A stretch of DNA of 64,000 nucleotides from positions 167,429-231,428 of the forward strand of contig JAHZIX010000008.1 in assembly GCA_022601195.1 (NCBI GenBank), in the 5' to 3' direction. A program made the position numbers and the translations under genes. Shown here in pieces: positions 1 to 64,000 of the stretch (its first letter is position 1; the number at the start of each line of letters is the position of its first letter). Origin of the DNA: Deltaproteobacteria bacterium (GTDB taxonomy: Bacteria > Acidobacteriota > Thermoanaerobaculia > Multivoradales > JAHZIX01). The notes beneath the pieces were generated by a model. The model ran no database searches, was not told the DNA's origin, and saw only the letters and a list, made by a program, of their open reading frames with translations.

Positions 1-446
1 CAGCCGGAACCCGTTCCAGATTCCAGCTGAAACGCAACCTATTACTGGCCCTGACCTTGATTCTCTCGGGCCGGGCCATGACCCTGATCTTCATTGGGCA
101 AGCCGGGGGAGCAGGCCCTGGTGATCCTCCAGCAGCATGGCTCATGCCCCTGGTCGGCGATGCTGTCATCGGGACCACTGCCCTCCTCGTAGTGCTATCG
201 ATCTGGCGTCCGTGGGGAGTCTTCGCATGGACGACAGCTATCGTGTGGAACTCCCTCGGCATTTGGGATGCACTGTCGGCATTCTTGATTCACAAGACAG
301 CGCCATGGCCGACCTTCTTCATGATCGAGATCTTTGGCTCCTCCATGTTCTTTGCCGCCTCCGGGATGCATGTCTTGTGTATCTATCTGCTGTGCCACAA
401 AGAGATTCGCAATAACTTCTTTCGCCTCGCCTCCCCCAGCCCCTAG
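1..446 (+). CDS. 5'-truncated hypothetical integral membrane protein
   Basis: Frame is open from position 3 (AGTRSRFQLKRNLLLALTLILSG...) to TAG at 444-446; about 4 hydrophobic segments; true start is outside the window. Confidence 0.7.
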   Translation, partial: AGTRSRFQLKRNLLLALTLILSGRAMTLIFIGQAGGAGPGDPPAAWLMPLVGDAVIGTTALLVVLSIWRPWGVFAWTTAIVWNSLGIWDALSAFLIHKTAPWPTFFMIEIFGSSMFFAASGMHVLCIYLLCHKEIRNNFFRLASPSP

Positions 447-490
447 AAAGCCCCAAAAACAGCAAAGCCCATAAAGAAAAGAGGTAACCC

Positions 491-1288
491 GTGACCATTC
501 AGTGTGAGATATGCGGAAACGGCCCGGAAAAAGTGATCGCCCTCCACGATTGGATGTCGACCCATCGTAGCTTCGAAGATGTGCAGCCCTACCTGAGCCA
601 GGATCGATTTACCTATGCATTCGCCGATCTGCGAGGCTACGGCAAGTCCCGAGATCTCCAAGGGAAATACAGTGTGCAAGAAGCCGTAGGAGATGTCGTC
701 GATTTGGCCGCATTCTTGGGATGGGAGAAATTCCATGTCCTAGGGCATTCCATGAGCGGCATGGTCGCTCAGAGACTCTCCTTGGTGATACCGGATCGTC
801 TCGAGTCTCAGGTCCTGGTAACACCGGTCACCGCCTCGGGAGTGCCTCTCGACGAGGAGGGCAGAAAATTGTTCGAGGGGGCAGTGAACGATGATGAGCT
901 TTGGGAAGCTGTCGCCCGTGCTGTCACCGGCGATCGCCTGGGGGCTGGCTTCTACCAACGAAAACTCGAGCAACATCGCGCCGCCGTCGATCCGGAGGCC
1001 TTTGGCTGCTACCTGGAGATGTGGACTGAAACCAATTTTTCCGCCGAGATGAAAGGGTTGAAAACCCCAACTTTGGTGATTGCGGGGGCTCATGACTTTC
1101 CTACTTTTTCGAAGGAAGGCTATGAGCAGAGCATTGGGCAGTGGTATCTCGACTCACGGATCGATCTATTCGCCAATGCCGGGCACTACCCCATGAGTGA
1201 GACTCCACCGTATTTCGCTCAGACGGTAGAGGCATTCTTTCAAGCGAGCTCCGGGCGAGCCTCTTCAACGAGACAAACCCACTCCTAG
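491..1288 (+). CDS. alpha/beta fold hydrolase
   Basis: GAGG RBS at 481-484 then GTG; ADLRGYG, nucleophile elbow GHSMSG, GAHD acid, AGHYP His. Confidence 0.9.
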   Translation: MTIQCEICGNGPEKVIALHDWMSTHRSFEDVQPYLSQDRFTYAFADLRGYGKSRDLQGKYSVQEAVGDVVDLAAFLGWEKFHVLGHSMSGMVAQRLSLVIPDRLESQVLVTPVTASGVPLDEEGRKLFEGAVNDDELWEAVARAVTGDRLGAGFYQRKLEQHRAAVDPEAFGCYLEMWTETNFSAEMKGLKTPTLVIAGAHDFPTFSKEGYEQSIGQWYLDSRIDLFANAGHYPMSETPPYFAQTVEAFFQASSGRASSTRQTHS

Positions 1289-1481
1289 AAAGGGGTCGGC
1301 TGTGAGCTTGCCCAGGCTTCCGGTGAGAAATGAATCGTTGTGATGCTGTGGTCGAAGGGCTCCGCAAAGTCCTACTAGCGGTGCCGGAGATATCTCCGAA
1401 GGGGAAGAGAGCCTGCCCCACTTCGAGCTGCTCTCTCCCCCCCCCCTTCACGCTAGTCAACAAAAGGGCAATTCCTGCCTA

Positions 1482-1781
1482 CTAGCACCACTTGCTCACT
1501 ACGCAGCTCTGAGAGAGGATGCACTCCCCATGCCTGGATGCTTGAGCCTCCAGTTCGGGCAAAGTCTCATTCTCACAGATGCTCTCGTTCGGCGCATTGA
1601 GAGACCGAAAGGCACCATTCGGCAGCCCAGTCTCACAGTCCTTCAGGACGAGAGTGGCTTTCCAATGGCAGCTTCCACTCGGTTCCGGTACCGCGCTTGC
1701 CACGGTCGGGCGCAAAGCCAGACCGCCCCCAATCATCATCACCACCAGACTCAATAGAACCAGCGTTTTCCAACTCTTCAT
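1482..1781 (-). CDS. small secreted cysteine-rich protein (99 aa, 6 Cys)
   Basis: GGAGGA RBS just upstream of ATG 1781; signal peptide MKSWKTLVLLSLVVMMIGGGLALRPTVASA; 6 Cys in the mature part, which ends in KWC. Confidence 0.8.
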   Translation of the reverse strand: MKSWKTLVLLSLVVMMIGGGLALRPTVASAVPEPSGSCHWKATLVLKDCETGLPNGAFRSLNAPNESICENETLPELEAQASRHGECILSQSCVVSKWC

Positions 1782-1939
1782 AGCTATTCCTCCTCCAGAG
1801 AAAAGAGCCACTCCTCGATGGAGCAACCCCGAGAGCTCAACTCGCGCTCCTCTGAAGAGCGCTTCCTAGAGCCCCCTACATCGAGTTTTGGTCGGTGGCT
1901 TTACATCGCCCCCAACCTCGAAGAAAGGCGTCTATATGA

Positions 1940-1969
1940 AAGAACGGGAAAGTGAAGTGAAACTCATCA
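1940..1969 (-). promoter_or_regulatory. putative ECF promoter TGATGA-N17-CGTTCTT upstream of the 6-Cys protein
   Basis: Minus-strand TGATGA gtttcacttcactttcc CGTTCTT has the same TGA-N20-CG geometry as the elements at 58630 and 63266; lies between the ECF gene and the small gene. Confidence 0.45.
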
Positions 1970-2112
1970 ACTGACTTGAAAAATTTCGCATAAGAAGTCA
2001 GATTCACTAGAACCTTGAGCGGGCAGTATCCTTGCCGTCGAAGGTTCGGTTCGCACGAACCTGTAATATTGGAACGGAGACCGAAGGGCCGGAAACACCG
2101 CGCTCAGGAGCG

Positions 2113-2658
2113 CTAGTGCAGCTCGCTCCGCAACCAGGCCCTGGCCATCTGCCACCGGCGTGAAACCGTAGCTGTCCCTAAACCCAGAAAATCGGCAATT
2201 TCCGGAATCGTTAGACCGCCGAAATAGCGGAGCTCGACAAACTGCGCCGCTTCAGGATCGAGGTCCGCGAGACGCTCGAGGGCTTGATCCAAAGCCAGAA
2301 AGTCGAGGTCTACGGCGGGCAGTTCCACTTCTTCGAGGGCCACCGTTTTGCAAGCGCTACCCCGCTTCAGAGTCGCCTTGTTCCGAAAACGATCAACCAG
2401 AATCTGACGCAAGATCTTCGCTGCTAGAGCAAAGAATTGGAGCCGATTTTCCCAGCGAAGGGAACCGTTTGCTTCCAACTTCAGATAGGCCTCGTTGACT
2501 AGCTCCGTTGGCTGAAAGGTGACGTTCTCCCGCAAGCGCAGTTGACGGTCAGCGATCCTGCGCAGCTCCGGGTAAATTCGCTCGAACAGCCGGTCCGCGG
2601 CCCCCGACTCACCCTCTTGCCACGCCTGCAGCAAGATCGTGATGTCCCTGGATTCCAC
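2113..2658 (-). CDS. ECF RNA polymerase sigma factor, TIGR02999-like (kinase-associated type); no adjacent kinase
   Basis: DITILLQAW, YPELRRIA, FQPTELVNEAYLKL, RQILVD, VELRYFGGLT, TVSRRW; GTG 2658 with GAGGA RBS preferred over the longer ORF. Confidence 0.92.
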   Translation of the reverse strand: MESRDITILLQAWQEGESGAADRLFERIYPELRRIADRQLRLRENVTFQPTELVNEAYLKLEANGSLRWENRLQFFALAAKILRQILVDRFRNKATLKRGSACKTVALEEVELPAVDLDFLALDQALERLADLDPEAAQFVELRYFGGLTIPEIADFLGLGTATVSRRWQMARAWLRSELH

Positions 2659-3067
2659 CTCGTCCTCATCGCCCGCCAATGGCTTCCCTCCCCAACTTGC
2701 TCGCTGAAGCTCTCGCTGCCAACAACCCCCATGGTCAGCTCTTGCTGCCGAGAACCGCTTCCCAATCAGCAAGGAAGGATTCTCTAACCTGAAAGATAGC
2801 CGGAATATAGCAGGCTTCGAATACAGGGGGCGAGGCAGACCATATTGGAAACCGTTTTCCTGAAGAGAGTAGTCCAACAGAAGAATCTCGACCGTCTGCT
2901 GTCGTCACCGAAAGGAGTTTCTGCAGGAAAACTGTAGATTCCAGGGCCTTGTTGACTAAGCGACTCGACCTCTCCGTTGAACCCCACCTCGACCCAAAAG
3001 AGAATCTGCGCCCCTTGAGCAGGCCAGGACGAACCAGGAGAATCTCTATATTCTTGGAAAGTTGGAA

Positions 3068-3145
3068 TGGTACCGAGAGGCGGGCTCGAACCGCCGACCT
3101 CCTGATCCACAGTCAGGCGCTCTAACCAGACTGAGCTACCTCGGC
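3068..3145 (-). tRNA. tRNA-His (GUG), CCA encoded
   Basis: Cloverleaf GCCGAGG-TA-GCTC-AGTCTGGTTA-GAGC-G-CCTGA-CTGTGGA-TCAGG-AGGTC-GGCGG-TTCGAGC-CCGCC-TCTCGGT-A-CCA. Confidence 0.97.
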
Positions 3146-3156
3146 ACAGGAGGGGA

Positions 3157-3185
3157 ATCCTAATCTTTTGCCTTTTCCATGTCAA
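3157..3185 (-). promoter_or_regulatory. sigma70-type promoter of tRNA-His
   Basis: Minus-strand TTGACA (3185-3180), 17-nt spacer, TAGGAT (3162-3157), 11 nt upstream of tRNA position 1. Confidence 0.8.
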
Positions 3186-3238
3186 AGTCTCCGGGAGGGA
3201 TCGGCTCACAGGGGAGCCGGAAGGGATCGAGATGGAGC

Positions 3239-4291
3239 TTAGGGGGCCGCAGGGACCGCTTCGAGGAGATTCTCGGAAAATCGGCATCCGGAGTCGAGCC
3301 AGTGGCGCTGAAATCGAAACCCTCCTCGAGTAGCGAGGGTGCTCAGCTGGTCGAGATCGTATTTGTGGGAGCTCTCCGTATGGATGCTCTCGCCGGCTTC
3401 GAAGCTGACTTCCAAGCTGAGCTCGCGGATCGGCACCTTTTGGGCCTTCCGGCTCACCAGATAGGCTTCTACCCGCCCTAGAGAGACGTCATAGCGGACT
3501 TTGTAGTCGAATTGGGTGATATCGAACTCTCCCCCCAACTCCCGGTTGATGCGCACCAACAAATTGAGGGTGAACGCACGGGTGATCCCAAGGGTGTCGT
3601 CGTAGGCCGCCAGGAGCTCGCCTTGATCCTTCTTGAGGTCGGCTCCGAGCAGGAAGTGCTCCCCCGGGGCAAGGGCGCGGCGTACCTCCTCGAGGAGGCC
3701 CAAAGCGCTCGCTGCATTCAGATTGCCGATGGAAGAGCCCAGAAAGAGAACTAGATTATGGGTTCCATCGGGAGATCGCTCTTCTTTAGCCAGATAGTCC
3801 AAGGCTCGCTGGTAGTCCGACACGAACCCAGTGATGGAAAGACCGGGAAAAGCGGTCAACAACTCTCGGGAGCTTTTTTCGAGAGCGGACTCGGAAACGT
3901 CGATCGGTAGGTAGCGAAGGCTCCCTTGACGCTTCAGGATGGCCTCGATGAGGAATTTCGTCTTGGTGGAGCTCCCACTACCGAGTTCGATGAGGCGCAA
4001 GGGAGAGGGAAGGCAGTCCACTAGATCGCCACTGGAGGTTTCTAGGATCTCGCTCTCGGCCCGCGTCAAATAGTACTCCGGCACCAAAGTGATGGCGTCG
4101 AAGAGAATCGAGCCCAAAGAGTCGTAGAGTAACCGAGGGGGAAGTTTCTTGGGAGAGCGGCTCAGACCAATGCGCACGTCTTCTGCGAACCCTCCGGGAG
4201 CCTGCGAGGTCTCCAGCCGGAAGAGAGTCAAGCGATCGGAAACCTGTCGCCGTCTGCCTGGCGAGCGGGAAGACTCCCTCGAGCCCGTCAT
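3239..4291 (-). CDS. egtD: L-histidine N-alpha-methyltransferase-like (EgtD / Methyltransf_33 family)
   Basis: PKKLPPRLLYD, PEYYLTRAE, IELGSGSSTKT, FLGSSIGN, AYDD, IHTESSHKY; ATG overlaps the aroDE stop (ATGA at 4291-4288). Confidence 0.85.
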   Translation of the reverse strand: MTGSRESSRSPGRRRQVSDRLTLFRLETSQAPGGFAEDVRIGLSRSPKKLPPRLLYDSLGSILFDAITLVPEYYLTRAESEILETSSGDLVDCLPSPLRLIELGSGSSTKTKFLIEAILKRQGSLRYLPIDVSESALEKSSRELLTAFPGLSITGFVSDYQRALDYLAKEERSPDGTHNLVLFLGSSIGNLNAASALGLLEEVRRALAPGEHFLLGADLKKDQGELLAAYDDTLGITRAFTLNLLVRINRELGGEFDITQFDYKVRYDVSLGRVEAYLVSRKAQKVPIRELSLEVSFEAGESIHTESSHKYDLDQLSTLATRGGFRFQRHWLDSGCRFSENLLEAVPAAP

Positions 4292-5766
4292 TTGGAAAGG
4301 CCCGCTGCCAGGCCAAGAGCTTCGCTGACAGCTTCCCGGGGCAACTCCCTCCCGGTCATCAGCCGGAATTGAACCACCGCCTGGTGGAAGAGCACTTCCC
4401 GACCATCTACGGTGATCCACCCTCGCTCTTGGCTCTCCTGTACTAGAGCCGTCGGGGACTCGCCGTAAACCATATCCACCACCATGGCCCTTTTTGGTAA
4501 CCGATCCAGGTCGAAAGGTAGAGGATCTTCCTCGGAGCGACCCAATGGCGTAGCGTTGATGAACAGATCAAAGGCCTGGGGTTCCAGGTCCTCTAGCAGC
4601 AAGAAGGGAAGCCCTAAGTCGTAGGCTGCCCGCCTCCCCCGTTCGGCACTGCGATTTGCCATCACCACCTCCGCCTGTGCATGCAGCAGACCGACCGCTG
4701 CGGATCGACCAGCACCGCCGCAACCGACGACCACCGCTCGGCGCCCCTCGAGGGAAATACCTCTCAACCGCAATGGCTCGACAATGCCCGCGGGATCGGT
4801 AGATTCGGCCTCCCACACTCCACTATTCCAAACCAGAGTGTTGGCTGCTCCAATGCGCTCCGCAAGGGGGCTCGACGCGCCGGCTACCGCCAGGGCTACT
4901 CGTTTGAAGGGGGAGGTGACGCTCAGGCCCCGTAATGGCAGACCGATGGCGCTCAAGGCCTCGCTCTCCACCACCTCCAACCAAAAGTCGCCAAAAGACT
5001 CAGCATGAAAGGGGATGTAGAGAGCCGGTAAGCCCAACATGGAGTAGGCACGATTGTGAATCAGGGGTGACAACGAGTGCTCCACCGGGCAACCGGCAAT
5101 ACCGAAGAGGACCTCTACCGTCGGAAGGTTGGGCAATCCGAAGTGACTCCGGAGTCGCTCTACCGTGGGCTGCCCTGGCGCTCCCGGCGCTCCTCCGGCA
5201 GCACCGTAGACCACTGGGGCCCCTAGATGGGGCGCCACCAGCCGGCTCCAAGCTCCACTCGCACCCGAAGCAAAGGACACGACATCCGAGCGCTTCAGTT
5301 GAGCCAGCATCTGTAGGGGCGCCAGCTCTTGTCCGGCCTGCTGAGCCTGAGGAATCAACTTGTAAAGCAGGGCTGGAGTCCCAGCCATTTTCGAGCAACG
5401 ACGAGCCAAGTCGATGGGATCAGCAGCCGATCCGTGCCAGGACAGGATTCTCTGGGGTCCAGGAATGGCCGCCAACACTTCGGCACCGAGATCTCTATCC
5501 GCCTCTAGGTCGATCAAGTCGAATCCTGCCCGAGCTGCGGACACTAGGGCCTCAGCTCGGCGGGCCGCACCACCACTGAACTGCCCGCCTTCGGCGGAGC
5601 TACGGAGGGTGTACAGCAACTGGCCTGGAAACTGGCTCCGGAGCCACTCCAAAGAGAGCTCACCCGTTAGATCCGCCCGCACCTCCAGGATCGCAACCTC
5701 GTCGAGGTTCGCGGATGCCAAGGTATCGGCAGAGGTAAGGGTCGCAACAAGCTTAGGTTTTTGCAC
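4288..5766 (-). CDS. aroDE: bifunctional type I 3-dehydroquinate dehydratase / shikimate dehydrogenase
   Basis: DHQase I motifs EVRAD, YTLRS, LSWH, YKL, APGQ; SDH motifs HSLSP, SVTSPFK, GAANTL, STD, GCGGAG, NATPLG, DMVY; GTG 5766 start is approximate. Confidence 0.9.
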   Translation of the reverse strand: MQKPKLVATLTSADTLASANLDEVAILEVRADLTGELSLEWLRSQFPGQLLYTLRSSAEGGQFSGGAARRAEALVSAARAGFDLIDLEADRDLGAEVLAAIPGPQRILSWHGSAADPIDLARRCSKMAGTPALLYKLIPQAQQAGQELAPLQMLAQLKRSDVVSFASGASGAWSRLVAPHLGAPVVYGAAGGAPGAPGQPTVERLRSHFGLPNLPTVEVLFGIAGCPVEHSLSPLIHNRAYSMLGLPALYIPFHAESFGDFWLEVVESEALSAIGLPLRGLSVTSPFKRVALAVAGASSPLAERIGAANTLVWNSGVWEAESTDPAGIVEPLRLRGISLEGRRAVVVGCGGAGRSAAVGLLHAQAEVVMANRSAERGRRAAYDLGLPFLLLEDLEPQAFDLFINATPLGRSEEDPLPFDLDRLPKRAMVVDMVYGESPTALVQESQERGWITVDGREVLFHQAVVQFRLMTGRELPREAVSEALGLAAGLSK

Positions 5767-5988
5767 AGGGGAAGAGCCGGAGAGTTTGACGGCATTACAC
5801 CAGGGGTCCCACAAGCTGTCAAGGAGACCGTCACCCGTGGGCGCTTCCCAAAATCGGCCAAAACCCAAATCGGGCCCCCAAGGCAACAGCTAGGAGAATA
5901 GGTAAGGTCCTTGGGACGGACCGCCTCGTGGTACCATCTCCCGGTTCCGCCAACCGCTATATCTGCCAAGACTAAGGAGAAATTCGTG

Positions 5989-7665
5989 ATGAGCGAGGAG
6001 GCCCGGGAAATCCTTGAGCTCGACGTCGTTTTCGTCGGCGCTGGGCCAGCCAGTATGGCCGGCGCCTACCACCTGGGGCGACTAGTTCAGCAGCACAACG
6101 AGACCGCAGAGAAGGCTCTCGAAGTCGAGATCGCCATTCTGGAGAAGGGCAAGGAAGTTGGAAGCCACGCTCTCTCCGGCGCCGTCGTTGACCCCAGGGC
6201 CCTCAAGGAATTGTTTCCGGAGGACTGGCAGAGCGCTCCCTTCGAAGGCGAGGTGGCGAGCGACAAGTTGTGGTGGATGACTCGGGGCAAGGCCTTTCCC
6301 ATGCCGGTGCCACCGATGCTCAACAACTCAGGGAAGTATGTCGCCTCCTTGGGCAAGCTGCTCAAATGGATGGAGAGTAAGCTCGAAGACGTTGGCGTCG
6401 ACGTATTCTGTGAATTCCCTGCAACCCAAGCACTCTTCGACGGAGATCGCGTCATCGGAGTCCGAACCGGTGACAAGGGGGTCGACGAGCACGGCGAGCA
6501 AAAAGCCAATTACGAGCCAGGAGTCGACATCCACGCCAATGCCGTCGTTCTCGGCGAAGGCCCTCGTGGCACCCTGGCCAAGCAACTGGAATCCAAGCTC
6601 AATTTGGGAGACGGCAAGAACCCACAGATTTACGCCATCGGCATCAAGGAAGTCTGGGATCTGCCCCCCGGCAGAATCAAGGCCGGCGAGGTGATCCACA
6701 CCATGAACTGGCCCCTCGGGTTTAGCACCTTCGGCGGCGGCTTCATCTATGGCATGAAGGACGACCAGCTGATCGTCGGCCTGGTCGTGGGCCTGGACTA
6801 CAAGAATCCCTTGCTGGATCCTCACGAGGAGTTTCAGCGATTCAAGACTCACCCTCGCCTGCGCGCCCTGCTCGAAGGAGGCAAGATGGCCTTCTACGGC
6901 GCCAAGGCTCTTCCGGAAGGGGGTTGGTGGTCCATGCCCAAGCTCTCCGGCGACGGTTTTGTGCTCTGTGGCGACTCGGGAGGTTTTCTCAACAGCCAGA
7001 GACTCAAGGGAATTCACCTGGCCATGAAATCGGGCATGTTGGCAGCCGAGACGATCTTCGAAGGCCTGGTCCAGGGGGAAGTCTCCGCAACTTGCCTGGA
7101 GGGCTACCAGCAACGCGTCGACGAGAGCTGGATCAAGAAGGAGCTCTTCCCGGTCCGTAACTTCCACCAGGCCTTCGACAAGGGACTCCTGGCCGGCATG
7201 GTTCAGGCGGGACTGGGCATGGTAACCGGTGGCCGAGGCTGGGGGTTCAAGGATCGCCTGACCACCGAGGCGGGGCACGAGCGCTTACAACGATTGGACC
7301 AGCCGGGAGCACCACCGGAACCTCAGCGACTGGCCTTCGATGGTCAGCTCACCTTTGACAAGCTATCGGACCTCTACAACTCCGGGACCAGCCACGAGGA
7401 AGACCAGCCGGTTCACCTGTTGGTCGAAGACACCAACATCTGCGTCGATCGCTGCGCCAAAGAATTCGGCAACCCTTGCCAGCATTTCTGCCCGGCTCAG
7501 GTCTACGAGATGGTCGAGGACGAGTCCACCGCTTCCGGAAAGCGACTGCAGATCAACGCCAGCAACTGCGTTCATTGCAAGACCTGTGATGTCATGGACC
7601 CGTATCAGATCATCACTTGGGTTCCCCCGGAAGGGGGAGGCGGGCCGAACTACAGCAAGATGTAG
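5989..7665 (+). CDS. electron transfer flavoprotein-ubiquinone oxidoreductase
   Basis: AAGGAG RBS; VGAGPA FAD motif, GSHALSGA, KGIHLAMKSG, C-terminal 4Fe-4S motifs FCPAQVYE and NCVHCKTC, PPEGGGGPNY. Confidence 0.95.
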   Translation: MSEEAREILELDVVFVGAGPASMAGAYHLGRLVQQHNETAEKALEVEIAILEKGKEVGSHALSGAVVDPRALKELFPEDWQSAPFEGEVASDKLWWMTRGKAFPMPVPPMLNNSGKYVASLGKLLKWMESKLEDVGVDVFCEFPATQALFDGDRVIGVRTGDKGVDEHGEQKANYEPGVDIHANAVVLGEGPRGTLAKQLESKLNLGDGKNPQIYAIGIKEVWDLPPGRIKAGEVIHTMNWPLGFSTFGGGFIYGMKDDQLIVGLVVGLDYKNPLLDPHEEFQRFKTHPRLRALLEGGKMAFYGAKALPEGGWWSMPKLSGDGFVLCGDSGGFLNSQRLKGIHLAMKSGMLAAETIFEGLVQGEVSATCLEGYQQRVDESWIKKELFPVRNFHQAFDKGLLAGMVQAGLGMVTGGRGWGFKDRLTTEAGHERLQRLDQPGAPPEPQRLAFDGQLTFDKLSDLYNSGTSHEEDQPVHLLVEDTNICVDRCAKEFGNPCQHFCPAQVYEMVEDESTASGKRLQINASNCVHCKTCDVMDPYQIITWVPPEGGGGPNYSKM

Positions 7666-7724
7666 GAAGGCAGGTGGGGGTGAGGCAGCAGGGACAGAGC
7701 AAGTCCGGAAAAGCTCTTCTGCGC

Positions 7725-9626
7725 TCATTTCCTAGTTGCCGAGACGACCTCGAGTAGGTTCATACCTCGGCGAGACCCTCTCAAAGGGTCGAACCGAGGA
7801 TCCTGACTCAACCAAAGCAGCCTCCAATCGGAGCGCTCCGCTGCAGCCGCTTCAAAGAGATCCAAGGCCGCCTCCTGGTCTCCTGCTGCCAGGGCTGCGT
7901 AGGCCAACTCCCCAGGAGCGACGAAAAACTGCGCTCCCAGTTGCTGGAGGGCTCGATAACGCCGATCGGCGTAGTCCTCGAGAGCTACCTTCGCCGCCAA
8001 TCGCGAAAAGTTCTCCAATCGCTCCGAAGACGCTCCTGCGAGCTCCAAGACCCGCTTCGCTTGCTCTGCCGCTGCCTCTGCCTTGCCTTGGTGGGAGAGG
8101 CTCATTTGTAACATCAGGTGCCCTCCCATGTAATTGGGAGAAATGCTCACCGAAGTCCGAGCAACGGCCTCGGCTTTCTCGAATTTCCGAAACACGAAGT
8201 AGAGCCAGGCAGAATCTGTCGTGATCACTGGAGAGAGGGGGTCGAGGTTCCTCGCCAATTCAAATTCCGCCACCGCTTCCTCCTGGTGTCCAAGGGCTGA
8301 AATCAATAGCGCTTGAGCATGATGAGCAGAGGCTAGGGATGAATTGAGCTCCAGGGCACGGCGAAGGGACTCGCCAGCGGCGACCAGGTCCCAGTCATAG
8401 AGCATCTGGATCCGCCCAAGGAGCACCCAGGCGGAAGCTAGGTTCGGGTCCAATTCCAAAGCTCGTTGCGTAGCGAGGCGAGCCGACGGAACTCTCTTCG
8501 CAGGATGGACAAGCTCCCTCAGGTGCGCCTCCCCTAGTACCACGTGCGCCGGTGCCAGCCCCGGGAAGACCGCCAGGGCTTTCTCGCTGGCTTCCACTGC
8601 AGATAGATTTCCCTCTCGGGTTCTCTGAGCGAGGAAACGCCGAGCGGTGAGAAAATAACCATAAGCTTCCGGGGGAGCGATGCGTTCCCAGGGCTGCGGT
8701 TGCTGAGAGGTCTTGGGGAGCTCCAGGGAAAGCGCCCGAACCGTCCCTCTCCCTACCTCTGCAGGCAGGTGAAAACGCTCTTCCCAGGATCGCTCGAAGA
8801 GCCCTGCCCAAACTTGGACCTGATCTTGGGCTCGGATGAGCTGAATTGCTGCTCGAACACGGCTTCCTCGCCGCTGAACCGTGCCCTCGATGATGTAACT
8901 GACCCCAAAACGCTGGCGAAGCTCCGGCAGAGGCGGAACGGCCGACTGGAGACGCATGGAAGTGGAACGGGCGAGCACTCCGACCTTCGGGGAAAAAGCG
9001 ACTCCCAACTGCGCAATCAGCTCATCGGTGAGCAAGTTCGGTAGCTGATGACCGAGGGGCTCCAAGCCCGTGCTCTCGAGGGGCAACACGATGAGTCGAG
9101 GCATCTCTGGGGGAAGCTCTGCTGGGCCGCCAGCTCGGTACTCGGCTAGAAAGGGGCCACGGAAAACGACCACCACGAGAAAGACTAGCAAGCCCCCGAG
9201 AGCCACCCCCCAACTCCTGCGGTTCCGGCCTTGGTCGGGAGAATGATCTGGCGAGGCAATGCCTTCTTCCGCTGGTCTCCATTCTGCAGCGGCGAGAAAC
9301 CGGTACCCTCTCCTGGGCACGGTTTCCAGCCATTTCGGATCTTGGGCAGTGTCTCCAAGAGCAATTCGAATTTGCCGAATACAGACATTGAGACTCTGAT
9401 CGAAGTCCAAGTGGGTGTCTGGCCCCCAGACCTCTCGACGAATGTCGTCCCGGGAGACCAAGGCACCGGCTCGGCTCAGCAGGACGGCCAGCACTTGGGC
9501 AGGTTTCGGCTGCAGCGAAATCCACTCTTCACCTCGGCGTAGCCGCAAGGTGTCCAACTCCAACAGAAAATCGCCGAATGCCATGGTTCCACGGAGGACT
9601 TCGCTGCTCGTTCTAGCTGGCTTCAT
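7725..9626 (-). CDS. membrane-anchored transcriptional regulator: OmpR/CadC-type winged helix + TM + TolB-N-like + TPR
   Basis: LQPKPAQVL, VWG, SLNVCIRQIRIALGD, ETVPRRGYRF; one TM; LIVLPL..., IEGTVQR, QLIR...QVW; TPR repeats ending DPRFDPLR. Confidence 0.9.
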   Translation of the reverse strand: MKPARTSSEVLRGTMAFGDFLLELDTLRLRRGEEWISLQPKPAQVLAVLLSRAGALVSRDDIRREVWGPDTHLDFDQSLNVCIRQIRIALGDTAQDPKWLETVPRRGYRFLAAAEWRPAEEGIASPDHSPDQGRNRRSWGVALGGLLVFLVVVVFRGPFLAEYRAGGPAELPPEMPRLIVLPLESTGLEPLGHQLPNLLTDELIAQLGVAFSPKVGVLARSTSMRLQSAVPPLPELRQRFGVSYIIEGTVQRRGSRVRAAIQLIRAQDQVQVWAGLFERSWEERFHLPAEVGRGTVRALSLELPKTSQQPQPWERIAPPEAYGYFLTARRFLAQRTREGNLSAVEASEKALAVFPGLAPAHVVLGEAHLRELVHPAKRVPSARLATQRALELDPNLASAWVLLGRIQMLYDWDLVAAGESLRRALELNSSLASAHHAQALLISALGHQEEAVAEFELARNLDPLSPVITTDSAWLYFVFRKFEKAEAVARTSVSISPNYMGGHLMLQMSLSHQGKAEAAAEQAKRVLELAGASSERLENFSRLAAKVALEDYADRRYRALQQLGAQFFVAPGELAYAALAAGDQEAALDLFEAAAAERSDWRLLWLSQDPRFDPLRGSRRGMNLLEVVSATRK

Positions 9627-9679
9627 GGGTGAACTCAGGAACCGCTTAGGGAATCCTCAGCCTCTCTTAATGGATTCAT
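9622..9679 (+). promoter_or_regulatory. phased direct repeats (YTYA core, ~11-bp period), candidate wHTH operator
   Basis: CTCAG 9634, CTTAG 9645, CTCAG 9656, CTTAA 9666, flanked by TTCAT at 9622 and 9675; lies between the divergent regulator and peptide genes. Confidence 0.5.
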
Positions 9680-9924
9680 CTGCCGAGCCTTTCTACGGTC
9701 GAGACATGACGACAGCGAACGCAAGCAGGGATCACCATTCGGACCAATTCCACCCTTCGACCCACTCCCCGGTAGCACCAGGAGGGGGCAGCACCCTGCC
9801 TTCATCTCCGTCGACTCACCTCGGAGCAGTCTTCCAGGGTCCAGGCACCAAGATCCTTCGCCGCGTCGCCTCCCAACCACCGTGCCCCGGCTTTCGCGGC
9901 ACAAAGAGAAAGGACCGAAGCCTC

Positions 9925-10263
9925 ATGAAAACTCGTACCCTCTGTTGCCTGACTGTATTCGCCTTAGCCATCGTCCTCGGTTTCAACACCTACGCTGAGC
10001 TACCAAATTCCGAATCGGTCCCAGGGGTCGTGGCGGAAGCGGTGACGGAAGCCCCTGGAGTCAACGCACAACCGGATGCAGTGAACACGCCCGCCCCCTT
10101 TTTAGGGAATCAACAACCCGTCTTTCTGGGAAGTACTGCTGAATGTGATCAAGCTTGCCAGAATCAACTCGAGAGCTGCTTGCGGAACTGTGGCACCAGC
10201 GGGCCTGCCTGCGGATGCCTTTCCCAGTACATCTCCTGCACCTTGGCCTGTTGCGGTCCCTGA
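9925..10263 (+). CDS. secreted cysteine-rich pre-pro-peptide (112 aa; 9-Cys C-terminal core)
   Basis: AAAGGA RBS, ATG 9925; signal peptide to ...NTYA; acidic Pro/Ala-rich spacer; core CX3CX6CX3CX6CXCX6CX3CC; followed by a terminator. Confidence 0.85.
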   Translation: MKTRTLCCLTVFALAIVLGFNTYAELPNSESVPGVVAEAVTEAPGVNAQPDAVNTPAPFLGNQQPVFLGSTAECDQACQNQLESCLRNCGTSGPACGCLSQYISCTLACCGP

Positions 10264-10297
10264 GCTCCAGCTCGCACCTCGACAGATCTAACGAAAT

Positions 10298-10338
10298 AAG
10301 GGCGGTGTCGACCCTCGCGCCGACACCGCCCTTGTTTT
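10298..10338. terminator. intrinsic terminator, probably bidirectional
   Basis: 13-bp stem AAGGGCGGTGTCG / CGACACCGCCCTT followed by GTTTT, preceded by A-rich bases; between convergent genes. Confidence 0.8.
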
Positions 10339-10362
10339 GGGCTCGTTGTGTTCAGATGAGAC

Positions 10363-11556
10363 CTAAGCCGGACCGACGACGCAATCTCCGCTGCCCGTAT
10401 CGACACGAATGCGGGCTCCCCCGGAACCCCGGGAAGCACCGATGACTTCTCTGCCGCCGGAGGTCCGTAAGCGTGCGTCCTCGTAGCGCACCGATAGGTC
10501 TCCGCTCCCGGAGTCCAATTCCACATCGAAGCTCGCCTCCTGGGAGCTGAGGATCCTGACGTCACCGCTACCGGTGTCGATGAGGACCGTCTCTGTGTCT
10601 GCCAGGGGGCCTTCCAGGACCACATTGCCACTGCCCGTATCAGCTTCGAAGGACCGCACCGCAACTCGTAAGGCTTTGACCTCTCCGGAACCGGTGTCGA
10701 CCCCGAGCTCACCGATGGAACCGTCTTCTACCAAGACGTCGCCGGAACCGGTGTCCACACTCAAGCGGCCAAGAGCAGCCTTGAGAATTTCGACGTCACC
10801 GCTACCGGTATCCACCTCACCGTTGCCGATCATCTCGCGGGCTCTGACATCGCCAGAACCGGTGCTGATCATCGTTTCCCCGCGAATGGTGCCGAGCTCC
10901 ACATCGCCGCTGCCCGTATCGACAGCTAGCTCGCCTTCAAATCCACTCAAGCGAACATCACCACTACCGGTATCGAGGGAGAGATCTCCACTCAACTCAC
11001 CACCGACGATGTTGCCCACGAAGTTTTTTAGCTCGACTCGGCTGCCGAGAGGCAGGGTGACTTTGAGATTCGCATAGAGAGTCGGGTGGGAGCCTTTTCG
11101 GCTGGTGACCTTGATCTTACGGCCACGATAGCGGATCGAGCTGTTGTATCCCCAGCCGCTCTTCGGGCGGTTGAAATGAAACGTCTTGAATTCCTCCACC
11201 GGGTAGGAGAGGAACCACTCTTTTCCTCCCCCACGGCTCTTTTCTTCTACCCAACTCATGTCGTCCAATAGCCTCTGGGTTTGGTCGCTGTCCTTGCCGG
11301 CGGCATGGACTTCGGCCTCGACGACGACTTCGTCCCCTGAACCCGCGATGAGCTCGACTTCCCCAACCAAATTTGCCAAACGCAGCGGTTCGCCCCCGGA
11401 TAGGGAAAAGGATTCAGTGAAGGTCCGAGTTTCAGTATCCCGAAGACTCCCCTCCACTTGCTGGCAAGCTGTCAGGGTCAAGGTCAGAGCGATACACAAC
11501 AACGGCAGATGCAAGGATTCCAGACGAAAACGGCGATGCGAATTTTGTAAGGTCAT
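10363..11556 (-). CDS. DUF4097-family beta-strand repeat lipoprotein
   Basis: GAGGAG RBS before ATG 11556; lipobox LTAC; about 10 (D/S)TGSGDV-type repeats with ~19-aa period. Confidence 0.85.
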   Translation of the reverse strand: MTLQNSHRRFRLESLHLPLLCIALTLTLTACQQVEGSLRDTETRTFTESFSLSGGEPLRLANLVGEVELIAGSGDEVVVEAEVHAAGKDSDQTQRLLDDMSWVEEKSRGGGKEWFLSYPVEEFKTFHFNRPKSGWGYNSSIRYRGRKIKVTSRKGSHPTLYANLKVTLPLGSRVELKNFVGNIVGGELSGDLSLDTGSGDVRLSGFEGELAVDTGSGDVELGTIRGETMISTGSGDVRAREMIGNGEVDTGSGDVEILKAALGRLSVDTGSGDVLVEDGSIGELGVDTGSGEVKALRVAVRSFEADTGSGNVVLEGPLADTETVLIDTGSGDVRILSSQEASFDVELDSGSGDLSVRYEDARLRTSGGREVIGASRGSGGARIRVDTGSGDCVVGPA

Positions 11557-11651
11557 AACGTTCTCCTCTTCGGTTCCTAGTCTCCTACCACTCTGCAGGG
11601 GAAATTGTTTCACTCACTGGTAGACTTCGCGGGAATTCTAAGGAGATCGTC

Positions 11652-13862
11652 ATGAAGAGATTCTCGAGCCCCCGGTGGTTTGCCGCCTCGATATTCTGCA
11701 TCGCATTGTCAAACTTCGCCCTGATGGCGGAAGAAATCCCCTTTGCCCAGCTGTTCGAACCGGAAAAGCAGTTCCAACAAGCTGACCGTTTGGCCTGGAG
11801 CCCCGACGGAGATCGCTTGGCCTACCGTTTTGACGACGGAGAAGGCACAGGTCTGTGGTTGCTGGATCCCCAGGAGCAGACCTCGAGGCTGTTGGTGCGA
11901 ACGGTGGAAAGCGATGGGGAAGGCAGTACTGATGGGCTCGAGGAGATCACCACTCCTCGCTGGTCTCCGGACGGAAAGTCCATTGTGCTGACAGACCAGG
12001 GAGATCTTTTCCTGCTGAGTGTAGGAACCGCGAAATTGCGCCGACTGACCTCCACGGAAGCCGACGAGGAGGATCCCAAGTTTTCCCCGGACGGCAAACG
12101 AATCGCCTTCGTCCGGGAGAGCAACCTTCATATCTACTACTTGCGCGATGACCGCGAGAGGGCTCTGACCACCGATGGTGAGGGAGACCGAATCCTCAAC
12201 GGCAAGACAGATTGGGTCTATTGGGAGGAGCTTTGGGGACGGGATTCCACCGGCTTCTGGTGGAGCCCGGACGGCAAACGAATCGCCTTCTACCGTTTCG
12301 ATGAAAGCGAAGTTGAAGCGTATGCCCTGGTGAATTTCCAACCCACCTATCCGGAAGTGACCTGGCAGAAATACCCCAAGGCTGGCCAGACGAACCCCAC
12401 CGTTCGGGTCGGCGTGATCCCGGCAGCTGGAGGGGAATCCGTGTGGCTCGAGACTGGGGACCCGCAGCTAGGTTACTTGCCGAGGGTGGATTGGACCTCG
12501 AAAGATAGCCTGGCTATCCAGCACCTCAACCGGGAACAAAACCGCATCGATCTACTGAGCTGCAACGCACGCCAGGGGGACTGCACCAACCTGCTCACGG
12601 AAGAGCTGACTACCTGGGTCAACGTCGAGGATGACTATGCGTTCCTGAAGGACGGCCGCTTCATTTGGGGGTCGGAACGAAGTGGATGGCGTCACCTTTA
12701 CCTCTATGATGCCAAGGGTACTTTGATTCGCCAACTCACTTCCGGCAAAGGTCATGTCACCTCTCTCGACGCCGTCCAGGAGGACCGCGGCAAGATCATC
12801 CTCACCCGTCACCGGGAAGGCCCTCTAGGCGCCAAGGATCGCCGAATAGAGGCAGTGCACCTCGACGGTAGTGGCAAGAAGGAGCTGACTTCCGGAGAGG
12901 GCTGGAACGGAGCGGAGGTCTCTTCCAGCGGTCTCTGGGTACATACCTGGAGCGATAGCGACCATCCCCCGGTCCGCACCGTTCGGAGCCCTGCCGGCGA
13001 GGCTCTCACCAGCCTGCCGAGGCAGCTCTCTCAGGGCCCAGACCTGAACTTGCTCCCCAAGTGGGAGTTTCTGACTCTTCCCGGACCGGAGGGTGTACCC
13101 TTGCCGGCGCGCCTCCTCAAACCCGACGGCTTCGATCCTGCCAAGCGCTATCCGGTAGTGATGTACCACTACGGCGGCCCCCAATCCCAAGTGGTGCAAA
13201 ACAGCTGGGGGGGCCGCAACCGAGATCTCTGGCACAGATGGATGGCTCATCGGGGCTATGTCGTCCTCATGGCCGACAATCAGGCCTCGAACTTCTTCGG
13301 CAAGACCGGCGGAGACCGAGTCCACCGCCGCTTCGGCCCTACCAATCTGGCTGCCCAGCTGGCTGCCGTGGAATACCTCAAAGGTCTGAGTTGGGTCGAC
13401 CCGGAGAGGATCGGCCTCTGGGGATGGTCCGGGGGCGGCTCCAATACTCTCTACGCCCTATTCAACAGCCCAGGAACCTGGAGAGCTGGAGTCTCGGGAG
13501 CACCGGTTACGAATTGGACCCTCTACGACAGCATTTGGACCGAGCGTTACTTAGATCACCCAGAGGACAATGAGCAAGGCTACCTACTCTCCTCCTCGAC
13601 CACCCATGCGAAGCACCTGAAAGATGCCCTGCTTATCGTCCACGGTACTGGGGATGACAACGTACATCCCCAGAACACTTTCGCCCTCACCAAGGTGCTG
13701 ATCGATGAAGGCATTCCCTTCGAGGAAGCGATCTACCCTCGGCAGAAACATGGCTTCAAAAAAGCCGAGTACCGCCACTTTCTACGCCGCATGACAGAGT
13801 TCTTTGACCGCCATTTGGGCCCGCCGGGCGGGAGTTCACCGGGCGAAGTAGAGGCGCCGTGA
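11652..13862 (+). CDS. S9B dipeptidyl peptidase IV-like serine peptidase (secreted)
   Basis: AGGAG RBS; signal peptide; PD40 repeats WSPDG; DWVYWEE, YPKAGQTNP, YGGP, GWSGGG, DDNVH, QKHGF. Confidence 0.95.
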   Translation: MKRFSSPRWFAASIFCIALSNFALMAEEIPFAQLFEPEKQFQQADRLAWSPDGDRLAYRFDDGEGTGLWLLDPQEQTSRLLVRTVESDGEGSTDGLEEITTPRWSPDGKSIVLTDQGDLFLLSVGTAKLRRLTSTEADEEDPKFSPDGKRIAFVRESNLHIYYLRDDRERALTTDGEGDRILNGKTDWVYWEELWGRDSTGFWWSPDGKRIAFYRFDESEVEAYALVNFQPTYPEVTWQKYPKAGQTNPTVRVGVIPAAGGESVWLETGDPQLGYLPRVDWTSKDSLAIQHLNREQNRIDLLSCNARQGDCTNLLTEELTTWVNVEDDYAFLKDGRFIWGSERSGWRHLYLYDAKGTLIRQLTSGKGHVTSLDAVQEDRGKIILTRHREGPLGAKDRRIEAVHLDGSGKKELTSGEGWNGAEVSSSGLWVHTWSDSDHPPVRTVRSPAGEALTSLPRQLSQGPDLNLLPKWEFLTLPGPEGVPLPARLLKPDGFDPAKRYPVVMYHYGGPQSQVVQNSWGGRNRDLWHRWMAHRGYVVLMADNQASNFFGKTGGDRVHRRFGPTNLAAQLAAVEYLKGLSWVDPERIGLWGWSGGGSNTLYALFNSPGTWRAGVSGAPVTNWTLYDSIWTERYLDHPEDNEQGYLLSSSTTHAKHLKDALLIVHGTGDDNVHPQNTFALTKVLIDEGIPFEEAIYPRQKHGFKKAEYRHFLRRMTEFFDRHLGPPGGSSPGEVEAP

Positions 13863-14227
13863 ATCTGAGCCCGAATCTCGGACTCCTCAACCTCCTGTTC
13901 GCAGCAAGCTTTGTCTTTGCTGGCTTACTGGTGGTCGCTGTGAGCATTCCCCTCTTTCTGGGGAAAGTTCCGAGGAACCGTCACTACGGCGTGAGGATCC
14001 GCAAGGCCTTCGTCTCCGACGCCAATTGGTACGCCATCAACCGGCATGGTTCCGTGTTGCTGATGATTTTCGGAGGAGCCGTGGCGGCTGCCGGGATGGC
14101 TAGCCTATTCGTTTCTCTCGAGCCGCCGGGCTGGCCCTTGGTGATGCTGATTCTCGCACCCTTGATCCTCATCGGACCGGTGGTCGTGGGAATCTACCGT
14201 TTTGCCCGCAAGCTGCCGGATTCTTGA
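13859..14227 (+). CDS. SdpI-family membrane protein (immunity-protein-like)
   Basis: GTGA overlap with the peptidase stop; 3 TM; RNRHYGVRIRKAFVSDANWYAIN resembles the SdpI N-x-x-G-x-R...W...N motif. Confidence 0.75.
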   Translation: MNLSPNLGLLNLLFAASFVFAGLLVVAVSIPLFLGKVPRNRHYGVRIRKAFVSDANWYAINRHGSVLLMIFGGAVAAAGMASLFVSLEPPGWPLVMLILAPLILIGPVVVGIYRFARKLPDS

Positions 14228-14259
14228 ATCGATTCCCGTCTCAGGAATCAAGACCCGTC

Positions 14260-15528
14260 TCAGGAGTCAACTCCATTGCGCCAGCGACGCATGATCACAG
14301 CGCCGTTGGTGCCGCCAAAGCCGAAGGAGTTGGTCAAGGCGTACTCGAAATCCGCAGATCGGGGCTCGTGGGGAACGAAATCCAAGTCACAACCCTCATC
14401 GGGATTGTCTAGATTCAAGGTAGCAGGAAGTATCTGTTCCTGGAGTGCCAAAGCCAGCAGACCGCTTTCCAGACCTCCAGCGGCTCCTAGGAGATGCCCG
14501 GTCGTGCTCTTCGTGGAAGACACTGCCAATCGGTAGGCATGATCCCCAAAAACTCGCTTGATGGCTTTGACCTCTGCTAGGTCTCCAAGTCCCGTGGAGG
14601 TACCGTGGGCGTTGATGTAGCCGATGGCCTCCGGCTCCAGCTCTGCATCGTCCAAAGCCGCGATCATCACTCTTGCCGCGCCGTCCCCTTCCGGGTGCGG
14701 AGCAGAGATGTGATACGCATCCGCGCTCATGCCGTAGCCGATGACTTCGGCGTGAATCCGCGCTCCTCTGGCCCTCGCCTGCTCGAGCTCTTCGAGCACG
14801 ACGATGCCAGATCCCTCAGAGATGACAAAACCGTCCCGGTCCCGATCCCAGGGCCGGGAAGCTCGCAAGGGATCGTCGTTCCTCTTGGAGAGAGCCTTCA
14901 TGGAGCAGAAACCACCCAGACCCAGCTCCGCGACCTCCCCTTCGGTCCCTCCAGCGAGCATGATGTCGGCGTAGCCCAGTTGAATTTGCCGAAAAGCATC
15001 TCCCACTGCATGGAGTCCGGTCGTGCAGGCGGTACAAGGAGTGGTATTGGGTCCTTTGGCTCCGTACTTGATGGAAACCTGACCGGCTGCCATATTGGAA
15101 ATGAGCCCAGGAATGAAGAAAGGCGAGATGCGGCTCGGACCACGCTTCAGATGAACTTGGTGGGTCCGCTCGATCAAGGGCAAGCCGCCGATCCCCGAAC
15201 CGATAATCACGCCCGTGCGTTCGGAGTGCTCCTCACCGATGATCAAAGCGGCATCTTCCAGGGCGAAATGAGCTGCCCCGAGGGCATAGTGAATAAAACT
15301 ATCGCCCTTTTTGACTTCTTTCTTCTCGATATAGTCCGCCGGGTCGAATCCTTCGACCTGACCGGCGATCTGGGTCGGAAAGGCGGAGGGGTCGAATCGC
15401 GTGATCCGCCCGATCCCGCTCTTGCCGGCCAAAAGAGCCTGCCAATTCGCCTGGGTTCCCACCCCGAGAGGGGAAACTAGGCCAACTCCGGTGAGAACTA
15501 CCCGACGCCGTTCGATCAATCTGGGCAC
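14260..15528 (-). CDS. fabF: beta-ketoacyl-ACP synthase II
   Basis: RRVVLTGVG, ISPFFIP, TACTTG (Cys), NAHGTST, GHLLGAAG, NSFGFGG. Confidence 0.97.
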   Translation of the reverse strand: MPRLIERRRVVLTGVGLVSPLGVGTQANWQALLAGKSGIGRITRFDPSAFPTQIAGQVEGFDPADYIEKKEVKKGDSFIHYALGAAHFALEDAALIIGEEHSERTGVIIGSGIGGLPLIERTHQVHLKRGPSRISPFFIPGLISNMAAGQVSIKYGAKGPNTTPCTACTTGLHAVGDAFRQIQLGYADIMLAGGTEGEVAELGLGGFCSMKALSKRNDDPLRASRPWDRDRDGFVISEGSGIVVLEELEQARARGARIHAEVIGYGMSADAYHISAPHPEGDGAARVMIAALDDAELEPEAIGYINAHGTSTGLGDLAEVKAIKRVFGDHAYRLAVSSTKSTTGHLLGAAGGLESGLLALALQEQILPATLNLDNPDEGCDLDFVPHEPRSADFEYALTNSFGFGGTNGAVIMRRWRNGVDS

Positions 15529-15691
15529 GAAATGGGCCTTCCGTTCTTAGATGTCTGGGTGCCACAGGCTAGGCCAACAGCCCCTGCGAAATCAAAATCA
15601 ATAGGAGGAAACTCGGAAAGTGGCGACCGGTACCGAAAAGGTCCCGGTGGACCCGGACGCCCTTCCCAAAAAAAGGATGAATACCTGGGAC

Positions 15692-15949
15692 TTAGTTCCC
15701 GTCCTCGGCGCTCCCGTCCTTGGCCTGACTATCAATATAGGCAACGGCATCCTGTACCTTGCTTATCTTCTCCGCTTCTTCATCAGGAATCTCGATATTG
15801 AACTCTTCTTCGAAGGCCATCACGAGTTCCATGATATCCAGAGAATCGGCTCCCAAATCATCCGTGAAGCTGGCTTCCGTCGTCACTTCGCCTTCATCCA
15901 CTCCCAGCTGCTCCACGATGATGCTTTTTACCTTGTCACTTGCAGACAT
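15692..15949 (-). CDS. acpP: acyl carrier protein
   Basis: DLGADSLD phosphopantetheine site, FEEEF, GGAGG RBS. Confidence 0.97.
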
Positions 15950-16023
15950 GGATTCGATCCCTCCTATCCGTTCGCCTTTTGGAAACTTCCGATTTGTAAC
16001 ACAGCGGCCCGAAGCCGTCCATG

Positions 16024-16767
16024 CTAGATATAGAGGCCACCTGAAACGTTAAGTACGTGCCCGGTAATGTAGCCCGCTTCCTCAGAAGCAAGAAATACCA
16101 CCGAACTAGCGATGTCATCAACGACGCCGAAACGCTTCAGGACAATGCCATCTGACAGAGCCGTTCGGCTCTTTTCAGGCAACTCCGACGTCATGGCTGT
16201 TTCTATATAGCCGGGAGCCACGACATTGACTGTGATGTTGCGGCCCCCCAACTCTCGAGCCACACTCTTGCTGAAACCGATCAAACCCGCTTTACTGGCA
16301 GCGTAGTTGGCCTGCCCCGCATTCCCCATCACACCCACTACGGAAGAGACGGAGATGATCCGCCCCCAGCGCCGACGCATCATCCCTCGAATAACTTGTT
16401 TCGTGAGAGCAAAAGCGCCTGTAAGGTTAGTGTCGAGGACCCGTTGCCAATCTTCCAACTTGAGCCGTGCCAACAAGCTGTCGGCAGTGATACCCGCATT
16501 ATTCACCAGAACGTCGATCTCAGCAAAGCCCTCCGGGAGTTCAGAAAGCCTCTCCGGGAGGGATTCCGGCTGGCTGACATCCAGAGCCAAGGGGAAAGCC
16601 GCTCCACCAGCTGACTGGATCTCCGAGACCAGGCTGTCTAGCTTATCCTTCGATCTCGCTGCCACCACCACCTGAGCTCCGCGACTCGCCAGTTGGCGGG
16701 CAATAGCTTCTCCAATCCCCTGCGAGGCTCCCGTCACCAGGGCTGTCTTGCCATCCAAACGAAACAT
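16024..16767 (-). CDS. fabG: 3-oxoacyl-ACP reductase
   Basis: [17 protein letters not shown], fab operon context; ATG 16767 has an AGGAGG RBS. Confidence 0.95.
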
Positions 16768-16789
16768 CGGCGTCCCTCCTAACTCCACA

Positions 16790-17728
16790 TCAAGCGTCCG
16801 CGAGAGCCTTCTCTAGACTCTCGGGCTTCGCCAAACTCCAGCATTTTGTTCCACGGGCGATGCGTCGGTTGAGGCCGGTCAGTACCTTACCGTGACCGAT
16901 CTCCGCGAAGCTCTCGATCTTCCCTTCCGTCGCCATGAAAGCGACACTCTCGGTCCACCGGACCGTCGCATCCACTTGGCGAACCAAAGCATCCCGAGCC
17001 TCCGCTCCGCTCGACACCGGACGGGCATCCACGTTGCAGATCATCGGTACTCGCGGGGTGCGGAATTCCGTCTCTGCTAGGAGAGGAGCCAATGCCTCCC
17101 TCACCGGTGCCATGAGCGGTGAATGGAAAGGGGCAGACACGGTCAGGAGCACCGCCTTGCGGGCCCCCCGTTCCCGAGCCAGGTCCACGGCCCTTTCGAC
17201 AGCGCCACGGTGGCCAGCAATAACGGTCTGCCCCTCGCTGTTGAGATTGGCCAAAGCGCAGACTTCGTCTTGAGCCGCTTCCTGCGCCAGCTGGGAGACC
17301 GTCTCCACATCGAGGGCGATGATCGCCGCCATGGCTCCTTCTCCCACCGGCACCGCATCTTGCATCAATTGGCCGCGACGGCGCACTAGGCGAAGGGCAT
17401 CGCCGAAATCCAGGGCGCCCGCGGCGACCAAGGCGGAATACTCTCCCAAACTATGGCCCGCCATGGCCGCAGCCTCCAGGCCAGCCTCTTTCACAGCTCG
17501 ATAGATTGCTATGGAGGTGGCCAATAGCGCCGGCTGGGTGTTGGCGGTGAGGTTCAATTCCTCTTCCGGGCCTTGCCAACAAAGCTCCGACAATCTCATC
17601 CCGAGAGCGTCGTCAGCTTCTTCAAAGGTCCGCTTGGACGCTTCGAAGGAGTCCGCCCAGGCGCGCCCCATTCCCACCTCCTGGGAGCCCTGGCCGGGGA
17701 AAACAAATGCGATCTTGTCCTGATTCAT
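16790..17728 (-). CDS. fabD: malonyl-CoA:ACP transacylase
   Basis: FPGQGSQ, TQPAL, GHSLGEY, SAPFHS. Confidence 0.97.
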   Translation of the reverse strand: MNQDKIAFVFPGQGSQEVGMGRAWADSFEASKRTFEEADDALGMRLSELCWQGPEEELNLTANTQPALLATSIAIYRAVKEAGLEAAAMAGHSLGEYSALVAAGALDFGDALRLVRRRGQLMQDAVPVGEGAMAAIIALDVETVSQLAQEAAQDEVCALANLNSEGQTVIAGHRGAVERAVDLARERGARKAVLLTVSAPFHSPLMAPVREALAPLLAETEFRTPRVPMICNVDARPVSSGAEARDALVRQVDATVRWTESVAFMATEGKIESFAEIGHGKVLTGLNRRIARGTKCWSLAKPESLEKALADA

Positions 17729-17786
17729 ACAATCTTCCTCGCAAACTCTCGGGGCGCTCTGGGGCCCTCTCGAAAACTCAGTGGGT

Positions 17787-18818
17787 TCAAAGTTCCGAGT
17801 CGCCCAACAGTCGCTTCTCTTCGTTGTGCAACTGAGCCACCTTGGCCCGAATCTTCTCCGGAGTCTCGGCAGCTACGAATTCCTCAGCGCGACGAATTGA
17901 ATTCTTGATGGCAGTGGAGTTGGACCGCCCGTGAGCGATGAAACAACCTCCTCGTAAGCCCAGCAGAGGAGCTGCTCCGTACTCCCGGTAGTCAGTTCGC
18001 TTTGCTAGATCTTCGAAAGCCGGTCGGGCCAACAGAGCTCCGATCTGCCTCAAAGGACTCTTCTGGAGCTCTCTGCGCAACATGGTCTTGATGAGCTCGG
18101 CCACGGCCTCGGCACTCTTGAGTAGAACATTGCCCACGAAACCGTCACAGACGATCACGTCTACAGAACCACTGAAGACGTCTCGCCCTTCGACGTTGCC
18201 TACGAAATTGAGGCCCGTTTCTTGGAGTACCTGGAACGCCACTCGCGTTTTACCGGTTCCCTTCGTTTCTTCTTCACCGATGGACATCAGTCCAATCCTC
18301 GGCGAGTGGATCCCATTGATTTCTTGGGAATAGAAGTGGCCCATGACGGCGAACTCTCTCAGCTGAGATGGCTTGGTGTCGACGTTGGCGCCGACATCGA
18401 GGACGACGGTCCGGCCCTGAGGATTCGGAAACTCTGCCGCCAGGGCTGGTCGATCCACTCCTTCGATGGTACCGAGGACCATCTTGGCGGAGATCATCAC
18501 CGCACCGGTATTGCCAGCGGAGACCATCGCCTGAGCCCGGCCTTTCTTGACCAGATCGGCGCAGATGCGGATAGACGAACGTTTCTTCTTGCGCAGAGGA
18601 GTCACAGCCGGCTCGTCCATGCCGACCACCTCTTCTGCATGAACGATCTCTATCTCTTTTAGAGACGAAGCACCGAGCCGCCGAAGCTCGCTTTCTAGGA
18701 GGGCAGAATTTCCTACCAGCAGGATCTGCGTCCCTTGCTCCCGAGCCACCTGAACGGCTCCGGAAACGACCTCCCGGGGAGCGTGGTCTCCCCCCATGGC
18801 ATCGACGGCAATGAACAT
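17787..18818 (-). CDS. plsX: phosphate acyltransferase PlsX
   Basis: AVDAMGGDHAP, SAGNTGA, LDVGAN, DGFVGN, HGRS. Confidence 0.97.
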   Translation of the reverse strand: MFIAVDAMGGDHAPREVVSGAVQVAREQGTQILLVGNSALLESELRRLGASSLKEIEIVHAEEVVGMDEPAVTPLRKKKRSSIRICADLVKKGRAQAMVSAGNTGAVMISAKMVLGTIEGVDRPALAAEFPNPQGRTVVLDVGANVDTKPSQLREFAVMGHFYSQEINGIHSPRIGLMSIGEEETKGTGKTRVAFQVLQETGLNFVGNVEGRDVFSGSVDVIVCDGFVGNVLLKSAEAVAELIKTMLRRELQKSPLRQIGALLARPAFEDLAKRTDYREYGAAPLLGLRGGCFIAHGRSNSTAIKNSIRRAEEFVAAETPEKIRAKVAQLHNEEKRLLGDSEL

Positions 18819-19056
18819 GACTTTCCCCTGGACTATCCGCAGTCGAGAGCGTCTTTGAGGTTAGATTCCAACGGAGACGCCGGCAGTCTAGCAGACGTTA
18901 GCACGGGGAAAGCGGCTGCCCATGAGAGGTCTCCACCGGCGCTGAAAGATAATGAACCGGCCACCGGCGTGGGCCCTCCGAAGAGAGCCGCTCTGAACAA
19001 AGTACCTCTGAAAAGACGTGGTGATTGCCTTGAGCAGCCACGGGAGCTCGATTCAC

Positions 19057-19242
19057 TCAGATGAGTGACTTGCCTTCGATGACTTCACGTTCCTTGTAGA
19101 AACCGCACTGACGGCAAGCGCGGTGGGGCAACTTGACCTCGCCGCAGTTGGCGCAGGTGGAACCTGCGGGTCGATCCAGGGCATCGTGAGCCCGGCGCCG
19201 GTCACGGCGGGCACTCGAATGACGTCGTTTTGGATTGGGCAT
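19057..19242 (-). CDS. rpmF: 50S ribosomal protein L32 (zinc-ribbon form)
   Basis: MPNPKRRHS...RRAH, CANC, PHRAC..CGFY. Confidence 0.97.
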   Translation of the reverse strand: MPNPKRRHSSARRDRRRAHDALDRPAGSTCANCGEVKLPHRACRQCGFYKEREVIEGKSLI

Positions 19243-19273
19243 GGTACTACCTCTATTTTCTCGTTACTGACTC

Positions 19274-19804
19274 TCAATCGTTCCCAAGAGTGCCTCGAAG
19301 CCCTTTGAGCGCCGCCCATCTTGGGTCGACAACCTGGCTTTCGCAAGAGCAGGAAACCTTGTTTCGGTTCTCTCCGCAATGGGGACACAGCCCCTGACAA
19401 TCTTCCCGACACAACGGTTTCATGGGAACATTGAGTTGCATTTGTTCCAAAAAGATGGGAGCTGTATCCAACTCCTCGCCTACCAGATGGACCACATTGA
19501 GATCCTGCTCGTCCAACTGCTGTTCTTCCTCTTCTGGTTTCCCAGGTCGAGAAATAATTAGCAGATTCACTGCCGTAGAAATCGCCTCTTCAACCTCCCC
19601 GAGACATCGGCCACAAGCCAAGGTTTGCCGATAATCCAAACTGCCGCTCAAATAGTGACCGGGGTCGGTAAAATCGCACCGTCCTTGCCAGCGCGGAGCG
19701 CTGAGGGCGACGAGACCTGCATCTGCGAGGAACTCAGGAGCGATCTCCAGGGTTTCCTCCCATTCAAGAGGCTGGTCGCGAATGCGGTCGAGCTGAATAA
19801 GCAT
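19274..19804 (-). CDS. yceD: YceD/DUF177 protein
   Basis: CGRC, PMKPLCREDCQGLCPHCG, DPRW; upstream of rpmF. Confidence 0.93.
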   Translation of the reverse strand: MLIQLDRIRDQPLEWEETLEIAPEFLADAGLVALSAPRWQGRCDFTDPGHYLSGSLDYRQTLACGRCLGEVEEAISTAVNLLIISRPGKPEEEEQQLDEQDLNVVHLVGEELDTAPIFLEQMQLNVPMKPLCREDCQGLCPHCGENRNKVSCSCESQVVDPRWAALKGLRGTLGND

Positions 19805-19963
19805 AGGCGCAGTCTCCCCAGAGACAAGATGGCAGCTTACGCGAAGGTCTCTCGAGTGTCAATCCGGCAGGCCTAGAGAAATAGCCTTGCAGAAGCTGAC
19901 TCAAGAAGTCGTCGCATCCCTCGCCAGAACCTCCTGGCTGCTCTCAGGGCTCGAAAAGGAAGC

Positions 19964-21274
19964 CTATGGAGGAGTAAGACGCAACTCTACGAAAGCGGGT
20001 CTCGGCGAAATCACCAAACTTGCCTCAGCGAAGCGCCCAACAGGCTCGAGGAGCTGCCGAAGGGCCTGAAGGCGATCCAGCTCGGTACGAGTCAACGGCA
20101 GTAGAGACTCAAGGGCCGCTTCGACCTCTCCTAGGTTCCTCAACACTCCTGCCGGTCTCGCTCGAGCGGAAAGGCCGAGGGATACCCCTTGCCAGGATTC
20201 GAGAACCTTCTCAAGCCCTGGTACCAAGAAAGCTGCGGTATCGAAGTTCGATTGCCCACTGGCCAACACATACCAACCGGAAGCGCGACCGCTATAGCTA
20301 TCTTCCCCAAGCAAAGCAGAAACTCCAAGACCGGTCATGGGGAGCCGCCGCGACGGATCCCCATTGAGAATCGCAAAACCACCCGTCTGTCCGCTTTGCT
20401 CCCCGTCGAACAACACCAATGCCTGGGCGCCTGGAGATGGAGCGTCTAAGGATTGAGTGCCTGAGGATTGGGCACTGGCAGACGAGACTCGAGCGAGCCC
20501 CAATAAGGCAAGGGTACTGCCAAACAGCTCTTTCGGCAGGGCCGAGACGGCCGAACTCGCGTCGAGAGCGCGGTCTTTTGCACCGCCGCGAAGAACGAGA
20601 TCTTCCGATTCTCGGAAAAGAGCGTAGCCCCCTGGCGGTACTGTCTCCAGCCGGTCGTCGATGGCCCCTGCTGCCAGCCACGGCTGTTCTCCCGTCGGCA
20701 ACTCAGCTACGTTTTCCTGTTTCCGGTGGTCTCCCGCCGTGGCGATCCACGAGGAACCCCGCCAGGAAACCGTCACCAGTCCCTGTGGAAGCTCCACGAC
20801 TCCTCCGGACAGCCAAGGATTTCCGGCAACCTTCCCGGCCAACCGTGCGAAGGCCGCCAAGGCGGGGTAGACCCTGGCAGTCGCGATGAAGACTCCCTCA
20901 TCTGGGTCGGCGGCCAGCAGCAGCTCCTTGGAGGGCGGTACCGGAAAGGGCCCGAACCCGGGGAACTTCAAATCCGAAATTCGCGCCACCTGAGCCGCAG
21001 CCGTGGCGAAGCCTCTCAGATCCCCATCCCCGTCTCCCAGAGCTGCCAGGTTCTGGTGAGGGAAAGGTAACCAAAGCCAGAGAGGATAGGTTCTCTGCGC
21101 CAAAATTCTTTCTGGAAGCTTGGCGGCAGAGAACTCCGCAGCCCGTTCCTGAGGCAGGTACCAATAGTGGATGTGGAAGAACGCCGCGAGGAAAAACAAG
21201 ACGGATAGCCACAGCCAGGGAGAACGCCATCTGGGCCTCGTCCCGACAGAAATGTCTCCCTCTTTTTTCCCCAT
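19964..21274 (-). CDS. hypothetical protein with N-terminal membrane anchor
   Basis: 436-aa ORF, one TM (WLWLSVLFFLAAFFHIHYWYLP); no motif recognised. Confidence 0.7.
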   Translation of the reverse strand: MGKKEGDISVGTRPRWRSPWLWLSVLFFLAAFFHIHYWYLPQERAAEFSAAKLPERILAQRTYPLWLWLPFPHQNLAALGDGDGDLRGFATAAAQVARISDLKFPGFGPFPVPPSKELLLAADPDEGVFIATARVYPALAAFARLAGKVAGNPWLSGGVVELPQGLVTVSWRGSSWIATAGDHRKQENVAELPTGEQPWLAAGAIDDRLETVPPGGYALFRESEDLVLRGGAKDRALDASSAVSALPKELFGSTLALLGLARVSSASAQSSGTQSLDAPSPGAQALVLFDGEQSGQTGGFAILNGDPSRRLPMTGLGVSALLGEDSYSGRASGWYVLASGQSNFDTAAFLVPGLEKVLESWQGVSLGLSARARPAGVLRNLGEVEAALESLLPLTRTELDRLQALRQLLEPVGRFAEASLVISPRPAFVELRLTPP

Positions 21275-21370
21275 TCGGAGACTCTAACAAGGGGACCTCT
21301 AGGACGCCAATGGCACTTCTCCACTTCCTCCCTAGGGCAGGCGAGGCTATTATCACCGCCGCGGGAACTC

Positions 21371-22678
21371 ATGAAGAAGCTCAAGAAACGCCTGCATCCG
21401 GCGTATATCTGGTTGCGATATCACTTTGGCATCGCCGGGCCGCGGCGGATCGCTGCTACAGGTCAGCGGATCGCTGCTACCTGGAAGTGGATACGGCAGA
21501 TGAGCCACTCGGTGCGGCAGCGACGCCGCGACGAGCGGCTCACCGTTGCTGTTGACATCTCTTCTTTTTGGGAACCGTTGACTGGAATCGGTTGGTATCT
21601 CTATCGCCTCCTCGAACATCTGGCGGATCGGGATGACGTTCGCCTTCGCCTCTACGGCCCCTTCCTGATCGATGGTGAGCCCTACCCCCAAGCCGTCGTC
21701 CCCCCGCCGGAGGGACCCGCCTTGGAGGTCGTCGCCTACCACGTCCCTGATCAGCTGCTCTTTTCCCGTGGATTCATCCAGAAATGGCTGCAGAAGGCTC
21801 GCCCCTTGTGGATCGCTGCCGACAGGAATCGAGTTATCTTCGCTCCCAACTATGTCCCCCCGCCGGCCTTTTTTCTCAGCCGAGGAAAACGTGTCGCCAC
21901 CGTACACGACCTCGGATTCGTCAAGGTGCCTTGGACTCTTCAACAAGCGACGTTGGAAGAGCTCACCGCCAAGCTCGGTCAGACCTTTCGACGAGCTGCT
22001 CATATCATCACTCCGAGTCGAGCGGTGCGCCAAGAGATTGTTGACGCCGGCTATGCTGCGGCCGATCGCATCACCGCCGTACACCACGGGCCCGGCCAGC
22101 TCTCCACGACCACCGCGGGAGAAGTCCCAACTGGATGCCCCAAAGCATTTGCCCTTCACGTCGGCACCATCGAGCCTCGCAAGAACATCATCACCCTCCT
22201 GGAAGCTTGGGAGCAGTTGCAGAAAGAGGGAGCCGACCTACCTTTGGTGCTCTGCGGCCGCTTCGGCTGGAAATCCGATGAGCTGAAGGCAAAGATCGAG
22301 AAGGCCCAGGAAGAGGGTTGGGTCCACCACTTTGGCTACGTCGAAAACAGCCAACTCGCGGCTCTCTACGAATCGGCTACCCTGGTGGTTTTCCCCTCTC
22401 TCTACGAGGGTTTTGGCCTGCCGGCCATCGAGGCTCTGTGGGCCGGCGCCCCGCTACTGGCCAGCGACATTCCCGTATTGCGGGAAGTAGCGGCGGACGC
22501 GGCCCTCTACGCAGACCCCGAGACACCAGAAGAATGGGTCCGTCAAGCTCGCCTGGTGGCAGAAGACGAAGACCTGCGTGCGGACCTAGCCCGCCGCGGG
22601 CGTCAAAGGGCGGGGGTCTTCGACTGGCAGCGGGCAGCCGAAGAGACTCTCGCCGTGTGGCGCGGTGTTGCTCGGTAA
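21371..22678 (+). CDS. GT4 glycosyltransferase
   Basis: [34 protein letters not shown]. Confidence 0.92.
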   Translation: MKKLKKRLHPAYIWLRYHFGIAGPRRIAATGQRIAATWKWIRQMSHSVRQRRRDERLTVAVDISSFWEPLTGIGWYLYRLLEHLADRDDVRLRLYGPFLIDGEPYPQAVVPPPEGPALEVVAYHVPDQLLFSRGFIQKWLQKARPLWIAADRNRVIFAPNYVPPPAFFLSRGKRVATVHDLGFVKVPWTLQQATLEELTAKLGQTFRRAAHIITPSRAVRQEIVDAGYAAADRITAVHHGPGQLSTTTAGEVPTGCPKAFALHVGTIEPRKNIITLLEAWEQLQKEGADLPLVLCGRFGWKSDELKAKIEKAQEEGWVHHFGYVENSQLAALYESATLVVFPSLYEGFGLPAIEALWAGAPLLASDIPVLREVAADAALYADPETPEEWVRQARLVAEDEDLRADLARRGRQRAGVFDWQRAAEETLAVWRGVAR

Positions 22679-22843
22679 GCGGCGTCTCTCGGTAAGCGGT
22701 GACGCCAGCTAGGTAGGGATGCTGAACAAATCGTGTTGCCAAATAGGATTGTGGCTTTACCGATCAGCAGATGACCTCTATTTCCTGAAGGTATCTCATT
22801 TCCTGAATGCATTTCGATCCCATTGCATTATTATGGCGCCTTC

Positions 22844-23965
22844 ATGCCCTCTCCCCCCACTGTCGCTGTCGATCTACGCGCCCTCGTTCCGGCGGCCACC
22901 GGCATCGGCGTCTACACTCGTTCCCTGCTTGGCGCCCTCGCTCACAGTGAAGCACTGAACTATCTCGGAGTATCCCACCAGCCCATTCGGTCTCCAGAAG
23001 CACTGAGAGATCTCGGAGTGTCCCTGGAATCTCACCCAGCACCCCTGGGAGTACTCTGGCAACAGTTGAAGCTACCGAAACGCCTGGAGCACAGCGCAGC
23101 GGAGCTCTTCTGGTCTCCTTTGGGAACCCTGCCCTGGCGGCTCCCGGTGCCATCCGTGGTCACTGTCCACGACCTCACCGTTCTCACCCACCCGGAAACC
23201 CACAGCCTCAAAGTTCGGCTCAGCATGCGTCCATTTTTAGGCCGCTCCCTGGCCCAATCGTCCGCAATCGTCGCCATCTCCCAGGCCACGGCATCGGACC
23301 TACGCCGCATCTATCCCCGCTGTGCCGACCGCCTTCATGTGGTCTACAACGGTGTCGATCCCACTTTTCAGCCCGCCGACGACCAAGAGATCGAGGCATT
23401 CCGGAAGCGGTTGGGCTGCCCCCAGGGCTACATTCTCTACGTCGGTACCCTGGAGCCCCGGAAGAATGTCGGCACTCTCCTCGAGGCCTGGGCGGGACTG
23501 AAGCAAGATCACCCGGAAACGCCTCCCCTGGTCATTGCTGGCGCTGCAGGTTGGCGCAACAAAGCTCTGCTCCAAAGAATCCGTGAATTGGAAGGCCTCG
23601 GTCTTCGGCACCTGGGACATTTACCTCGGGAAGATCTGATCCGCCTCTATCAAAGCGCAGCGGTTTTCGCCTATCCCTCTCTATACGAAGGCTTTGGCCT
23701 ACCCCCATTAGAAGCTATGGCCTGCGGCGTACCTACCGTGGTTTCTAACGTATCCTCTCTGCCGGAGGTTGTCGGAGACGCAGGCCTTCAGGTCGCTCCT
23801 CGGGACACCCAAGCTCTCGGCAGGAGCCTTCGCGATGTCCTGTCCCAACCGGACCTCTCAGTGCGGCTATCGCGGTCCGGTCCCTCGAGAGCGCGGCGCT
23901 TCTCCTGGGAGAGATCGGCTCGGGAGATGGAAAGGATCTTTCTCGAGGTTCTCGGAACCCCCTGA
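22844..23965 (+). CDS. GT4 glycosyltransferase
   Basis: [34 protein letters not shown]. Confidence 0.92.
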
Positions 23966-24016
23966 AATCACGTTACAATAGCGACGCTACCCTTCTCCTA
24001 ACCGGGGCCTTAACTC

Positions 24017-25213
24017 TTGCCATACACCATCGGTATCGACGCCCGCAAACTCCAGGATTTCGGAATCGGGACCTATATCCGGAATCTGGTCTACGGCTTG
24101 GCTGAAATCGACCAAGAGAACAACTACGTCCTCTTCGCCGGAGCCCAACGCCGAGATGCTCTCGGCGACCTCCCCGAGAATTTCCGCATCGTCACCGAGC
24201 GCTCCCCGGTTTATTCGATTCGAGAGCTCCTGGCTCTTTCCTGGAAGCTGTTTCGCCTCGACTTGGACCTCTACCACGCCACCCACTATGTTCTACCGGC
24301 CATCAACACCTGCCGAGTGGTGGTGACCATTCACGACATCATCCACCTTTTGTACCCGGAGTACCTGCCCAATCGGCTAGCCTTCTTCTATGCCCAGCGG
24401 ATGATTCGCCGCAGCCTCGCCCGGGGCGACCGTATTCTCACCGTATCGAAAAACACCCGTTCCGACCTCATGCGCTACTTCGACGTCGACGGCGAGAAAA
24501 TTCAAGCGATCTACAATGGTGTCGACGATGCTTTTCGAGCCCCGGTGCCCACTCCGGACCTCGACCGGTGGCTGAAAAACTTGGACATCCCCCGCCCCTA
24601 CCTGCTGTTCGTCGGCAATCCCAAGCCCCACAAGAACTTGGAGAACGTACTCCGGGCCTACGCCCAAGCCCTAAAGACTCACGCCTTCGACGGACCCCTG
24701 GTGTGCGTCGGCGATCGTGGCAACAGCGAATTCAAATTGCGGCAAATCGCCGACCAACTAGGGATCGGCGACCGCCTCTTGCTGCTGGGTCACGTCGCCC
24801 AGGAAGCCCTACCAGCGATCTACCAGGGAGCGACGTTGTTCCTTTACCCCACCCTCTATGAAGGATTCGGCCTCCCCGTCGTGGAAGCGATGGCTTCCGG
24901 GGTGGCGGTGATCACTTCCAACAATTCTGCTCTCAAAGAGGTGGCGGAAGGGTACGCGCACTTGGTCAACCCCCTGGACGTAGACGGCATTGCGCAAGCC
25001 ATCGCCCACTGCATGGAAGATGAAGACCACCGCGCTGCCCTGGCCAAATTGGGCAGACGCCGTGCCTCGGATTTCCAGTGGAAGCGCACCGCCGAGCAAA
25101 CTCTGGAGGCCTACCTCCAGACCATTCGCCAACATGAAGGCTCAGGTTCCAAGGGATCCAGTGACCGAGGCCCAGCCGCCAGAAACGTAACGGTGGATCA
25201 GGATCTATCGTGA
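24017..25213 (+). CDS. GT4 glycosyltransferase
   Basis: IDARK..FGIGTY, TIHD, KPHKN, EGFGLPVVEAM; TTG start. Confidence 0.92.
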   Translation: MPYTIGIDARKLQDFGIGTYIRNLVYGLAEIDQENNYVLFAGAQRRDALGDLPENFRIVTERSPVYSIRELLALSWKLFRLDLDLYHATHYVLPAINTCRVVVTIHDIIHLLYPEYLPNRLAFFYAQRMIRRSLARGDRILTVSKNTRSDLMRYFDVDGEKIQAIYNGVDDAFRAPVPTPDLDRWLKNLDIPRPYLLFVGNPKPHKNLENVLRAYAQALKTHAFDGPLVCVGDRGNSEFKLRQIADQLGIGDRLLLLGHVAQEALPAIYQGATLFLYPTLYEGFGLPVVEAMASGVAVITSNNSALKEVAEGYAHLVNPLDVDGIAQAIAHCMEDEDHRAALAKLGRRRASDFQWKRTAEQTLEAYLQTIRQHEGSGSKGSSDRGPAARNVTVDQDLS

Positions 25214-26487
25214 TGCCGACCCCCAACCCTGGCATCGAGGAAACCTCAGAGCAAGCGACGCAGCCACTTCGGGTTGCCCTAGTGCACGATTGGCTCACCG
25301 GAATGCGAGGGGGAGAAAAAGTCCTCGAGACTCTTGGAGGACTTTTCCCACAAGCTCCGATTTTCACCCTCTTTCACTTCCAAGGTAGCGTCAGCAAGAC
25401 TCTGGAGGCACACCCAATACACACCAGCTTTCTCCAGAATGCGCCTTTTCTGAGACGTTACTACCGACGCTATCTCCCCGTGTTTCCCATCGCTGTAGAA
25501 GATTTGAATCTGGCAGGTTTCGACCTCATCGTCAGCACCAGCCACTGCGTTGCCAAGGGCATTCTTCCCCCACCGGGAGCTCGCCACGTATGTTATTGCC
25601 ACACTCCAATGCGCTACGCCTGGGACCAGGAGAGAGCCTATTTCCCCAACCGGAAAGGCTGGCTAGCCCGCTTTCGGGGAGCTATTCTTTCGGCTCTACG
25701 AACCTGGGATGCGGCTTCCGCTTCGCGAGTCGACGTCTTCGTTGCCAATTCTCGCTTTGTGGCGGAGAGAGTTAAGCGGTATTATGGGAGGTCGGCATGG
25801 GTCGTGCCGCCGCCCGTGGAAGTAGATTTCTACACGCCATTGGAGGAAAGCGACTCGTCGGAAGAAGTCATTTCACCAGGTTCGGAAAGGGAAAGGGCTC
25901 CTCAGGAGTCCACGGCAAGCTCTCGGGACGGAGGAGACTCCACCGCCGTAGACAAGGAAGATGGCTATCTCTTGGTCGTTTCCGCTCTGGCTCCCTACAA
26001 ACGTCTCGAGGTAGCTATCCGAGCGTGTGAACGAAGAGGCTTGCCCTTGAGAATCGTCGGGACCGGGCCAGAAGAAAAGCGACTTCGCCGGGAAGCAGGG
26101 CCTCAGACCCAGTTCCTGGGTCGAGTCAGCGCGGAGCGGCTTAGAGAGCTATACCGAGGAGCCCTCTTTCTGCTCCAGCCGGGAGTCGAAGACTTCGGTA
26201 TCGCTCCTGTTGAAGCCCTCGCCTGCGGCACTCCGGTCATAGCTGCCGGACGGGGCGGAGTCCTCGATATCGTCGAAGACGGAGTCCATGGAGTCCTCTA
26301 CGGAGGTTCTTTGGAGGAAGCGGAGTTGCTCGAAGCGATTGACAAGGCGAGTCAGATCCGATTCAATAACTTGGACTTACGACACAAAGCAGAACAATTT
26401 TCATCCGCGAGTTTTCTTCTGCGCATGAAAAGGGTCCTCTCAGAAGATCGACCGGATCAACACGAGAGCCAGGAACCAAAGCTGTGA
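25210..26487 (+). CDS. GT4 glycosyltransferase (WbaZ-like mannosyltransferase type)
   Basis: VALVHDWLTGMRGGEKV, YCHTPMRYAWD, EDFGIAPVEA. Confidence 0.9.
   Translation: MMPTPNPGIEETSEQATQPLRVALVHDWLTGMRGGEKVLETLGGLFPQAPIFTLFHFQGSVSKTLEAHPIHTSFLQNAPFLRRYYRRYLPVFPIAVEDLNLAGFDLIVSTSHCVAKGILPPPGARHVCYCHTPMRYAWDQERAYFPNRKGWLARFRGAILSALRTWDAASASRVDVFVANSRFVAERVKRYYGRSAWVVPPPVEVDFYTPLEESDSSEEVISPGSERERAPQESTASSRDGGDSTAVDKEDGYLLVVSALAPYKRLEVAIRACERRGLPLRIVGTGPEEKRLRREAGPQTQFLGRVSAERLRELYRGALFLLQPGVEDFGIAPVEALACGTPVIAAGRGGVLDIVEDGVHGVLYGGSLEEAELLEAIDKASQIRFNNLDLRHKAEQFSSASFLLRMKRVLSEDRPDQHESQEPKL
26339..26367 (+). promoter_or_regulatory. possible internal sigma70 promoter upstream of the priming glycosyltransferase
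   Basis: TTGACA, 17-nt spacer, TTCAAT, ~115 nt before GTG 26484. Confidence 0.4.
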
Positions 26488-27911
26488 TCAGTCACCGATT
26501 CCGACAGACCTCTGCCGCATACCTGGTGGGAGACCTTGCTGCTCTCTCCTTTGCCTTCTTTGTGGCCTGGGCGCTCCGCTTTCAGCTACAGATCGTTCCC
26601 CTAACCAAGACTCCACCGGATTTTGGGCAGTATCTGCCGCTGTTGCCGATGATTCTCTTCTCTTGGCCAGTGGTGTTCTACTTCCACGGTCTCTACCAGA
26701 TACGCCGCGCGCGCACTCGCTTCGACGAAGCCTTGACGATCGTGTTGGCGGCAGGACTGGGAACCATTCTCCTACTGGCCTTTACCACCGCATATCGGCC
26801 AGCGGTTTCCCCGGATAGTCCAGAGTTCTTTTCCTTCAGCCGGATTTTTCTAGCCCTCTTCCCCCTCGTCTCCATCGGATCGGTCACTGCCATGAGGATG
26901 TTGATCCGGCAGATCTTGCGCCGAAGACACCGCAACGGCCAGGGGATTCAAAGAGTTCTGATCATTGGAGCGGGAGCCCTGGGTAAAGAAATTACCCAGA
27001 AAATCCTAGCTCACCGCGAATTTGGCATCGAAATCGCCGGCTTCCTCGATGACGATCCCGGAATGGCCGGATCTTCCTTCTATGAGGTGCCCGTATTAGG
27101 CACCCTCAAGGATCTCGATGTAGTGCTCGAACGGGAGCAGATCGGGCAGGTATTCATCGCCCTGCCTCTCGAGGCACATCACAAGATGCTCAAGCTCCTG
27201 CAACGCTTCGCGCGGGAGTGCGTAGACGTGAAGCTGGTTCCGGACATCCTCCAATACGCCACCATCAACGCTGCCGTAGAGGATCTGGACGGGACTCCCG
27301 TCATCAACCTCTCCCAGGTACCGTTGCAAGGTTGGTACAGCATGGCGAAGCGAGCCATGGATATTGCCCTCGCTTCTCTGGCGATGCTGGCGCTACTGCC
27401 GTTCCTTCCTTTCGTTGCACTGGTTATCTGGCTGGAAGACCGGGGCCCCATTTTCTACAGCCAGGAACGCATGGGGCTGGATGGCAAGAGCTTCATGATC
27501 TACAAGCTCCGCTCCATGAAGGTCAATGCTGAAGCCAGTACTGGCCCCGTCTGGGCTGTCAAAGACGATCCCAGGCGCACTCGATTGGGAAGCTTCTTAC
27601 GGCGCACTTCCATGGATGAGTTGCCGCAGGTGTGGAATGTCCTGAAGGGGGATATGTCCATCGTCGGACCGCGCCCGGAGAGACCTGCTTTCGTTCGCGA
27701 ATTCAAGCACAAGATCCCTCAGTACATGATGCGCCACCGGGTCAAATCCGGAATCACCGGATGGGCACAGGTCCATGGCTGGCGGGGCAATACTTCGATT
27801 CGGAAGCGCATCCAGTACGACCTCTACTACATCCAGAACTGGTCCCTTCTACTGGACGTCAAGATTCTGTGGATGACGATTCGCAGCGGACTCTGGCATA
27901 ACGCTCACTAA
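26484..27911 (+). CDS. wcaJ: undecaprenyl-phosphate glucose phosphotransferase (WcaJ-like)
   Basis: 4 N-terminal TM, IIGAG domain, KRAMD, YKLRSM, MDELPQ, MSIVGPRPE, GITGWAQV, DLYYI. Confidence 0.92.
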   Translation: MISHRFRQTSAAYLVGDLAALSFAFFVAWALRFQLQIVPLTKTPPDFGQYLPLLPMILFSWPVVFYFHGLYQIRRARTRFDEALTIVLAAGLGTILLLAFTTAYRPAVSPDSPEFFSFSRIFLALFPLVSIGSVTAMRMLIRQILRRRHRNGQGIQRVLIIGAGALGKEITQKILAHREFGIEIAGFLDDDPGMAGSSFYEVPVLGTLKDLDVVLEREQIGQVFIALPLEAHHKMLKLLQRFARECVDVKLVPDILQYATINAAVEDLDGTPVINLSQVPLQGWYSMAKRAMDIALASLAMLALLPFLPFVALVIWLEDRGPIFYSQERMGLDGKSFMIYKLRSMKVNAEASTGPVWAVKDDPRRTRLGSFLRRTSMDELPQVWNVLKGDMSIVGPRPERPAFVREFKHKIPQYMMRHRVKSGITGWAQVHGWRGNTSIRKRIQYDLYYIQNWSLLLDVKILWMTIRSGLWHNAH

Positions 27912-28084
27912 GAGACGCGCCCACTCAAGAAAAGCCCGTCAAAGAGTTCTCGATGGATGAGTGGATGCGAGAGCCCCCCTCTGAGAACTCTAGTCTAGGC
28001 TCCCCCCTCAGCAATCCTGGTGTTCCCAGAGAGAGCCTCTCCGCGCCAGCCGTCCCCTTCCAAGCCAACGGCCTTGTGGAGGTC

Positions 28085-30247
28085 TCAGCTCGCCTTTCGA
28101 CGGGAGAGGGTCTCTCGGATGGATTGCAGCGCCAGCTGGAGCCTCTCTCTTTCCTGGTCCTGGAGAGGTTGCCCGCCAAAACTCTCGCGAAGATAGAAGT
28201 CGATCACCTCTCCTGCTGGCTTCTGGGCTTCTGGGTACTGCTTAGCTGCCTCCTCCTGGAACTCCCCCGGCGATGTCGTGGCCGATAGGGACAGTCCATT
28301 GCGACGAAACCAACGCCGCATGAGGAGAAAGGCTCGGGTCGCTGTCATCGTTTCCTGGCGATGGTGATGCCACAGGCCCCAAAGAGAGCCAAATAGAAGC
28401 ATGGGAATCGCCGCCAGCAGAATCAGCTCCCAACTCGCCAGAGGTTCTCTTGGAGGGATTCCTTCCTGCGCGACTCCGGAAGAGACTGAGTCCTGCGGCG
28501 CCGGCAGCATTTCATCTCGGTCCGAAGCTCCCCTCACCTCGGCAACCCAGTCCCGCAGGCGCGACCAGGCTCCTCTCAAGAGCAGTAGGAAAGAAGCCTG
28601 GTCCTGAAATCCATAGGTCAGGACATAGCGATCCCAGCGAAATTGCAGGTAGTCATACCCCTGGCGAAATAGCCCCCAGGAAATCTGTTGCGAGGTCGCC
28701 TGAGGTCTCCCCGCAGGCGGGGTTGGGTCGAAAACAACCCAGCCCTTTTCGACTCCTAGATAGGCCTCGACCCAAGCGTGAGCATTACTCTGCCGCACCA
28801 CGTAGTACCCCGTCAAACCATTCAACTCTCCACCCAAGAATCCGGTAACCAGACGAGCTGGAACACCCTGGGAGCGGAGCATCATCACCATGGCAGAGGC
28901 AAAAAGCTCGCAGTGCCCTTGGCCATTATCGAACAGAAACTCTTCTAAGGGGGAGGCGCCGGTGCGGCCCATGAATTCTAGAGAGAACTCATAATTCTGG
29001 ATCAGGTAGGACTCCAGCCTCGAGGCCTTCTCGGCCGCATCTCCGTCTCCAGCGGCCGTTTTGGCCAATCGCCCGACCCGTTCCCCCAGACCCGTCAGAT
29101 CCAGGGTTGGCTCACTCCGGATAGACTGCCTGCGAACCCCCGATCCTCCCCCCCCTGAGCTTCCTCTGTCCAAATCTGGGGCCAAGGCGGTGATCACAGG
29201 CTCCGAGGCAAGACCGACGCGATAGGACAAAACACTGGCAGGCTTTCGCCACAGGGAGACGGCTCCTCCTCGATCCCACTGCAACAGCGGGCGATCCAAC
29301 TCGATGCGGGTTGAAGAGATCGGCAAGAGAAGTGCCCGTGAGCCCAACGGCTGCATCCAGATGTCCACCCAGCTATCTGGAATCTGCCGGTCGAGAAAAA
29401 AAGTGCGCCCATTTGCGGAGAGATAGTTGTCTCGATTACCCGACGCGATCCATCTTCTTCTCTGGTAGATCTCAAAGGTTCCCCCTTTGAGACGAATCTC
29501 TTCGTTCGGGTCTACCGCTTCCGAAAATTTGAGTCGGAGGGCCACATCTGGGTTGTCTCTTTGGCTACCGATGGCGTCTAGCGTGACGACATCCGTGAAG
29601 CCGGTAGAGAAAATCTCGGTCCCCGTACCGGTCCCTCGAAGGCCGATCACCGGAGAGCCGAGACGAGGGAAGATGACAAACAGTGGAGCCGAAAGCGCCA
29701 AGCCCACCGCTAAGGTACCGAAAACGAAACCCCGCAAGGGAGTCTTGGCGAGAGTTTCTTCCGCCCCCTCGAAACTAACCAACACTCTCAGCATGGCCAA
29801 TTGCATGAGTAGCACGAGGGTCAACCCGGCAAAGACGAGCAGAAAGAGCACCACGGAAGGGTGCACACTGGTTCCCATGCTAGCCAGAAACAGGAAAAAT
29901 ACACCACCAAAGGTTTGCCAAACGTCCCGAGTCGACCGCAGGGCAAAAAGCTTCACCACCACCGTGAACATGCAAATGTGAACGACCGTTTGGACCAACT
30001 GCCCCCGCATCGCCACCTGGCTGAGGTCGAGAAAAAGCAAAGGCAGGTAGGCCAACCCGAGGACATTCATGGCCCAGAAAGGAAGAAGTCTTGCCTCTGG
30101 ATCTCCCAGACGAAGCTGAAGCAGCACCAGGAACATCAAATAGAGAAACAGACCTCCCCAGCTCAATGCACCATTCAGAGGAAGAGGAAGCGGAGCGAGG
30201 GTCGCCATCCAAGCCAGAAGCCTCGCAGTTGCCTGGGGTGGCCTCAT
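28085..30247 (-). CDS. transglutaminase-like membrane protein (TgpA: DUF3488 + transglutaminase core)
   Basis: Multiple TM; GHCELFA, ARLVTGF, AHAWVEAY, FDPTP; ATG overlaps the DUF58 stop. Confidence 0.92.
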   Translation of the reverse strand: MRPPQATARLLAWMATLAPLPLPLNGALSWGGLFLYLMFLVLLQLRLGDPEARLLPFWAMNVLGLAYLPLLFLDLSQVAMRGQLVQTVVHICMFTVVVKLFALRSTRDVWQTFGGVFFLFLASMGTSVHPSVVLFLLVFAGLTLVLLMQLAMLRVLVSFEGAEETLAKTPLRGFVFGTLAVGLALSAPLFVIFPRLGSPVIGLRGTGTGTEIFSTGFTDVVTLDAIGSQRDNPDVALRLKFSEAVDPNEEIRLKGGTFEIYQRRRWIASGNRDNYLSANGRTFFLDRQIPDSWVDIWMQPLGSRALLLPISSTRIELDRPLLQWDRGGAVSLWRKPASVLSYRVGLASEPVITALAPDLDRGSSGGGGSGVRRQSIRSEPTLDLTGLGERVGRLAKTAAGDGDAAEKASRLESYLIQNYEFSLEFMGRTGASPLEEFLFDNGQGHCELFASAMVMMLRSQGVPARLVTGFLGGELNGLTGYYVVRQSNAHAWVEAYLGVEKGWVVFDPTPPAGRPQATSQQISWGLFRQGYDYLQFRWDRYVLTYGFQDQASFLLLLRGAWSRLRDWVAEVRGASDRDEMLPAPQDSVSSGVAQEGIPPREPLASWELILLAAIPMLLFGSLWGLWHHHRQETMTATRAFLLMRRWFRRNGLSLSATTSPGEFQEEAAKQYPEAQKPAGEVIDFYLRESFGGQPLQDQERERLQLALQSIRETLSRRKAS

Positions 30248-31257
30248 GGAATAGGGCCAGCTTGCGAATCTAAGGCTAGTCGGACGGTCGGAGCGCGACG
30301 ATCCATGGACTCCAGAGGCAGTTCCTTGGGTGGACAAGGTTCCACCAGTGCCAATGCTTCGAGAATCGCTCCCCGCTGCCGAAACCCGGAAGCAAAACGT
30401 AGGTGCTTGTCCCGAGTGACCAACTCCACCTCGAATCCTCGCACAAGGAGATCAGCAGCCACTGTGGCTGCCTCGCTGACCAACCGCTCGAAACGAGCTT
30501 CCACTTCCTCCGTGACTCCACTGACCCCGTTGTCCAGGAGAATCGAAACTCTTCTCCCTTGATCTTCCTCTCGTTCCATGAAGATCATCGAGCCAGTCTT
30601 GGCGGTTTGCTTCCAGTGAACGCCGCGGGGGTCGTCTCCGGGCTGAAAGACTCGGAGCTGACGCAGCTCGTTGCCTCGTCCTGGTCTGGCACCGCCCATA
30701 TCCCCGAGCTCTCCAATTCCCTCGACTCGCTTCTCTTCCGGTCCAAAGAGCTCGGGATACACCAACAGCTCCAAGCTGGTCTTGTAGCGGTGGGTCTTGA
30801 AGAAAAAACCAAACGGGAACGGGCTGGTTACGACCAGGTGAGAAATCCGCTGAAGTCCGCGACGTTTCTGAAAAGACTCCAAAATGCCTCGGCTCCTCCC
30901 TCGGGCGGGTAGGTAGTTGACTAGTCTGGCCCGCTCGCGCCTATCTGCCGAGACCAACAGGAACCAATGAGGAAGCCACCGTCGCTTGCTTTTCACCTCG
31001 AACTCGAGGTTGAAAGGACGATTGGCGAAAACTTCCGGCGGCCCATGGAGACGAACCTGGAGGCCTCGAACATTGCGCCGGGAGGAAAGTCCAGAAAGCA
31101 CCAGGAAGGCCAACATCAGAGCCAGCACGAGAAATAGCGCGTTGTTTCCCGAGTTCGTCGCTGCCGCCGCCACCAACAAGGACACAAAGATGTAGCCCAG
31201 ACCGATCGCAGTAATTCGAACCGGGCCCACGGTGGAGCGACTTTGAGGAGTCGTCAA
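30244..31257 (-). CDS. DUF58 domain protein
   Basis: AATNSGNN, FPFGFF, LRVFQPGDDPRGVHWKQTAK; between MoxR and the transglutaminase. Confidence 0.92.
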   Translation of the reverse strand: MTTPQSRSTVGPVRITAIGLGYIFVSLLVAAAATNSGNNALFLVLALMLAFLVLSGLSSRRNVRGLQVRLHGPPEVFANRPFNLEFEVKSKRRWLPHWFLLVSADRRERARLVNYLPARGRSRGILESFQKRRGLQRISHLVVTSPFPFGFFFKTHRYKTSLELLVYPELFGPEEKRVEGIGELGDMGGARPGRGNELRQLRVFQPGDDPRGVHWKQTAKTGSMIFMEREEDQGRRVSILLDNGVSGVTEEVEARFERLVSEAATVAADLLVRGFEVELVTRDKHLRFASGFRQRGAILEALALVEPCPPKELPLESMDRRAPTVRLALDSQAGPIP

Positions 31258-31294
31258 GGGGAAGCCTCCGGAGTCAGGACAATTCCGGCGCCAT

Positions 31295-32272
31295 TCACAC
31301 GGGTACGGGGATGGTTGCGATCAGCTCTTCGATGGCGGTCCTCTGAGCCCTTCGATCTGAGGTACCTCGACGTAGCACGACTCGATGAGACAGCACGGAA
31401 ACGGCCAGCCGCCGAACATCGTCCGGGGTAGCAAAATCTCGGCCTTCGCAGAGCGCCAAGGCCTGAGTTGCCCGGTAGAGGCCCTGCACGCCACGAGTAG
31501 ACACTCCGAGCAGGAAGTCCGACCCTTGGCGCGTCGCCTCGGTCACCGACAAGATGTACTCGACCAACTTGTCGGCAACTCGGATTCGAGGCACTTTCTG
31601 CTGCAAGGCGAGCACTTGATCTCGGTCGAGCACCGGCTCCAATTGCTCCAATAGGTCCTCGACTCCACCGGAGACCAGGAGCTGCCTCTCTTCCGCCCGA
31701 GGTGGGTACCCCACCTCCAAGGACATCAAGAATCGGTCCAGTTGGGACTCCGGTAGCGGGAAAGTTCCATGGTGGTCAAGGGGGTTCTGCGTCGCGATGA
31801 CCAGAAATGGCTCCTTGAGAGCGTAACGGCGACGGTCCACTGAGATCTTTCTCTCGCTCATCGCTTCGAGGAGTGCAGATTGAGTCTTGGGCGTCGCCCG
31901 GTTGATCTCATCTGCCAAAACCACATTGGAGAACAGGGGCCCAGGAACGAACTCGAAGGATTCCTCGGACTGGCGAAACACCGACATCCCAATAATGTCC
32001 GAGGGCAGGAGGTCGCTGGTGAACTGGATGCGCTGGAAACCGACGCCCAGGGACCGAGCGACCGCCTGAGCGAGGGTCGTCTTCCCCACTCCCGGAACGT
32101 CCTCCAGTAACAGATGTCCTCGCGCCAAGAGGCAGACCGTCGCCAATCGAATCACCTCCGGCTTCCCCCGTAGGATCCGGCCGACGTTCTCCTCTAACCG
32201 CAGAACTCCCTCATAGCCATCGTGGATCGAAGAAACGGTAGCTGTGCTCACAGACATAGTTGCAATACTCAT
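31295..32272 (-). CDS. moxR: MoxR-family AAA+ ATPase
   Basis: EDVPGVGKT, RIQFTSDLLPSD, DEINR, ATQNP, PLPESQLDRF. Confidence 0.95.
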   Translation of the reverse strand: MSIATMSVSTATVSSIHDGYEGVLRLEENVGRILRGKPEVIRLATVCLLARGHLLLEDVPGVGKTTLAQAVARSLGVGFQRIQFTSDLLPSDIIGMSVFRQSEESFEFVPGPLFSNVVLADEINRATPKTQSALLEAMSERKISVDRRRYALKEPFLVIATQNPLDHHGTFPLPESQLDRFLMSLEVGYPPRAEERQLLVSGGVEDLLEQLEPVLDRDQVLALQQKVPRIRVADKLVEYILSVTEATRQGSDFLLGVSTRGVQGLYRATQALALCEGRDFATPDDVRRLAVSVLSHRVVLRRGTSDRRAQRTAIEELIATIPVPV

Positions 32273-32322
32273 CTCTCACTTCTACGTGGAAAATTCCACG
32301 AAGGTCTACCAAGCTGGAAAAT

Positions 32323-32910
32323 TTACGGCGCCGGCGAGAATTCCGGGTATTTCCCTCTTTCCTCAGCTGGAATTGGGTGCCGTACCTCAGTGTAGAAAAT
32401 ATCGCCTGCTTCGTAGGCCACATCCTCCAATTTGTGGACTATCTGGGCACCGGGCCCCTGGAGGATTCTGGAGGTATCGAAAGTCACCGGCCAACGCTGC
32501 TTTTCGACCTCCTGGCCGTCGAGATGAACAACATCGATGGTCAGCTGTGGAAGAGTCTCCCGACCTCCTGTGGCCACCAGAATGTCCAAGGTGATGTCAT
32601 AGCGCACGGGCTCAGCCACGACGGGTTCATCCATCAGACTGTCCCCCGAAGCTGGATCAGCCATGGAGTCGGCTTCATCGTCCATCGCCGAATCTCCCTC
32701 TTCCATCCCTTCCTCGCCCTCTACAGGCTCCGGCATGGCCGGCTCCGGCACTCGCGCCGTCGCAACAAAGCCTCCCTGATTCACCGTGGCGCTATAAGAC
32801 GCTCGGATATCAGCGATCTGCTCTTCGGGACTCTTGGTTTGACAGCCGATCGTCAGAACGACCAGTAGCGCAACACAGACTAGCGCAGGGACAGTTTGGA
32901 TTCCTCGCAT
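32323..32910 (-). CDS. hypothetical lipoprotein with an acidic low-complexity linker
   Basis: AAGGAG RBS; signal ending LTIGC; E/D/M-rich middle region. Confidence 0.75.
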   Translation of the reverse strand: MRGIQTVPALVCVALLVVLTIGCQTKSPEEQIADIRASYSATVNQGGFVATARVPEPAMPEPVEGEEGMEEGDSAMDDEADSMADPASGDSLMDEPVVAEPVRYDITLDILVATGGRETLPQLTIDVVHLDGQEVEKQRWPVTFDTSRILQGPGAQIVHKLEDVAYEAGDIFYTEVRHPIPAEERGKYPEFSPAP

Positions 32911-33026
32911 GGGTATATCTCCTTCAAACTCTCTTCATCGGGGGTAACGGGGGCGGTTTCGCTGAAGGATTATAGCGGACTCAGTGAAGTCAATCGGCGG
33001 TCGATTTCGCCGATTGGCAACGAGAG

Positions 33027-33055
33027 TTGACCACCAGCAGTCGTGCCGATAAGAT
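33027..33055 (+). promoter_or_regulatory. sigma70-type promoter upstream of recA
   Basis: TTGACC, 17-nt spacer, TAAGAT. Confidence 0.55.
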
Positions 33056-33317
33056 ACGCCTTGTTACCGCCATGAAGGATTTATCCTAAAAACCTTCGAA
33101 GGGCCACCGAAAGAACGGTCACGGGAATAGCGAGAATAAGCTGTGCTTTGATGGCCATCAGGACCTTGAGGCGCATCGAAGGAAACCCGGACGCGTACAA
33201 TAGAAGGCTCGCGCAGGACACCCCCAGGAGCAGTCGGCGCCGCCAAAATTCACGAATAGAAACAGCGAGAACAAATCCGTATCGCGAATCCAGCTGTCTA
33301 CGAGGAGCCAAGAACAC

Positions 33318-34355
33318 ATGTCCAAAGCGGCCAACACAGATCGAAATAAATCCGTAGAAGGTGCCCTCGCACAAATCGAACGCCAGTTCGGCAAGGGTGC
33401 CATCATGCGCCTAGGGCAGCAGGAAGTCTTGGGTATCGCCAGTATTTCCTCCGGCTCCATAGCCGTAGATGTGGCAGTGGGTATCGGTGGCTTTCCTCGC
33501 GGACGAGTCGTCGAAGTCTACGGTCCGGAGTCATCCGGAAAAACCACCTTGGCTCTCTCGGTGGCTGCTCAGGCTCAGAAGGCAGGAGGAACAGCTGCCT
33601 TCATCGATGCCGAGCACGCCTTGGACGCCGAATACGCCACTAAGATTGGCGTCGACATCGACAATCTCCTTGTTTCTCAACCGGATAGCGGCGAGCAGGC
33701 CTTGGAAATCGTCGAGATGCTGGTGCGTAGCAACTCTTTGGACATCGTCGTCATCGATTCCGTAGCTGCCCTCGTGCCAAGGGCCGAACTGGACGGGGAA
33801 ATGGGGGACTCCCACGTCGGCCTCCATGCCCGCTTGATGTCGCAGGCATTGCGCAAACTGACGGCCATCGTCGCCAAATCCAAGACCTGCTTGGTCTTCA
33901 TCAACCAAATTCGCGAAAAAATTGGCGTCATGTTCGGCAGCCCCGAGACCACTACCGGCGGCCGGGCCCTCAAGTTCTACTCTTCTGTTCGCATCGATAT
34001 TCGCCGTATTGCTGCCATCAAAGACGGTGACCAGGTCGTCGGCAGTCGGGCGAAGGTCAAGGTGGTGAAGAACAAGTGTGCCGCGCCATTTCGGCAAGCA
34101 GAATTTGATATCGACTATGGTGAGGGTATCTCTCGTTTCGGCGAGCTCATCGACATGGGCGTCGAAGAAAAATTCGTTCTCAAAAGCGGCGCTTGGTATA
34201 GCTACGGCGATATTCGGCTGGGGCAGGGACGAGAGAATTCCAAGCAGTTCCTGCGCGACAATTTAGAGCTGGCGGCCGAAATCGAAGTCAAGTTGAGAGA
34301 TAAATTTGGCCTGCCCCAGGTCGGCTCGAGTACCCCCGAAGCAGAAAACGCTTAA
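33318..34355 (+). CDS. recA: recombinase RecA
   Basis: [55 protein letters not shown]. Confidence 0.99.
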
Positions 34356-34423
34356 GAACCTGGCCGTCCTTAGGCTGCGAACTTGGCAGAAAGTGGCCAA
34401 CGCCCACACCGCCGTAGTACCCG

Positions 34424-34457
34424 TTCGGTCCCTAGCCTTGCTACACTAGGGACCGAA
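34424..34457. promoter_or_regulatory. stable hairpin between recA and the NhaC-family gene
   Basis: Perfect 12-bp stem TTCGGTCCCTAG / CTAGGGACCGAA, no U-tract, abutting the downstream RBS region. Confidence 0.55.
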
Positions 34458-34468
34458 AGGTACCCACC

Positions 34469-36382
34469 ATGAAGAGATATTTGCTGCTGACGGCAGCGCT
34501 TTTATTGCCGTCTTTTGTCTTCAGTGCTACAGAGCTGGCTGTCGAGGTCGATGGAGCTGCCCTTCGAAGCTCAGACCTTCACCTCAAAATCACTGTCGGC
34601 GATGTGCCGGCGGGTCAAGAAGTAGACGTCTCCGTCGGAACCACCGACCGAAACCTAGAGACGTTTCGCCTGACCGCAGGCGAGCACGAGGTCACCGTAG
34701 AAGATCCCGGCTTGGGTTCCTATAAGGGCGATCTCGTAGTGAGTAGCGCCGGAGCTGAAGCCAGGACCCGTATTGGCACCCTCCCTGACTGGTTCTCTGT
34801 ACTACCAGCTCTGGTCGCGATCCTCCTAGCTCTATTTTTTCGCGACGTTCTGCTGTCGCTCTTCTCCGGTGTCTTTCTCGGAGCCCTCTTACTCAATGAC
34901 TGGAACCCTTTCGCTGCTATTGGCCGGACCATCGACCACTTCATCGTCGATGCCTTGATCGATCCGGATCACGCCAAAATCCTCATCTTCTCTGCCCTCT
35001 TAGGGTCCATGGTCGGAGTGATGAGCAAGAGCGGCGGCACTCTTGGCATCGTTGAATGGCTGAGCCCCTATGCCACCAACACTCGGCGGGGTCAGTTCGC
35101 TACCTGGATGATGGGTTTGTTGATTTTCTTCGACGACTACGCCAATACGCTGATCGTCGGCTCTACCATGCGACCGATTACCGACCGCCTCCGGATCAGC
35201 CGCGAAAAGCTCGCCTATATCGTCGACTCCACAGCCGCTCCAGTAGCCAGCCTCTTCCCGATCTCAACCTGGATCGGCTTCGAAGTGGGCCTCCTAGCTG
35301 CGGCCTTCGCAGATCTCAACATCGGCTACGACCCTTACCTCACTTTCGTGGCATCCATTCCCTTTCGCTTCTACCCACTCCTAGCCCTGGTCTTTGGTCT
35401 AACGGTGGCGCTGAGCTGTAGAGACCTGGGCCCCATGTTGAAGGCGGAACGCCGCGCATTTCGGACCGGGGAAGTTTTGGGGGGCGCTCAAACTGCCCTG
35501 GCGGACTACGAAGTCTCCGACATGGCTCCACCGAAGGGAATCAAGCACCGGGCCATCAACGCCCTTGGCCCCATCATCACGGTGATGGTGGTCACTTTGC
35601 TTGGGCTCTACCGAACCGGCGCAGCAGGCCTCGAGCGGGCAGCTGACCAGAGCCTCGGGTCCTGGTTGCGAGAAGTCTTCTCCAACGCCAACAGCTTCGA
35701 CACCCTCCTGTGGGCGAGCCTTTCAGGTGCCCTGGTGGCGATGGCATTGGCGGTAGGCTTCAAGTCTCTGACTCTTTCCCAGGCGATGAGTGGATTCGTG
35801 GCGGGCCTCAAGGCGATGCTCTTGGCCTTCGTCGTCTTGGTCCTGGCTTGGTCCATCGGCGCGGTTTGCTCGGAGCTTCACACTGCCGACTACCTCGTCG
35901 GCCTGACCCAGGGCTTTCTCTCACCGCACTTATTACCCGTGCTGGTATTCGTTTTGTCCGCTGCGGTCGCTTTCGCGACAGGAACCTCCTGGGCCACCAT
36001 GAGTATCCTCATCCCGCTCGTGGTGCCCATCCTTCATGGTTTGGCTACCACTGCAGGCCATATGCCCGGCGACTCGGTATACACCACTCTGCTCCTGGGA
36101 ACGGTTTCTTCAGTCCTTGCCGGTGCAGTGTGGGGAGACCATTGTTCTCCCATCTCAGACACCACCATCCTGTCCAGTATGGGCTCCGGTTGTGACCATA
36201 TCGCCCATGTACGCACCCAGCTCCCCTATGCCCTCGGCGTAGGATTCCTTGGGATGCTCGTCGGGGATATCCCAACTGCCTTCGGTATGAGCCCATGGCT
36301 GTCCTTTTTCTTGGGCGCCACCGTTATCGTTGGCGGTCTGATGTGGCTGGGCAAGAAAAGGGACGAACCAGAGGCCGCCTAG
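34469..36382 (+). CDS. NhaC-family Na+/H+ antiporter-like transporter with an N-terminal soluble extension
   Basis: FFDDYAN, ISREKLAYIVDSTAAP, GTSWATM, GDHCSPISDTTILSS, HVRTQLPY; signal peptide plus ~90-aa beta-rich domain. Confidence 0.92.
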   Translation: MKRYLLLTAALLLPSFVFSATELAVEVDGAALRSSDLHLKITVGDVPAGQEVDVSVGTTDRNLETFRLTAGEHEVTVEDPGLGSYKGDLVVSSAGAEARTRIGTLPDWFSVLPALVAILLALFFRDVLLSLFSGVFLGALLLNDWNPFAAIGRTIDHFIVDALIDPDHAKILIFSALLGSMVGVMSKSGGTLGIVEWLSPYATNTRRGQFATWMMGLLIFFDDYANTLIVGSTMRPITDRLRISREKLAYIVDSTAAPVASLFPISTWIGFEVGLLAAAFADLNIGYDPYLTFVASIPFRFYPLLALVFGLTVALSCRDLGPMLKAERRAFRTGEVLGGAQTALADYEVSDMAPPKGIKHRAINALGPIITVMVVTLLGLYRTGAAGLERAADQSLGSWLREVFSNANSFDTLLWASLSGALVAMALAVGFKSLTLSQAMSGFVAGLKAMLLAFVVLVLAWSIGAVCSELHTADYLVGLTQGFLSPHLLPVLVFVLSAAVAFATGTSWATMSILIPLVVPILHGLATTAGHMPGDSVYTTLLLGTVSSVLAGAVWGDHCSPISDTTILSSMGSGCDHIAHVRTQLPYALGVGFLGMLVGDIPTAFGMSPWLSFFLGATVIVGGLMWLGKKRDEPEAA

Positions 36383-36695
36383 GCCTTCTCACCGGATTCC
36401 TTTCGCTCCGTAGCTACCCCTTCTGCTCAGCAGCCTGAGACGGTGAAGCTGCCTGTAGACACAGAGCCTTCGTTCCAAGACCGAGGTCGGCGTATTATTG
36501 GTCCTAAGAAGAAGGGCGCGGAGAAGAGGACGTTGAAGATCGAGGGTGATTTGCTCCCCGAGTAGAAAGCCGGCGAGCTACAGAGCCCCCTTTCTTCCCT
36601 ACCCAGAGGACTCCTGAACGGCTACGGCGTGAAAAGGCTTCAGCCGGTTCAGATTGCGCTTCTCGAGCGATCTGTGCCCCTCAAGAAATAGCCGG

Positions 36696-37790
36696 CTATC
36701 GACTGGAAGAGGAAAAAAGACGGTTCCACCAGCTGGTCTTTTCCAGACCTCTGGATTCGAGTTCTTGTGGCGAGGCAGGCAGCAGAGCCAAGGTCCCCTT
36801 CCGCAACTGTTCGACCAAATAGTCCCAACTCCGAAATGGCTGAGAGCCTCTTGGGATGAGCGAACTGAGTCGGGTAGCGCCATCGAAGCTGCCAGCTATC
36901 TCCCGAAGATCTTCCGGCAGAGAGCTCAAATCGTCGGCTGAGGGATCCTGAATCCAGATGGGACGCATATGTCCTAGGACCCCTAAGGGCAATGAATGAG
37001 AGTCGTCTCGGCCGACGGACTGCTCTTCTACGGCTTGTTCGAGCAGGAGGTCGTAGACATTGATCTCCAGGCTAGTCGTCTCGAGCGCTTCCCCTACCGC
37101 TCCTAGGTCCAGCACCTCCGTCATGCAGAGGTTGTAAGCCCCCTGCAAGACTCGAAAATACGATCCTTTGATACGCCAGTGAATCTTCGCCAAGGTTTTC
37201 TCACCATCAACGACGTCATGAATTCTCTGCTGAACCGGAAGGAGGTTCACCCCAGGCCAAACGGGACCTCGGCACAAGACCACGTTGTCATGGGGGAATA
37301 CTTTCCGAAAGCGGGCGAAATCGTCGATCCATCTCGAACCCTCTAGCACCAGGGCCATGGTTTCGATGGGAGACGGCAGAATCTCTTCTTCCGGCGGAAA
37401 CTCCTCCTCGAAATAGAACACGCCGTGGTTCCAGAGGAAGAGGCCACATACCGAGTCTGAAATCTGCTGGCTGAGGGTCTCCTGGACCTGGTCCTCCGTT
37501 AGCAGCCCCAACTCCGTGAGGGCCAATCCCAATCGTTTTCCGGATCGAGTGCAATAACTTAGAGCATCCACCAACTGAGCTTCGTTGAGGTAGCCGTTGA
37601 GGAGCAAATGTTGGCCGTAGTAGTCTGCTGGGTCATCTGAAAGGCAGGCGACTACTGAGCCATTGCGAAAATAGACTCGCTTCTGCCTACGACTGCGACG
37701 GAACACAAGGGCGCCCGTGCGGCGCTCATTGTGAGCCCATTGCAGGAGTTCGCTCGGGGGAAAGGCAACGAGGCGACCAGAAAATTCCAT
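36696..37790 (-). CDS. DUF4388 (PatA-N-like) domain protein
   Basis: MEFSGRL...ELLQW...RTGAL, VYFRNG, KRLGLAL, LFLW..GVFYF. Confidence 0.8.
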   Translation of the reverse strand: MEFSGRLVAFPPSELLQWAHNERRTGALVFRRSRRQKRVYFRNGSVVACLSDDPADYYGQHLLLNGYLNEAQLVDALSYCTRSGKRLGLALTELGLLTEDQVQETLSQQISDSVCGLFLWNHGVFYFEEEFPPEEEILPSPIETMALVLEGSRWIDDFARFRKVFPHDNVVLCRGPVWPGVNLLPVQQRIHDVVDGEKTLAKIHWRIKGSYFRVLQGAYNLCMTEVLDLGAVGEALETTSLEINVYDLLLEQAVEEQSVGRDDSHSLPLGVLGHMRPIWIQDPSADDLSSLPEDLREIAGSFDGATRLSSLIPRGSQPFRSWDYLVEQLRKGTLALLPASPQELESRGLEKTSWWNRLFSSSSR

Positions 37791-37858
37791 AACGCCTGCA
37801 TCATAGCCGTCGCCGTAAGGCGTGACAACGCCGAAAGAGAAGACTATTCTCCCTGGTC

Positions 37859-40844
37859 ATGGACTTCTTACGCATGACTCGCCCATTCTCCCTACTTCTG
37901 ATAGGTGCCGTTCTTCTTGCCAATGCCATCGAAGCACAAGCGCCACCCTGCAAACCTTGCGGTGGGGTACACGTTACAGATCCCACTGCCGCTGCCCAGG
38001 CCCTGAACGGTGCGCCTCGCCTGGAAGACCAGGTTCCCCTCTATGTAGCCTGGTCCGTAGAGCTGGCTCAAGCAACCTCCGCGGCCTCGAATACGACCGA
38101 GATCGTCAATGCCGGTGCGGTGCCGTGGCTAAGACTCCGATTTCGTACTCCGAGCCCGATCTTGGAACATGCCGACCGATTTGCTGAAGAACTGGCCGCA
38201 GCCACGGAAATCGCCCAGGGAACTGCTCCAAGAACTCACTTCCAAGTCATTTGGCAGCCGGAATCAAAATCTTCCTCCGACGCCGGCACTAATGCCAGCC
38301 CCCTGTCCGCTGAACAGTATGCCTATCTCTTCAAACGTGTATCGGTAGCCTTGACAGGGGTTAACGCCGAGTCCCGGGTGATCACTGCTCCCCTGCCCAG
38401 CGATCTCTCGTTCCTGGAGACGTTCTACGGGGAGGAGACCGCAGCCTACCTGGACGGTCTCGCCTTCGGACCGACCTCACCAGCCCGCTTGGCACCCATT
38501 TTGAGCCGTGCCTCGGAGCTTGATCCGGGCCGCCCGATCGTGCTCGATGGCGCTCCCTGGCCCCAGGATCCCTGGCTCGTGCTCTCCGACGCAGCTCGTT
38601 GGACCGAGGCAGGAGCCTCCCTGGTTCTATTCTCGGTAGATCCATCGACGCCTTTGGATAACGAAGACTTCCTTCCTCTGAAGATCTTGGCTCGAGAATT
38701 CCAAGGAGACCTCCCTAGACCCTCATTCGAAACCCAGTGGTGCCACAGAAGCCTGGAGCTTTGTGCGTGGGGAAGACTTGAGCCTCCGGATCATTGCGAG
38801 GAGCCCTCCAGGGGCGGACAATCTGGACCTCATCTTTCCGGACAATCAGCTCAAGCGGCCTCGGCGCATTGACTCCATCAGCGGTGAGGCGGAAGATCTC
38901 TTCGGCCAAAAGCGAACCGAAGAGGGCCTCGCCTTGAACCTCTCATCTCCGTCCGAGGTCGTGCTACTGACTCTCGACCGTATGAGTGCGGAGGAGATCG
39001 AAGGTCTCCAAGGTCTCGAAGAGCGACTCACCGTGGCCGACGAACGCCAGATCCCGGTGGAAGAAATCCTGCGCCGACTCCAAGGCTTCGATGATGCCCA
39101 GGCGAGGCGCCTGCAACACTACCGAGCTCTCAACACGACTCATATGCGGTTTCAGTTTGGTACCGGAGTCCAAGGGCTGGAAGCGACTTTCGAAGGCGAC
39201 TTTTTCTTTCGTCAGGGACAGGGATTCGACTGGGCCTGGCAGACTTTTTTCGTCAACGGAGTTCGCTGGAGAGGGAAGAAGTTACCGGAGATTCCCCTTG
39301 TCCAGCCCGAAAAAGCGGCTGCTCTGCCTCTGGAGATCCATTTTTCCAAGGAGTACTCCTACCGGCTACGGGGAACTGAGGTTGTCGACGGACGGGATTG
39401 TTGGATAGTGGACTTCAACCCCAACGCGGACCCCCTACCTGGAAAGACTCTGCATCGGGGGTCTGTCTGGGTCGACCGAGAACACTTCGGTCGGGTGCGC
39501 ACCCGCGCCCTTCAAGTGGGCCTGGAAGGAGAAGTTCTCTCCAACGAAGAGACCTTCTACTTTTCTCCGGTGACTCCTACAGGAGAACCTGGCCCCTGGA
39601 CTCCAGATAGTTTCTGGCTGCCCACTCGGGTCGTTGGACAGCAGCTGCTCAGTGTCCTCAATGCAACTACGGTAGTGGAGAAAGAGACTCTACTCACCGC
39701 CATCGACATCAATAGCGACGGCTTCGAGGAGCAACGCCAGGCGGTGCTCGATTCTGAGACCACTATGGTCCGAGACACCGACAAAGGCATGCGCTATCTG
39801 GTCAAAGACAAAGAGTCCGGTGAGCGGGTTGTGCAAGAGGAATTCCGAAAAAACCGTGCCTTCGCCCTCGCTGGAGTATTTTGGGACGAATCCTTGGATT
39901 TCCCGCTTCCCCTAGCCGGTATCGACTACTTTTCCTTCGACTTCAAGGGAACCGGCAAGCAAGTGAACATCTTCTTTGCCGGTGTCTTGTTGATCGGCAA
40001 TATTGCTGACCCAGATGTTTTTGGCAGCAAATGGGACGCGGGGGCCAATCTCTTTGCCTTTGCTATCTCCAGTGGCAACACCGTCTTTCGAGACGGCCGG
40101 GAGAGCTTTGCCGAGGAGATCGACTCACGACCAGCGAGCTTCTCTCTCTTCCTCGGCAGACCTCTGGGAAGCTACGGCAAGCTCGACCTGACCTACTCCT
40201 TGAGGCGAACAGATTTTTCCACGGCCGACGAAACCGACGACACCTTCGCCTTACCGACGGACCACTTTACCCACGTGGCCCAGATGGAGCTCAAGTACAA
40301 CCGGTCCGGCTTCCGTTTCGTTGCCGAGGGCAGCCACCACATGCGCTCCGACTGGGAAGCTTGGGGTTTACCAGGAACACCCGAACGAGACTCCTTCAAC
40401 GAAGATACGAAAGAGTACGATCGATGGGGGGCCGCCATCGCCAAGACCTGGTGGTTGCCGAAATTTCAAAAAGTCGGCGTCGAGTTGGAATACAAGGATG
40501 GCCGTAATCTCGACCGCTTCAGCAAATATGAGTTCGGAATCTTCAGCGATATTCGGGTTCATGGCTATCAGCAAGATCGCGTCCGCGCCGACCGGGCCTG
40601 GGGCGCCCATCTCTCCTATGGCTTCGAGGTCGGCGAGCTACTACGTCTGCAATTGGTTGGAGACGGCATCTTCGCGACCGATGCAGAGGCTGGCTTGGAA
40701 GATGAATTCCTTGGCGGAATCGGCCTCGAAGGGACCTTTCTTGGCCCTTGGCAAACGATCGTAAGGATGGACCTAGGCGCCGCCGTAGCGGGGCCGGATG
40801 ACGGCTTTGCTGCCATGTTGACCTTTCTCAAGCTATTCCGGTAG
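37859..40844 (+). pseudogene. frameshifted gene for a ~995-aa secreted/outer-membrane protein (annotated as two overlapping ORFs); true pseudogene or assembly error
   Basis: ORF 37859 has a signal peptide and reads plausibly to ...REFQGDL (38713); the second frame is open from 38682 and continues SLDPHSKPSGATEAWSFVRGED to a beta-barrel-like C-terminus; no RBS seen for GTG 38763. Confidence 0.7.
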
Positions 40845-40853
40845 AAGACTCCG

Positions 40854-41144
40854 ATGACCGACGAGAGCTCCTACTGGAACGGAGATCCCATCGTTCTGCC
40901 CATCGAGGACGTGCTGGATCTCCATTCCTTTCGACCCAAAGAGGTTTCGAGTGTAGTTCGGGACTACCTCGATGCAGCTTACGAGCAGGGTCTACGGGAA
41001 CTGCGCATCATCCATGGACGAGGCAAGGGAGTCCAGAGACAGACCGTTCGTACCCTTCTGGCGCGAGACCCTAGAGTCAAGGCCTTCGGAGATGCACCCT
41101 TGGGTGCAGGGGGCTGGGGAGCCACTTGGCTCGAAATGGAGTAA
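40854..41144 (+). CDS. Smr/MutS2 C-terminal domain protein
   Basis: LDLH, IIHGRGKG, GGWGAT. Confidence 0.92.
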   Translation: MTDESSYWNGDPIVLPIEDVLDLHSFRPKEVSSVVRDYLDAAYEQGLRELRIIHGRGKGVQRQTVRTLLARDPRVKAFGDAPLGAGGWGATWLEME

Positions 41145-41496
41145 GGAGGAAGCCAGGACTTAGGAGAACCTCGGGCAGCCCCCTTCCAACTTAGGGGAGC
41201 CGCCTACAATCATCCTCAGCAGAGGCTACTCCCTTCCCTTTCAGGTTCGCTCCCTGGCGAATGACGAACCCGCTGAAGCCTATATTCGGTCGCCTACGGC
41301 CCCAGTCATCGGTGTAGCCAGTGATTTCAGGGTCCGGGCAAGGCCGGAAAGGATCCGTGGGACGAACCCATCGTTTGGCAAAGGGAGACTGACCATGGGC
41401 CGGTGGCACACCGATGAGCTGTCCTTGTATGGCCTGGGAAGCCATGGATTCCGCAGGAAAGCTCACCAAGAACCCTCGACCCTGCCTTCTGATCCA

Positions 41497-42471
41497 TCAG
41501 ACTCCTTGAACGACCCTCTCCTGCTCATCGTCCCATCTCCAAGGAACTTCCTTCCCCAGCATATGGAGCCCTCCCCACCATCGATTTATTCCAGAGAGAG
41601 CCAAGCGATCTTCCTTGCCCTCCAGAACCCGGTGCCCCACCTCGGTGAGGACCACCCGCGCGTCTTGGGGCTCGCCGGACTCTGCCGGAATCTGTCTCAG
41701 GATCGGCTCGACTCCACTGGCTAGGTCGTCTAAATAGCTCCAGAATGGTAGATCCGCCATATACGGGCTGGCCTCTAGTTTCTGTTGAGCTGCAAAGAGA
41801 TGCCCTGCTGAGACCTCCCCTCGAGCGGCGATCTCGACGACCTGCTGTTCGGTGCGAGACAGGCCATTGTGCACCGAGGGTAGCTGCTCCAGATGTCGTC
41901 TCAGTGCTTGACTGAGGAATGGCAGAACAGAGGTGTCTTGGGCCAGCAACTTCACCAGCCTCTCCGGGCTAGAGCTGGTGAAAGCTTCCCAGGCCTGGGA
42001 ACCTAGATCCAACTGCATCGATACCACTGGCCGAGCCTCAGGCATCAGCTCCTCGAGTTGTTTCGGAGAAAGCTGGCCTAAACCCACGAAATTCTCGACT
42101 TCGTGATGTCGATCGATACAGATCATCTCCAGGGAGCTCTCGCCTAATTCCTGCTTTCGGAACCAGGAAAACAACTGCAGCAACTGCAATTGATCGTAGA
42201 GATCGTGCTCGAACCAAAGAACCACCCTAACGTGCTCCCTCCAATGCTCCAGCATCTCGTCTCTTTCCTGGAAACTCTCTTGAATGTCGTGCAGGGAACC
42301 CCAGCCACGGTTACTGAGAAATTGAGCTCGGACGCTACTCATCTCCCTCAGGGTCAATCCTGGCGGCACCGGCCCCTCATGAAGGACGTCTCTCCAAGCA
42401 AGAACACGCCCTCCCAGGCCAGTGCGGCGTAGGCTCTCAGCGGCAACATCTCCGTTCGTGATCGACAACAT
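41497..42471 (-). CDS. DUF1835-domain protein
   Basis: ITNGD, WRDVLHEGPVP, LWFEHDLYDQLQL, GLSRTE, RWWGG. Confidence 0.8.
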   Translation of the reverse strand: MLSITNGDVAAESLRRTGLGGRVLAWRDVLHEGPVPPGLTLREMSSVRAQFLSNRGWGSLHDIQESFQERDEMLEHWREHVRVVLWFEHDLYDQLQLLQLFSWFRKQELGESSLEMICIDRHHEVENFVGLGQLSPKQLEELMPEARPVVSMQLDLGSQAWEAFTSSSPERLVKLLAQDTSVLPFLSQALRRHLEQLPSVHNGLSRTEQQVVEIAARGEVSAGHLFAAQQKLEASPYMADLPFWSYLDDLASGVEPILRQIPAESGEPQDARVVLTEVGHRVLEGKEDRLALSGINRWWGGLHMLGKEVPWRWDDEQERVVQGV

Positions 42472-42658
42472 AGGTTGGAAGAAATAGTAGCAGCCCGCCT
42501 ACTCAGTCACCGACTTTGCTTGGCCTACGACTCTGGGACGAGAAAACGGGCCCTCATGAAACCAGCTCTCGGTTTGCCTCCGAGTACCTGTCTGTGTACT
42601 CTTGACCCAACGTTCTGCCTCCAACTTGAAGCCGACGGGCTTGAGCTTCTTCGAACTA

Positions 42659-44092
42659 GTGAATACCCCCATCACACTCCCCCTATGGCTGGTAGTCCTT
42701 CTCTTACTGGCTACTGCTTGGGCACTACTGGATCGCTTACTCCTGCCAAGTGTGCGCTGGCTATTGCGAAGGCGAGTCAACCGAGTCATCGACGGTCTCA
42801 ACAAACGCCTCGACATCAAACTCCAACCCTTCAAGCTCACCCGGCGCAAGACGCTCCTGGATCGACTCATCTTCGATCCCCAGGTCATGGCCGCCGCTGA
42901 TTCCCACGCCGCCGCACAAGAGATGCCTCGAGCTGTGGTCATGGCGACGGTTAGACGGTATGCGGATGAGATCGTGCCCGCCTTCAACGCTTACACCTAC
43001 TTCCGCTTCGGCTACTGGCTGTCGCGGCGGATAGCTCGACTTCTGTATCGAGTGCGCCTCGGATTCGCGGATGAGGAGGGCTTGGCTCAGATCCCCCCGA
43101 ACACCACCGTGGTCTTCCTGATGAACCACCGCAGCAACATGGACTACATTCTGGTGTCCTATATCGTCGCGGGCCGTAGCGCCCTCTCTTACGCAGTCGG
43201 TGAATGGGCAAGGATTTGGCCTCTCGATACGCTAATCCGCTCCATGGGAGCCTATTTCGTCCGTCGACGCTCCCGCAATGCCCTCTATCGAAAGGTTTTA
43301 CAGCGGTACGTACAAATGGCGACGGCTGCCGGGGTCACCCAAGCGGTCTATCCAGAAGGAGGCCTTTCCCGGGACGGTTCTCTACAAGCTCCCAAGCTTG
43401 GGTTGCTCGACTATATGTTGAGAGACTTCGAGCCCCAGGGAGAGCGAGATATCGTTTTTATCCCAGTAGGGATCAACTACGACCGCACCCTGGAAGACCG
43501 AACGCTGCTTCGAGATCTGGACCCCACCCCCGCTCCGCAGGGACATCTTCGATCAGCCGGAATCACGGTGACCTTCCTGGCACGGCTGGGCTGGCTAATG
43601 GCTAGCCGCCGGTTCCACCGCTTCGGTTATGCCTGTGTCAATCTAGGCACTCCCATCTCAGTCAAGAACTACCTGAAGCGCAAGCAGGTGAAACTCAAAG
43701 GTCTGGAAAAGGAAGCGCGCTTCAAAGAGATCGCTCTACTGGGAAGCGAACTGATGACTGCGATTGGAAAAGTCGTCCCTGTACTACCCGTTTCTCTGGT
43801 AGCGAGCACGTTTATCGAGGCCGGCGACCGAGCCTTGAGCGAGCTGGAAGTCAAAGTCCGGGTCCAGACTCTTGCCGAGGAGTTGGAAGAGAGGGGAGCG
43901 AAGATCTACATCCCAAGAGAAGACCGAGACTACGCCATCGTCGTAGGCCTGAGAATGCTGACCCTTCGCCACTTGATTCAAGAAGAGCACGGGCTCTACA
44001 AAGCGAACCCGGAAGACCGCTCAGTACTGAGGTACTACGCTAACTCGATTGCTCACTTTTCTGAAGAATCTCTACCTTCCGAGCTCCCCTAA
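42659..44092 (+). CDS. glycerol-3-phosphate acyltransferase-like (PlsB/PlsC acyltransferase domain)
   Basis: N-terminal TM, HX4D motif NHRSNMD, GAYFVRR, YPEGGLSRDG, PVGINYD; start approximate. Confidence 0.88.
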   Translation: MNTPITLPLWLVVLLLLATAWALLDRLLLPSVRWLLRRRVNRVIDGLNKRLDIKLQPFKLTRRKTLLDRLIFDPQVMAAADSHAAAQEMPRAVVMATVRRYADEIVPAFNAYTYFRFGYWLSRRIARLLYRVRLGFADEEGLAQIPPNTTVVFLMNHRSNMDYILVSYIVAGRSALSYAVGEWARIWPLDTLIRSMGAYFVRRRSRNALYRKVLQRYVQMATAAGVTQAVYPEGGLSRDGSLQAPKLGLLDYMLRDFEPQGERDIVFIPVGINYDRTLEDRTLLRDLDPTPAPQGHLRSAGITVTFLARLGWLMASRRFHRFGYACVNLGTPISVKNYLKRKQVKLKGLEKEARFKEIALLGSELMTAIGKVVPVLPVSLVASTFIEAGDRALSELEVKVRVQTLAEELEERGAKIYIPREDRDYAIVVGLRMLTLRHLIQEEHGLYKANPEDRSVLRYYANSIAHFSEESLPSELP

Positions 44093-44216
44093 GAAAACCA
44101 CCCGTTTCCGAGAGGTAGGAATCCCCGGAAGGTTCTGTGATGGGACTCGTGCCGGTAGCTGACCAACGGGGAGTCAACCAAGGAGTGAGTGAGTGAGTGC
44201 ATGAACACACCCACTT

Positions 44217-46544
44217 CTAGCTGGTCACCGCTCCCAAATCTGATGGAGTCATCGGTTCGACTCGATCTCTTCCACTGTTCTTGGCCAGATAAAGTTGCTC
44301 GTCCGCTTCGGCGATCACTTGCCAAATCGTCGGAGCCTCTTCTCCAGGAGTACTTCTTAACTGGCTGACTCCAATGGAGAGAGTCACCCGCACACTGTCC
44401 TGCCTCACCTTGGACTCCGCAGCTCCTACCAGCTCTCTCAGCTTGTTGCTAACGGCGACTCCAGACTCCAGATCGGTCTCCGGCATCACTAAGAGAAACT
44501 CTTCCCCGCCGTAGCGACCTAGCAGATCAGAGGAACGGACATTTTTCGACAGGAGCTCAGCAACACTCTTTAGAATCTCGTCACCCGTCAAATGACCGAA
44601 CCGATCGTTGATTTCCTTGAAATGATCCAGGTCGATCATCGCAACACTCATGGGGCGACCATAACGCAATGAACGCTGCAACTCTTTTCGAACACACTCG
44701 AGAATGGCCTCTCGGCGCAGAAGCCCCGTCAACTCCTCCAAGGTCGCCGATTCAAAAAGCTGTACATTCTCTAGGCTCGAAGCCACATGGTGCGCCAGTA
44801 GCGTCAACAAATCTACTTCCTCCTCGGGGAACGGCTCGCCATTTTTCCTTGCGCCAAGGAACAACAACCCGGAGAGTTTTTCCCGGCGAAGAAGAGGAAT
44901 CGCGATTTCAGCCTCGAGGGCCTGAATGCGCTGAGACAGAGAGGCACTGAGAGGAGTCAAACTTGAAACGGGTAAGGGCGCCATTTCTCTATGTAGCCTC
45001 TGGACTCCGGCATCTTCGCTGGAAAGAAAAAGTGAGTGTTCTACTTCGTCTTCAAAATCAGGAAGACTAGAGGCATAAGTATAGAAAAGCCCAGTGCCGG
45101 GATCGGCAAGTAGCAGAGTCGATGAGTGGGCCCCGAGAATCTCTGGCAACTCCGTCGTCAACATCTGAGCCATCTCACTGGCATTGCGCTGCCGGGCCAC
45201 CTCAGCTGCTAGACCGGTAAGACGGTGACGTAGGAGGGACCTTTTTGGAAAAAAGCGACGTTCAACAACCTTCTGAACCCAAGTTCTGAGAGGAACAAAA
45301 GATACACCAAGGAGCAAGGCTCCAGCCGACACCAACCACATAGCACTGCTGGGGTCATCTAGGTAGTAGTGAAGAGCCAGCAAGCCTGCCATTCCCAAAA
45401 CGAGGTATCCCAACAGGAGCAGGTTCGCCGTCAAGAGGTTGTAGATGAGTTGCCTTCGAACCACCAGGTCATTTTCAAACAGCTGATACCTGAACATGGC
45501 AATGAAGCAAGCTACCGGAAAGAATGCAGAAGTCAGAGGCAAACCAACAGCTGACCAAAGCGGTTTTGTCAAACCGAAAATCCCCAACCCGAACAGCCAC
45601 CAAACCAAAATCACCCAAGGCAATACACCGACTAGTACCAGCCCTGCTTGATGCCGTGCTTTCGACGGCCCTTGGTGGACTACTTGGGAGACCAGAAGAA
45701 CTAGTTGGGCCAACGCCCAGAGAGGTAAGACAGCTAGTTCCACCCGACCTACCATCTGGTAGAGGTCATCCGGAACGCTGATTAGATCTAGCCCATAGAC
45801 AAGCTCTGTCAAAACGGTCAATGTCGCGACGAGACCGCCCGCTAGGTAGAACCCTGGAATCAAACCACGATACTTCTTCACCCATCGGTGTGGCTCAGGT
45901 ATGAGTGCAATGAGGTGCAACTGCAAACCCAACTGCAACCCCGTCAAGACAGCAAAGAAAATCGCCAATAGGGACTCGGAAACGAAACCTCCGGGATAGG
46001 GCTCTGGAAGAGACATCTCGATCGCCACAGCAGCACACAGGTAGGCAAGAAGCTTGGTGCGCAGGCTTTGCACCGGAGACAGGAGAGCCAACAAACCGAG
46101 AGCGAGGAAGAAGAAGGCAGCAACTGCGCAGGCAAGGTAGGTGGCCCAAGGGAACGGTATGCCCCGCTGGACCGAGATATTGGCGATGCTTTCGTCGCGG
46201 CGAACGGCGAACTCGACCTGGCTGTTGGGAGGCCCCCCGATGAAGGCTTCATCAAAGGAAGTCAGGTCTCGGATCGCTCGCCCGTCTACCTCGAGGATCA
46301 GATCGCCAGCTCGCAGCCCTGCTCGCAATGCGGGAAGTCCAGGGTCTAGGGCCTCAATGAGCACCCCTTGGTCAACCTCACTGACTTGCACTCCAATGAG
46401 AGTCCGGGCAAGGTTATTCTCGACTCGCCAATAGAGGACGAGCAGCACGACGACACAGCCCACCAGGGCAATGCCTTGAATACGGCTCCGTTTTCGGAAG
46501 CGAAGATGTCCCTTCTCCTTCACAACTAAATACAGTTGTAACAC
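44217..46544 (-). CDS. membrane diguanylate cyclase: PDZ + multi-TM + GAF + GGDEF
   Basis: PALRAGLRAGDLILEVDG (PDZ), multiple TM, GAF-like segment, DLDHFKEIND, I-site RSSD, GGEEF; start uncertain. Confidence 0.9.
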   Translation of the reverse strand: MLQLYLVVKEKGHLRFRKRSRIQGIALVGCVVVLLVLYWRVENNLARTLIGVQVSEVDQGVLIEALDPGLPALRAGLRAGDLILEVDGRAIRDLTSFDEAFIGGPPNSQVEFAVRRDESIANISVQRGIPFPWATYLACAVAAFFFLALGLLALLSPVQSLRTKLLAYLCAAVAIEMSLPEPYPGGFVSESLLAIFFAVLTGLQLGLQLHLIALIPEPHRWVKKYRGLIPGFYLAGGLVATLTVLTELVYGLDLISVPDDLYQMVGRVELAVLPLWALAQLVLLVSQVVHQGPSKARHQAGLVLVGVLPWVILVWWLFGLGIFGLTKPLWSAVGLPLTSAFFPVACFIAMFRYQLFENDLVVRRQLIYNLLTANLLLLGYLVLGMAGLLALHYYLDDPSSAMWLVSAGALLLGVSFVPLRTWVQKVVERRFFPKRSLLRHRLTGLAAEVARQRNASEMAQMLTTELPEILGAHSSTLLLADPGTGLFYTYASSLPDFEDEVEHSLFLSSEDAGVQRLHREMAPLPVSSLTPLSASLSQRIQALEAEIAIPLLRREKLSGLLFLGARKNGEPFPEEEVDLLTLLAHHVASSLENVQLFESATLEELTGLLRREAILECVRKELQRSLRYGRPMSVAMIDLDHFKEINDRFGHLTGDEILKSVAELLSKNVRSSDLLGRYGGEEFLLVMPETDLESGVAVSNKLRELVGAAESKVRQDSVRVTLSIGVSQLRSTPGEEAPTIWQVIAEADEQLYLAKNSGRDRVEPMTPSDLGAVTS

Positions 46545-46601
46545 ATCAAGCCTGCTCCAGCAGCAATAAACCCTCTGCTGCTCGAAGATACAGAAATAGA
46601 G

Positions 46602-46633
46602 AATGCCCCATTCATGGCCATGAATGGGGCATT
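46602..46633. repeat. perfect 32-bp palindrome (possible terminator or REP-like element)
   Basis: AATGCCCCATTCATGGCCATGAATGGGGCATT is its own reverse complement. Confidence 0.8.
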
Positions 46634-46736
46634 GTTCTCGCCTCTCCCTCGTTGCGATCTCGGGGAGGCCGCTCTAGCTGGAAACAGCCACTAGGCTGCT
46701 GCCCAACTTCGAAAAGTGGGCAGCGAAATCGGAGAC

Positions 46737-48182
46737 CTAGCTAGCTGGCTCGAGCCGAATGACAGCTCGACGGTTCTGGTTGCGACCTTCCGATGTGTCG
46801 TTCGACGCCACCGGATCTGCCGAGCCCTTTCCTTCAGTGTCGATACGACTCGCATCGATCCCATGGCGGCTCACCAAATAGGCCTTGACGGCCTCCGCGC
46901 GCCGTTCGCTCATGGTTTGATTACCAGCAGAGGAACCACGACCGTCGGAATACCCTGTGACCTGGGCACGCACGGCGGGGTCCTGCTTCATTTTCAATGC
47001 GATCTCATCCAGAATCGCCTTACCAATATTGGTGACTCGTGAGGAGTTGTAGTCAAAGTGAGTCGTCTCTTCCACCGGTTGAGGTTTGGGAGCTTGGCGG
47101 GCTTCCTCTTCAGCCTTGCGGCGAGCTTCTTCCTCGGCCTTACGGCGAGCTTCCTCTTCGGCCTGACGACGAGCTTCTTCCTCAGCCTTACGGCGAGCTT
47201 CCTCTTCGGCTTTACGACGAGCTTCCTCCGCTCGGGCTGCCTCTTCGGCAGCACGGGCAGCAGCATCCGCTTCCGCCTTCTCTCGAGCCTTCACAGCTCC
47301 ACCCTTCCAGCGGTAGGTGACCCCGACAAGGCCAGCGAGCTCATCCGTACTCTCATCCCAACCGGTGAGGTTGTTGCGCAGGGCAGCATTTACGGACCAT
47401 TGCTTATCCTCTCCCAAGAAGGCCCGGATACCGGTGGTCAGGTCGAGGCTATCCGGATCGTTGGGTCGAAAATCTCCTCCGGAGATGGAGGTATGAACGA
47501 GCTCGGTAATCCAAGAAAGGCGCTCGGTGAAGGGATGAGCGTAACCAATTCCAGCGGTGATGGCTGTGGGAAGATCCACAGTGTCCGTATCGCCAGAATC
47601 CCGGTACCCCACATTGGCAACGAAATTCCCCAGATTCCAGGCGAGGCCAAGGCCCACTCCGGTATCACCCGTCACGACCCCTTCATCGTCATCTCCGGTG
47701 GGCAGTTCCAGAAAGCTGTGCAACGCGAGAGTGTTTCGGCCACCCGCTTCCCCCACCAACCGTAATTTCGCTCCCAGCCGGGCATTCCCCAACCCAGAGG
47801 CGTCTAGGTCCTCGAAGTATTCGGTACCGTTGAAAAAACCAAATCGATTTCCCTCATTGGCATCGTAAGATTCGTAGGGCAGGCTCAAGCTGAGGGAGAG
47901 GCGGTCGGTCAAGCCATAGCCGATGCTAGCGGCGAGTTGATTGTGATCGTAATCCCAATCGTCGGAAAATGGCTCATGGAGACAGGAGACTGGGCCAAAG
48001 GCTCGATCCCAGTTGCTGTAATAGGCACCGAAGGACCAGTAGCCCTTTTCTTGCGAATCTCCGGAGAGCAGAGTAAATAGCCCCGTCTCTCCCGTTACCG
48101 TAGGAACGTTGGTGTACTGAGCAGCTACTGGGACCGCCAGAGACAGGGTGATCGCCAGTGCAATAAGGGACCTGAAATTCAT
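46737..48182 (-). CDS. OmpA-family protein: N-terminal beta-barrel, charged helical linker, peptidoglycan-binding domain
   Basis: GGAGG RBS before ATG 48182; signal peptide; HFDYNS, GYSD, NQTMSERRA, GRNQNRR. Confidence 0.92.
   Translation of the reverse strand: MNFRSLIALAITLSLAVPVAAQYTNVPTVTGETGLFTLLSGDSQEKGYWSFGAYYSNWDRAFGPVSCLHEPFSDDWDYDHNQLAASIGYGLTDRLSLSLSLPYESYDANEGNRFGFFNGTEYFEDLDASGLGNARLGAKLRLVGEAGGRNTLALHSFLELPTGDDDEGVVTGDTGVGLGLAWNLGNFVANVGYRDSGDTDTVDLPTAITAGIGYAHPFTERLSWITELVHTSISGGDFRPNDPDSLDLTTGIRAFLGEDKQWSVNAALRNNLTGWDESTDELAGLVGVTYRWKGGAVKAREKAEADAAARAAEEAARAEEARRKAEEEARRKAEEEARRQAEEEARRKAEEEARRKAEEEARQAPKPQPVEETTHFDYNSSRVTNIGKAILDEIALKMKQDPAVRAQVTGYSDGRGSSAGNQTMSERRAEAVKAYLVSRHGIDASRIDTEGKGSADPVASNDTSEGRNQNRRAVIRLEPAS
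47101..47220 (-). repeat. coding tandem repeat, 5 x 24 bp (RR[K/Q]AEEEA)
   Basis: Units begin GCTTC at 47101, 47125, 47149, 47173 and 47197, with alternating synonymous variants. Confidence 0.9.
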
Positions 48183-48406
48183 TATTTTTCCTCCAGATCG
48201 GCAGGCTGGAAGCCGATCGACTAAACGCCATTTTCCTCGATTTGGACGCGGCCCTGGGGCTAGACCCAATGGCTCACGATCCTTCGAATGCTAACACAAT
48301 CATGCCCGATGCTAGAGGAAGGGAAGGACCGAGTCGCTACTCCCAATTGATCCCCAGTAAAGAAAGGAGGGCGGAAGGATGCAGGCTTGGAGTTATTATT
48401 CTCCTT

Positions 48407-50305
48407 ATGAGCCTTCTCACAACCAACTCCCCCTCCGCCATCCTGTGCCAGATCTGCGCCAAGGTTTTTTCGGTAGCCCTTCTCGTCATGCTGATTGCTG
48501 GCTCGGCGACTCAGGCCACGACTTGGAAACCCCTCCCCATTCATGGAGCGGACGTCCGTAGCCTAGCTATCGATCCCTCCAATCCCGACTCGGTCTTCGC
48601 GGGCACCTCTGGCGGTCACGTGTATTGGTCGGGAGATGGCGGAAAGAATTGGCAGAATGCAGGACAAGCCATCCCTTTCAAAGGCTGGGTGGTTGCTTCC
48701 CTCGTTTTCGATCCCAATCGGAGCGGACGAATCTGGGCGGGCCTCTGGGGAGTTTGGGGTAGCGGTCTGGTCGCCTTCTCCGATGACCAAGGACACAGCT
48801 GGAACCTCCGACGGGAAGGCCTCCCGGAGGCTGCGGTCTACGCCCTCGCCCTCGTGCCAGGAGCTCCGGGGCGGATCTTTGCAGCGACCCGTAAGGGAGT
48901 GTACGGAACCGAGGACGATGGCGGCAGGTGGAGATCCTTGAGCGACGGAGTTCCGGGTCTGATCAATGTCTCAAGCCTCCTGGTCGACCCCTACGAGCCG
49001 TCGACGATTTTCGCTGGCACTTGGCGCCGCGCCTACCGCAGCGACGACAGTGGCCAGACCTGGAAGGGAATCTTCGAAGGCATGGCCCTCGATAGTGAAG
49101 TTTTTAGTTTGCGAGCTGTACCCAATCGCCCTGGAGAGATTTGGGCCTCGACCTGTGGTTGGGTTTATCACTCTCGGAACCGGGGACAAACCTGGACCCG
49201 CAAGCGAGAAGGCCTCCAGGAGCGTCGTTCCCCAGGGTTACTTGCCATGCCGGATGGCACCCTCCTCACCGCCACAGTCCGCGGCCTTTACCGTTCTCGA
49301 GACGGAGGGGGCCGTTGGGGACGCACCAGCACTGACCAGATTTCTGTCCAATCCTTGGCATTTCACCCCAAAAGACCAAACCGAGTCTTGGTCGGTACGG
49401 AAGGGGCTGGCGTTTGGGTCTCCCAGGATCGCGGCCTTTCCTGGGACGCCTCTCCCGTCGGGATGAATAACTTGCGGGTGGATGCGTTGACCCGACTCGG
49501 CAACGAGGTCTTTGCGGCAGTCAATCATGCGGGCCCCTTCTCTGGTATCTACCGTGTCGCGAGCGACGGCGAAGTGACTCGAGAGGAATGGCCGATCCCA
49601 ACGGTTCTCGACCTGGCTGCCCTCGGGGACCTCCTCTTCGCTGGCACAGAAAAAGGCCTCTTCGAGAGACAACTGGGGAACTGGCGGCTGGTCCGAGAAA
49701 TTGGCACAGATCGCATCGAACAGCTAGCGGCCCGTGGCACGCGCCTAGTAGCTCGAACTCCCCATGGTCTCTTCGAACGAGAGGGAGGCCCCTTTCGTAC
49801 CTTGCCCTTTGCACCAGGATCGCCCAAGTCGGTAGCGATGTCTGGGAAAAATCTCTGGGTCGGGACTGGGAGCGGGCTCTTTCAACTGAACCAGGACTCT
49901 CATCAACCCATCTCCATGCCTTCCGTTCAGGGCTCGAAAGCTGGTATCCGACTCGCCACGGTAGGCGATGAGCTTTGGCTCGCGGACAGGGGTTCCGTGT
50001 GGCAGCGGCGGACTCTCGAAGCACCCTGGGTCCAAACGCGGAAGACTCCGTCCCGACTTCTGGAGACCGGTGACTTGGTATTTCCTCTCTTGGTGGTCGG
50101 CAAAGAGCCCCCGTCCTGGCTCTATCACCAGCCATCTTCCTCCTTCCTCGAAATCTCCCTTCCAAGCGCCCCCTGGAACATACGCGGCGCCTTGGTGAAA
50201 AATGGTCAGCTGTTACTCGCCACCGCGGGCCAGGGCCTCCTCACAGCCCCCGTTCCAGCGCTCAAATCCGCAGAAAAAATCCCAGCCATCTCAGCGACTC
50301 GCTGA
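48407..50305 (+). CDS. secreted BNR/VPS10-like (Asp-box) beta-propeller protein
   Basis: Repeated S-x-D-x-G-x-x-W (SGDGGKNW, SDDQGHSW, SDDSGQTW, SRDGGGRW, SQDRGLSW); start uncertain. Confidence 0.85.
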   Translation: MSLLTTNSPSAILCQICAKVFSVALLVMLIAGSATQATTWKPLPIHGADVRSLAIDPSNPDSVFAGTSGGHVYWSGDGGKNWQNAGQAIPFKGWVVASLVFDPNRSGRIWAGLWGVWGSGLVAFSDDQGHSWNLRREGLPEAAVYALALVPGAPGRIFAATRKGVYGTEDDGGRWRSLSDGVPGLINVSSLLVDPYEPSTIFAGTWRRAYRSDDSGQTWKGIFEGMALDSEVFSLRAVPNRPGEIWASTCGWVYHSRNRGQTWTRKREGLQERRSPGLLAMPDGTLLTATVRGLYRSRDGGGRWGRTSTDQISVQSLAFHPKRPNRVLVGTEGAGVWVSQDRGLSWDASPVGMNNLRVDALTRLGNEVFAAVNHAGPFSGIYRVASDGEVTREEWPIPTVLDLAALGDLLFAGTEKGLFERQLGNWRLVREIGTDRIEQLAARGTRLVARTPHGLFEREGGPFRTLPFAPGSPKSVAMSGKNLWVGTGSGLFQLNQDSHQPISMPSVQGSKAGIRLATVGDELWLADRGSVWQRRTLEAPWVQTRKTPSRLLETGDLVFPLLVVGKEPPSWLYHQPSSSFLEISLPSAPWNIRGALVKNGQLLLATAGQGLLTAPVPALKSAEKIPAISATR

Positions 50306-50392
50306 TAGACAGCTGTTGCCCTCCGTGCTAGCTTCGCCGGACTCGAAATTCTAGAGCGAGGCTTTATCCCTTGAACTTCAAGGAGATTCCAA

Positions 50393-51490
50393 ATGTCGAC
50401 CAGTACCAACGAACGCCCTCTCTCCGGCATTGCGTCCATTGGCTTGCACCTACCGCCCTTGGCCATGGGAGTCGAAGAACTAGCCCGACTCCGGGGCGAA
50501 GATCCAGATAAGTTCACCATTGGCCTCGGATGTAAGGCCATGTCCCTATGCCCTCCAGACTACGATGTCGTGGAGCTTTCGGTCGTGGCAGCGGAACGAG
50601 CTCTCTCCCGCTGGGGAGGAGATCGCGATCGTATTGGCCTGCTAGCCGTGGGTACGGAGTCCGCTCTGGACATGAGTCGGCCGTTGAGCGCTTGGGTCGC
50701 GGAACGGCTTGGATTGCAAGGCTCAATTCGCTCCTACGAAGTCAAGCATGCCTGCTATGGAGGCACTCTCGCCGTGCGACAGGCGACGGAGTGGCGCATG
50801 GCCGAAGCCAACCAAGGTCGAGCCGCTCTGGTGATCGCGGCAGACGTCGCCCTCTACGAGCAGGGAGATCCTGGGGAAGCGACCCAAGGGGCCGGCGCTG
50901 TAGCTATGGTCATCGACGAGCCGGAAGTCGCCCTCATCGAACCTCACTCCTTTCCCTGGAGCGAGCCCGTTTTCGATTTCTGGCGTCCGGTAGGAGAGGC
51001 ATTCCCTAGAGTCGATGGCAAGCTCAGCCTGGAATGCTATAAACGAGCGGCGGAGCGATGCTTCCGAGCCCTCGTAGGGCAACAGGACCCTGAGCAGGTT
51101 TTCGCAGACTTCACTGCATTTTGCTTTCACGTCCCCTTTCCCAAGATGGTTCTCAAGGCAGTTCAGCGAGTCGGCACTTTCTTCAGATGGGATCCCGAAC
51201 GCATCGCAACCTTCTTTGCCGAGAAGGTTAGCCCGACCATGGCCTGGAACCGCCTCAGCGGCAACTCCTATACAGCCAGCCTGTGGATCTCCGTCGCCAA
51301 TGCTCTCCAGGGGCTACAGCTGGGGGAACGGGTCGCGGCCTTTTCCTATGGCTCGGGCTTCGGAGCCGAGCTACTGACTCTCAAAGCGGGCCCGAAAGCC
51401 ATCAGCGGCGCCTGGGAAAAAGATGTTGTCACCGACTTGGCTAATCGGCAGTTCGTCGACGCTGCAGCCTATTGCGCCCTGCGGGCCTAA
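50393..51490 (+). CDS. mvaS: hydroxymethylglutaryl-CoA synthase family protein
   Basis: AAGGAG RBS; GTES, EVKHACYGGT, TQGAGAVAM, FHVPF, GNSYTASL, FSYGSG. Confidence 0.88.
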   Translation: MSTSTNERPLSGIASIGLHLPPLAMGVEELARLRGEDPDKFTIGLGCKAMSLCPPDYDVVELSVVAAERALSRWGGDRDRIGLLAVGTESALDMSRPLSAWVAERLGLQGSIRSYEVKHACYGGTLAVRQATEWRMAEANQGRAALVIAADVALYEQGDPGEATQGAGAVAMVIDEPEVALIEPHSFPWSEPVFDFWRPVGEAFPRVDGKLSLECYKRAAERCFRALVGQQDPEQVFADFTAFCFHVPFPKMVLKAVQRVGTFFRWDPERIATFFAEKVSPTMAWNRLSGNSYTASLWISVANALQGLQLGERVAAFSYGSGFGAELLTLKAGPKAISGAWEKDVVTDLANRQFVDAAAYCALRA

Positions 51491-51730
51491 GCCCAAGACA
51501 GGTCGACCAGACCCCTTTTTTACCCTGCTCTCTCAAATCGGCAAGACCAACCCCAGCCCCGGCAAGAACGGCCCAAAGAGTCGCCCCCCAAAGGCGACTC
51601 TTCTTCGGGGCCCTAGGCTCCGCTGTTCCTTCCTCTTCCCCGTTGGCTTGCCTTCTCAGTACCGGTCGATCGGTTGCCCTAGATCTCTAGAACCCAACTG
51701 AGCCTTCGTTCCTCTTTCGACTCGATTAAA

Positions 51731-51765
51731 ATAATTAACCATAGTCCTTGACCATAGTCAATTAT
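51731..51765. promoter_or_regulatory. putative toxin-antitoxin autoregulatory operator/promoter
   Basis: AT-rich; direct repeat ACCATAGTC at 51738 and 51751; imperfect palindrome TTGACCATAGTCAA; flanked by inverted ATAATT / AATTAT. Confidence 0.6.
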
Positions 51766-51863
51766 TATGAAAACTTATCACCATGGATGAAATACGAGAG
51801 AGCCCCCTACCCTATGGAGACCCTGCCCCTCTCGAAGGGAAGCTACAGGAGCCAACCACAGAA

Positions 51864-52103
51864 ATGGAGACTCTTTCGGTCTCCGAGTTCAAAGCCACCT
51901 GCCTTGGGGTGCTCGAGAGGGTACGTGCTACCGGTAGGTCCTTGTTGATCACAAAACGGGGGCAGCCCTTGGCCCAGGTTCTCCCCCCACCCATGCCTGA
52001 AGTGACTGCTGGAAGCGCCTTCGGGTGCATGCAGGGTACTTGTGATGAGATCGGCGATATCCTCGAACCTCTACCGGAGAAAGACTGGGAGGTTCTCGGT
52101 TGA
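51864..52103 (+). CDS. Phd/YefM-family antitoxin
   Basis: METLSVSEFKATCLGVLERV...LITKRGQP; overlaps the toxin start. Confidence 0.9.
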   Translation: METLSVSEFKATCLGVLERVRATGRSLLITKRGQPLAQVLPPPMPEVTAGSAFGCMQGTCDEIGDILEPLPEKDWEVLG

Positions 52104-52498
52104 CGGGCCTACTCCTCGATACCCACATCTGGTACTGGTACCTCAGTGGATCAGAGAGACTTCCCACGGGCCTGAAAAACCTGCTTGACTCCTCTCCTTC
52201 AAGGAGCTGCTGGTTGTCTCCCATTTCAGTCTGGGAGCTGGGCCTGCTAGTCCGCCGGGGTCGAGTCAAGATGGACCAAGACTACCGCCGGTGGCTGGCG
52301 ACAGCCTCGAAGCACTTTCCTCTCAAAGATGCCTCTCTAACCCGAGAGGTCTCTCTCAGGAGCCTCGAGATCGATCTGCCGCATCGGGACCCCGCAGATC
52401 GCTTCCTGGCTGCCACGGCTCAAACTTACGACCTGACCTTGCTCACCGTCGATCGGCATCTTAGGTCCGCAAAAGGCTTCAGAACTCTTCATCAATAG
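52100..52498 (+). CDS. vapC: PIN-domain toxin (VapC family)
   Basis: LLDTH, ISVWE, HRDPADRFLAATA, LLTVD. Confidence 0.92.
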   Translation: MTGLLLDTHIWYWYLSGSERLPTGLKNLLDSSPSRSCWLSPISVWELGLLVRRGRVKMDQDYRRWLATASKHFPLKDASLTREVSLRSLEIDLPHRDPADRFLAATAQTYDLTLLTVDRHLRSAKGFRTLHQ

Positions 52499-52534
52499 AT
52501 GGTCAAGCATTGTCGTCACCGGAGTAGGTGAGTT

Positions 52535-52562
52535 TTGACACCCGGTCCCTTTGGGCTATCTT
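52535..52562 (+). promoter_or_regulatory. sigma70-type promoter, probably giving a (near-)leaderless mRNA
   Basis: TTGACA, 16-nt spacer, TATCTT; ATG 52572 follows 9 nt later with no SD sequence. Confidence 0.55.
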
Positions 52563-52571
52563 GAACCCATC

Positions 52572-53255
52572 ATGTTCGACGAAGGAGTCATCAAATTTCG
52601 AGCAGCCCACCGGCAGGGATCCCTGGAGACGCGGCTCTATAGCGAGCTCGCCTGCAAGCTGATCGCCTGGCGAGAGATCCTCGCGAAGACGGGCCTCGTG
52701 GGTCAACGCAAGGATCGCTATGGAGGCTTCGGCTATGGCAATGTCAGTGGCCGGGTAGGCCCTCCCGGGATGCCCCGAGGCCAGCGATCCTTTCTCATCA
52801 CGGGCACGCAGACCTCTGGAAAAGAATGCGTTTCCCTCGGCGACTTTTGTGTCGTGAAGAGCTACGACGACAGCCGCAACGAAGCTCAGAGCTTTGGACC
52901 AGCCCTGCCGTCTTCTGAATCCTTGACCCACGGAGCCATCTACGATCTCGGACCCCAAATCCGCTTCGTCCTACATGGACATACCCCGACGATCTGGCGC
53001 CGAGCCAGAGAATTGCGCATACCCACTTCAGAGCCCAAGGTAGCCTACGGGACACCTCAAATGGCAGCGGAAGTACGTCGTCTCTACCGATCCACGAGCC
53101 TGGCGGAGACCAAGATCCTTGCTATGGGAGGACATGAAGATGGCGTTATTGTTTTCGGCCACAGCGCAGAAGAAGCCGGTCAGATCCTATTGGCCTACCT
53201 CGCGCGGGCCTTCGAAACAGATTGCCGGGCAGATGGCGGCCTCTGTAGCTTCTGA
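52572..53255 (+). CDS. class II aldolase/adducin domain protein
   Basis: GNVSGR, LITG, PSSESLTH, LHGH, GHEDG. Confidence 0.85.
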   Translation: MFDEGVIKFRAAHRQGSLETRLYSELACKLIAWREILAKTGLVGQRKDRYGGFGYGNVSGRVGPPGMPRGQRSFLITGTQTSGKECVSLGDFCVVKSYDDSRNEAQSFGPALPSSESLTHGAIYDLGPQIRFVLHGHTPTIWRRARELRIPTSEPKVAYGTPQMAAEVRRLYRSTSLAETKILAMGGHEDGVIVFGHSAEEAGQILLAYLARAFETDCRADGGLCSF

Positions 53256-53367
53256 CCGTAGCCCTTGCGAGTAGATCGGTTTCGGCACGAAGCCCAGCCT
53301 CAACACGAAAACCTGCCTCAGAGCCGAAACCGCTCCAATATCTGACCTTGCGGCGCTCAAGCTATCG

Positions 53368-54075
53368 CTATAGCGACCGGGTCATACCACCATCGAGCCG
53401 GAGACTCTGGCCGGTAATGTAACTCGATTGAGTCGACACCAAGAAGGCCACCGCCTGGGCCATTTCCGCCACGGAGCCCGGCCGCCCCATGGGAATTGTA
53501 TTGAGAGTTTCGGCATCGACTTCATAACTGTCAGCGAAACCAGGCAGAATGTTATTCATGCGAATGGCCGAAGCGCCATAGCGATCCGCATAGAGCTTTG
53601 TGAACGCTGCCAGACTCGCTCGAATAGCTGAAGAGACCGGGAAACTCAAGCTAGGTTCGACAGCTCCAGCCGTCGAAATATTCACCCAGGCCCCGCCCCC
53701 CTGATTCTCCATGATGGGAGTGACTCTACGCGTCAACCGAACCACGCTCAGCAAGAGTAAATCAAGTCCCTCGTGCCAGTCCTGGTCGGAGATCTCCAGC
53801 AGCTCTCCACGGGCCGGGTGTCCGGTGTTATTGACCACTGCATCGATGCGGCCATGAGTTTTCATGGCCAGCTCCACGAGTCGATCGAGATCTGAAGGGT
53901 CCGTCACCGACCCTCGAAGGGCGACTCCACCGAGTTCCTCTGCCATTCGTAAAATGGCTTCGGACCGAGCCATGAGCACAGTTTCATATCCTTGTCCTGC
54001 AAGCTCCCGAGCACAGGCGGCACCAATCCCCTGACTGGCCGCCGTAACGATCGCGACGCGTTTCTGTTGTGACAT
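53368..54075 (-). CDS. short-chain dehydrogenase/reductase
   Basis: VTAASQGIG, VNNTG, YITGQ..DGG; atypical SSAIR in place of YxxxK. Confidence 0.9.
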   Translation of the reverse strand: MSQQKRVAIVTAASQGIGAACARELAGQGYETVLMARSEAILRMAEELGGVALRGSVTDPSDLDRLVELAMKTHGRIDAVVNNTGHPARGELLEISDQDWHEGLDLLLLSVVRLTRRVTPIMENQGGGAWVNISTAGAVEPSLSFPVSSAIRASLAAFTKLYADRYGASAIRMNNILPGFADSYEVDAETLNTIPMGRPGSVAEMAQAVAFLVSTQSSYITGQSLRLDGGMTRSL

Positions 54076-54241
54076 CTCTCTCCTCGATTTCCCTTCGATT
54101 CCCTGTTGGATACTTCAACCAGTACTAGAAAGCTCTTTCTCCGATACGGGTGGCGGCTCATGTTAGCCTGCCAAGATCGAATTTAGATCTTGGCAGAACA
54201 TTCCCCATTCCCGGGTTGTCAACAACCGAAGGTAGGCATCG

Positions 54242-55942
54242 ATGATCGAAACCACGACGCGGACCACCGCCCAGTCTCCACGAGAGCTCGAACCGCTCCT
54301 AAACTTTTTGAGACCGCAGGGCCAGCAAGATTCTCATTGCCGAGGTCTCGCTCTCGCTTGCACCCTTCTTTTCAGCTCCATCATCATCGCCCAGCCGGCA
54401 TTCGGGCTGGATGGTTCTGAGCTGAGTCGTGTCGGACAGGGCCATGTCGGACTGGGCCCTGTCGGGCTGGTGAGCCTTGGCCTGGGACAAGCTACCGCCG
54501 AGGCTGGAGAGCTGGCGGATCAGAAACCAGCGGATCAAAAACCGGCGGATCAGAAGCTCCTAGTCCAGCAGCCAACCGGAAAAACACCATCCACCAACCT
54601 GACACCTCCGTCGGTTCATTGGCCCTCTTTTCGCGGCCATCGAGCCTCTGGAGTCTCCCTCGGAGAGGATTGGCCGACCCACTGGAATGGAGAGACTGGG
54701 GAAGGCATCACCTGGAAGGCTCGAATCCCAGGCCTGGCTCACTCCAGTCCCGTGATTTGGGGAGACCGCATCTTTGTAACGACAGCAATCACCGCCAAGG
54801 GAGACGCTTCCTTCAAGCATGGCCTGTACGGGAGTGGGGATGCTTCCGAGGACCTATCGGAGCATCGCTGGGAGATCTTGGCTCTGAACCGCGCCGATGG
54901 CAGTGTCCTTTGGCGAGCCCTCGCTACCCGGGGAGTTCCCCGGGAAAAGCGTCACATCAAGGCGACCTACGCCAACTCGACTCCCGCCACGGACGGGAAA
55001 CGACTCATTGCATTCTTTGGTTCCCAAGGACTCTTCGCCTTCAGCATGGACGGCAAGCTCCTCTGGGAAAGAGACCTTGGCCGTCTCGATGCAGGCGCCT
55101 ACGACGCCCCTTCCTACGAGTGGGGAACGGCCAGCTCACCGGTCCTCTTCGAGGGCTTGGTGTTCGTTCAATGCGATACTCAGGGCGACTCCTTCCTACT
55201 GGCCCTCGACGCTGACAGCGGCAAGACCGTCTGGAAGACCGTCCGGGATGAGCTGCCTTCCTGGGGCAGCCCAACGGTGGTCTCTAGTTCGGGCCACCTC
55301 GAATTGGTGACCAATGGCTCTAATTTCATTCGCGGCTACGAGCCACGGACCGGCCGGGAGCTTTGGCGTCTAGGAGGCAGTTCGAAGATCACGGCTCCCA
55401 CTCCGATTTTTGGTCAGGACCTGATCATCGTCGCCAGCGGAAGAGCCCCGGAGAGACCTATCTTTGCCATTCGGCCCGGCGCCAAGGGAGACATCACTCT
55501 CGAAGCCGATCAGAAATCGAATCACAGCATCGCCTGGAGCAAGACTCGACGGGGCTCTTACATGCCGACTCCCTTGATCTACCGGGGACTTCTCTACGTG
55601 CTCGCCAATCAAGGAGTCCTGGACGCCTATCAATTGGAATCCGGAACCGAGCTCTATCGCCAACGTCTCCCCCATACCGGCGGAGGCTTCAGTGCCTCGC
55701 CGGTAGCTGCCGGAGGGCATCTCTACCTGGCTGGAGAAGATGGCAATGTGTTCGTGGTGCGAGCCGGTGATGATTTTGAGCTCGAGAAGACCAACCCCAT
55801 GGGAGAGCGACTGATGGCCACCCCCGCCTTGTCCCAAGGTACCGTCTATATTCGCGGTGAGAGCTCTCTTTTCGCTGTAAAGCAGAAGGCTGAGGTCCCC
55901 GTTCCTCAGCTCCCCAGCGCCGAAAAAAACAGCAAGGAATAA
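54242..55942 (+). CDS. PQQ-binding-like beta-propeller protein (BamB-like repeats)
   Basis: [45 protein letters not shown]; N-terminal (ADQKP)x3 repeat; start uncertain. Confidence 0.88.
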
Positions 55943-56037
55943 GACAGCGTTAGGAACGCCTCTCATCGAGGTCGCCCCACGCTTACGGCCACCAGGAGCC
56001 CCAACAGCTTGCCGAGCCAGACCCTGCCAGGGACGGG

Positions 56038-57000
56038 TTAGTGATGCCCCCAGTCCTTCTCACCGGCAGGAATGGCTACCGCGAGCTTGTTCTGCTTCGG
56101 CGGCAGCGGGCAGGTAGCATAAGGCGTGAATACGCAAGGAGGGTTGTAGGCCTGATTGAAATCCACTATGACCTTGCCTCCCGCTGGCTCGCCGAGGACC
56201 AGGAAGCGACCGGCACCGTAGGTAGCCTTGCCATTGGTTTTGTCTCCAAAGACCAAGAAGAGCTCCGAAAGCTCCCCGGTTGGCTCCAAGCGAATAGCCT
56301 GGCCATCGACTTCGAAAACCGCAGCGCCAAGGCACTCAACTTGCGACACTTCTCCCAGGACATCAGGGATTCCGATCATCTTAGGCGGATCGTAGGCTTC
56401 CCAACGAGCCTCGATACGCCACCGCGGATCGACGGGAAAACGATCAATCCCTTCGAAAGTCTGTAAGGCGGGTGCCAATTTGTCTTTGAGGCGAACACCG
56501 AGGCGGCCGCCTCGATCGATGATGTAGAAGTTAAAGCTCCCCATCTCCACACGGGAATGATTGCCGGTGGCATCGGAGGCCATCTCCATCTGGGAGACCG
56601 GTTCTCCCTCGAATGTGATCTCGACTCCCGGGGCAGCTTCGAGCTGGACTTTGCCTCCCACCAGAAAAAGGCTACCGCCGGTCTTGGGAGCTGTAGGGGG
56701 GAAGACCAAATCGTTCTCTTCCCCGGAGCCGAAGGTATTCTCGCCCTCCTCTAGCCAAAACAAGCCCACCAAAGTCAGCCAACCGGACTCACTGCGTAGC
56801 CGCTCGATGCGGCCAGCATGCCAAGCCTCTACGGCTGCGAGATGCTCTTCGGCCGTCGGCACAGGCATCGATGGCTCGCTCCCAGCCGCGGCCGGAGAGT
56901 CCTGGTGTCCTTGCCCGCCACATCCCAAAACGACGATGAGGAGCAATCCGGCGAGCCAAAAGCCAAGCCCATGAAAACTAAGAAAAAAGGAAGAGTGCAT
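56038..57000 (-). CDS. DUF1684-domain lipoprotein
   Basis: Lipobox VLGC; GWLTLVGLFWL, FGDKTNG..TYGAGRFL, DFNQAYNPPCVFTPYATCPLPP..N. Confidence 0.9.
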   Translation of the reverse strand: MHSSFFLSFHGLGFWLAGLLLIVVLGCGGQGHQDSPAAAGSEPSMPVPTAEEHLAAVEAWHAGRIERLRSESGWLTLVGLFWLEEGENTFGSGEENDLVFPPTAPKTGGSLFLVGGKVQLEAAPGVEITFEGEPVSQMEMASDATGNHSRVEMGSFNFYIIDRGGRLGVRLKDKLAPALQTFEGIDRFPVDPRWRIEARWEAYDPPKMIGIPDVLGEVSQVECLGAAVFEVDGQAIRLEPTGELSELFLVFGDKTNGKATYGAGRFLVLGEPAGGKVIVDFNQAYNPPCVFTPYATCPLPPKQNKLAVAIPAGEKDWGHH

Positions 57001-57185
57001 TTCGGATTCTCCTCTCCTGGCGTCCCAAAAGCCCGGAAATTCTATCGACTGGGATCACATTTATCGAAGGAGAGCCTAGCACTCTCTTTCCAGGAGCCGT
57101 CCGACGAAGATCTCTGACAGCGCTGGCAAAGGAGATAAGATCTCCCCACACGACTGGCCTCCCAGAAAACGAAAGGACCGCGCCG

Positions 57186-58595
57186 ATGATCTCGACCCTG
57201 CTCTGGATGAGCCTGGCCTTTAGTCAGGCACCTACCACCTTTGATACTCACTTCACCGGCACCACCCTGAGATTCGACTACTTCCACAGTGGCACCGCTG
57301 GAGAAGAGCACATCAGCTTGGATCGCTTGCGTCAGGAAGGAGACTGGCCAGGCTCCAGGACTCGGATGATCGACGACACCCAATTGGGCAAATACCTCTT
57401 CGAGGTCCTCGATGCCGACAGCGGAACCCTGCTCTACTCTCGCGGTTTCGCGAGCATCTACGGAGAATGGGAGACAACCGGCGAGGCTCGAGGCGGAAGT
57501 TGGCGAACCTTTCATGAATCTCAGCGATTCCCGGAGCCCCGCAAACCCGTCCGATTGGTCCTCAAGAAGCGCGATGCCGAAGGGGGCTTCGTTGAGTTCT
57601 TCTCCACATCGATGGATCCCAACGACCGCGGCATCGATCGCTCGGCTCTCACCACCGCCGGTACGCCCTGGACCGTCTTCGAAACCGGCCCGCCGGCAAA
57701 GCGGGTCGATCTACTCATTCTCGGCGACGGCTATGGCAGCGGTGAACAGGAGACCTTTCACCAGCGGGTAAAACATCTCACAGCTCAGCTCTTCGCTTCC
57801 GAACCATTCAAGAGTCACCGAGGAGACTTCAACGTCCGTGCGGTGGATGTCGTTTCCCAGGATTCTGGCATCACCGATCCCAGGACGAAGACTTGGCACC
57901 AGACTGCCCTTGGCCTCAGCTATGACGCCTTTGGCTCCGAGCGCTATGTCCTCACCGAGCAGAATCGGGCGATTCGGGAGGTAGCGGCTCTAGCCCCCTA
58001 CGATGCGCTGATTCTTCTGGCCAACAACGAGAAGTACGGTGGAGGAGGAATCTTCAACCTGTGGACCACGGCAGCAGCTGGTAGCGGCCAAGCCGACTAC
58101 TTGGTGGTGCACGAATTTGGTCATTCTTTTGCCGGGCTCGCCGATGAGTACTACACCTCTCCGGTCTCCTATGAGGACTTCAATGCTCCTGGCGTCGAGC
58201 CCTGGGAACCCAATATTACGGCCCTTCTCGACCCGAAGGCCGTCAAGTGGGGAGACCTGGTCCCGTCAGAGACGCCACTGCCAACCCCTTGGAGCCAAGC
58301 GGAGTACGACGTGATCTCACGAGCTTTTCAGGCCGAGCGACAAGAGTTGCGATCCTCCGGAGCCTCGGAAGAACGAATGAATCGCTACTTCGCCGAGGTG
58401 AAGAAGCGCACCGAACCCTTGCTGGCTGGAGAAAAGTACGCTCCGAATGTGGGCGCTTTCGAGGGAGCCGGTTACCAAGCCAAAGGGCTCTACCGGTCGT
58501 CGGTCGACTGCATCATGTTCACTCGCAATCCCGAGCACTTCTGCCCGGTTTGTTCTCGAGCCATCGAGAAAGTGATCGCTCTCTATACGGAATAG
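57186..58595 (+). CDS. M64-family (IgA peptidase-like) metallopeptidase
   Basis: LRFDYFHSG, LGDGY, KYGGGGIFN, HEFGHSFAGLADEY, EPNIT, CIM, FCPVC. Confidence 0.92.
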   Translation: MISTLLWMSLAFSQAPTTFDTHFTGTTLRFDYFHSGTAGEEHISLDRLRQEGDWPGSRTRMIDDTQLGKYLFEVLDADSGTLLYSRGFASIYGEWETTGEARGGSWRTFHESQRFPEPRKPVRLVLKKRDAEGGFVEFFSTSMDPNDRGIDRSALTTAGTPWTVFETGPPAKRVDLLILGDGYGSGEQETFHQRVKHLTAQLFASEPFKSHRGDFNVRAVDVVSQDSGITDPRTKTWHQTALGLSYDAFGSERYVLTEQNRAIREVAALAPYDALILLANNEKYGGGGIFNLWTTAAAGSGQADYLVVHEFGHSFAGLADEYYTSPVSYEDFNAPGVEPWEPNITALLDPKAVKWGDLVPSETPLPTPWSQAEYDVISRAFQAERQELRSSGASEERMNRYFAEVKKRTEPLLAGEKYAPNVGAFEGAGYQAKGLYRSSVDCIMFTRNPEHFCPVCSRAIEKVIALYTE

Positions 58596-58629
58596 AGACT
58601 CCCTTGGGGGCTCCCCGAATCGAATTTCC

Positions 58630-58661
58630 TGAGCCCTATTCTTCCTTTCCTACGCGTTACC
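58630..58661 (+). promoter_or_regulatory. putative ECF promoter TGAGCC-N17-CGCGTTACC
   Basis: TGAGCCCTattcttcctttcctaCGCGTTACC; both boxes and their spacing are identical to the copy at 63266-63297. Confidence 0.75.
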
Positions 58662-58732
58662 TTCCGGGGCTCTCGGCGGTGGGCTCTTCCGACCACGAAA
58701 AACCGCCTTATCCAAAAGAGGGAGGATTCACG

Positions 58733-59620
58733 ATGTTCTATGCAATGAGCTGTCCTAGGTCGATGCTGGGAGCCTTAGTGGTTCTTATCGCTTGCCTTTT
58801 CAGCGTGGCTGCTCGGGGTCAATCAGATTTCGATCCCGGGTCCGTAGTGTTGACCACCAGTCAGGAGTTCCCGACTTTTCTGACTTTCGACCAACTCAAC
58901 CTGGACGGGGAGCTCTGCCCTACGAGCTTCGGCGGCCCGCTGGGGGCTGCGACCGGGGAGTCCCTAGCCCCTACCGATCCGGAAGCGATCCGGGTCTACC
59001 TCGATCTTCAGGATAAACCCCACGGAGGAGGAGATGATGGGCCCATTGCCAACATAGGCTCCCTGAGGCCAGATAGTGGTTCCGGCGGCGATACTTGTGG
59101 AAGTCCCAGGGAGCTGTTCAGCGACTTCCTCAAGTTGTGCCTGGTGAGCGTCGATACCATCACCACAGCTTGCGGCGAGTGGAAGCTCGAAGTGAGCCTG
59201 GACCCTCTTTTCCCTCAACCGGTCCAATTGTGGAATGTCACGAATACCGGGAATGGCGGCTTTTTTGTGACCGACGTCACCCTGGCTTTGATGCTGACCT
59301 TTACCCATACGATTGACAATAGGGTGATTATTCTTCGCCGGACCCTCGTGGTGCGCGGTGGCGGTGATTGGGCCCGGCAGGCAGGGCCAGGGGGGTTCGA
59401 AAGCCCCGGTAACTTTGAGATCGACACCGATTGCGATTGTTTCGGCGACCGAGAGGTGATGGGAACCACAAATTTCTTTCCCGGCTGGAGAGTTCCCGTC
59501 GGGCCGCCAGGGCTCATGGACACACAAGAGATCGAGCCGGCTCCGTTCTGCCTTACCAACTACGAGGGAGGAGGCCAGCTCTGCTTCGCGCCGGTCATGG
59601 CTCCTGAGGAGAAACGGTAA
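58733..59620 (+). CDS. hypothetical secreted protein (295 aa, 8 Cys in the mature part)
   Basis: GGAGG RBS before ATG 58733; signal peptide to ...SVAARG; 3' end overlaps the kinase 3' end by 26 bp. Confidence 0.8.
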   Translation: MFYAMSCPRSMLGALVVLIACLFSVAARGQSDFDPGSVVLTTSQEFPTFLTFDQLNLDGELCPTSFGGPLGAATGESLAPTDPEAIRVYLDLQDKPHGGGDDGPIANIGSLRPDSGSGGDTCGSPRELFSDFLKLCLVSVDTITTACGEWKLEVSLDPLFPQPVQLWNVTNTGNGGFFVTDVTLALMLTFTHTIDNRVIILRRTLVVRGGGDWARQAGPGGFESPGNFEIDTDCDCFGDREVMGTTNFFPGWRVPVGPPGLMDTQEIEPAPFCLTNYEGGGQLCFAPVMAPEEKR

Positions 59621-62567
59621 GAGGGGTACCCAACTCTTTTTCGAGCTCCAATAGAGCCTGTCGAGCTCGTTGAGTCGCCGGATGGGATTCGCCACGGGAC
59701 TCCAACAAGATCTGAGTGCTACCGACCAGGAGCGCCTGAGCCTCGGCCACCTGTCCAAGGCGGCCGAGGCCCAAGCCGAGGAGGCTCTCACTCTCCGCAA
59801 GCCGCCAATGTCCGGCAGGGAGTGCCTGCCGCCGAATAGCAACCGCCTCCCGGAGTAACCCAACCGCCTCTTCGGTTCGGCCTTGTTCGAGCAGCAACCG
59901 GGCCAGACCGGTTTGAGTGAAAGCCAAATCTGGATGGGATTCCGGCAAGGCGGACCGACGCACCGCCAGGGCTTTTCGGTACACGGCCTCCGCCTCCGGA
60001 AGCTTTTCCTGTTGCAACAACAGGGAACCCAGGTTGTTGAGGGAGAGGCCGACATCCGGATGATCCTCTCCCAAGGCGGACCGACGGATTTCCACAGCTC
60101 TGCGCTGGAGGGCTTCTGCCTCCACCAAATCGCCTTTGGCTTTGGCTACAAAGGCCAAGTTGTTGAGGCTCGACGCGACCGCCGGATGCTCCGGCCCGAG
60201 CGCCGTCTTTCGCATCGCCAGGGCTTGCCGATAGATTTCCTCTGACTCTGCCAAATCTCCCCGATGACGCACCACAGCAGCGAGGGTATCGAGGGTTGTA
60301 GCCGTATCCGGGTGGCTCTCCCCCAGAGCCTTTCGGCTGACCTCCAAGGCTTGGCGTAGTAGGGGTTCCGCCCGATCCAACTCCCCGCGGCGAAAATAGA
60401 GAGTGGCCACCGTGGTCAGAATGACGGCCACCCGGGGGTGCTCCTCCCCAAGAAGTCTCTCGTTGAGCTCCAAAGCGCGTAGCAGCACCGGTTCGGCAGC
60501 CTCATAGTCTCCACTCTGGTAGAGCAAAGTCCCCGCGTTGAGCTCGCCGGTGGCCACGTGGGGATGGTCCTCCCCGAGGGCCAAGCGTTGAATCATCAAG
60601 GCCTGCTGGACCAATTCGGCGGCTGCACTGTACTCCCCAAGGGAAGAACGCAACACCGCTAGGTTGTTGAGACTCGAGGCGACCTCCGGATGGTTCTTCC
60701 CCCACAGCCGTCGCTGAATCTCCAATCCCTCCTCTACCAAGAAGATCCCTTCTTCCACCTCACCACCAGCTCCCATGGCCATGCCCACCCCCACCAAACT
60801 CTTGGCAACAGCGGGATCCTCTCTTCCCAGTTGACCCTCGCGAATGCCCAAAGCTTCACGGTGCAATTGAGCCGCCCGCTCGAATTCTCCTTTGGCGTAC
60901 TCCAATTGAGCCAAATGGTCCAGACTCTCGGCCGCATCCAGGTGGCTAGCTCCGAGAGCGCCACTGCGAACTTCGAGAGCGCCCTCCAGGAGAGGAGCCG
61001 CCCGCTCGAAGAGACCCAATTTGCGGTAGATCTCCCCCACCGTGTCCATCATCACAGCACGGACCTGGGGCTCCGTACCCGTCTCTTGCTCGAGCTGGGA
61101 AGCGCCCCGATCTAGAATTTCCCGAGCCGTGATCCGCTCGCCCCGCGCCGTCTCCGGGTCCGAAATCTCGAACAAACCCAGGACAAAATCCAAGGCCTGT
61201 TGAGCTTTGGCTCGCTCCGTGTCCGCCCGGTCTCGCTCGCGACCGATCTCGAGTCTCTGCCAGGCCAAAGAGAGGACTAGGGCCGCCAACAACACCATGG
61301 CAAGAGAGAGCACCCTATTGCGCCGAATGAACTTACTGGCCCGGTAGGCGAAAGTGCTACGCCGGGCGACGACGGGCCGGCCTTCGAGATACCGGCGAAG
61401 GTCTTCCGAGAGCTGTTCGACACTGCCGTAACGACGGTCTGGCTCTGGGCTCAAGGCCTTGAGAACGATGTTGTCCAGATCTCCCTTGAGGAGGCGACTC
61501 AGTCGGTGGGGCTCTTCTCCCCGCAGCCGGCTGACCTGATTCGATTCCCTCGGCGCAGCTGGGTCGTTCTCTGACTGAGTGGCTTGCCCCGAGGTCGATT
61601 CGAAAGCAGCCCCCAAATCCCGGGTCACAATGCTGCTGGGCCGCTCCGGCGAGGATTCGCGCAAAGACCGAGCTTCCCCCGCCCCTAGCTGCTGGACAGG
61701 CTGATTGGGTAGGCGTCCGGTCAGTAGCTCGTAGAGCAAGACCCCCAGAGAATAAACATCGCTCCCCGTGGTCACCGGATCCCCGAGAATCTGCTCTGGG
61801 CTGGCGTAGCGAGGCGTCAAACGCCTCTGAGCGGTCACTGTTGGCTGGCCCGAGGGCGCAGACTCGTCCGCATCGAGGAGCTTGGCGATGCCAAAATCAA
61901 GCAGCTTCGGCTGGCCCTCCTCGGTGACGAGAATATTCGATGGCTTCAAGTCCCGATGAATTACCAAGTTGCGATGAGCAAACTGAACGGCGCCGCAAAC
62001 CACCCGGAACACCTCCAAGCGGCGCCGCACAGATAGCTGATGAATGTCGCAGTAGCGATCGAAGGGCAACCCTTCGATGTACTCCATCACGAAGTAAGGC
62101 TGGCCCTCCTTCGTCGTACCTCCATCCAAAAGGCGAGCGATATGGGGATGATCCAAACGGGCTAGGATGTCTCGTTCCTGGTGAAAGCGGCGCACGATCT
62201 CATCGGAGTCCATGCCCCTCTTGATCAGCTTCACGGCGACCACGTGCTGGAAGGCAGGGTCTTCACGGCTGGCGAGGAAGACGGCTCCCATGCCTCCTCG
62301 ACCGATCTCCCTGCCCACCCGATAGGGACCTATCTTGTGCAGACGGGCTTGGGAGGACGACAGCAGCGGGGCGAGGGATTCAGCAGCAGGAGATTCGAGA
62401 AAACCGCCAGCAGAGTCATAGGATTCGAGTAGAGACTCCACTTCCCTTCTCAGGGCTGGTTGCTCCCCACAACTCCGGTCGAGAAAATCGCTGCGTTGGG
62501 CCGGCGGCAGCTCCAGGGCTTCGGCAACGACCGCCTTGACCCGCTGCCAGCTCCCTTGACTCTCCAT
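59595..62567 (-). CDS. Hanks-type Ser/Thr protein kinase with TM and extracytoplasmic TPR repeats
   Basis: GRGGMG, VAVK, HRDLKPSN, DFG, TPRYASPEQ, DVYSLG; TM; ~42-aa repeats LGxxHPxVAxSLNNL. Confidence 0.95.
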   Translation of the reverse strand: MESQGSWQRVKAVVAEALELPPAQRSDFLDRSCGEQPALRREVESLLESYDSAGGFLESPAAESLAPLLSSSQARLHKIGPYRVGREIGRGGMGAVFLASREDPAFQHVVAVKLIKRGMDSDEIVRRFHQERDILARLDHPHIARLLDGGTTKEGQPYFVMEYIEGLPFDRYCDIHQLSVRRRLEVFRVVCGAVQFAHRNLVIHRDLKPSNILVTEEGQPKLLDFGIAKLLDADESAPSGQPTVTAQRRLTPRYASPEQILGDPVTTGSDVYSLGVLLYELLTGRLPNQPVQQLGAGEARSLRESSPERPSSIVTRDLGAAFESTSGQATQSENDPAAPRESNQVSRLRGEEPHRLSRLLKGDLDNIVLKALSPEPDRRYGSVEQLSEDLRRYLEGRPVVARRSTFAYRASKFIRRNRVLSLAMVLLAALVLSLAWQRLEIGRERDRADTERAKAQQALDFVLGLFEISDPETARGERITAREILDRGASQLEQETGTEPQVRAVMMDTVGEIYRKLGLFERAAPLLEGALEVRSGALGASHLDAAESLDHLAQLEYAKGEFERAAQLHREALGIREGQLGREDPAVAKSLVGVGMAMGAGGEVEEGIFLVEEGLEIQRRLWGKNHPEVASSLNNLAVLRSSLGEYSAAAELVQQALMIQRLALGEDHPHVATGELNAGTLLYQSGDYEAAEPVLLRALELNERLLGEEHPRVAVILTTVATLYFRRGELDRAEPLLRQALEVSRKALGESHPDTATTLDTLAAVVRHRGDLAESEEIYRQALAMRKTALGPEHPAVASSLNNLAFVAKAKGDLVEAEALQRRAVEIRRSALGEDHPDVGLSLNNLGSLLLQQEKLPEAEAVYRKALAVRRSALPESHPDLAFTQTGLARLLLEQGRTEEAVGLLREAVAIRRQALPAGHWRLAESESLLGLGLGRLGQVAEAQALLVGSTQILLESRGESHPATQRARQALLELEKELGTPLTVSPQEP

Positions 62568-62584
62568 CTTCGGCGCCCGAGGCC

Positions 62585-63151
62585 TCAGGCGCTGCCCATG
62601 CGGCGAAAGAGCCAGGCCTTGGCAACACTCCACTCTCTCTTCACTGTTGCCGGAGAAATGCTCATGACCTCCGCCGTCTCCACAACACTCAGTCCAGCGA
62701 AGAACCGTAACTCCACGACCCGAGTCTGCTGAGGATCGAGGGCTGTCAAATCGGTCAATGCTTGATCCAGCGCCAGCAGATCCACCGACGGCTCAGGCAC
62801 CGCGTCTCGCGCTTCGTCGAGGCTTAATTTCTGCACCTCACCACCGCGTTTGGAAGCACTCCTCTTGCGTGCATGATCGACCAGGATTCTCCGCATCATT
62901 TGGGCAGCGACACCAAAGAAATGGGCTCGATTCTGCCATCGCACTCTCTTCTGGTCGACCATCTTCAAATAGACCTCATTGACGAGAGCGGTCGCTTGCA
63001 AGGTATGCCCTCGCTTCTCACCAAAGAAGTAACCGGCAGCCAACCGGTGGAGCTCGTCATACACCAAGGGTAAGAGCTCTTCGAGAGCCTCTACGTTACC
63101 GGTGCTCCAGTCGAGAAGAAGACCTGTCACATTTTCTTGTTGATGATTCAT
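62585..63151 (-). CDS. ECF RNA polymerase sigma factor, TIGR02999-like
   Basis: VTGLLLDW, VYDELHRLA, HTLQATALVNEVYL, RRILVDHAR, VELRFFAGLS, TVKREW; directly upstream of the kinase. Confidence 0.95.
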   Translation of the reverse strand: MNHQQENVTGLLLDWSTGNVEALEELLPLVYDELHRLAAGYFFGEKRGHTLQATALVNEVYLKMVDQKRVRWQNRAHFFGVAAQMMRRILVDHARKRSASKRGGEVQKLSLDEARDAVPEPSVDLLALDQALTDLTALDPQQTRVVELRFFAGLSVVETAEVMSISPATVKREWSVAKAWLFRRMGSA

Positions 63152-63265
63152 AAAAAAATAGAAATTCCACCCAGACGATTTATTCCTCTTCGAGAATCCG
63201 GCCCGAGTAACTCCTACTCTATTCTACGGTCCACCGACTCCCAACGTTAAATAACCCACATTTTT

Positions 63266-63297
63266 TGAGCCCTTTTTCCAGATCTCTGCGCGTTACC
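63266..63297 (+). promoter_or_regulatory. putative ECF promoter TGAGCC-N17-CGCGTTACC
   Basis: TGAGCCCTttttccagatctctgCGCGTTACC, ~63 nt upstream of ATG 63361; second copy at 58630. Confidence 0.75.
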
Positions 63298-63360
63298 AAC
63301 CGTGGCTCGATAGGCGAGCCCAAAAATAAGGGCGATCATCTACCTTCATTGGGAGACAAA

Positions 63361-63915
63361 ATGAACAATCAGCAGGAAAAAACCAATCTAGCTCGCACGG
63401 GCTTTCTACTACTCCTAGGGCTGGCGTTATTAGTCCCCAGTGCCGCACAGGCATATATCAATTGCTATAGCTATGGCCCTGGAGGGATCCTTCTCGGCCC
63501 TTGTGAGAATGGATATAACGGCATCGTTCCGAGCTGCTCCGTCGTCGGCTACGCCAACGATCCGATAAGCCAAGGAAACACTCCTGACCTTCAAGCTCGT
63601 CTCATGGACCTGGGAAGCGGCGACTACGACGCCGTCACCATCACTCTTCCAGAAGGTTCCAATCGTGAAGCTTACCCGACCGGAGCCCCCACAAAGGGTA
63701 GCGCCAGTACTACCCTCCAGGCCCTTTTCCGTGCGGCTGACGAGGTCGGAGATGGCTTGAAAAAAGGAGAACACCCCTCCACCGATGGTGTTTTACTGGT
63801 TTTCGAACGGGGAATTCTCGACCAGTTCCCCGCCGGCGAACCGATTCCTATTGAAGAGCTGTTGGGTCTCGCTGACTCGGCCCGCTCGATTACCGGGTAC
63901 TACGCTCACCGGTAA
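63361..63915 (+). CDS. hypothetical secreted protein (184 aa) with a Cys/Gly/Tyr-rich mature N-terminus
   Basis: GGAG RBS before ATG 63361; signal peptide ...LLVPSAAQA; 3 Cys in the first 30 mature residues. Confidence 0.8.
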   Translation: MNNQQEKTNLARTGFLLLLGLALLVPSAAQAYINCYSYGPGGILLGPCENGYNGIVPSCSVVGYANDPISQGNTPDLQARLMDLGSGDYDAVTITLPEGSNREAYPTGAPTKGSASTTLQALFRAADEVGDGLKKGEHPSTDGVLLVFERGILDQFPAGEPIPIEELLGLADSARSITGYYAHR

Positions 63916-63927
63916 ATGCTTGTTTTA

Positions 63928-63984
63928 GGTCTCGTCTCTCACGCAAGGTCTACCCTCGCCGTGTAGGAGAGACGAGACCATTTT
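63928..63984 (+). terminator. intrinsic terminator
   Basis: 13-bp stem GGTCTCGTCTCTC / GAGAGACGAGACC followed by ATTTT, downstream of the stop at 63915. Confidence 0.7.
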
Positions 63985-64000
63985 CCCTGGCCCCTGACTG

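Follow-up and report, generated by a model that had tools for sequence, protein, structure and literature searches.

Small secreted cysteine-rich genes as a likely accessory part of ECF43–kinase signalling in an Acidobacteriota genome

Two described pairs, EcfK–PknS of Xanthomonas citri and EcfP–PknT of Vibrio parahaemolyticus, come closest to the systems analysed here, each joining a sigma factor of the TIGR02999 family to an adjoining Ser/Thr kinase. According to sections of two reports, PknS and PknT phosphorylate the sigma factor, whose region 2.2 carries the consensus QTTA/STTA with a phosphorylatable Thr, and PknS has a periplasmic TPR region (PMC13147305, PMC8999054). The signal of PknS is still to be found, as stated in a section of one of them (PMC13147305). 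Small secreted Cys-rich genes beside ECF43 units go unmentioned in the part of the ECF literature covered here, which includes sections of both reports (PMC13147305, PMC8999054). We describe such genes in an Acidobacteriota genome (G000), where they likely form an uncharted accessory part of this known signalling system.

The window, a stretch of 64,000 nt of that genome, had been read in a first-pass annotation as holding three cassettes, each pairing a regulator with small disulfide-rich secreted products. The genes named in it are all present, and Pfam and NCBIfam profiles confirm the domains of the regulators. The features are as follows (window coordinates).

1482..1781, minus strand: S1, orphan small secreted protein (predicted), 99 aa, 6 Cys
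2113..2658, minus strand: ECF1, ECF43/TIGR02999-type sigma factor with no adjoining kinase (PF07638, 7.4e-47)
3068..3145, minus strand: tRNA-His (ARAGORN and Rfam), bordering the ECF1/S1 pair
7725..9626, minus strand: wHTH-TM-TPR regulator, ToxR/CadC-like one-component (Trans_reg_C, 4e-16, plus TPR families)
9925..10263, plus strand: S2, small secreted protein (predicted), 112 aa, divergent from the CadC-like gene 7725–9626
10298..10333, no strand: hairpin, G+C-rich, 15-bp stem, separating S2 from a convergent DUF4097 gene, probably a two-way terminator
58733..59620, plus strand: S3, secreted protein (predicted), 295 aa, 10 Cys, convergent with the kinase gene
59595..62567, minus strand: Hanks-type Ser/Thr kinase-TM-TPR (Pkinase, 1.5e-42; TPR_12, 7.9e-94)
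62585..63151, minus strand: ECF2, ECF43/TIGR02999 sigma factor (PF07638, 4e-58)
63361..63915, plus strand: S4, secreted protein (predicted), 184 aa, 3 Cys, divergent from ECF2

Both sigma factors exceed the TIGR02999 cut-off of 126.15 bits in the profile search (192.7 bits for ECF1 and 219.7 bits for ECF2). ECF2 has an adjacent Hanks kinase, with 17 nt between its stop codon and the kinase start, and so belongs with EcfK–PknS and EcfP–PknT in gene arrangement; ECF1 is flanked by S1 and tRNA-His and has no adjacent kinase. The aligned stretch of sigma region 2.2 reads QPTE in ECF1 and QATA in ECF2, the Thr being kept and an acidic DAED-type motif absent. Like PknS, the kinase encoded at 59595–62567 has one TM helix, located after the kinase domain, and a C-terminal TPR region, which from this topology should lie outside the cytoplasm. 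The array differs in extent, with about 500 aa of TPR_10/TPR_12 repeats versus the three TPR repeats described in the available sections on PknS.

The genome departs from the described pairs by a massive expansion, by kinase-less sigma factors such as ECF1 and by a subset of units with an adjoining small secreted Cys-rich gene. It contains 72 matches above the TIGR02999 cut-off, ECF1 and ECF2 among them, and 114 kinases, and a kinase adjoins 57 of the 68 called ECF43 genes. A Thr at the third position of Q[PTA]TA-like stretches is found in most of the 38 ECFs caught by that pattern (30 of the 68 are not caught). With 142 regulator units in 8.01 Mb, about 1.1 are expected per window, and the Poisson probability of three is about 0.1, so that three in one window is not unusual. 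The three units in the window are ordinary and unrelated copies from a very large repertoire of sensors: one orphan ECF43, one ECF43 paired with its Hanks kinase-TM-TPR, and one membrane regulator of the ToxR/CadC-like type. Among public runs, the only one holding the full genome is labelled sponge metagenome.

As judged from its sequence, the 7725–9626 protein has a CadC/ToxR-like architecture: an N-terminal winged helix (Trans_reg_C at residues 34–110), a single hydrophobic helix near residues 139–160, and the remainder C-terminal to it as a large TPR sensor, predicted to be extracytoplasmic. Orthology to CadC (30.5 bits, cut-off 400) and to HilA/EilA (67 bits, cut-off 589) was rejected. What sets the protein apart from ToxR and CadC is its TPR-containing sensor module (residues 170–628), which is common to Ser/Thr kinases of relatives and 27–31% identical to their C-terminal parts. 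ToxS is encoded next to ToxR, a parallel to the small exported gene found here; S2, by contrast, has 9 mature Cys and a single relative, and its gene points away from that of the regulator instead of sharing a transcript with it. In this regulator and in the kinase alike the TPRs follow a single TM helix, in keeping with the first-pass proposal of two extracytoplasmic TPR sensors.

That proposal also drew an analogy to RRNPP quorum-sensing systems. Their receptors (Rap, NprR, PlcR, PrgX) are cytoplasmic TPR proteins, and their peptides are short and linear, released from a small pro-peptide and then taken up again by the cell. A TPR-bearing regulator encoded beside a small exported product is the shared feature. 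By contrast, a predicted TM helix separates the TPRs here from the cytoplasmic domain, and the mature products are predicted to be about 75–90 aa long with 5–9 Cys. The analogy thus breaks down at the defining features of RRNPP; we reject membership of the window systems and see a loose resemblance.

S1 lies 332 nt downstream of ECF1 in the same direction, with GGAGGAGG ahead of its ATG and a small hairpin after its stop codon. S2 contains 11 Cys, two of them within the signal peptide, which upholds its earlier description as a 9-Cys protein; by prediction, a linker rich in Pro, Ala and Glu joins the signal peptide to a C-terminal domain with the 9 Cys. After predicted signal cleavage, the mature proteins would be about 75–90 aa long with 6 and 9 Cys, respectively. 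A search of 5.8 billion clusters returned S1 itself and no homologue, and among 40 relatives there was none apart from one match at E=0.003. The only homologue of S2 (P0002) is 76% identical and keeps every mature Cys. Neither gene nor its regulator has an orthologue even in a same-genus genome; the closest CadC-like matches share about 30% identity.

Could S1, or less likely S2, be an intergenic reading frame that is open by chance rather than a real gene? The codon score is just 0.06 per codon for both, versus 0.2 for the ECF and 0.12–0.21 for neighbours, S1 has no homologue anywhere searched, and atlas look-ups gave no result above chance level. Against this, each is preceded by a Shine–Dalgarno sequence, begins with a typical signal peptide and has a hairpin downstream of its stop codon, the opposite-strand ORFs over them score negative in the codon test, and the S2 homologue retains the signal peptide and Cys domain while the linker, the variable part, differs by an in-frame 3-residue indel. 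We regard a chance origin as very improbable.

The third locus is of another kind. S3, which overlaps the 3′ end of the kinase gene by 26 nt, is not small because it has 295 aa, and S4 is not disulfide-rich because it has 3 Cys, two of them conserved. The S3 family (proteins of about 300 aa) occurs in 11 of the 40 relatives, often as tandem arrays, with a kinase or ECF within 1.5 kb at just two of seven fetched loci; one relative (G001) keeps the orthologous S3–kinase–ECF gene order. S4 has a single homologue (P0155, 59% identical, 2 of 3 Cys kept), and in G001 there is a fragment-like match only, elsewhere and with no ECF beside it. We take S3 and S4 for ordinary neighbours that are predicted to be secreted; the cassette description fits the S1 and S2 loci and not the third. 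The four proteins, all positive in our own signal-peptide heuristic, show no mutual relationship and no paralogues in the genome. They match no Pfam or NCBIfam model, as had been thought from the lack of recognisable domains.

A binding element had been suggested between regulator and secreted gene at each locus. No such element was found, only imperfect inverted repeats: repeats of 10–16 nt at 1400–3100, two at 9500–10000 (one partly in the intergenic stretch), and none at 63100–63400 or 58550–58800, hence none at the third locus. Upstream of the 68 ECF genes of the genome we found no shared promoter dyad. The upstream regions of small genes matched those of their own ECF at 17.5 of 30 positions and those of others at 17.46 (p=0.28); being no closer to their own ECF than to the others, they lend no sequence support to co-regulation.

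To place these neighbours in the genome, candidates were defined as small secreted ORFs with at least 4 Cys and adjacency as a distance within 1 kb; gene calls and signal peptides came from our own heuristics rather than from Prodigal or SignalP, and 69 candidates resulted. The first-pass annotation had called for a test of enrichment beside kinase-TPR genes, and its outcome was positive: 12 of 73 such genes have a candidate within 1 kb, versus 95 of 4,412 in the background (odds ratio (OR) 8.9, p=1e-7, p-values being overstated here and below because paralogous units and tandem genes are not independent). For any regulator the count was 20 of 200, and by unit 18 of 142. Controls were flat: OR 1.0 for secreted ORFs with 0–1 Cys, 1.6 for non-secreted ORFs with at least 4 Cys and 1.4 (p=0.23) for low-scoring ORFs of 60–130 aa. 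Among the 73 kinase-TPR genes, 5 are followed directly by a candidate in the same direction, versus 4 of 1,292 long control genes (p=4e-5). Excluding families A and B and S1/S2 left 7 of 73 kinase-TPR genes (OR 5.4, p=7e-4).

Once S1 and S2 are set aside, orphan ECFs (3 of 68, p=0.15) and wHTH-TM regulators (1 of 15, p=0.26) show no significant excess, and for this reason the S1 and S2 pairings have no independent support. Secreted proteins longer than 200 aa are likewise over-represented beside kinase-TPR genes (40 of 73, OR 2.2). Candidates lie most commonly just downstream of the kinase and co-directional, otherwise divergent from the sigma gene; overall their orientations are mixed (downstream, divergent and convergent), with gaps of 88–570 nt. 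Penetrance is low, as 82–90% of units have no such neighbour under the criteria used, and the small proteins beside different units show no sequence relationship. S1 and S2 belong, as orphans, to this loose class of small Cys-rich neighbours with predicted export.

Genomes of two other genera gave the same picture in comparisons internal to the 20-kb surroundings of units. In G002, both candidates lie 167–189 nt from a kinase, in a zone making up 16% of bases (0.16 squared is about 0.026). In G100 the zone makes up 15.9% of bases and takes in five of six candidates (p=5e-4), with controls at 3 of 11 and 42 of 215. A lineage-wide system had been proposed; the association does recur within this genome, in the two other genera and in family B (below), although the window loci themselves are not homologous.

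Family B is an unnamed 5-Cys family with an invariant W and C...C, CC...C columns (alignments A3 and A4). A search of all ORFs of at least 40 aa with hmmsearch gave 20 hits at E<0.01 in this genome; none falls in the window part of contig C31, so S1–S4 are not members. Fourteen of the 20 copies lie within 1.6 kb of a regulator, and 11 are downstream of a kinase and co-directional, in tandem sets of one to three. Of 19 family B loci in six other genomes, drawn from three taxonomic families, 14 have a match to ECF43 or kinase/TPR no more than 1.5 kb away, and the co-directional place immediately downstream of the kinase is retained in G001, G017, G038, G088 and G100. As counted from the tables, family B is present in 7 of 18 genomes with at least 25 ECF43 matches versus 0 of 103 others. 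It has 211 database representatives and a small beta domain that is modelled confidently; Pfam and NCBIfam give it no name, and structural comparison gives no clear match.

These data bear on whether the neighbours are linked to the units at all. ECF43/kinase units and small Cys-rich genes might be fast-turnover accessory genes that share variable regions and are copied together, adjacency being a by-product and, for S1 and S2 specifically, coincidence. The absence of orthologues of S1, S2 and their regulators, the tRNA gene adjoining S1/ECF1, the heterogeneous orientations, the non-significant ECF-only and wHTH classes, the S4 relative away from any ECF and the mostly unlinked S3 family all agree with this. 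It does not account for the flat controls among other small accessory-type ORFs in the same zones, for the positive results of G002 and G100 even within unit surroundings, or for a family B adjacency that holds across three taxonomic families. We consider the absence of any working link rather unlikely; were it correct, the window would be a useful warning that three look-alike "cassettes" in one stretch can be unrelated.

A different possibility, the first option of the first-pass annotation, is that the TPR ectodomain of the adjoining kinase or CadC-like sensor is bound by the exported Cys-rich protein, which would tune sensor activity in the role of autoinducing ligand, inhibitor or periplasmic partner. 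Plant Cys-rich peptides and receptor kinases (such as SCR–SRK and EPF–ERECTA) and ToxS–ToxR offer models; the plant pairs resemble these loci in having a transmembrane Ser/Thr kinase as the receptor, but there is no relation in sequence or fold. Binding would suit the preferred site immediately downstream of the kinase, the retention of that place by family B, the restriction of family B to ECF43-rich genomes, the predicted extracytoplasmic position of the TPR region and the fact that PknS, a TPR-bearing ECF43 kinase, still awaits its signal (PMC13147305, in the section available). It is opposed by the co-evolution check, in which family B and the sensor region of the kinase did not diversify together (r=0.01, p=0.44, n=8), while sigma factor and kinase did (r=0.66, p=0.03). 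Two to three tandem copies per kinase do not suit a one-to-one partner either, most units have no such gene, and the small proteins of different units are unrelated. A binding role is doubtful in our judgement. We also think it improbable that ECF43/Hanks-kinase signalling is partly three-component, with the small protein as ligand, decoy or co-sensor of the TPR ectodomain, family B as archetype and S1 and S2 as fast-evolving variants. Bacteria would in that case possess an equivalent of the plant pairs, with dozens of private channels in one cell.

Our preferred reading, held tentatively at a probability of roughly 0.45, is that the core is the known mechanism, the layer of small exported Cys-rich proteins is new, and these proteins are most likely members of the local sigma regulon. 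The kinase would sense a signal outside the cytoplasm and switch the sigma factor on by phosphorylating the region 2.2 Thr. About a tenth of units have the gene of a small, presumably exported and disulfide-bonded protein beside the operon, which may be made as the unit fires, for example as an antagonistic, envelope-directed or host-directed peptide; feedback on the sensor would be secondary, if any. We favour an output over a partner because orientations are mixed, arrays are tandem and gaps are loose at 88–570 nt, and because family B does not co-diversify with the kinase and large secreted proteins are over-represented too.

The question of which signal ECF43-linked kinases sense through their extracytoplasmic TPR domains now has concrete candidates among conserved and statistically well supported neighbours, above all family B, which can be expressed for binding studies or followed as sigma-dependent outputs. 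The genome also proves to hold a large unannotated set of small, predicted disulfide-rich secreted proteins, 69 under the criteria used. Many of them, like S2, are predicted to start with a signal peptide, continue with an acidic or Pro-rich linker and end in a Cys-rich core. Knottin-like precursors of disulfide-bridged peptides have a signal peptide, a leader that is discarded and a Cys-rich core with a defined disulfide pattern. The predicted three-part layout resembles the one described for the precursors of barrettides in a section of one report (PMC12426817), although barrettides are encoded by sponges and not by bacteria.

The first-pass annotation had described three cassettes in the window, each pairing a signal-transducing regulator with a small secreted disulfide-rich protein, and all the open reading frames it named are present:

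1482-1781, minus strand: S1, secreted-protein gene
2113-2658, minus strand: ECF1, sigma factor of the TIGR02999/ECF43 type (192.7 bits, cut-off 126.15; PF07638, 7e-47)
7725-9626, minus strand: CadC-like regulator (winged helix of the OmpR type, single TM helix, large TPR-containing sensor at the C-terminus)
9925-10263, plus strand: S2, secreted-protein gene
58733-59620, plus strand: S3, secreted-protein gene
59595-62567, minus strand: Hanks-type Ser/Thr kinase (kinase domain, then one hydrophobic helix, then ~500 residues of TPR_10/TPR_12)
62585-63151, minus strand: ECF2, sigma factor of the TIGR02999/ECF43 type (219.7 bits, cut-off 126.15; PF07638, 4e-58)
63361-63915, plus strand: S4, secreted-protein gene

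The wording 'small and disulfide-rich' fits S1 (99 aa, 6 Cys) and S2 (112 aa, 11 Cys, 9 of them beyond the signal peptide) but not S3 (295 aa) or S4 (184 aa, 3 Cys, two of which are conserved in its single homologue). A signal-peptide heuristic was positive for all four proteins, which have no Pfam or NCBIfam match, are mutually unrelated and have no paralogue in the 8.0-Mb genome by tblastn.

The regulators of the window are members of known families, and the core mechanism of the ECF43/Hanks kinase pair is established biology. According to the portions consulted of PMC13147305, PMC8999054 and PMC7826278, region 2.2 of ECF43 sigma factors is without an acidic patch, activation comes from a partner Hanks kinase that phosphorylates a Thr there, and the signal for the periplasmic TPR region of PknS, from X. 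citri, is still to be found. The region 2.2 stretch reads QATA in ECF2 and QPTE in ECF1; Q[PTA]TA-type stretches predominate in the 38 of 68 ECFs of the genome matched by our search pattern. Residues 170-628 of the CadC-like protein, its sensor half, share homology with the C-terminal half of Ser/Thr kinases from related genomes (L007, L008 and L009), so that one sensor module is joined to two different output domains. With 300.1 bits, the TPR region of the window kinase just reaches the cut-off (300) of NCBIfam NF040586 (FxSxx-COOH system TPR protein), probably through generic TPR_10/12 likeness.

The genome holds 72 TIGR02999 matches over the cut-off and 114 kinases, and a kinase adjoins 57 of the 68 called ECF43 genes. 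With 142 regulator units in all, about 1.1 is expected per window, and the occurrence of three in 64 kb is unremarkable. The association itself was examined genome-wide with our own heuristics for gene calls, signal peptides and TM helices: a log-odds codon model, with long ORFs as its training set, called 6169 genes (87% coding), 1293 of which were flagged for a signal peptide. Secreted proteins no longer than 200 aa whose mature part has 4 or more Cys were taken as candidates, and numbered 69. A candidate lay within 1 kb of 12/73 kinase-TPR genes and of 95/4412 other genes (OR 8.9, p=1e-7); the corresponding counts were 5/68 for ECFs, 2/15 for long wHTH regulators and 20/200 for regulators of any kind (OR 5.05). 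Controls gave an OR of 1.0 for small secreted ORFs with 0-1 Cys, 1.6 for small non-secreted ORFs with at least 4 Cys and 1.4 for low-scoring ORFs of 60-130 aa. The signal is specific to small secreted Cys-rich ORFs. As the immediate co-directional downstream neighbour, a candidate followed 5/73 kinase-TPR genes versus 4/1292 other long genes (p=4e-5).

These p-values are overstated, because neither paralogues nor tandem copies count as independent cases. In a stricter count we took out two paralogous families together with S1 and S2, so that the cases behind the hypothesis do not enter its test. Kinase-TPR genes retained the excess (7/73, OR 5.4, p=7e-4), whereas ECFs (3/68, p=0.15) and wHTH regulators (1/15, p=0.26) did not. 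The enrichment proposed for all three regulator classes thus holds for kinase-TPR operons and lacks independent support for the orphan-ECF and CadC-like partners that S1 and S2 have.

The kinase-zone excess was seen again when the surroundings of the ECF43 genes of two other genomes of the order were analysed, in keeping with the proposed recurrence across the lineage. In G002 (another genus, without family B, described below), the same pipeline found two candidates in 335 kb around 20 ECF43 genes, both 167-189 nt from a kinase, the 1-kb zone covering 16% of the non-regulator bases. In G100 (another taxonomic family, 62% G+C), for which the codon model was retrained, five of six candidates in 684 kb around 38 ECFs fell within the zone (15.9% of bases, p=5e-4), as did 3/11 Cys-poor secreted ORFs and 42/215 small non-secreted ORFs.

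Clustering of the small secreted proteins gave two regulator-tied families. Family A comprises secreted proteins of ~200 aa with 6-10 Cys and repeated D-x-D-x-D-G-like stretches, encoded in three tandem pairs, each no more than 1.6 kb from a regulator and two of them convergent with a kinase-TPR gene. Family B proteins, ~90-130 aa long and secreted or anchored, carry a hydrophobic signal or anchor at the N-terminus and share the invariant columns W, C, C, CC and C.

Loci of families A and B in the genome (contig:coordinates)
C19:131297-132650, family A pair, ends approximate
C19:794735-795999, family A pair, ends approximate
C41:341612-342970, family A pair, ends approximate
C39:93506-94676, family B
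C33:18403-19983, family B
C18:266150-267398, family B
C50:28970-29254, family B
C23:163146-164839, family B (others beside these)

The family B profile finds 20 copies in the genome, none of them in the window. Fourteen, at eight loci, are within 1.6 kb of a regulator: 11 lie co-directionally downstream of a kinase, singly or as tandem groups of two or three genes, one is just upstream of an ECF gene and two are divergent from one. The family has no Pfam or NCBIfam match. Searching 1.84 billion sequences retrieved 211 representatives at E<=0.001, and all but one of the best 150 of these are 82-142 aa long. The exception, P0021 (2393 aa), has 19 stretches matching profile positions 15-62; these could mark a repeat protein assembled from a portion of the domain, or be low-complexity noise. 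An AlphaFold model has four strands with a confident core (pLDDT 82-94; overall 76.9); a Foldseek search of the PDB had 0 matches at E<=0.001 and a wide VIA-align search reached a best Z of 3.0, which does not in itself establish a new fold. Family B is present in 6 of 120 other genomes of the order (G001, G017, G038, G088, G100 and G115), where 14 of 19 loci have an ECF43 or kinase/TPR match in their 1.5-kb flanks and the gene is mostly downstream of the kinase. All seven family B genomes are among the 18 of 121 with at least 25 scored ECF43 matches. Away from regulators, at C28:215611-218018, are five tandem paralogues encoding secreted proteins of 94-112 aa with 7-8 Cys in a C-terminal knot; together with the 69 candidates they suggest that the genome encodes a large number of unannotated secreted proteins that are small and disulfide-rich.

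We tentatively favour, with a probability of roughly 0.45, a reading in which the small proteins would be local regulon members, that is, exported outputs. It is preferred because orientations are mixed, the genes occur in tandem arrays, and the gaps of 88-570 nt do not suggest tight coupling. Larger secreted proteins are over-represented beside kinases as well (OR 2.2). Moreover, in the co-evolution check that had been proposed, run as a mirror-tree analysis of low power (n=8), family B showed no co-diversification with the kinase sensor (r=0.01, p=0.44) nor with the ECF, whereas sigma factor and kinase did co-diversify (r=0.66, p=0.03). That the small protein is instead a ligand or co-sensor seems doubtful to us, though its conserved position directly after the kinase speaks for it and what the TPRs bind is an open question. 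The likeness to RRNPP quorum sensing once suggested for such a loop fails on both counts, as RRNPP systems have a cytoplasmic receptor and a short re-imported peptide. The nearest working analogies, and analogies only, are ToxR/ToxS-type partners and the plant pairs of cysteine-rich peptide and receptor kinase. Outside the survey of ECF43 gene neighbourhoods by Iyer et al. (2020), which may bear on novelty, the portions of the literature searched describe no small Cys-rich protein as a partner for ECF43/kinase units.

Pure co-location is unlikely overall and more probable for S1 and S2, which like their regulators are orphans, and a tRNA gene adjoins ECF1/S1. A simple variable-region artefact is argued against by G002 and G100, where zone and background were both drawn from the neighbourhoods of the units themselves.

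Returning to the output reading, the DNA itself, as far as these scans go, lends co-regulation no support. No spaced dyad was common to at least 8 of the 68 ECF upstream regions, and 6-mer enrichment there was weak (best p=1.7e-4, uncorrected). Upstream regions of small genes were no more similar to that of their own ECF than to those of other ECFs. A generic scan gave no excess over shuffles (sigma-70 sites, 2 versus 1.4; terminators, 8 versus 9.9), and between the gene pairs of the window, where candidate binding elements had been proposed, no convincing repeat or operator was found.

We rate S2 as a real gene and S1 as probably one. Each has a Shine-Dalgarno sequence (GGAGGAGG for S1, AAAGGA for S2), a signal peptide of typical form and a hairpin 3' of its stop, which in S2 is a 15-bp G+C-rich stem followed by T's. 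Per codon both score only 0.06 (the ECF 0.2), and the opposite-strand ORFs score negative. The one homologue of S2 (76% identical) conserves the signal peptide and every Cys of the C-terminal domain while its variable linker carries a 3-residue in-frame gap, a pattern typical of translated genes. Among 5.8 billion clusters no homologue of S1 turned up; against 40 relatives S1 gave a single row (E=0.003). Atlas look-ups with S1 and S2 stayed at chance level (best feature scores 0.76-0.81, TM <=0.51), contigs of X2 and X4 matched the window in short near-identical or conserved-gene pieces only, leaving both genes uncovered, and no RNA dataset containing window 1400-10400 was found. A complex prediction of the CadC-like sensor (residues 165-633, 7-row alignment) with mature S2 (residues 25-112, 2 rows) speaks neither for nor against binding (score 0.00, mark 0.32), the fold of the partner being uncertain. 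A resemblance to S1 noted by eye in three kinase-adjacent proteins (g1827, g6053 and g3823) was not upheld by phmmer, which did not cluster them.

The third locus is an ordinary ECF43/kinase operon amid secreted-protein genes. The order S3-kinase-ECF2 is retained in G001, of the same genus, where S3 is 47% identical, its gene converges on those of the orthologous kinase and ECF, and the contig stops short of the expected place of S4. The sole S4 match in that genome is fragment-like and beside unrelated genes. Elsewhere the S3 family forms tandem arrays, and just 2 of the 7 loci fetched have a regulator close by.

Housekeeping functions fill the remainder of the window (fab genes, recA, EgtD-like, AroDE, ETF-QO and a glycosyltransferase cluster). 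In named records RecA is closest to MAGs titled Thermoanaerobaculia (81-82%) and Holophagales (80%), which makes the organism an acidobacterium; the whole stretch is present in one public run only, labelled sponge metagenome, from which it may derive. The ECF1/S1 pair, without counterpart in the relatives searched, is bordered by a tRNA-His gene that is preceded closely by a promoter-like site near the consensus (TTGACA, 17 nt, TAGGAT; gene and site together 3068-3185). At 13859-14227, 3.6 kb from S2, a gene for an SdpI/YfhL-family membrane protein overlaps the stop of a DPP-IV/S9 peptidase gene by 4 nt; in Bacillus, SdpI serves both as the receptor of a secreted peptide toxin and as the immunity protein for it. 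A Phd/YefM-like antitoxin gene beside a PIN-domain gene (51783-52498) is likely a type II toxin-antitoxin pair. In G100, a possibly broken sigma gene is repeated in tandem (C6:4149374-4152365): three identically scoring ECF43 matches, spaced by 1.26 kb, have one in-frame TGA each.

Follow-up and report, generated by a model that had tools for sequence, protein, structure and literature searches.

Organization of the Sigma-Kinase Locus

The window, by which we mean the whole 64,000-nt stretch of DNA that was analyzed, carries on its minus strand an operon in which the gene for an ECF43-like sigma factor of 188 amino acids (62585-63151) is followed, at position +1, by the gene for a Hanks-type Ser/Thr kinase of 990 amino acids (59595-62567), with 17 nt between the sigma stop codon and the kinase start. 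The sigma factor was identified by its matches to PF07638 (4e-58, 196.8 bits, cut-off 21.1) and TIGR02999 (219.7 bits, cut-off 126.15), and by an alignment of 72 paralogues, all encoded in the same genome. Its region 2.2 reads QATA (Q52-A55, including Thr54) where ordinary ECF sigma factors carry DAED, and Thr or Ser occupies the position equivalent to Thr54 in 63 of the 72 aligned paralogues. The sigma-4 recognition helix is SPATVKREW.

The kinase begins with an N-terminal extension of 81 residues, followed by the kinase domain (residues 82-289; Pkinase, 1.5e-42), in which the catalytic motifs GRGGMG, VAVK, HRDLKPSN, DFG and SPE are all present. There is one hydrophobic peak, a transmembrane helix at approximately residues 419-437, and the TPR families (TPR_12, 7.8e-94) lie C-terminal to it; these repeats are predicted to be extracytoplasmic. 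A first-pass annotation had placed the pair among kinase-gated ECF systems, and the two family matches, the QATA sequence with Thr54, and the adjoining transmembrane Hanks kinase with its TPR repeats all agree with that placement. The sigma-kinase interval contains no gene, and neither of the two flanking genes, termed A and B, matched a family in Pfam or NCBIfam, in searches that are blind to an anti-sigma factor of unrecognized type. Upstream of the operon, a sigma-70-like promoter candidate (TTAACG-18-TAGAAT, 63221-63250, minus strand) is weak, since one site was found where shuffled sequences gave an expectation of 1.6.

Genes A and B are on the plus strand and, as previously noted, bracket the operon and encode secreted, cysteine-containing proteins. 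Gene A (58733-59620) encodes an exported protein of 295 amino acids with a signal peptide and 10 cysteines, is monocistronic, and overlaps the 3′ end of the kinase gene by 26 nt at its own 3′ end. Gene B (63361-63915) encodes an exported protein of 184 amino acids with 3 cysteines and a signal peptide ending in AQA. It is followed by a likely terminator (63928-63985, plus strand), read from the sequence as a perfect 13-bp hairpin, GGTCTCGTCTCTC ... GAGAGACGAGACC, and then ATTTT, which was missed by a consensus terminator scan because its loop is ∼25 nt long. No Rfam family reached its gathering score between 58300 and 64000.

The family of gene A is small, with 37 representatives at E ≤ 0.001. 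The AlphaFold model of protein A (mean pLDDT 83.1) shows an eight-stranded, beta-barrel-like fold, for which the best structural matches found with VIA-align were NspA (Z 9.4), OmpA (9.0) and DynF (8.8), although barrel matches with Z of 8-9.4 are close to the background that the tool states (7-8); a Foldseek comparison of the model with the PDB gave no match at E ≤ 0.001. We therefore assign protein A to a predicted fold class only, that of eight-stranded barrels, whether membrane-embedded or soluble. Protein B is an orphan, with a single relative (59% identical) found in a word-based search, no usable match in the Atlas, and an Atlas model with a pLDDT of 0.42.

Two Copies of a Bipartite Motif Flank the Operon

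By reading the sequence and by pattern search, a bipartite motif, TGAGCCCT-N15-CGCGTTACC, was located at 58630-58661 (copy A) and 63266-63297 (copy B), both on the plus strand. Copy A is composed of a -35-like TGAGCCCT box (58630-58637), a 15-nt spacer, and a -10-like CGCGTTACC box (58653-58661), and the corresponding boxes of copy B, also separated by 15 nt, lie at 63266-63273 and 63289-63297. The 17 box positions and the spacing are identical in the two copies, as the first-pass annotation had it, and the spacers differ. When the window was searched with up to three mismatches, these two copies were the only matches; shuffled sequences gave a mean of 0.16 matches and reached two matches in 2 of 100 shuffles. 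An independent repeat search also recovered both boxes, as families D4 and D10, with a common offset of 4636 nt.

Each copy is positioned ahead of one of the genes for exported proteins, with copy A ending 71 nt before the ATG of gene A (58733) and copy B ending 63 nt before the ATG of gene B (63361), in keeping with the short distances first reported, and a ribosome binding site (GGGAGG or GGGAG) precedes each ATG. Copy B is divergent from the sigma gene and lies 115 nt from the sigma start codon. The two copies display the layout of ECF-type promoters, with a fixed distance between the boxes, a variable spacer, and a downstream gene that the motif faces. The pattern search of the window detected no copy of the motif on the minus strand ahead of the sigma-kinase operon.

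Distribution of the Motif in the Genome and in a Related Genome

We scanned 8,010,524 bases of the genome on both strands, and found three occurrences of the full 17-position pattern. The CGCGTTACC box occurs 18 times, and TGAGCC is located exactly 17 nt upstream in 4 of these. For the core motif, TGAGCC-N17-CGCGTTAC, there were five exact matches and four with one mismatch, whereas at spacings of 16 or 18 nt the same core had no exact and no one-mismatch match anywhere in the genome. At two mismatches, the counts for spacings of 16, 17, and 18 nt (31, 31, and 33) represent background. This enrichment at a single spacing is not what chance would give. A weight matrix scored seven sites at 30 bits or more, these seven being its seed sites, with the next sites at 23.2 and 18.1 bits.

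Seven of the nine core matches with at most one mismatch are intergenic and face a downstream unit that begins 8-328 nt away, which is a gene for an exported protein in five cases, a sigma gene in one, and an ORF-less structured RNA in one. The remaining two matches, inside long ORFs, were taken as chance. Looser matching added two sites beside the C9 paralogue of the sigma factor, one of which is at the C9 sigma gene itself and the other at an operon of two genes. About seven motif-marked units are thus present in addition to genes A and B, and consist of genes for a Cys-rich exported protein of 244 amino acids, a TPR-CHAT protein and a TPR/BNR lipoprotein, the two-gene operon, the structured RNA of ∼100 nt, and two paralogous sigma genes. 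The RNA candidate, at C42, had no DNA match in G001, a genome of the same genus, and at E ≤ 1 it matched nothing in Rfam except for one chance snoRNA row.

In G001, the core motif has four exact sites. One is upstream of the gene A orthologue (47% amino acid identity), where the arrangement motif-A-kinase (54%)-sigma (72%) is maintained, and a second is upstream of the gene B orthologue; the other two are located away from the operon, ahead of genes whose products have signal peptides, one product being an M36 peptidase. When the regions upstream of A and of B were aligned pairwise between the two genomes, the two boxes were the longest conserved blocks, and the spacers and flanks had diverged. 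Among more distant genomes, the motif was found at one mismatch or less in only 2 of the 11 A-family loci scanned (L004 and L007), so that across the order gene A is not generally associated with the motif.

These distributions bear on the earlier proposal that the sigma factor transcribes exactly the two flanking genes, as a private mini-regulon to which all other copies of the motif are irrelevant. Such an arrangement has precedents, since neighbor-only targets are described for ECF41 and for the ECF42 sigma factors sven_0747/sven_4377 in the Casas-Pastor 2021 supplement, and copies A and B, which bracket the operon, are the most similar pair, with 17 of 17 box positions shared. However, at least seven other transcription units in the genome have the motif ahead of them. 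A site at C42:52481-52512 also matches at 17 of 17 box positions with the nearest sigma gene 30.6 kb away, and a site at C15:137523-137554 matches at 16 of 17, has an extended GCGCGTTACCAA in common with site B, and is 19.4 kb from the nearest sigma gene. The two G001 sites distant from the operon point the same way. We regard a private two-gene regulon as quite improbable.

Motif Copies Near Paralogous Sigma Genes

When an unbiased count of dyads was made on the sequences upstream of each of the 72 paralogues, TGAGC-N18-CGCGT was present in four regions, which was the top count, tied with ∼20 other dyads. The four regions belong to the window sigma and to the paralogues C47, C28, and C9, all of which fall within one six-member clade of the 72 (FastTree, support 86); the deep nodes of the paralogue tree are weak, and with IQ-TREE no clade of fewer than 14 rows unites the window sigma with C47 and C28. 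Core motifs are found 205 nt away from the sigma gene of C47, 329 nt ahead of that of C28, and immediately upstream of that of C9. With three extra sites adjoining or preceding sigma genes of the same clade, the proposed regulon turned out to be neither mini nor private. Some sites of this putative promoter type precede the sigma genes of other clade members.

Because these sites are near three paralogous sigma genes, the reader of each site is ambiguous, and adjacency alone cannot assign copies A and B to the window sigma. One could therefore suppose that the motif is a shared promoter, read mainly by C47, C28, C9, or another sigma factor with a TVKR[E/D]W-type helix, and that genes A and B may be activated chiefly by a sigma factor other than that of the window. 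A helix of this type is found in about nine of the 72 paralogues, which together carry 71 different recognition helices. On the other hand, the paralogue-linked copies of the motif differ at flanking positions (TCGCGTTAC/TTTC compared with G/ACGCGTTACC), and the G001 orthologue of gene A retains both the motif and its place beside a sigma gene whose product is 72% identical to the window sigma. In other species, the motif directly adjoins orthologous or related sigma genes in 44 of 80 genomes (the best 80 of 573 relatives), making the nearest sigma factor the most economical reader. Activation of A and B mainly by a paralogue is thus unlikely, if less so than a private regulon, and we consider that the two flanking motifs are very probably promoters read by the window sigma.

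Conservation at Related Sigma Loci

The related loci were the best 80 of 573 confirmed relatives, with sigma factors 54-67% identical to the window sigma and most labeled as Acidobacteriota. Among these 80 loci, the exact core was found seven times at a spacing of 17 nt, and not once at spacings of 14-16 or 18-20 nt or in reversed form. At two mismatches or less, 44 of the 80 have a divergently oriented motif no more than 350 nt ahead of the start of the sigma gene, which is the position and orientation of copy B in the window, and none was detected in the other 36. Controls on the same loci gave 0-5 at other spacings and 3 on the sense strand. At one mismatch or less, the motif was found in 17 loci, compared with 0-1 in the controls.

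The C, G, C, G, and T of CGCGT are held in 42-44 of the 44 related sites, although these positions served for selection. Positions that had no part in selection are conserved as well, namely TT at +8/+9, TTG before CGCGT, and A after GTT. Across the 80 loci, the -35 variant tracks the sigma-4 helix, with KR[E/D]W accompanied by TGAGCC, KRQW by TGATCC, KRHW by TGGCCC or TGACCC, and ERDW by TGAGGG. As independent proof, this covariation was set aside, since the tree yields one independent pair and one residue-class change, and it carries no statistical weight.

The motif might also be something other than a promoter, such as an operator to which a regulator binds, or a portion of a small repeat, and the lack of AAC in its -35-like box would fit that explanation. 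However, the spacing of 17 nt is strict while the spacer varies freely, the orientation to the downstream gene is constant at distances that vary from 8 to 328 nt, the motif is not palindromic, and there is no similarity outside the boxes except for ∼10 nt shared by copies A and B. In addition, the motif is tied to sigma genes at the 44 related loci in one orientation only. This explanation is the least probable of those considered, and we give it very little weight. A chance or mobile repeat was ruled out by the spacing-specific counts, both in the genome and in the 80 related loci.

Proposed Mechanism

The genome statistics, the G001 footprint, and the 44 of 80 related loci tie the motif to the subfamily of the window's sigma factor. 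We consider it likely, from sequence comparison, that TGAGCC-N17-CGCGTTA is the promoter read by a kinase-gated, ECF43-like (TIGR02999) sigma subfamily, with one complete module of the type present in the window. The model outlined here adds a putative promoter function, an assignment of sigma factor to site, a phosphorylation step, and a signal to what was observed, namely the motif statistics, the way in which the genes are arranged, and a motif whose sequence, position and orientation are conserved. The sigma-kinase operon would be expressed from its own, non-ECF promoter. The free sigma factor is proposed to bind core RNA polymerase poorly, because QATA replaces the acidic DAED patch in region 2.2. 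A signal received by the periplasmic TPR domain would cause the transmembrane kinase to phosphorylate the sigma factor, likely at Thr54, with linker serines as possible additional sites. The resulting holoenzyme would then fire the divergent promoter B, expressing gene B, and promoter A, located beyond the kinase gene, expressing gene A; both outputs would be monocistronic and yield exported proteins with no assigned function.

In light of the approximately seven extra motif-marked units, the output would be a dispersed regulon, which three or four paralogous sigma/kinase modules probably share or cross-wire. More tentatively, the motif may be one entry in a readable promoter code for a very large radiation of kinase-gated sigma factors, although we would not call this the expected outcome. 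If true, dozens of channels from kinase to sigma factor would form an insulated network with some hierarchy, the output of each channel would be a small number of "dark" exported proteins, with a small RNA for at least one, and the wiring would be predictable from sequence.

Comparison with Known Systems

To our knowledge, there are two known examples of kinase-activated ECF sigma factors, both proteobacterial, with promoters and outputs that are poorly defined, and we know of no studies on the large acidobacterial radiation of this kinase-gated type.

The window module resembles EcfK/PknS of Xanthomonas citri (ECF43) in that the sigma gene precedes one for a Hanks kinase, which carries ∼80 additional amino acids at its N terminus, one transmembrane helix and periplasmic TPR repeats, and in that an uncharged Q-x-T-x sequence (QATE in EcfK, QATA here) takes the place of DAED (PMC13147305). 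No anti-sigma factor is encoded beside EcfK (PMC13147305), and none was recognized beside the window sigma in the Pfam and NCBIfam searches. EcfK controls a type VI secretion system (PMC13147305), whereas none adjoins the window module. The present host is a sponge-metagenome genome with 72 paralogues, and the closest relatives of its sigma factor are from Acidobacteriota. Thr54 of the window sigma aligns with the third-position threonine of EcfP, the ECF43 partner of PknT in Vibrio parahaemolyticus. In the activation model for EcfP, the loss of DAED (STTA) makes the sigma factor intrinsically inactive, and phosphorylation of this threonine restores the charge for beta-prime binding (PMC8999054). 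A T51A variant of X. citri EcfK is still functional, so the threonine in region 2.2 need not be the decisive phosphosite (PMC13147305). The EcfP regulon leads to polymyxin resistance, while the candidate targets here are unannotated exported proteins.

As defined in ECF classification 2.0, group ECF43 shares with the window module the Sigma70_ECF domain, S/T where other ECF sigma factors have DAED, and a +1 kinase that has a single transmembrane helix and TPR repeats outside the cytoplasm (Casas-Pastor et al., 2021). The promoter predicted there for ECF43 has "GTC in -35 and CAG in -10," and the group contains Proteobacteria only (Casas-Pastor et al., 2021), in contrast to the TGAGCC and CGCGTTA boxes described here, which in most cases run divergently from the sigma gene. 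The motif is therefore a different consensus, for a branch that the classification does not cover. In the portions of the literature on ECF43, EcfP/PknT, EcfK/PknS, and TIGR02999/PF07638 available to us (for the Casas-Pastor supplement, part 13), TGAGCC/CGCGTTA was not found.

The motif shares with classic ECF promoters (AAC in -35 and CGT in -10; GGAAC-N16-17-CGTT for EcfG) its bipartite form, its fixed spacer and CGT(T), a hallmark of the ECF -10 element (PMC8103513), which is contained in CGCGTTA. It differs in that the -35-like box contains GAGCC with no AAC (TGAGCC here, also TGATCC and TGGCCC at related loci), in that the distance from GCC to CGT is ∼19 nt instead of 16-17 nt, and in that most members appear not to be autoregulated, since a sense-strand motif was found in 3 of the best 80 of 573 loci.

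The window module is a new, well-supported case of a known regulatory design, and leaves the known mechanism unchanged. What the locus offers is a conserved target position, the divergently transcribed neighbor gene, a set of unannotated exported proteins as a candidate regulon, natural helix/-35 variants as possible orthogonal sigma/promoter pairs, and a sharp promoter consensus, TGAGCC-N17-CGCGTTA, unlike the GTC/CAG predicted for proteobacterial ECF43.

Two copies of a bipartite motif flank a sigma-kinase module

A compact sigma-kinase module lies at the end of the window. In it, the gene for a 295-aa exported protein (gene A, 58733-59620, +) is convergent with, and overlaps by 26 nt, the gene for a 990-aa Hanks Ser/Thr kinase (59595-62567, -). 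The kinase gene starts 17 nt after the stop codon of an ECF43-like sigma factor gene (188 aa, 62585-63151, -), and the gene for a 184-aa exported protein (gene B, 63361-63915, +) is divergent from the sigma gene. Genes A and B both have good ribosome-binding sites at their start codons, and a 13-bp hairpin followed by ATTTT lies 3' of gene B. The first-pass annotation had described two copies of TGAGCCCT-N15-CGCGTTACC upstream of these genes, and reading of the sequence and a pattern search bore this out as written, with copy A at 58630-58661 (+) and copy B at 63266-63297 (+), ending 71 and 63 nt upstream of the respective start codons. Both boxes were also recovered by an independent repeat search, at the same 4636-nt offset. 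The gene for a secreted M64 peptidase (57186-58595, +) stops 35 nt before copy A.

The 8.01-Mb genome containing the window (52 contigs, 59% G+C) has 3 occurrences of the full 17-position pattern and 18 of CGCGTTACC, 4 of which have TGAGCC exactly 17 nt upstream. A genome scan for the TGAGCC-N17 core, suggested with the original proposal, was made with TGAGCC-N-CGCGTTAC at spacings 16, 17, and 18 with mismatches allowed; spacing 17 gave 5 exact and 4 one-mismatch matches, and neither class was found at spacings 16 or 18, while two-mismatch matches numbered 31, 31, and 33 at spacings 16, 17, and 18, respectively. Only near-perfect copies, and only at spacing 17, are in excess. Seven sites were used to build a weight matrix, in which they scored 30-37.7 bits, as follows from construction; below them came sites at 23.2 and 18.1 bits and a continuum at 17.7 bits or less.

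Copies elsewhere in the genome point to a dispersed regulon

Of the nine matches with at most one mismatch, seven are intergenic and each is aimed at a downstream unit; the other two, on contigs C43 and C51, were taken as chance because they lie inside long ORFs. Besides copies A and B, which precede the genes for exported proteins A and B, intergenic copies are found upstream of a Cys-rich exported protein of 244 aa that has no family (C15:137524-137554, -), a 1173-aa signal-peptide TPR-CHAT protein whose gene is divergent from a paralogous sigma gene (C47:194293, +), a 695-aa lipoprotein-like TPR/BNR protein (C19:74419, +), and, at a distance of 328 nt, a paralogous sigma gene of the same strand (C28:168508-168538, -). 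The remaining copy (C42:52482-52512, -) is followed not by an ORF but by ~100 nt whose fold is a closed stem with a T-run at its end. Looser matching brought in two more copies, one on either side of a third paralogous sigma gene, on C9. One (142436-142463, +) ends ~6 nt before the sigma start codon on the same strand, which would mean a leaderless mRNA, and the other is upstream of a two-gene operon on the sigma gene's far side. Two copies, on C28 and C9, would thus be placed to drive paralogous sigma genes, making autoregulation or a sigma cascade possible.

The proposal that the window's sigma factor transcribes exactly two proteins does not survive these copies, since those on C42 (17/17 box positions) and C15 (16/17, with GCGCGTTACCAA common to it and copy B) are distant from any sigma gene. 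The private mini-regulon gives way to a dispersed regulon, possibly shared among paralogues. The C42 stretch (region C42:52339-52512, -; L065:5355-5513) has a long closing stem (-44.1 kcal/mol, z -2.72), and is a candidate sigma-dependent small RNA; it matched no Rfam family, and a DNA search found no counterpart in the same-genus genome G001. It is antisense-proximal to the 3' end of a gene for a secreted reprolysin/CBM96 protein.

The genome encodes 72 kinase-type ECF sigmas, and we counted, without prior assumptions, every 5-mer/5-mer dyad over the 470 nt preceding each of their genes. TGAGC-N18-CGCGT and an overlapping neighbour were among the top-count dyads with 4 regions each, a count that is not significant by itself, and the weight rests on the identity of the four genes, which are those of the window's sigma and of the C47, C28, and C9 paralogues. 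A FastTree phylogeny of the 72 paralogues placed these four within one six-member clade (SH-like support 86). In a quick IQ-TREE run with six outside sequences added, in which deep nodes were weak, the smallest clade with the window, C47, and C28 sigmas had 14 rows and included C9. Dyad regions and trees together argue that the motif tracks a clade of sigmas and not the whole family. Because the core motif adjoins three paralogous sigma genes, and about nine of the 72 paralogues carry a TVKR[E/D]W-type recognition helix, cross-reading and cascades may occur. Among all 72 there are 71 different 9-residue sigma-4 recognition helices, which, judged from sequence, suggests dozens of separate promoter specificities. 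A second sigma gene of the same family, from another clade of the paralogue tree, is present in the window (2113-2658, - = C31:169541-170086), and no motif copy was found near it.

The motif is conserved in related genomes

Four exact core matches were found in G001. On one contig the order of the window is kept, with the motif followed by orthologues of gene A (47% identity), the kinase (54%), and the sigma factor (72%), and on another the motif is upstream of a partial, frameshifted orthologue of gene B, where 8 kb on the side corresponding to that of the window's sigma yielded no sigma gene. The remaining two are upstream of genes for a secreted M36 peptidase, of the fungalysin type (L047:874-3825, -), and a 640-aa signal-peptide protein. 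When both upstream regions were aligned pairwise between window and G001, the two boxes were the longest conserved blocks, and spacers and flanks had diverged. Two 10-Mb genomes from another family of the same order contained 8 and 6 copies with at most one mismatch, all but one of them the variant TGAGCC-N17-CGCGTTTC, and since a control with reversed boxes matched 3 and 6 times, only the first genome stands out. Some of these copies adjoin sigma/kinase pairs; two (L052 7931-7959, -; L058 5266-5294, +) lie just past a sigma gene's 3' end, aimed back into the gene, and would be antisense promoters. Locus L007 (G038:C32, 1104-2756), from a genome outside the window's family but within its order, carries on a single strand a motif copy with one mismatch, then an A-family gene (285 aa) and the gene for an ECF43-like sigma, with overlapping stop and start.

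A related-locus search with the sigma factor gave 573 confirmed relatives, and the best 80 (54-67% identity, 757 kb), mostly with Acidobacteriota labels (Pyrinomonadaceae, Bryobacteraceae, Thermoanaerobaculia, and others), were scanned. Exact TGAGCC-N17-CGCGTT occurred 7 times in the 757 kb, with none at spacings 14, 15, 16, 18, 19, or 20, and none for reversed boxes. A further scan was limited to the 350 nt preceding each sigma start (three of the 80 loci have less). With at most two mismatches, 44 of 80 loci had a divergent match at spacing 17, compared to 0-5 at other spacings, 3 in the sense orientation at spacing 17, and 0 divergent and 1 sense for the reversed control; 36 loci had no divergent match. 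With at most one mismatch, the corresponding counts were 17 divergent, 0-1 at other spacings, and 1 sense. Positions unused in site selection were also conserved among the 44 sites, with T at +8 (36) and +9 (37), T, T, and G before CGCGT (26, 29, and 26), and A after GTT (31).

This divergent position is the arrangement of copy B. The divergent genes vary between genomes, and 32 of 38 have no Pfam family; many of the products have an N-terminal signal peptide, whereas in one subclade the product is a small Cys-rich protein. In the TGGCCC/TGACCC subclade (L093, L096, L099, L108, L119, L122, L124, L126, L135, L144, L145), the product is 74-201 aa (74-110 aa in 9/11), without signal peptide or Pfam family, and resembles a zinc ribbon, with Cys and His residues conserved in the pattern FGCWH ... 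C..CG. In L072 (1155-1183, +), L073 (1516-1544, +), and L115 (836-864, +), a one-mismatch copy, TGAGCC-N17-CGCGTA, stands immediately past the stop codon of the sigma gene, on that gene's strand, and would serve the gene that follows. Over the set of 80 loci, the recognition-helix residue was paired with the -35 variant (D/E with TGAG, 19; Q with TGAT, 8; H with TGGC/TGAC, 13; exceptions, 5), which, given a single change on the tree, is consistent with direct readout and no proof of it.

Target proteins

Protein B is an orphan, and the protein A family is small (37 representatives at E<=0.001 among 1.84 billion). The protein A model is all-beta (mean pLDDT 83), and its best VIA-align matches were eight-stranded barrels, NspA (Z 9.4, rmsd 3.4 Å over 142 residues), OmpA (Z 9.0), DynF (Z 8.8), and PagL (Z 8.6), values that barely exceed the tool's stated background. 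Foldseek returned no match for the model. We claim no more than that protein A is, as modelled, an exported eight-stranded barrel-like protein with disulfides.

Regulation and comparison with known systems

The sigma factor matches PF07638 and TIGR02999, carries QATA (Q52-A55) at the place of DAED in other ECFs, and has Ser98, Ser100, and Ser110 in its linker; Thr or Ser occupies the third position of the DAED-replacing motif in 63 of the 72 paralogues. The kinase, with an N-terminal extension of 81 residues, contains every Hanks motif; a single hydrophobic helix spans ~419-437, and the TPR repeats are C-terminal. Beyond this domain architecture, we infer that a signal at the TPR domain would activate the kinase, that the activated kinase would phosphorylate the sigma factor, and that phospho-sigma would transcribe from TGAGCC-N17-CGCGTTA. 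A pattern search of the window found no motif copy on the sigma gene's own strand, and only a weak sigma-70-like promoter candidate lies upstream; together with the sense-strand count of 3 in 80 loci, this fits post-translational control rather than autoregulation.

The module is a member of a known kinase-gated ECF kind. Its architecture is that described for PknS/EcfK (PMC13147305), and for group ECF43 in part 13 of the Casas-Pastor 2021 supplement. In the published model, which is based on EcfP, a sigma factor that lacks the acidic patch cannot bind core polymerase until the threonine at the third position is phosphorylated (PMC8999054). For EcfK, a linker threonine is reported to matter as well, and T51A is still functional (PMC13147305). 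TGAGCC/CGCGTTA was not found in the consulted portions of the literature on this sigma type. It differs from the prediction in part 13 of the same supplement, made from a Proteobacteria-only set, of "GTC in -35, CAG in -10" for ECF43 (Casas-Pastor 2021). TGAGCC-N17-CGCGTTA is well supported by comparison as a putative promoter, and what is new relative to the known systems is a predicted promoter consensus and target position in a branch that is mostly acidobacterial and as yet unstudied.
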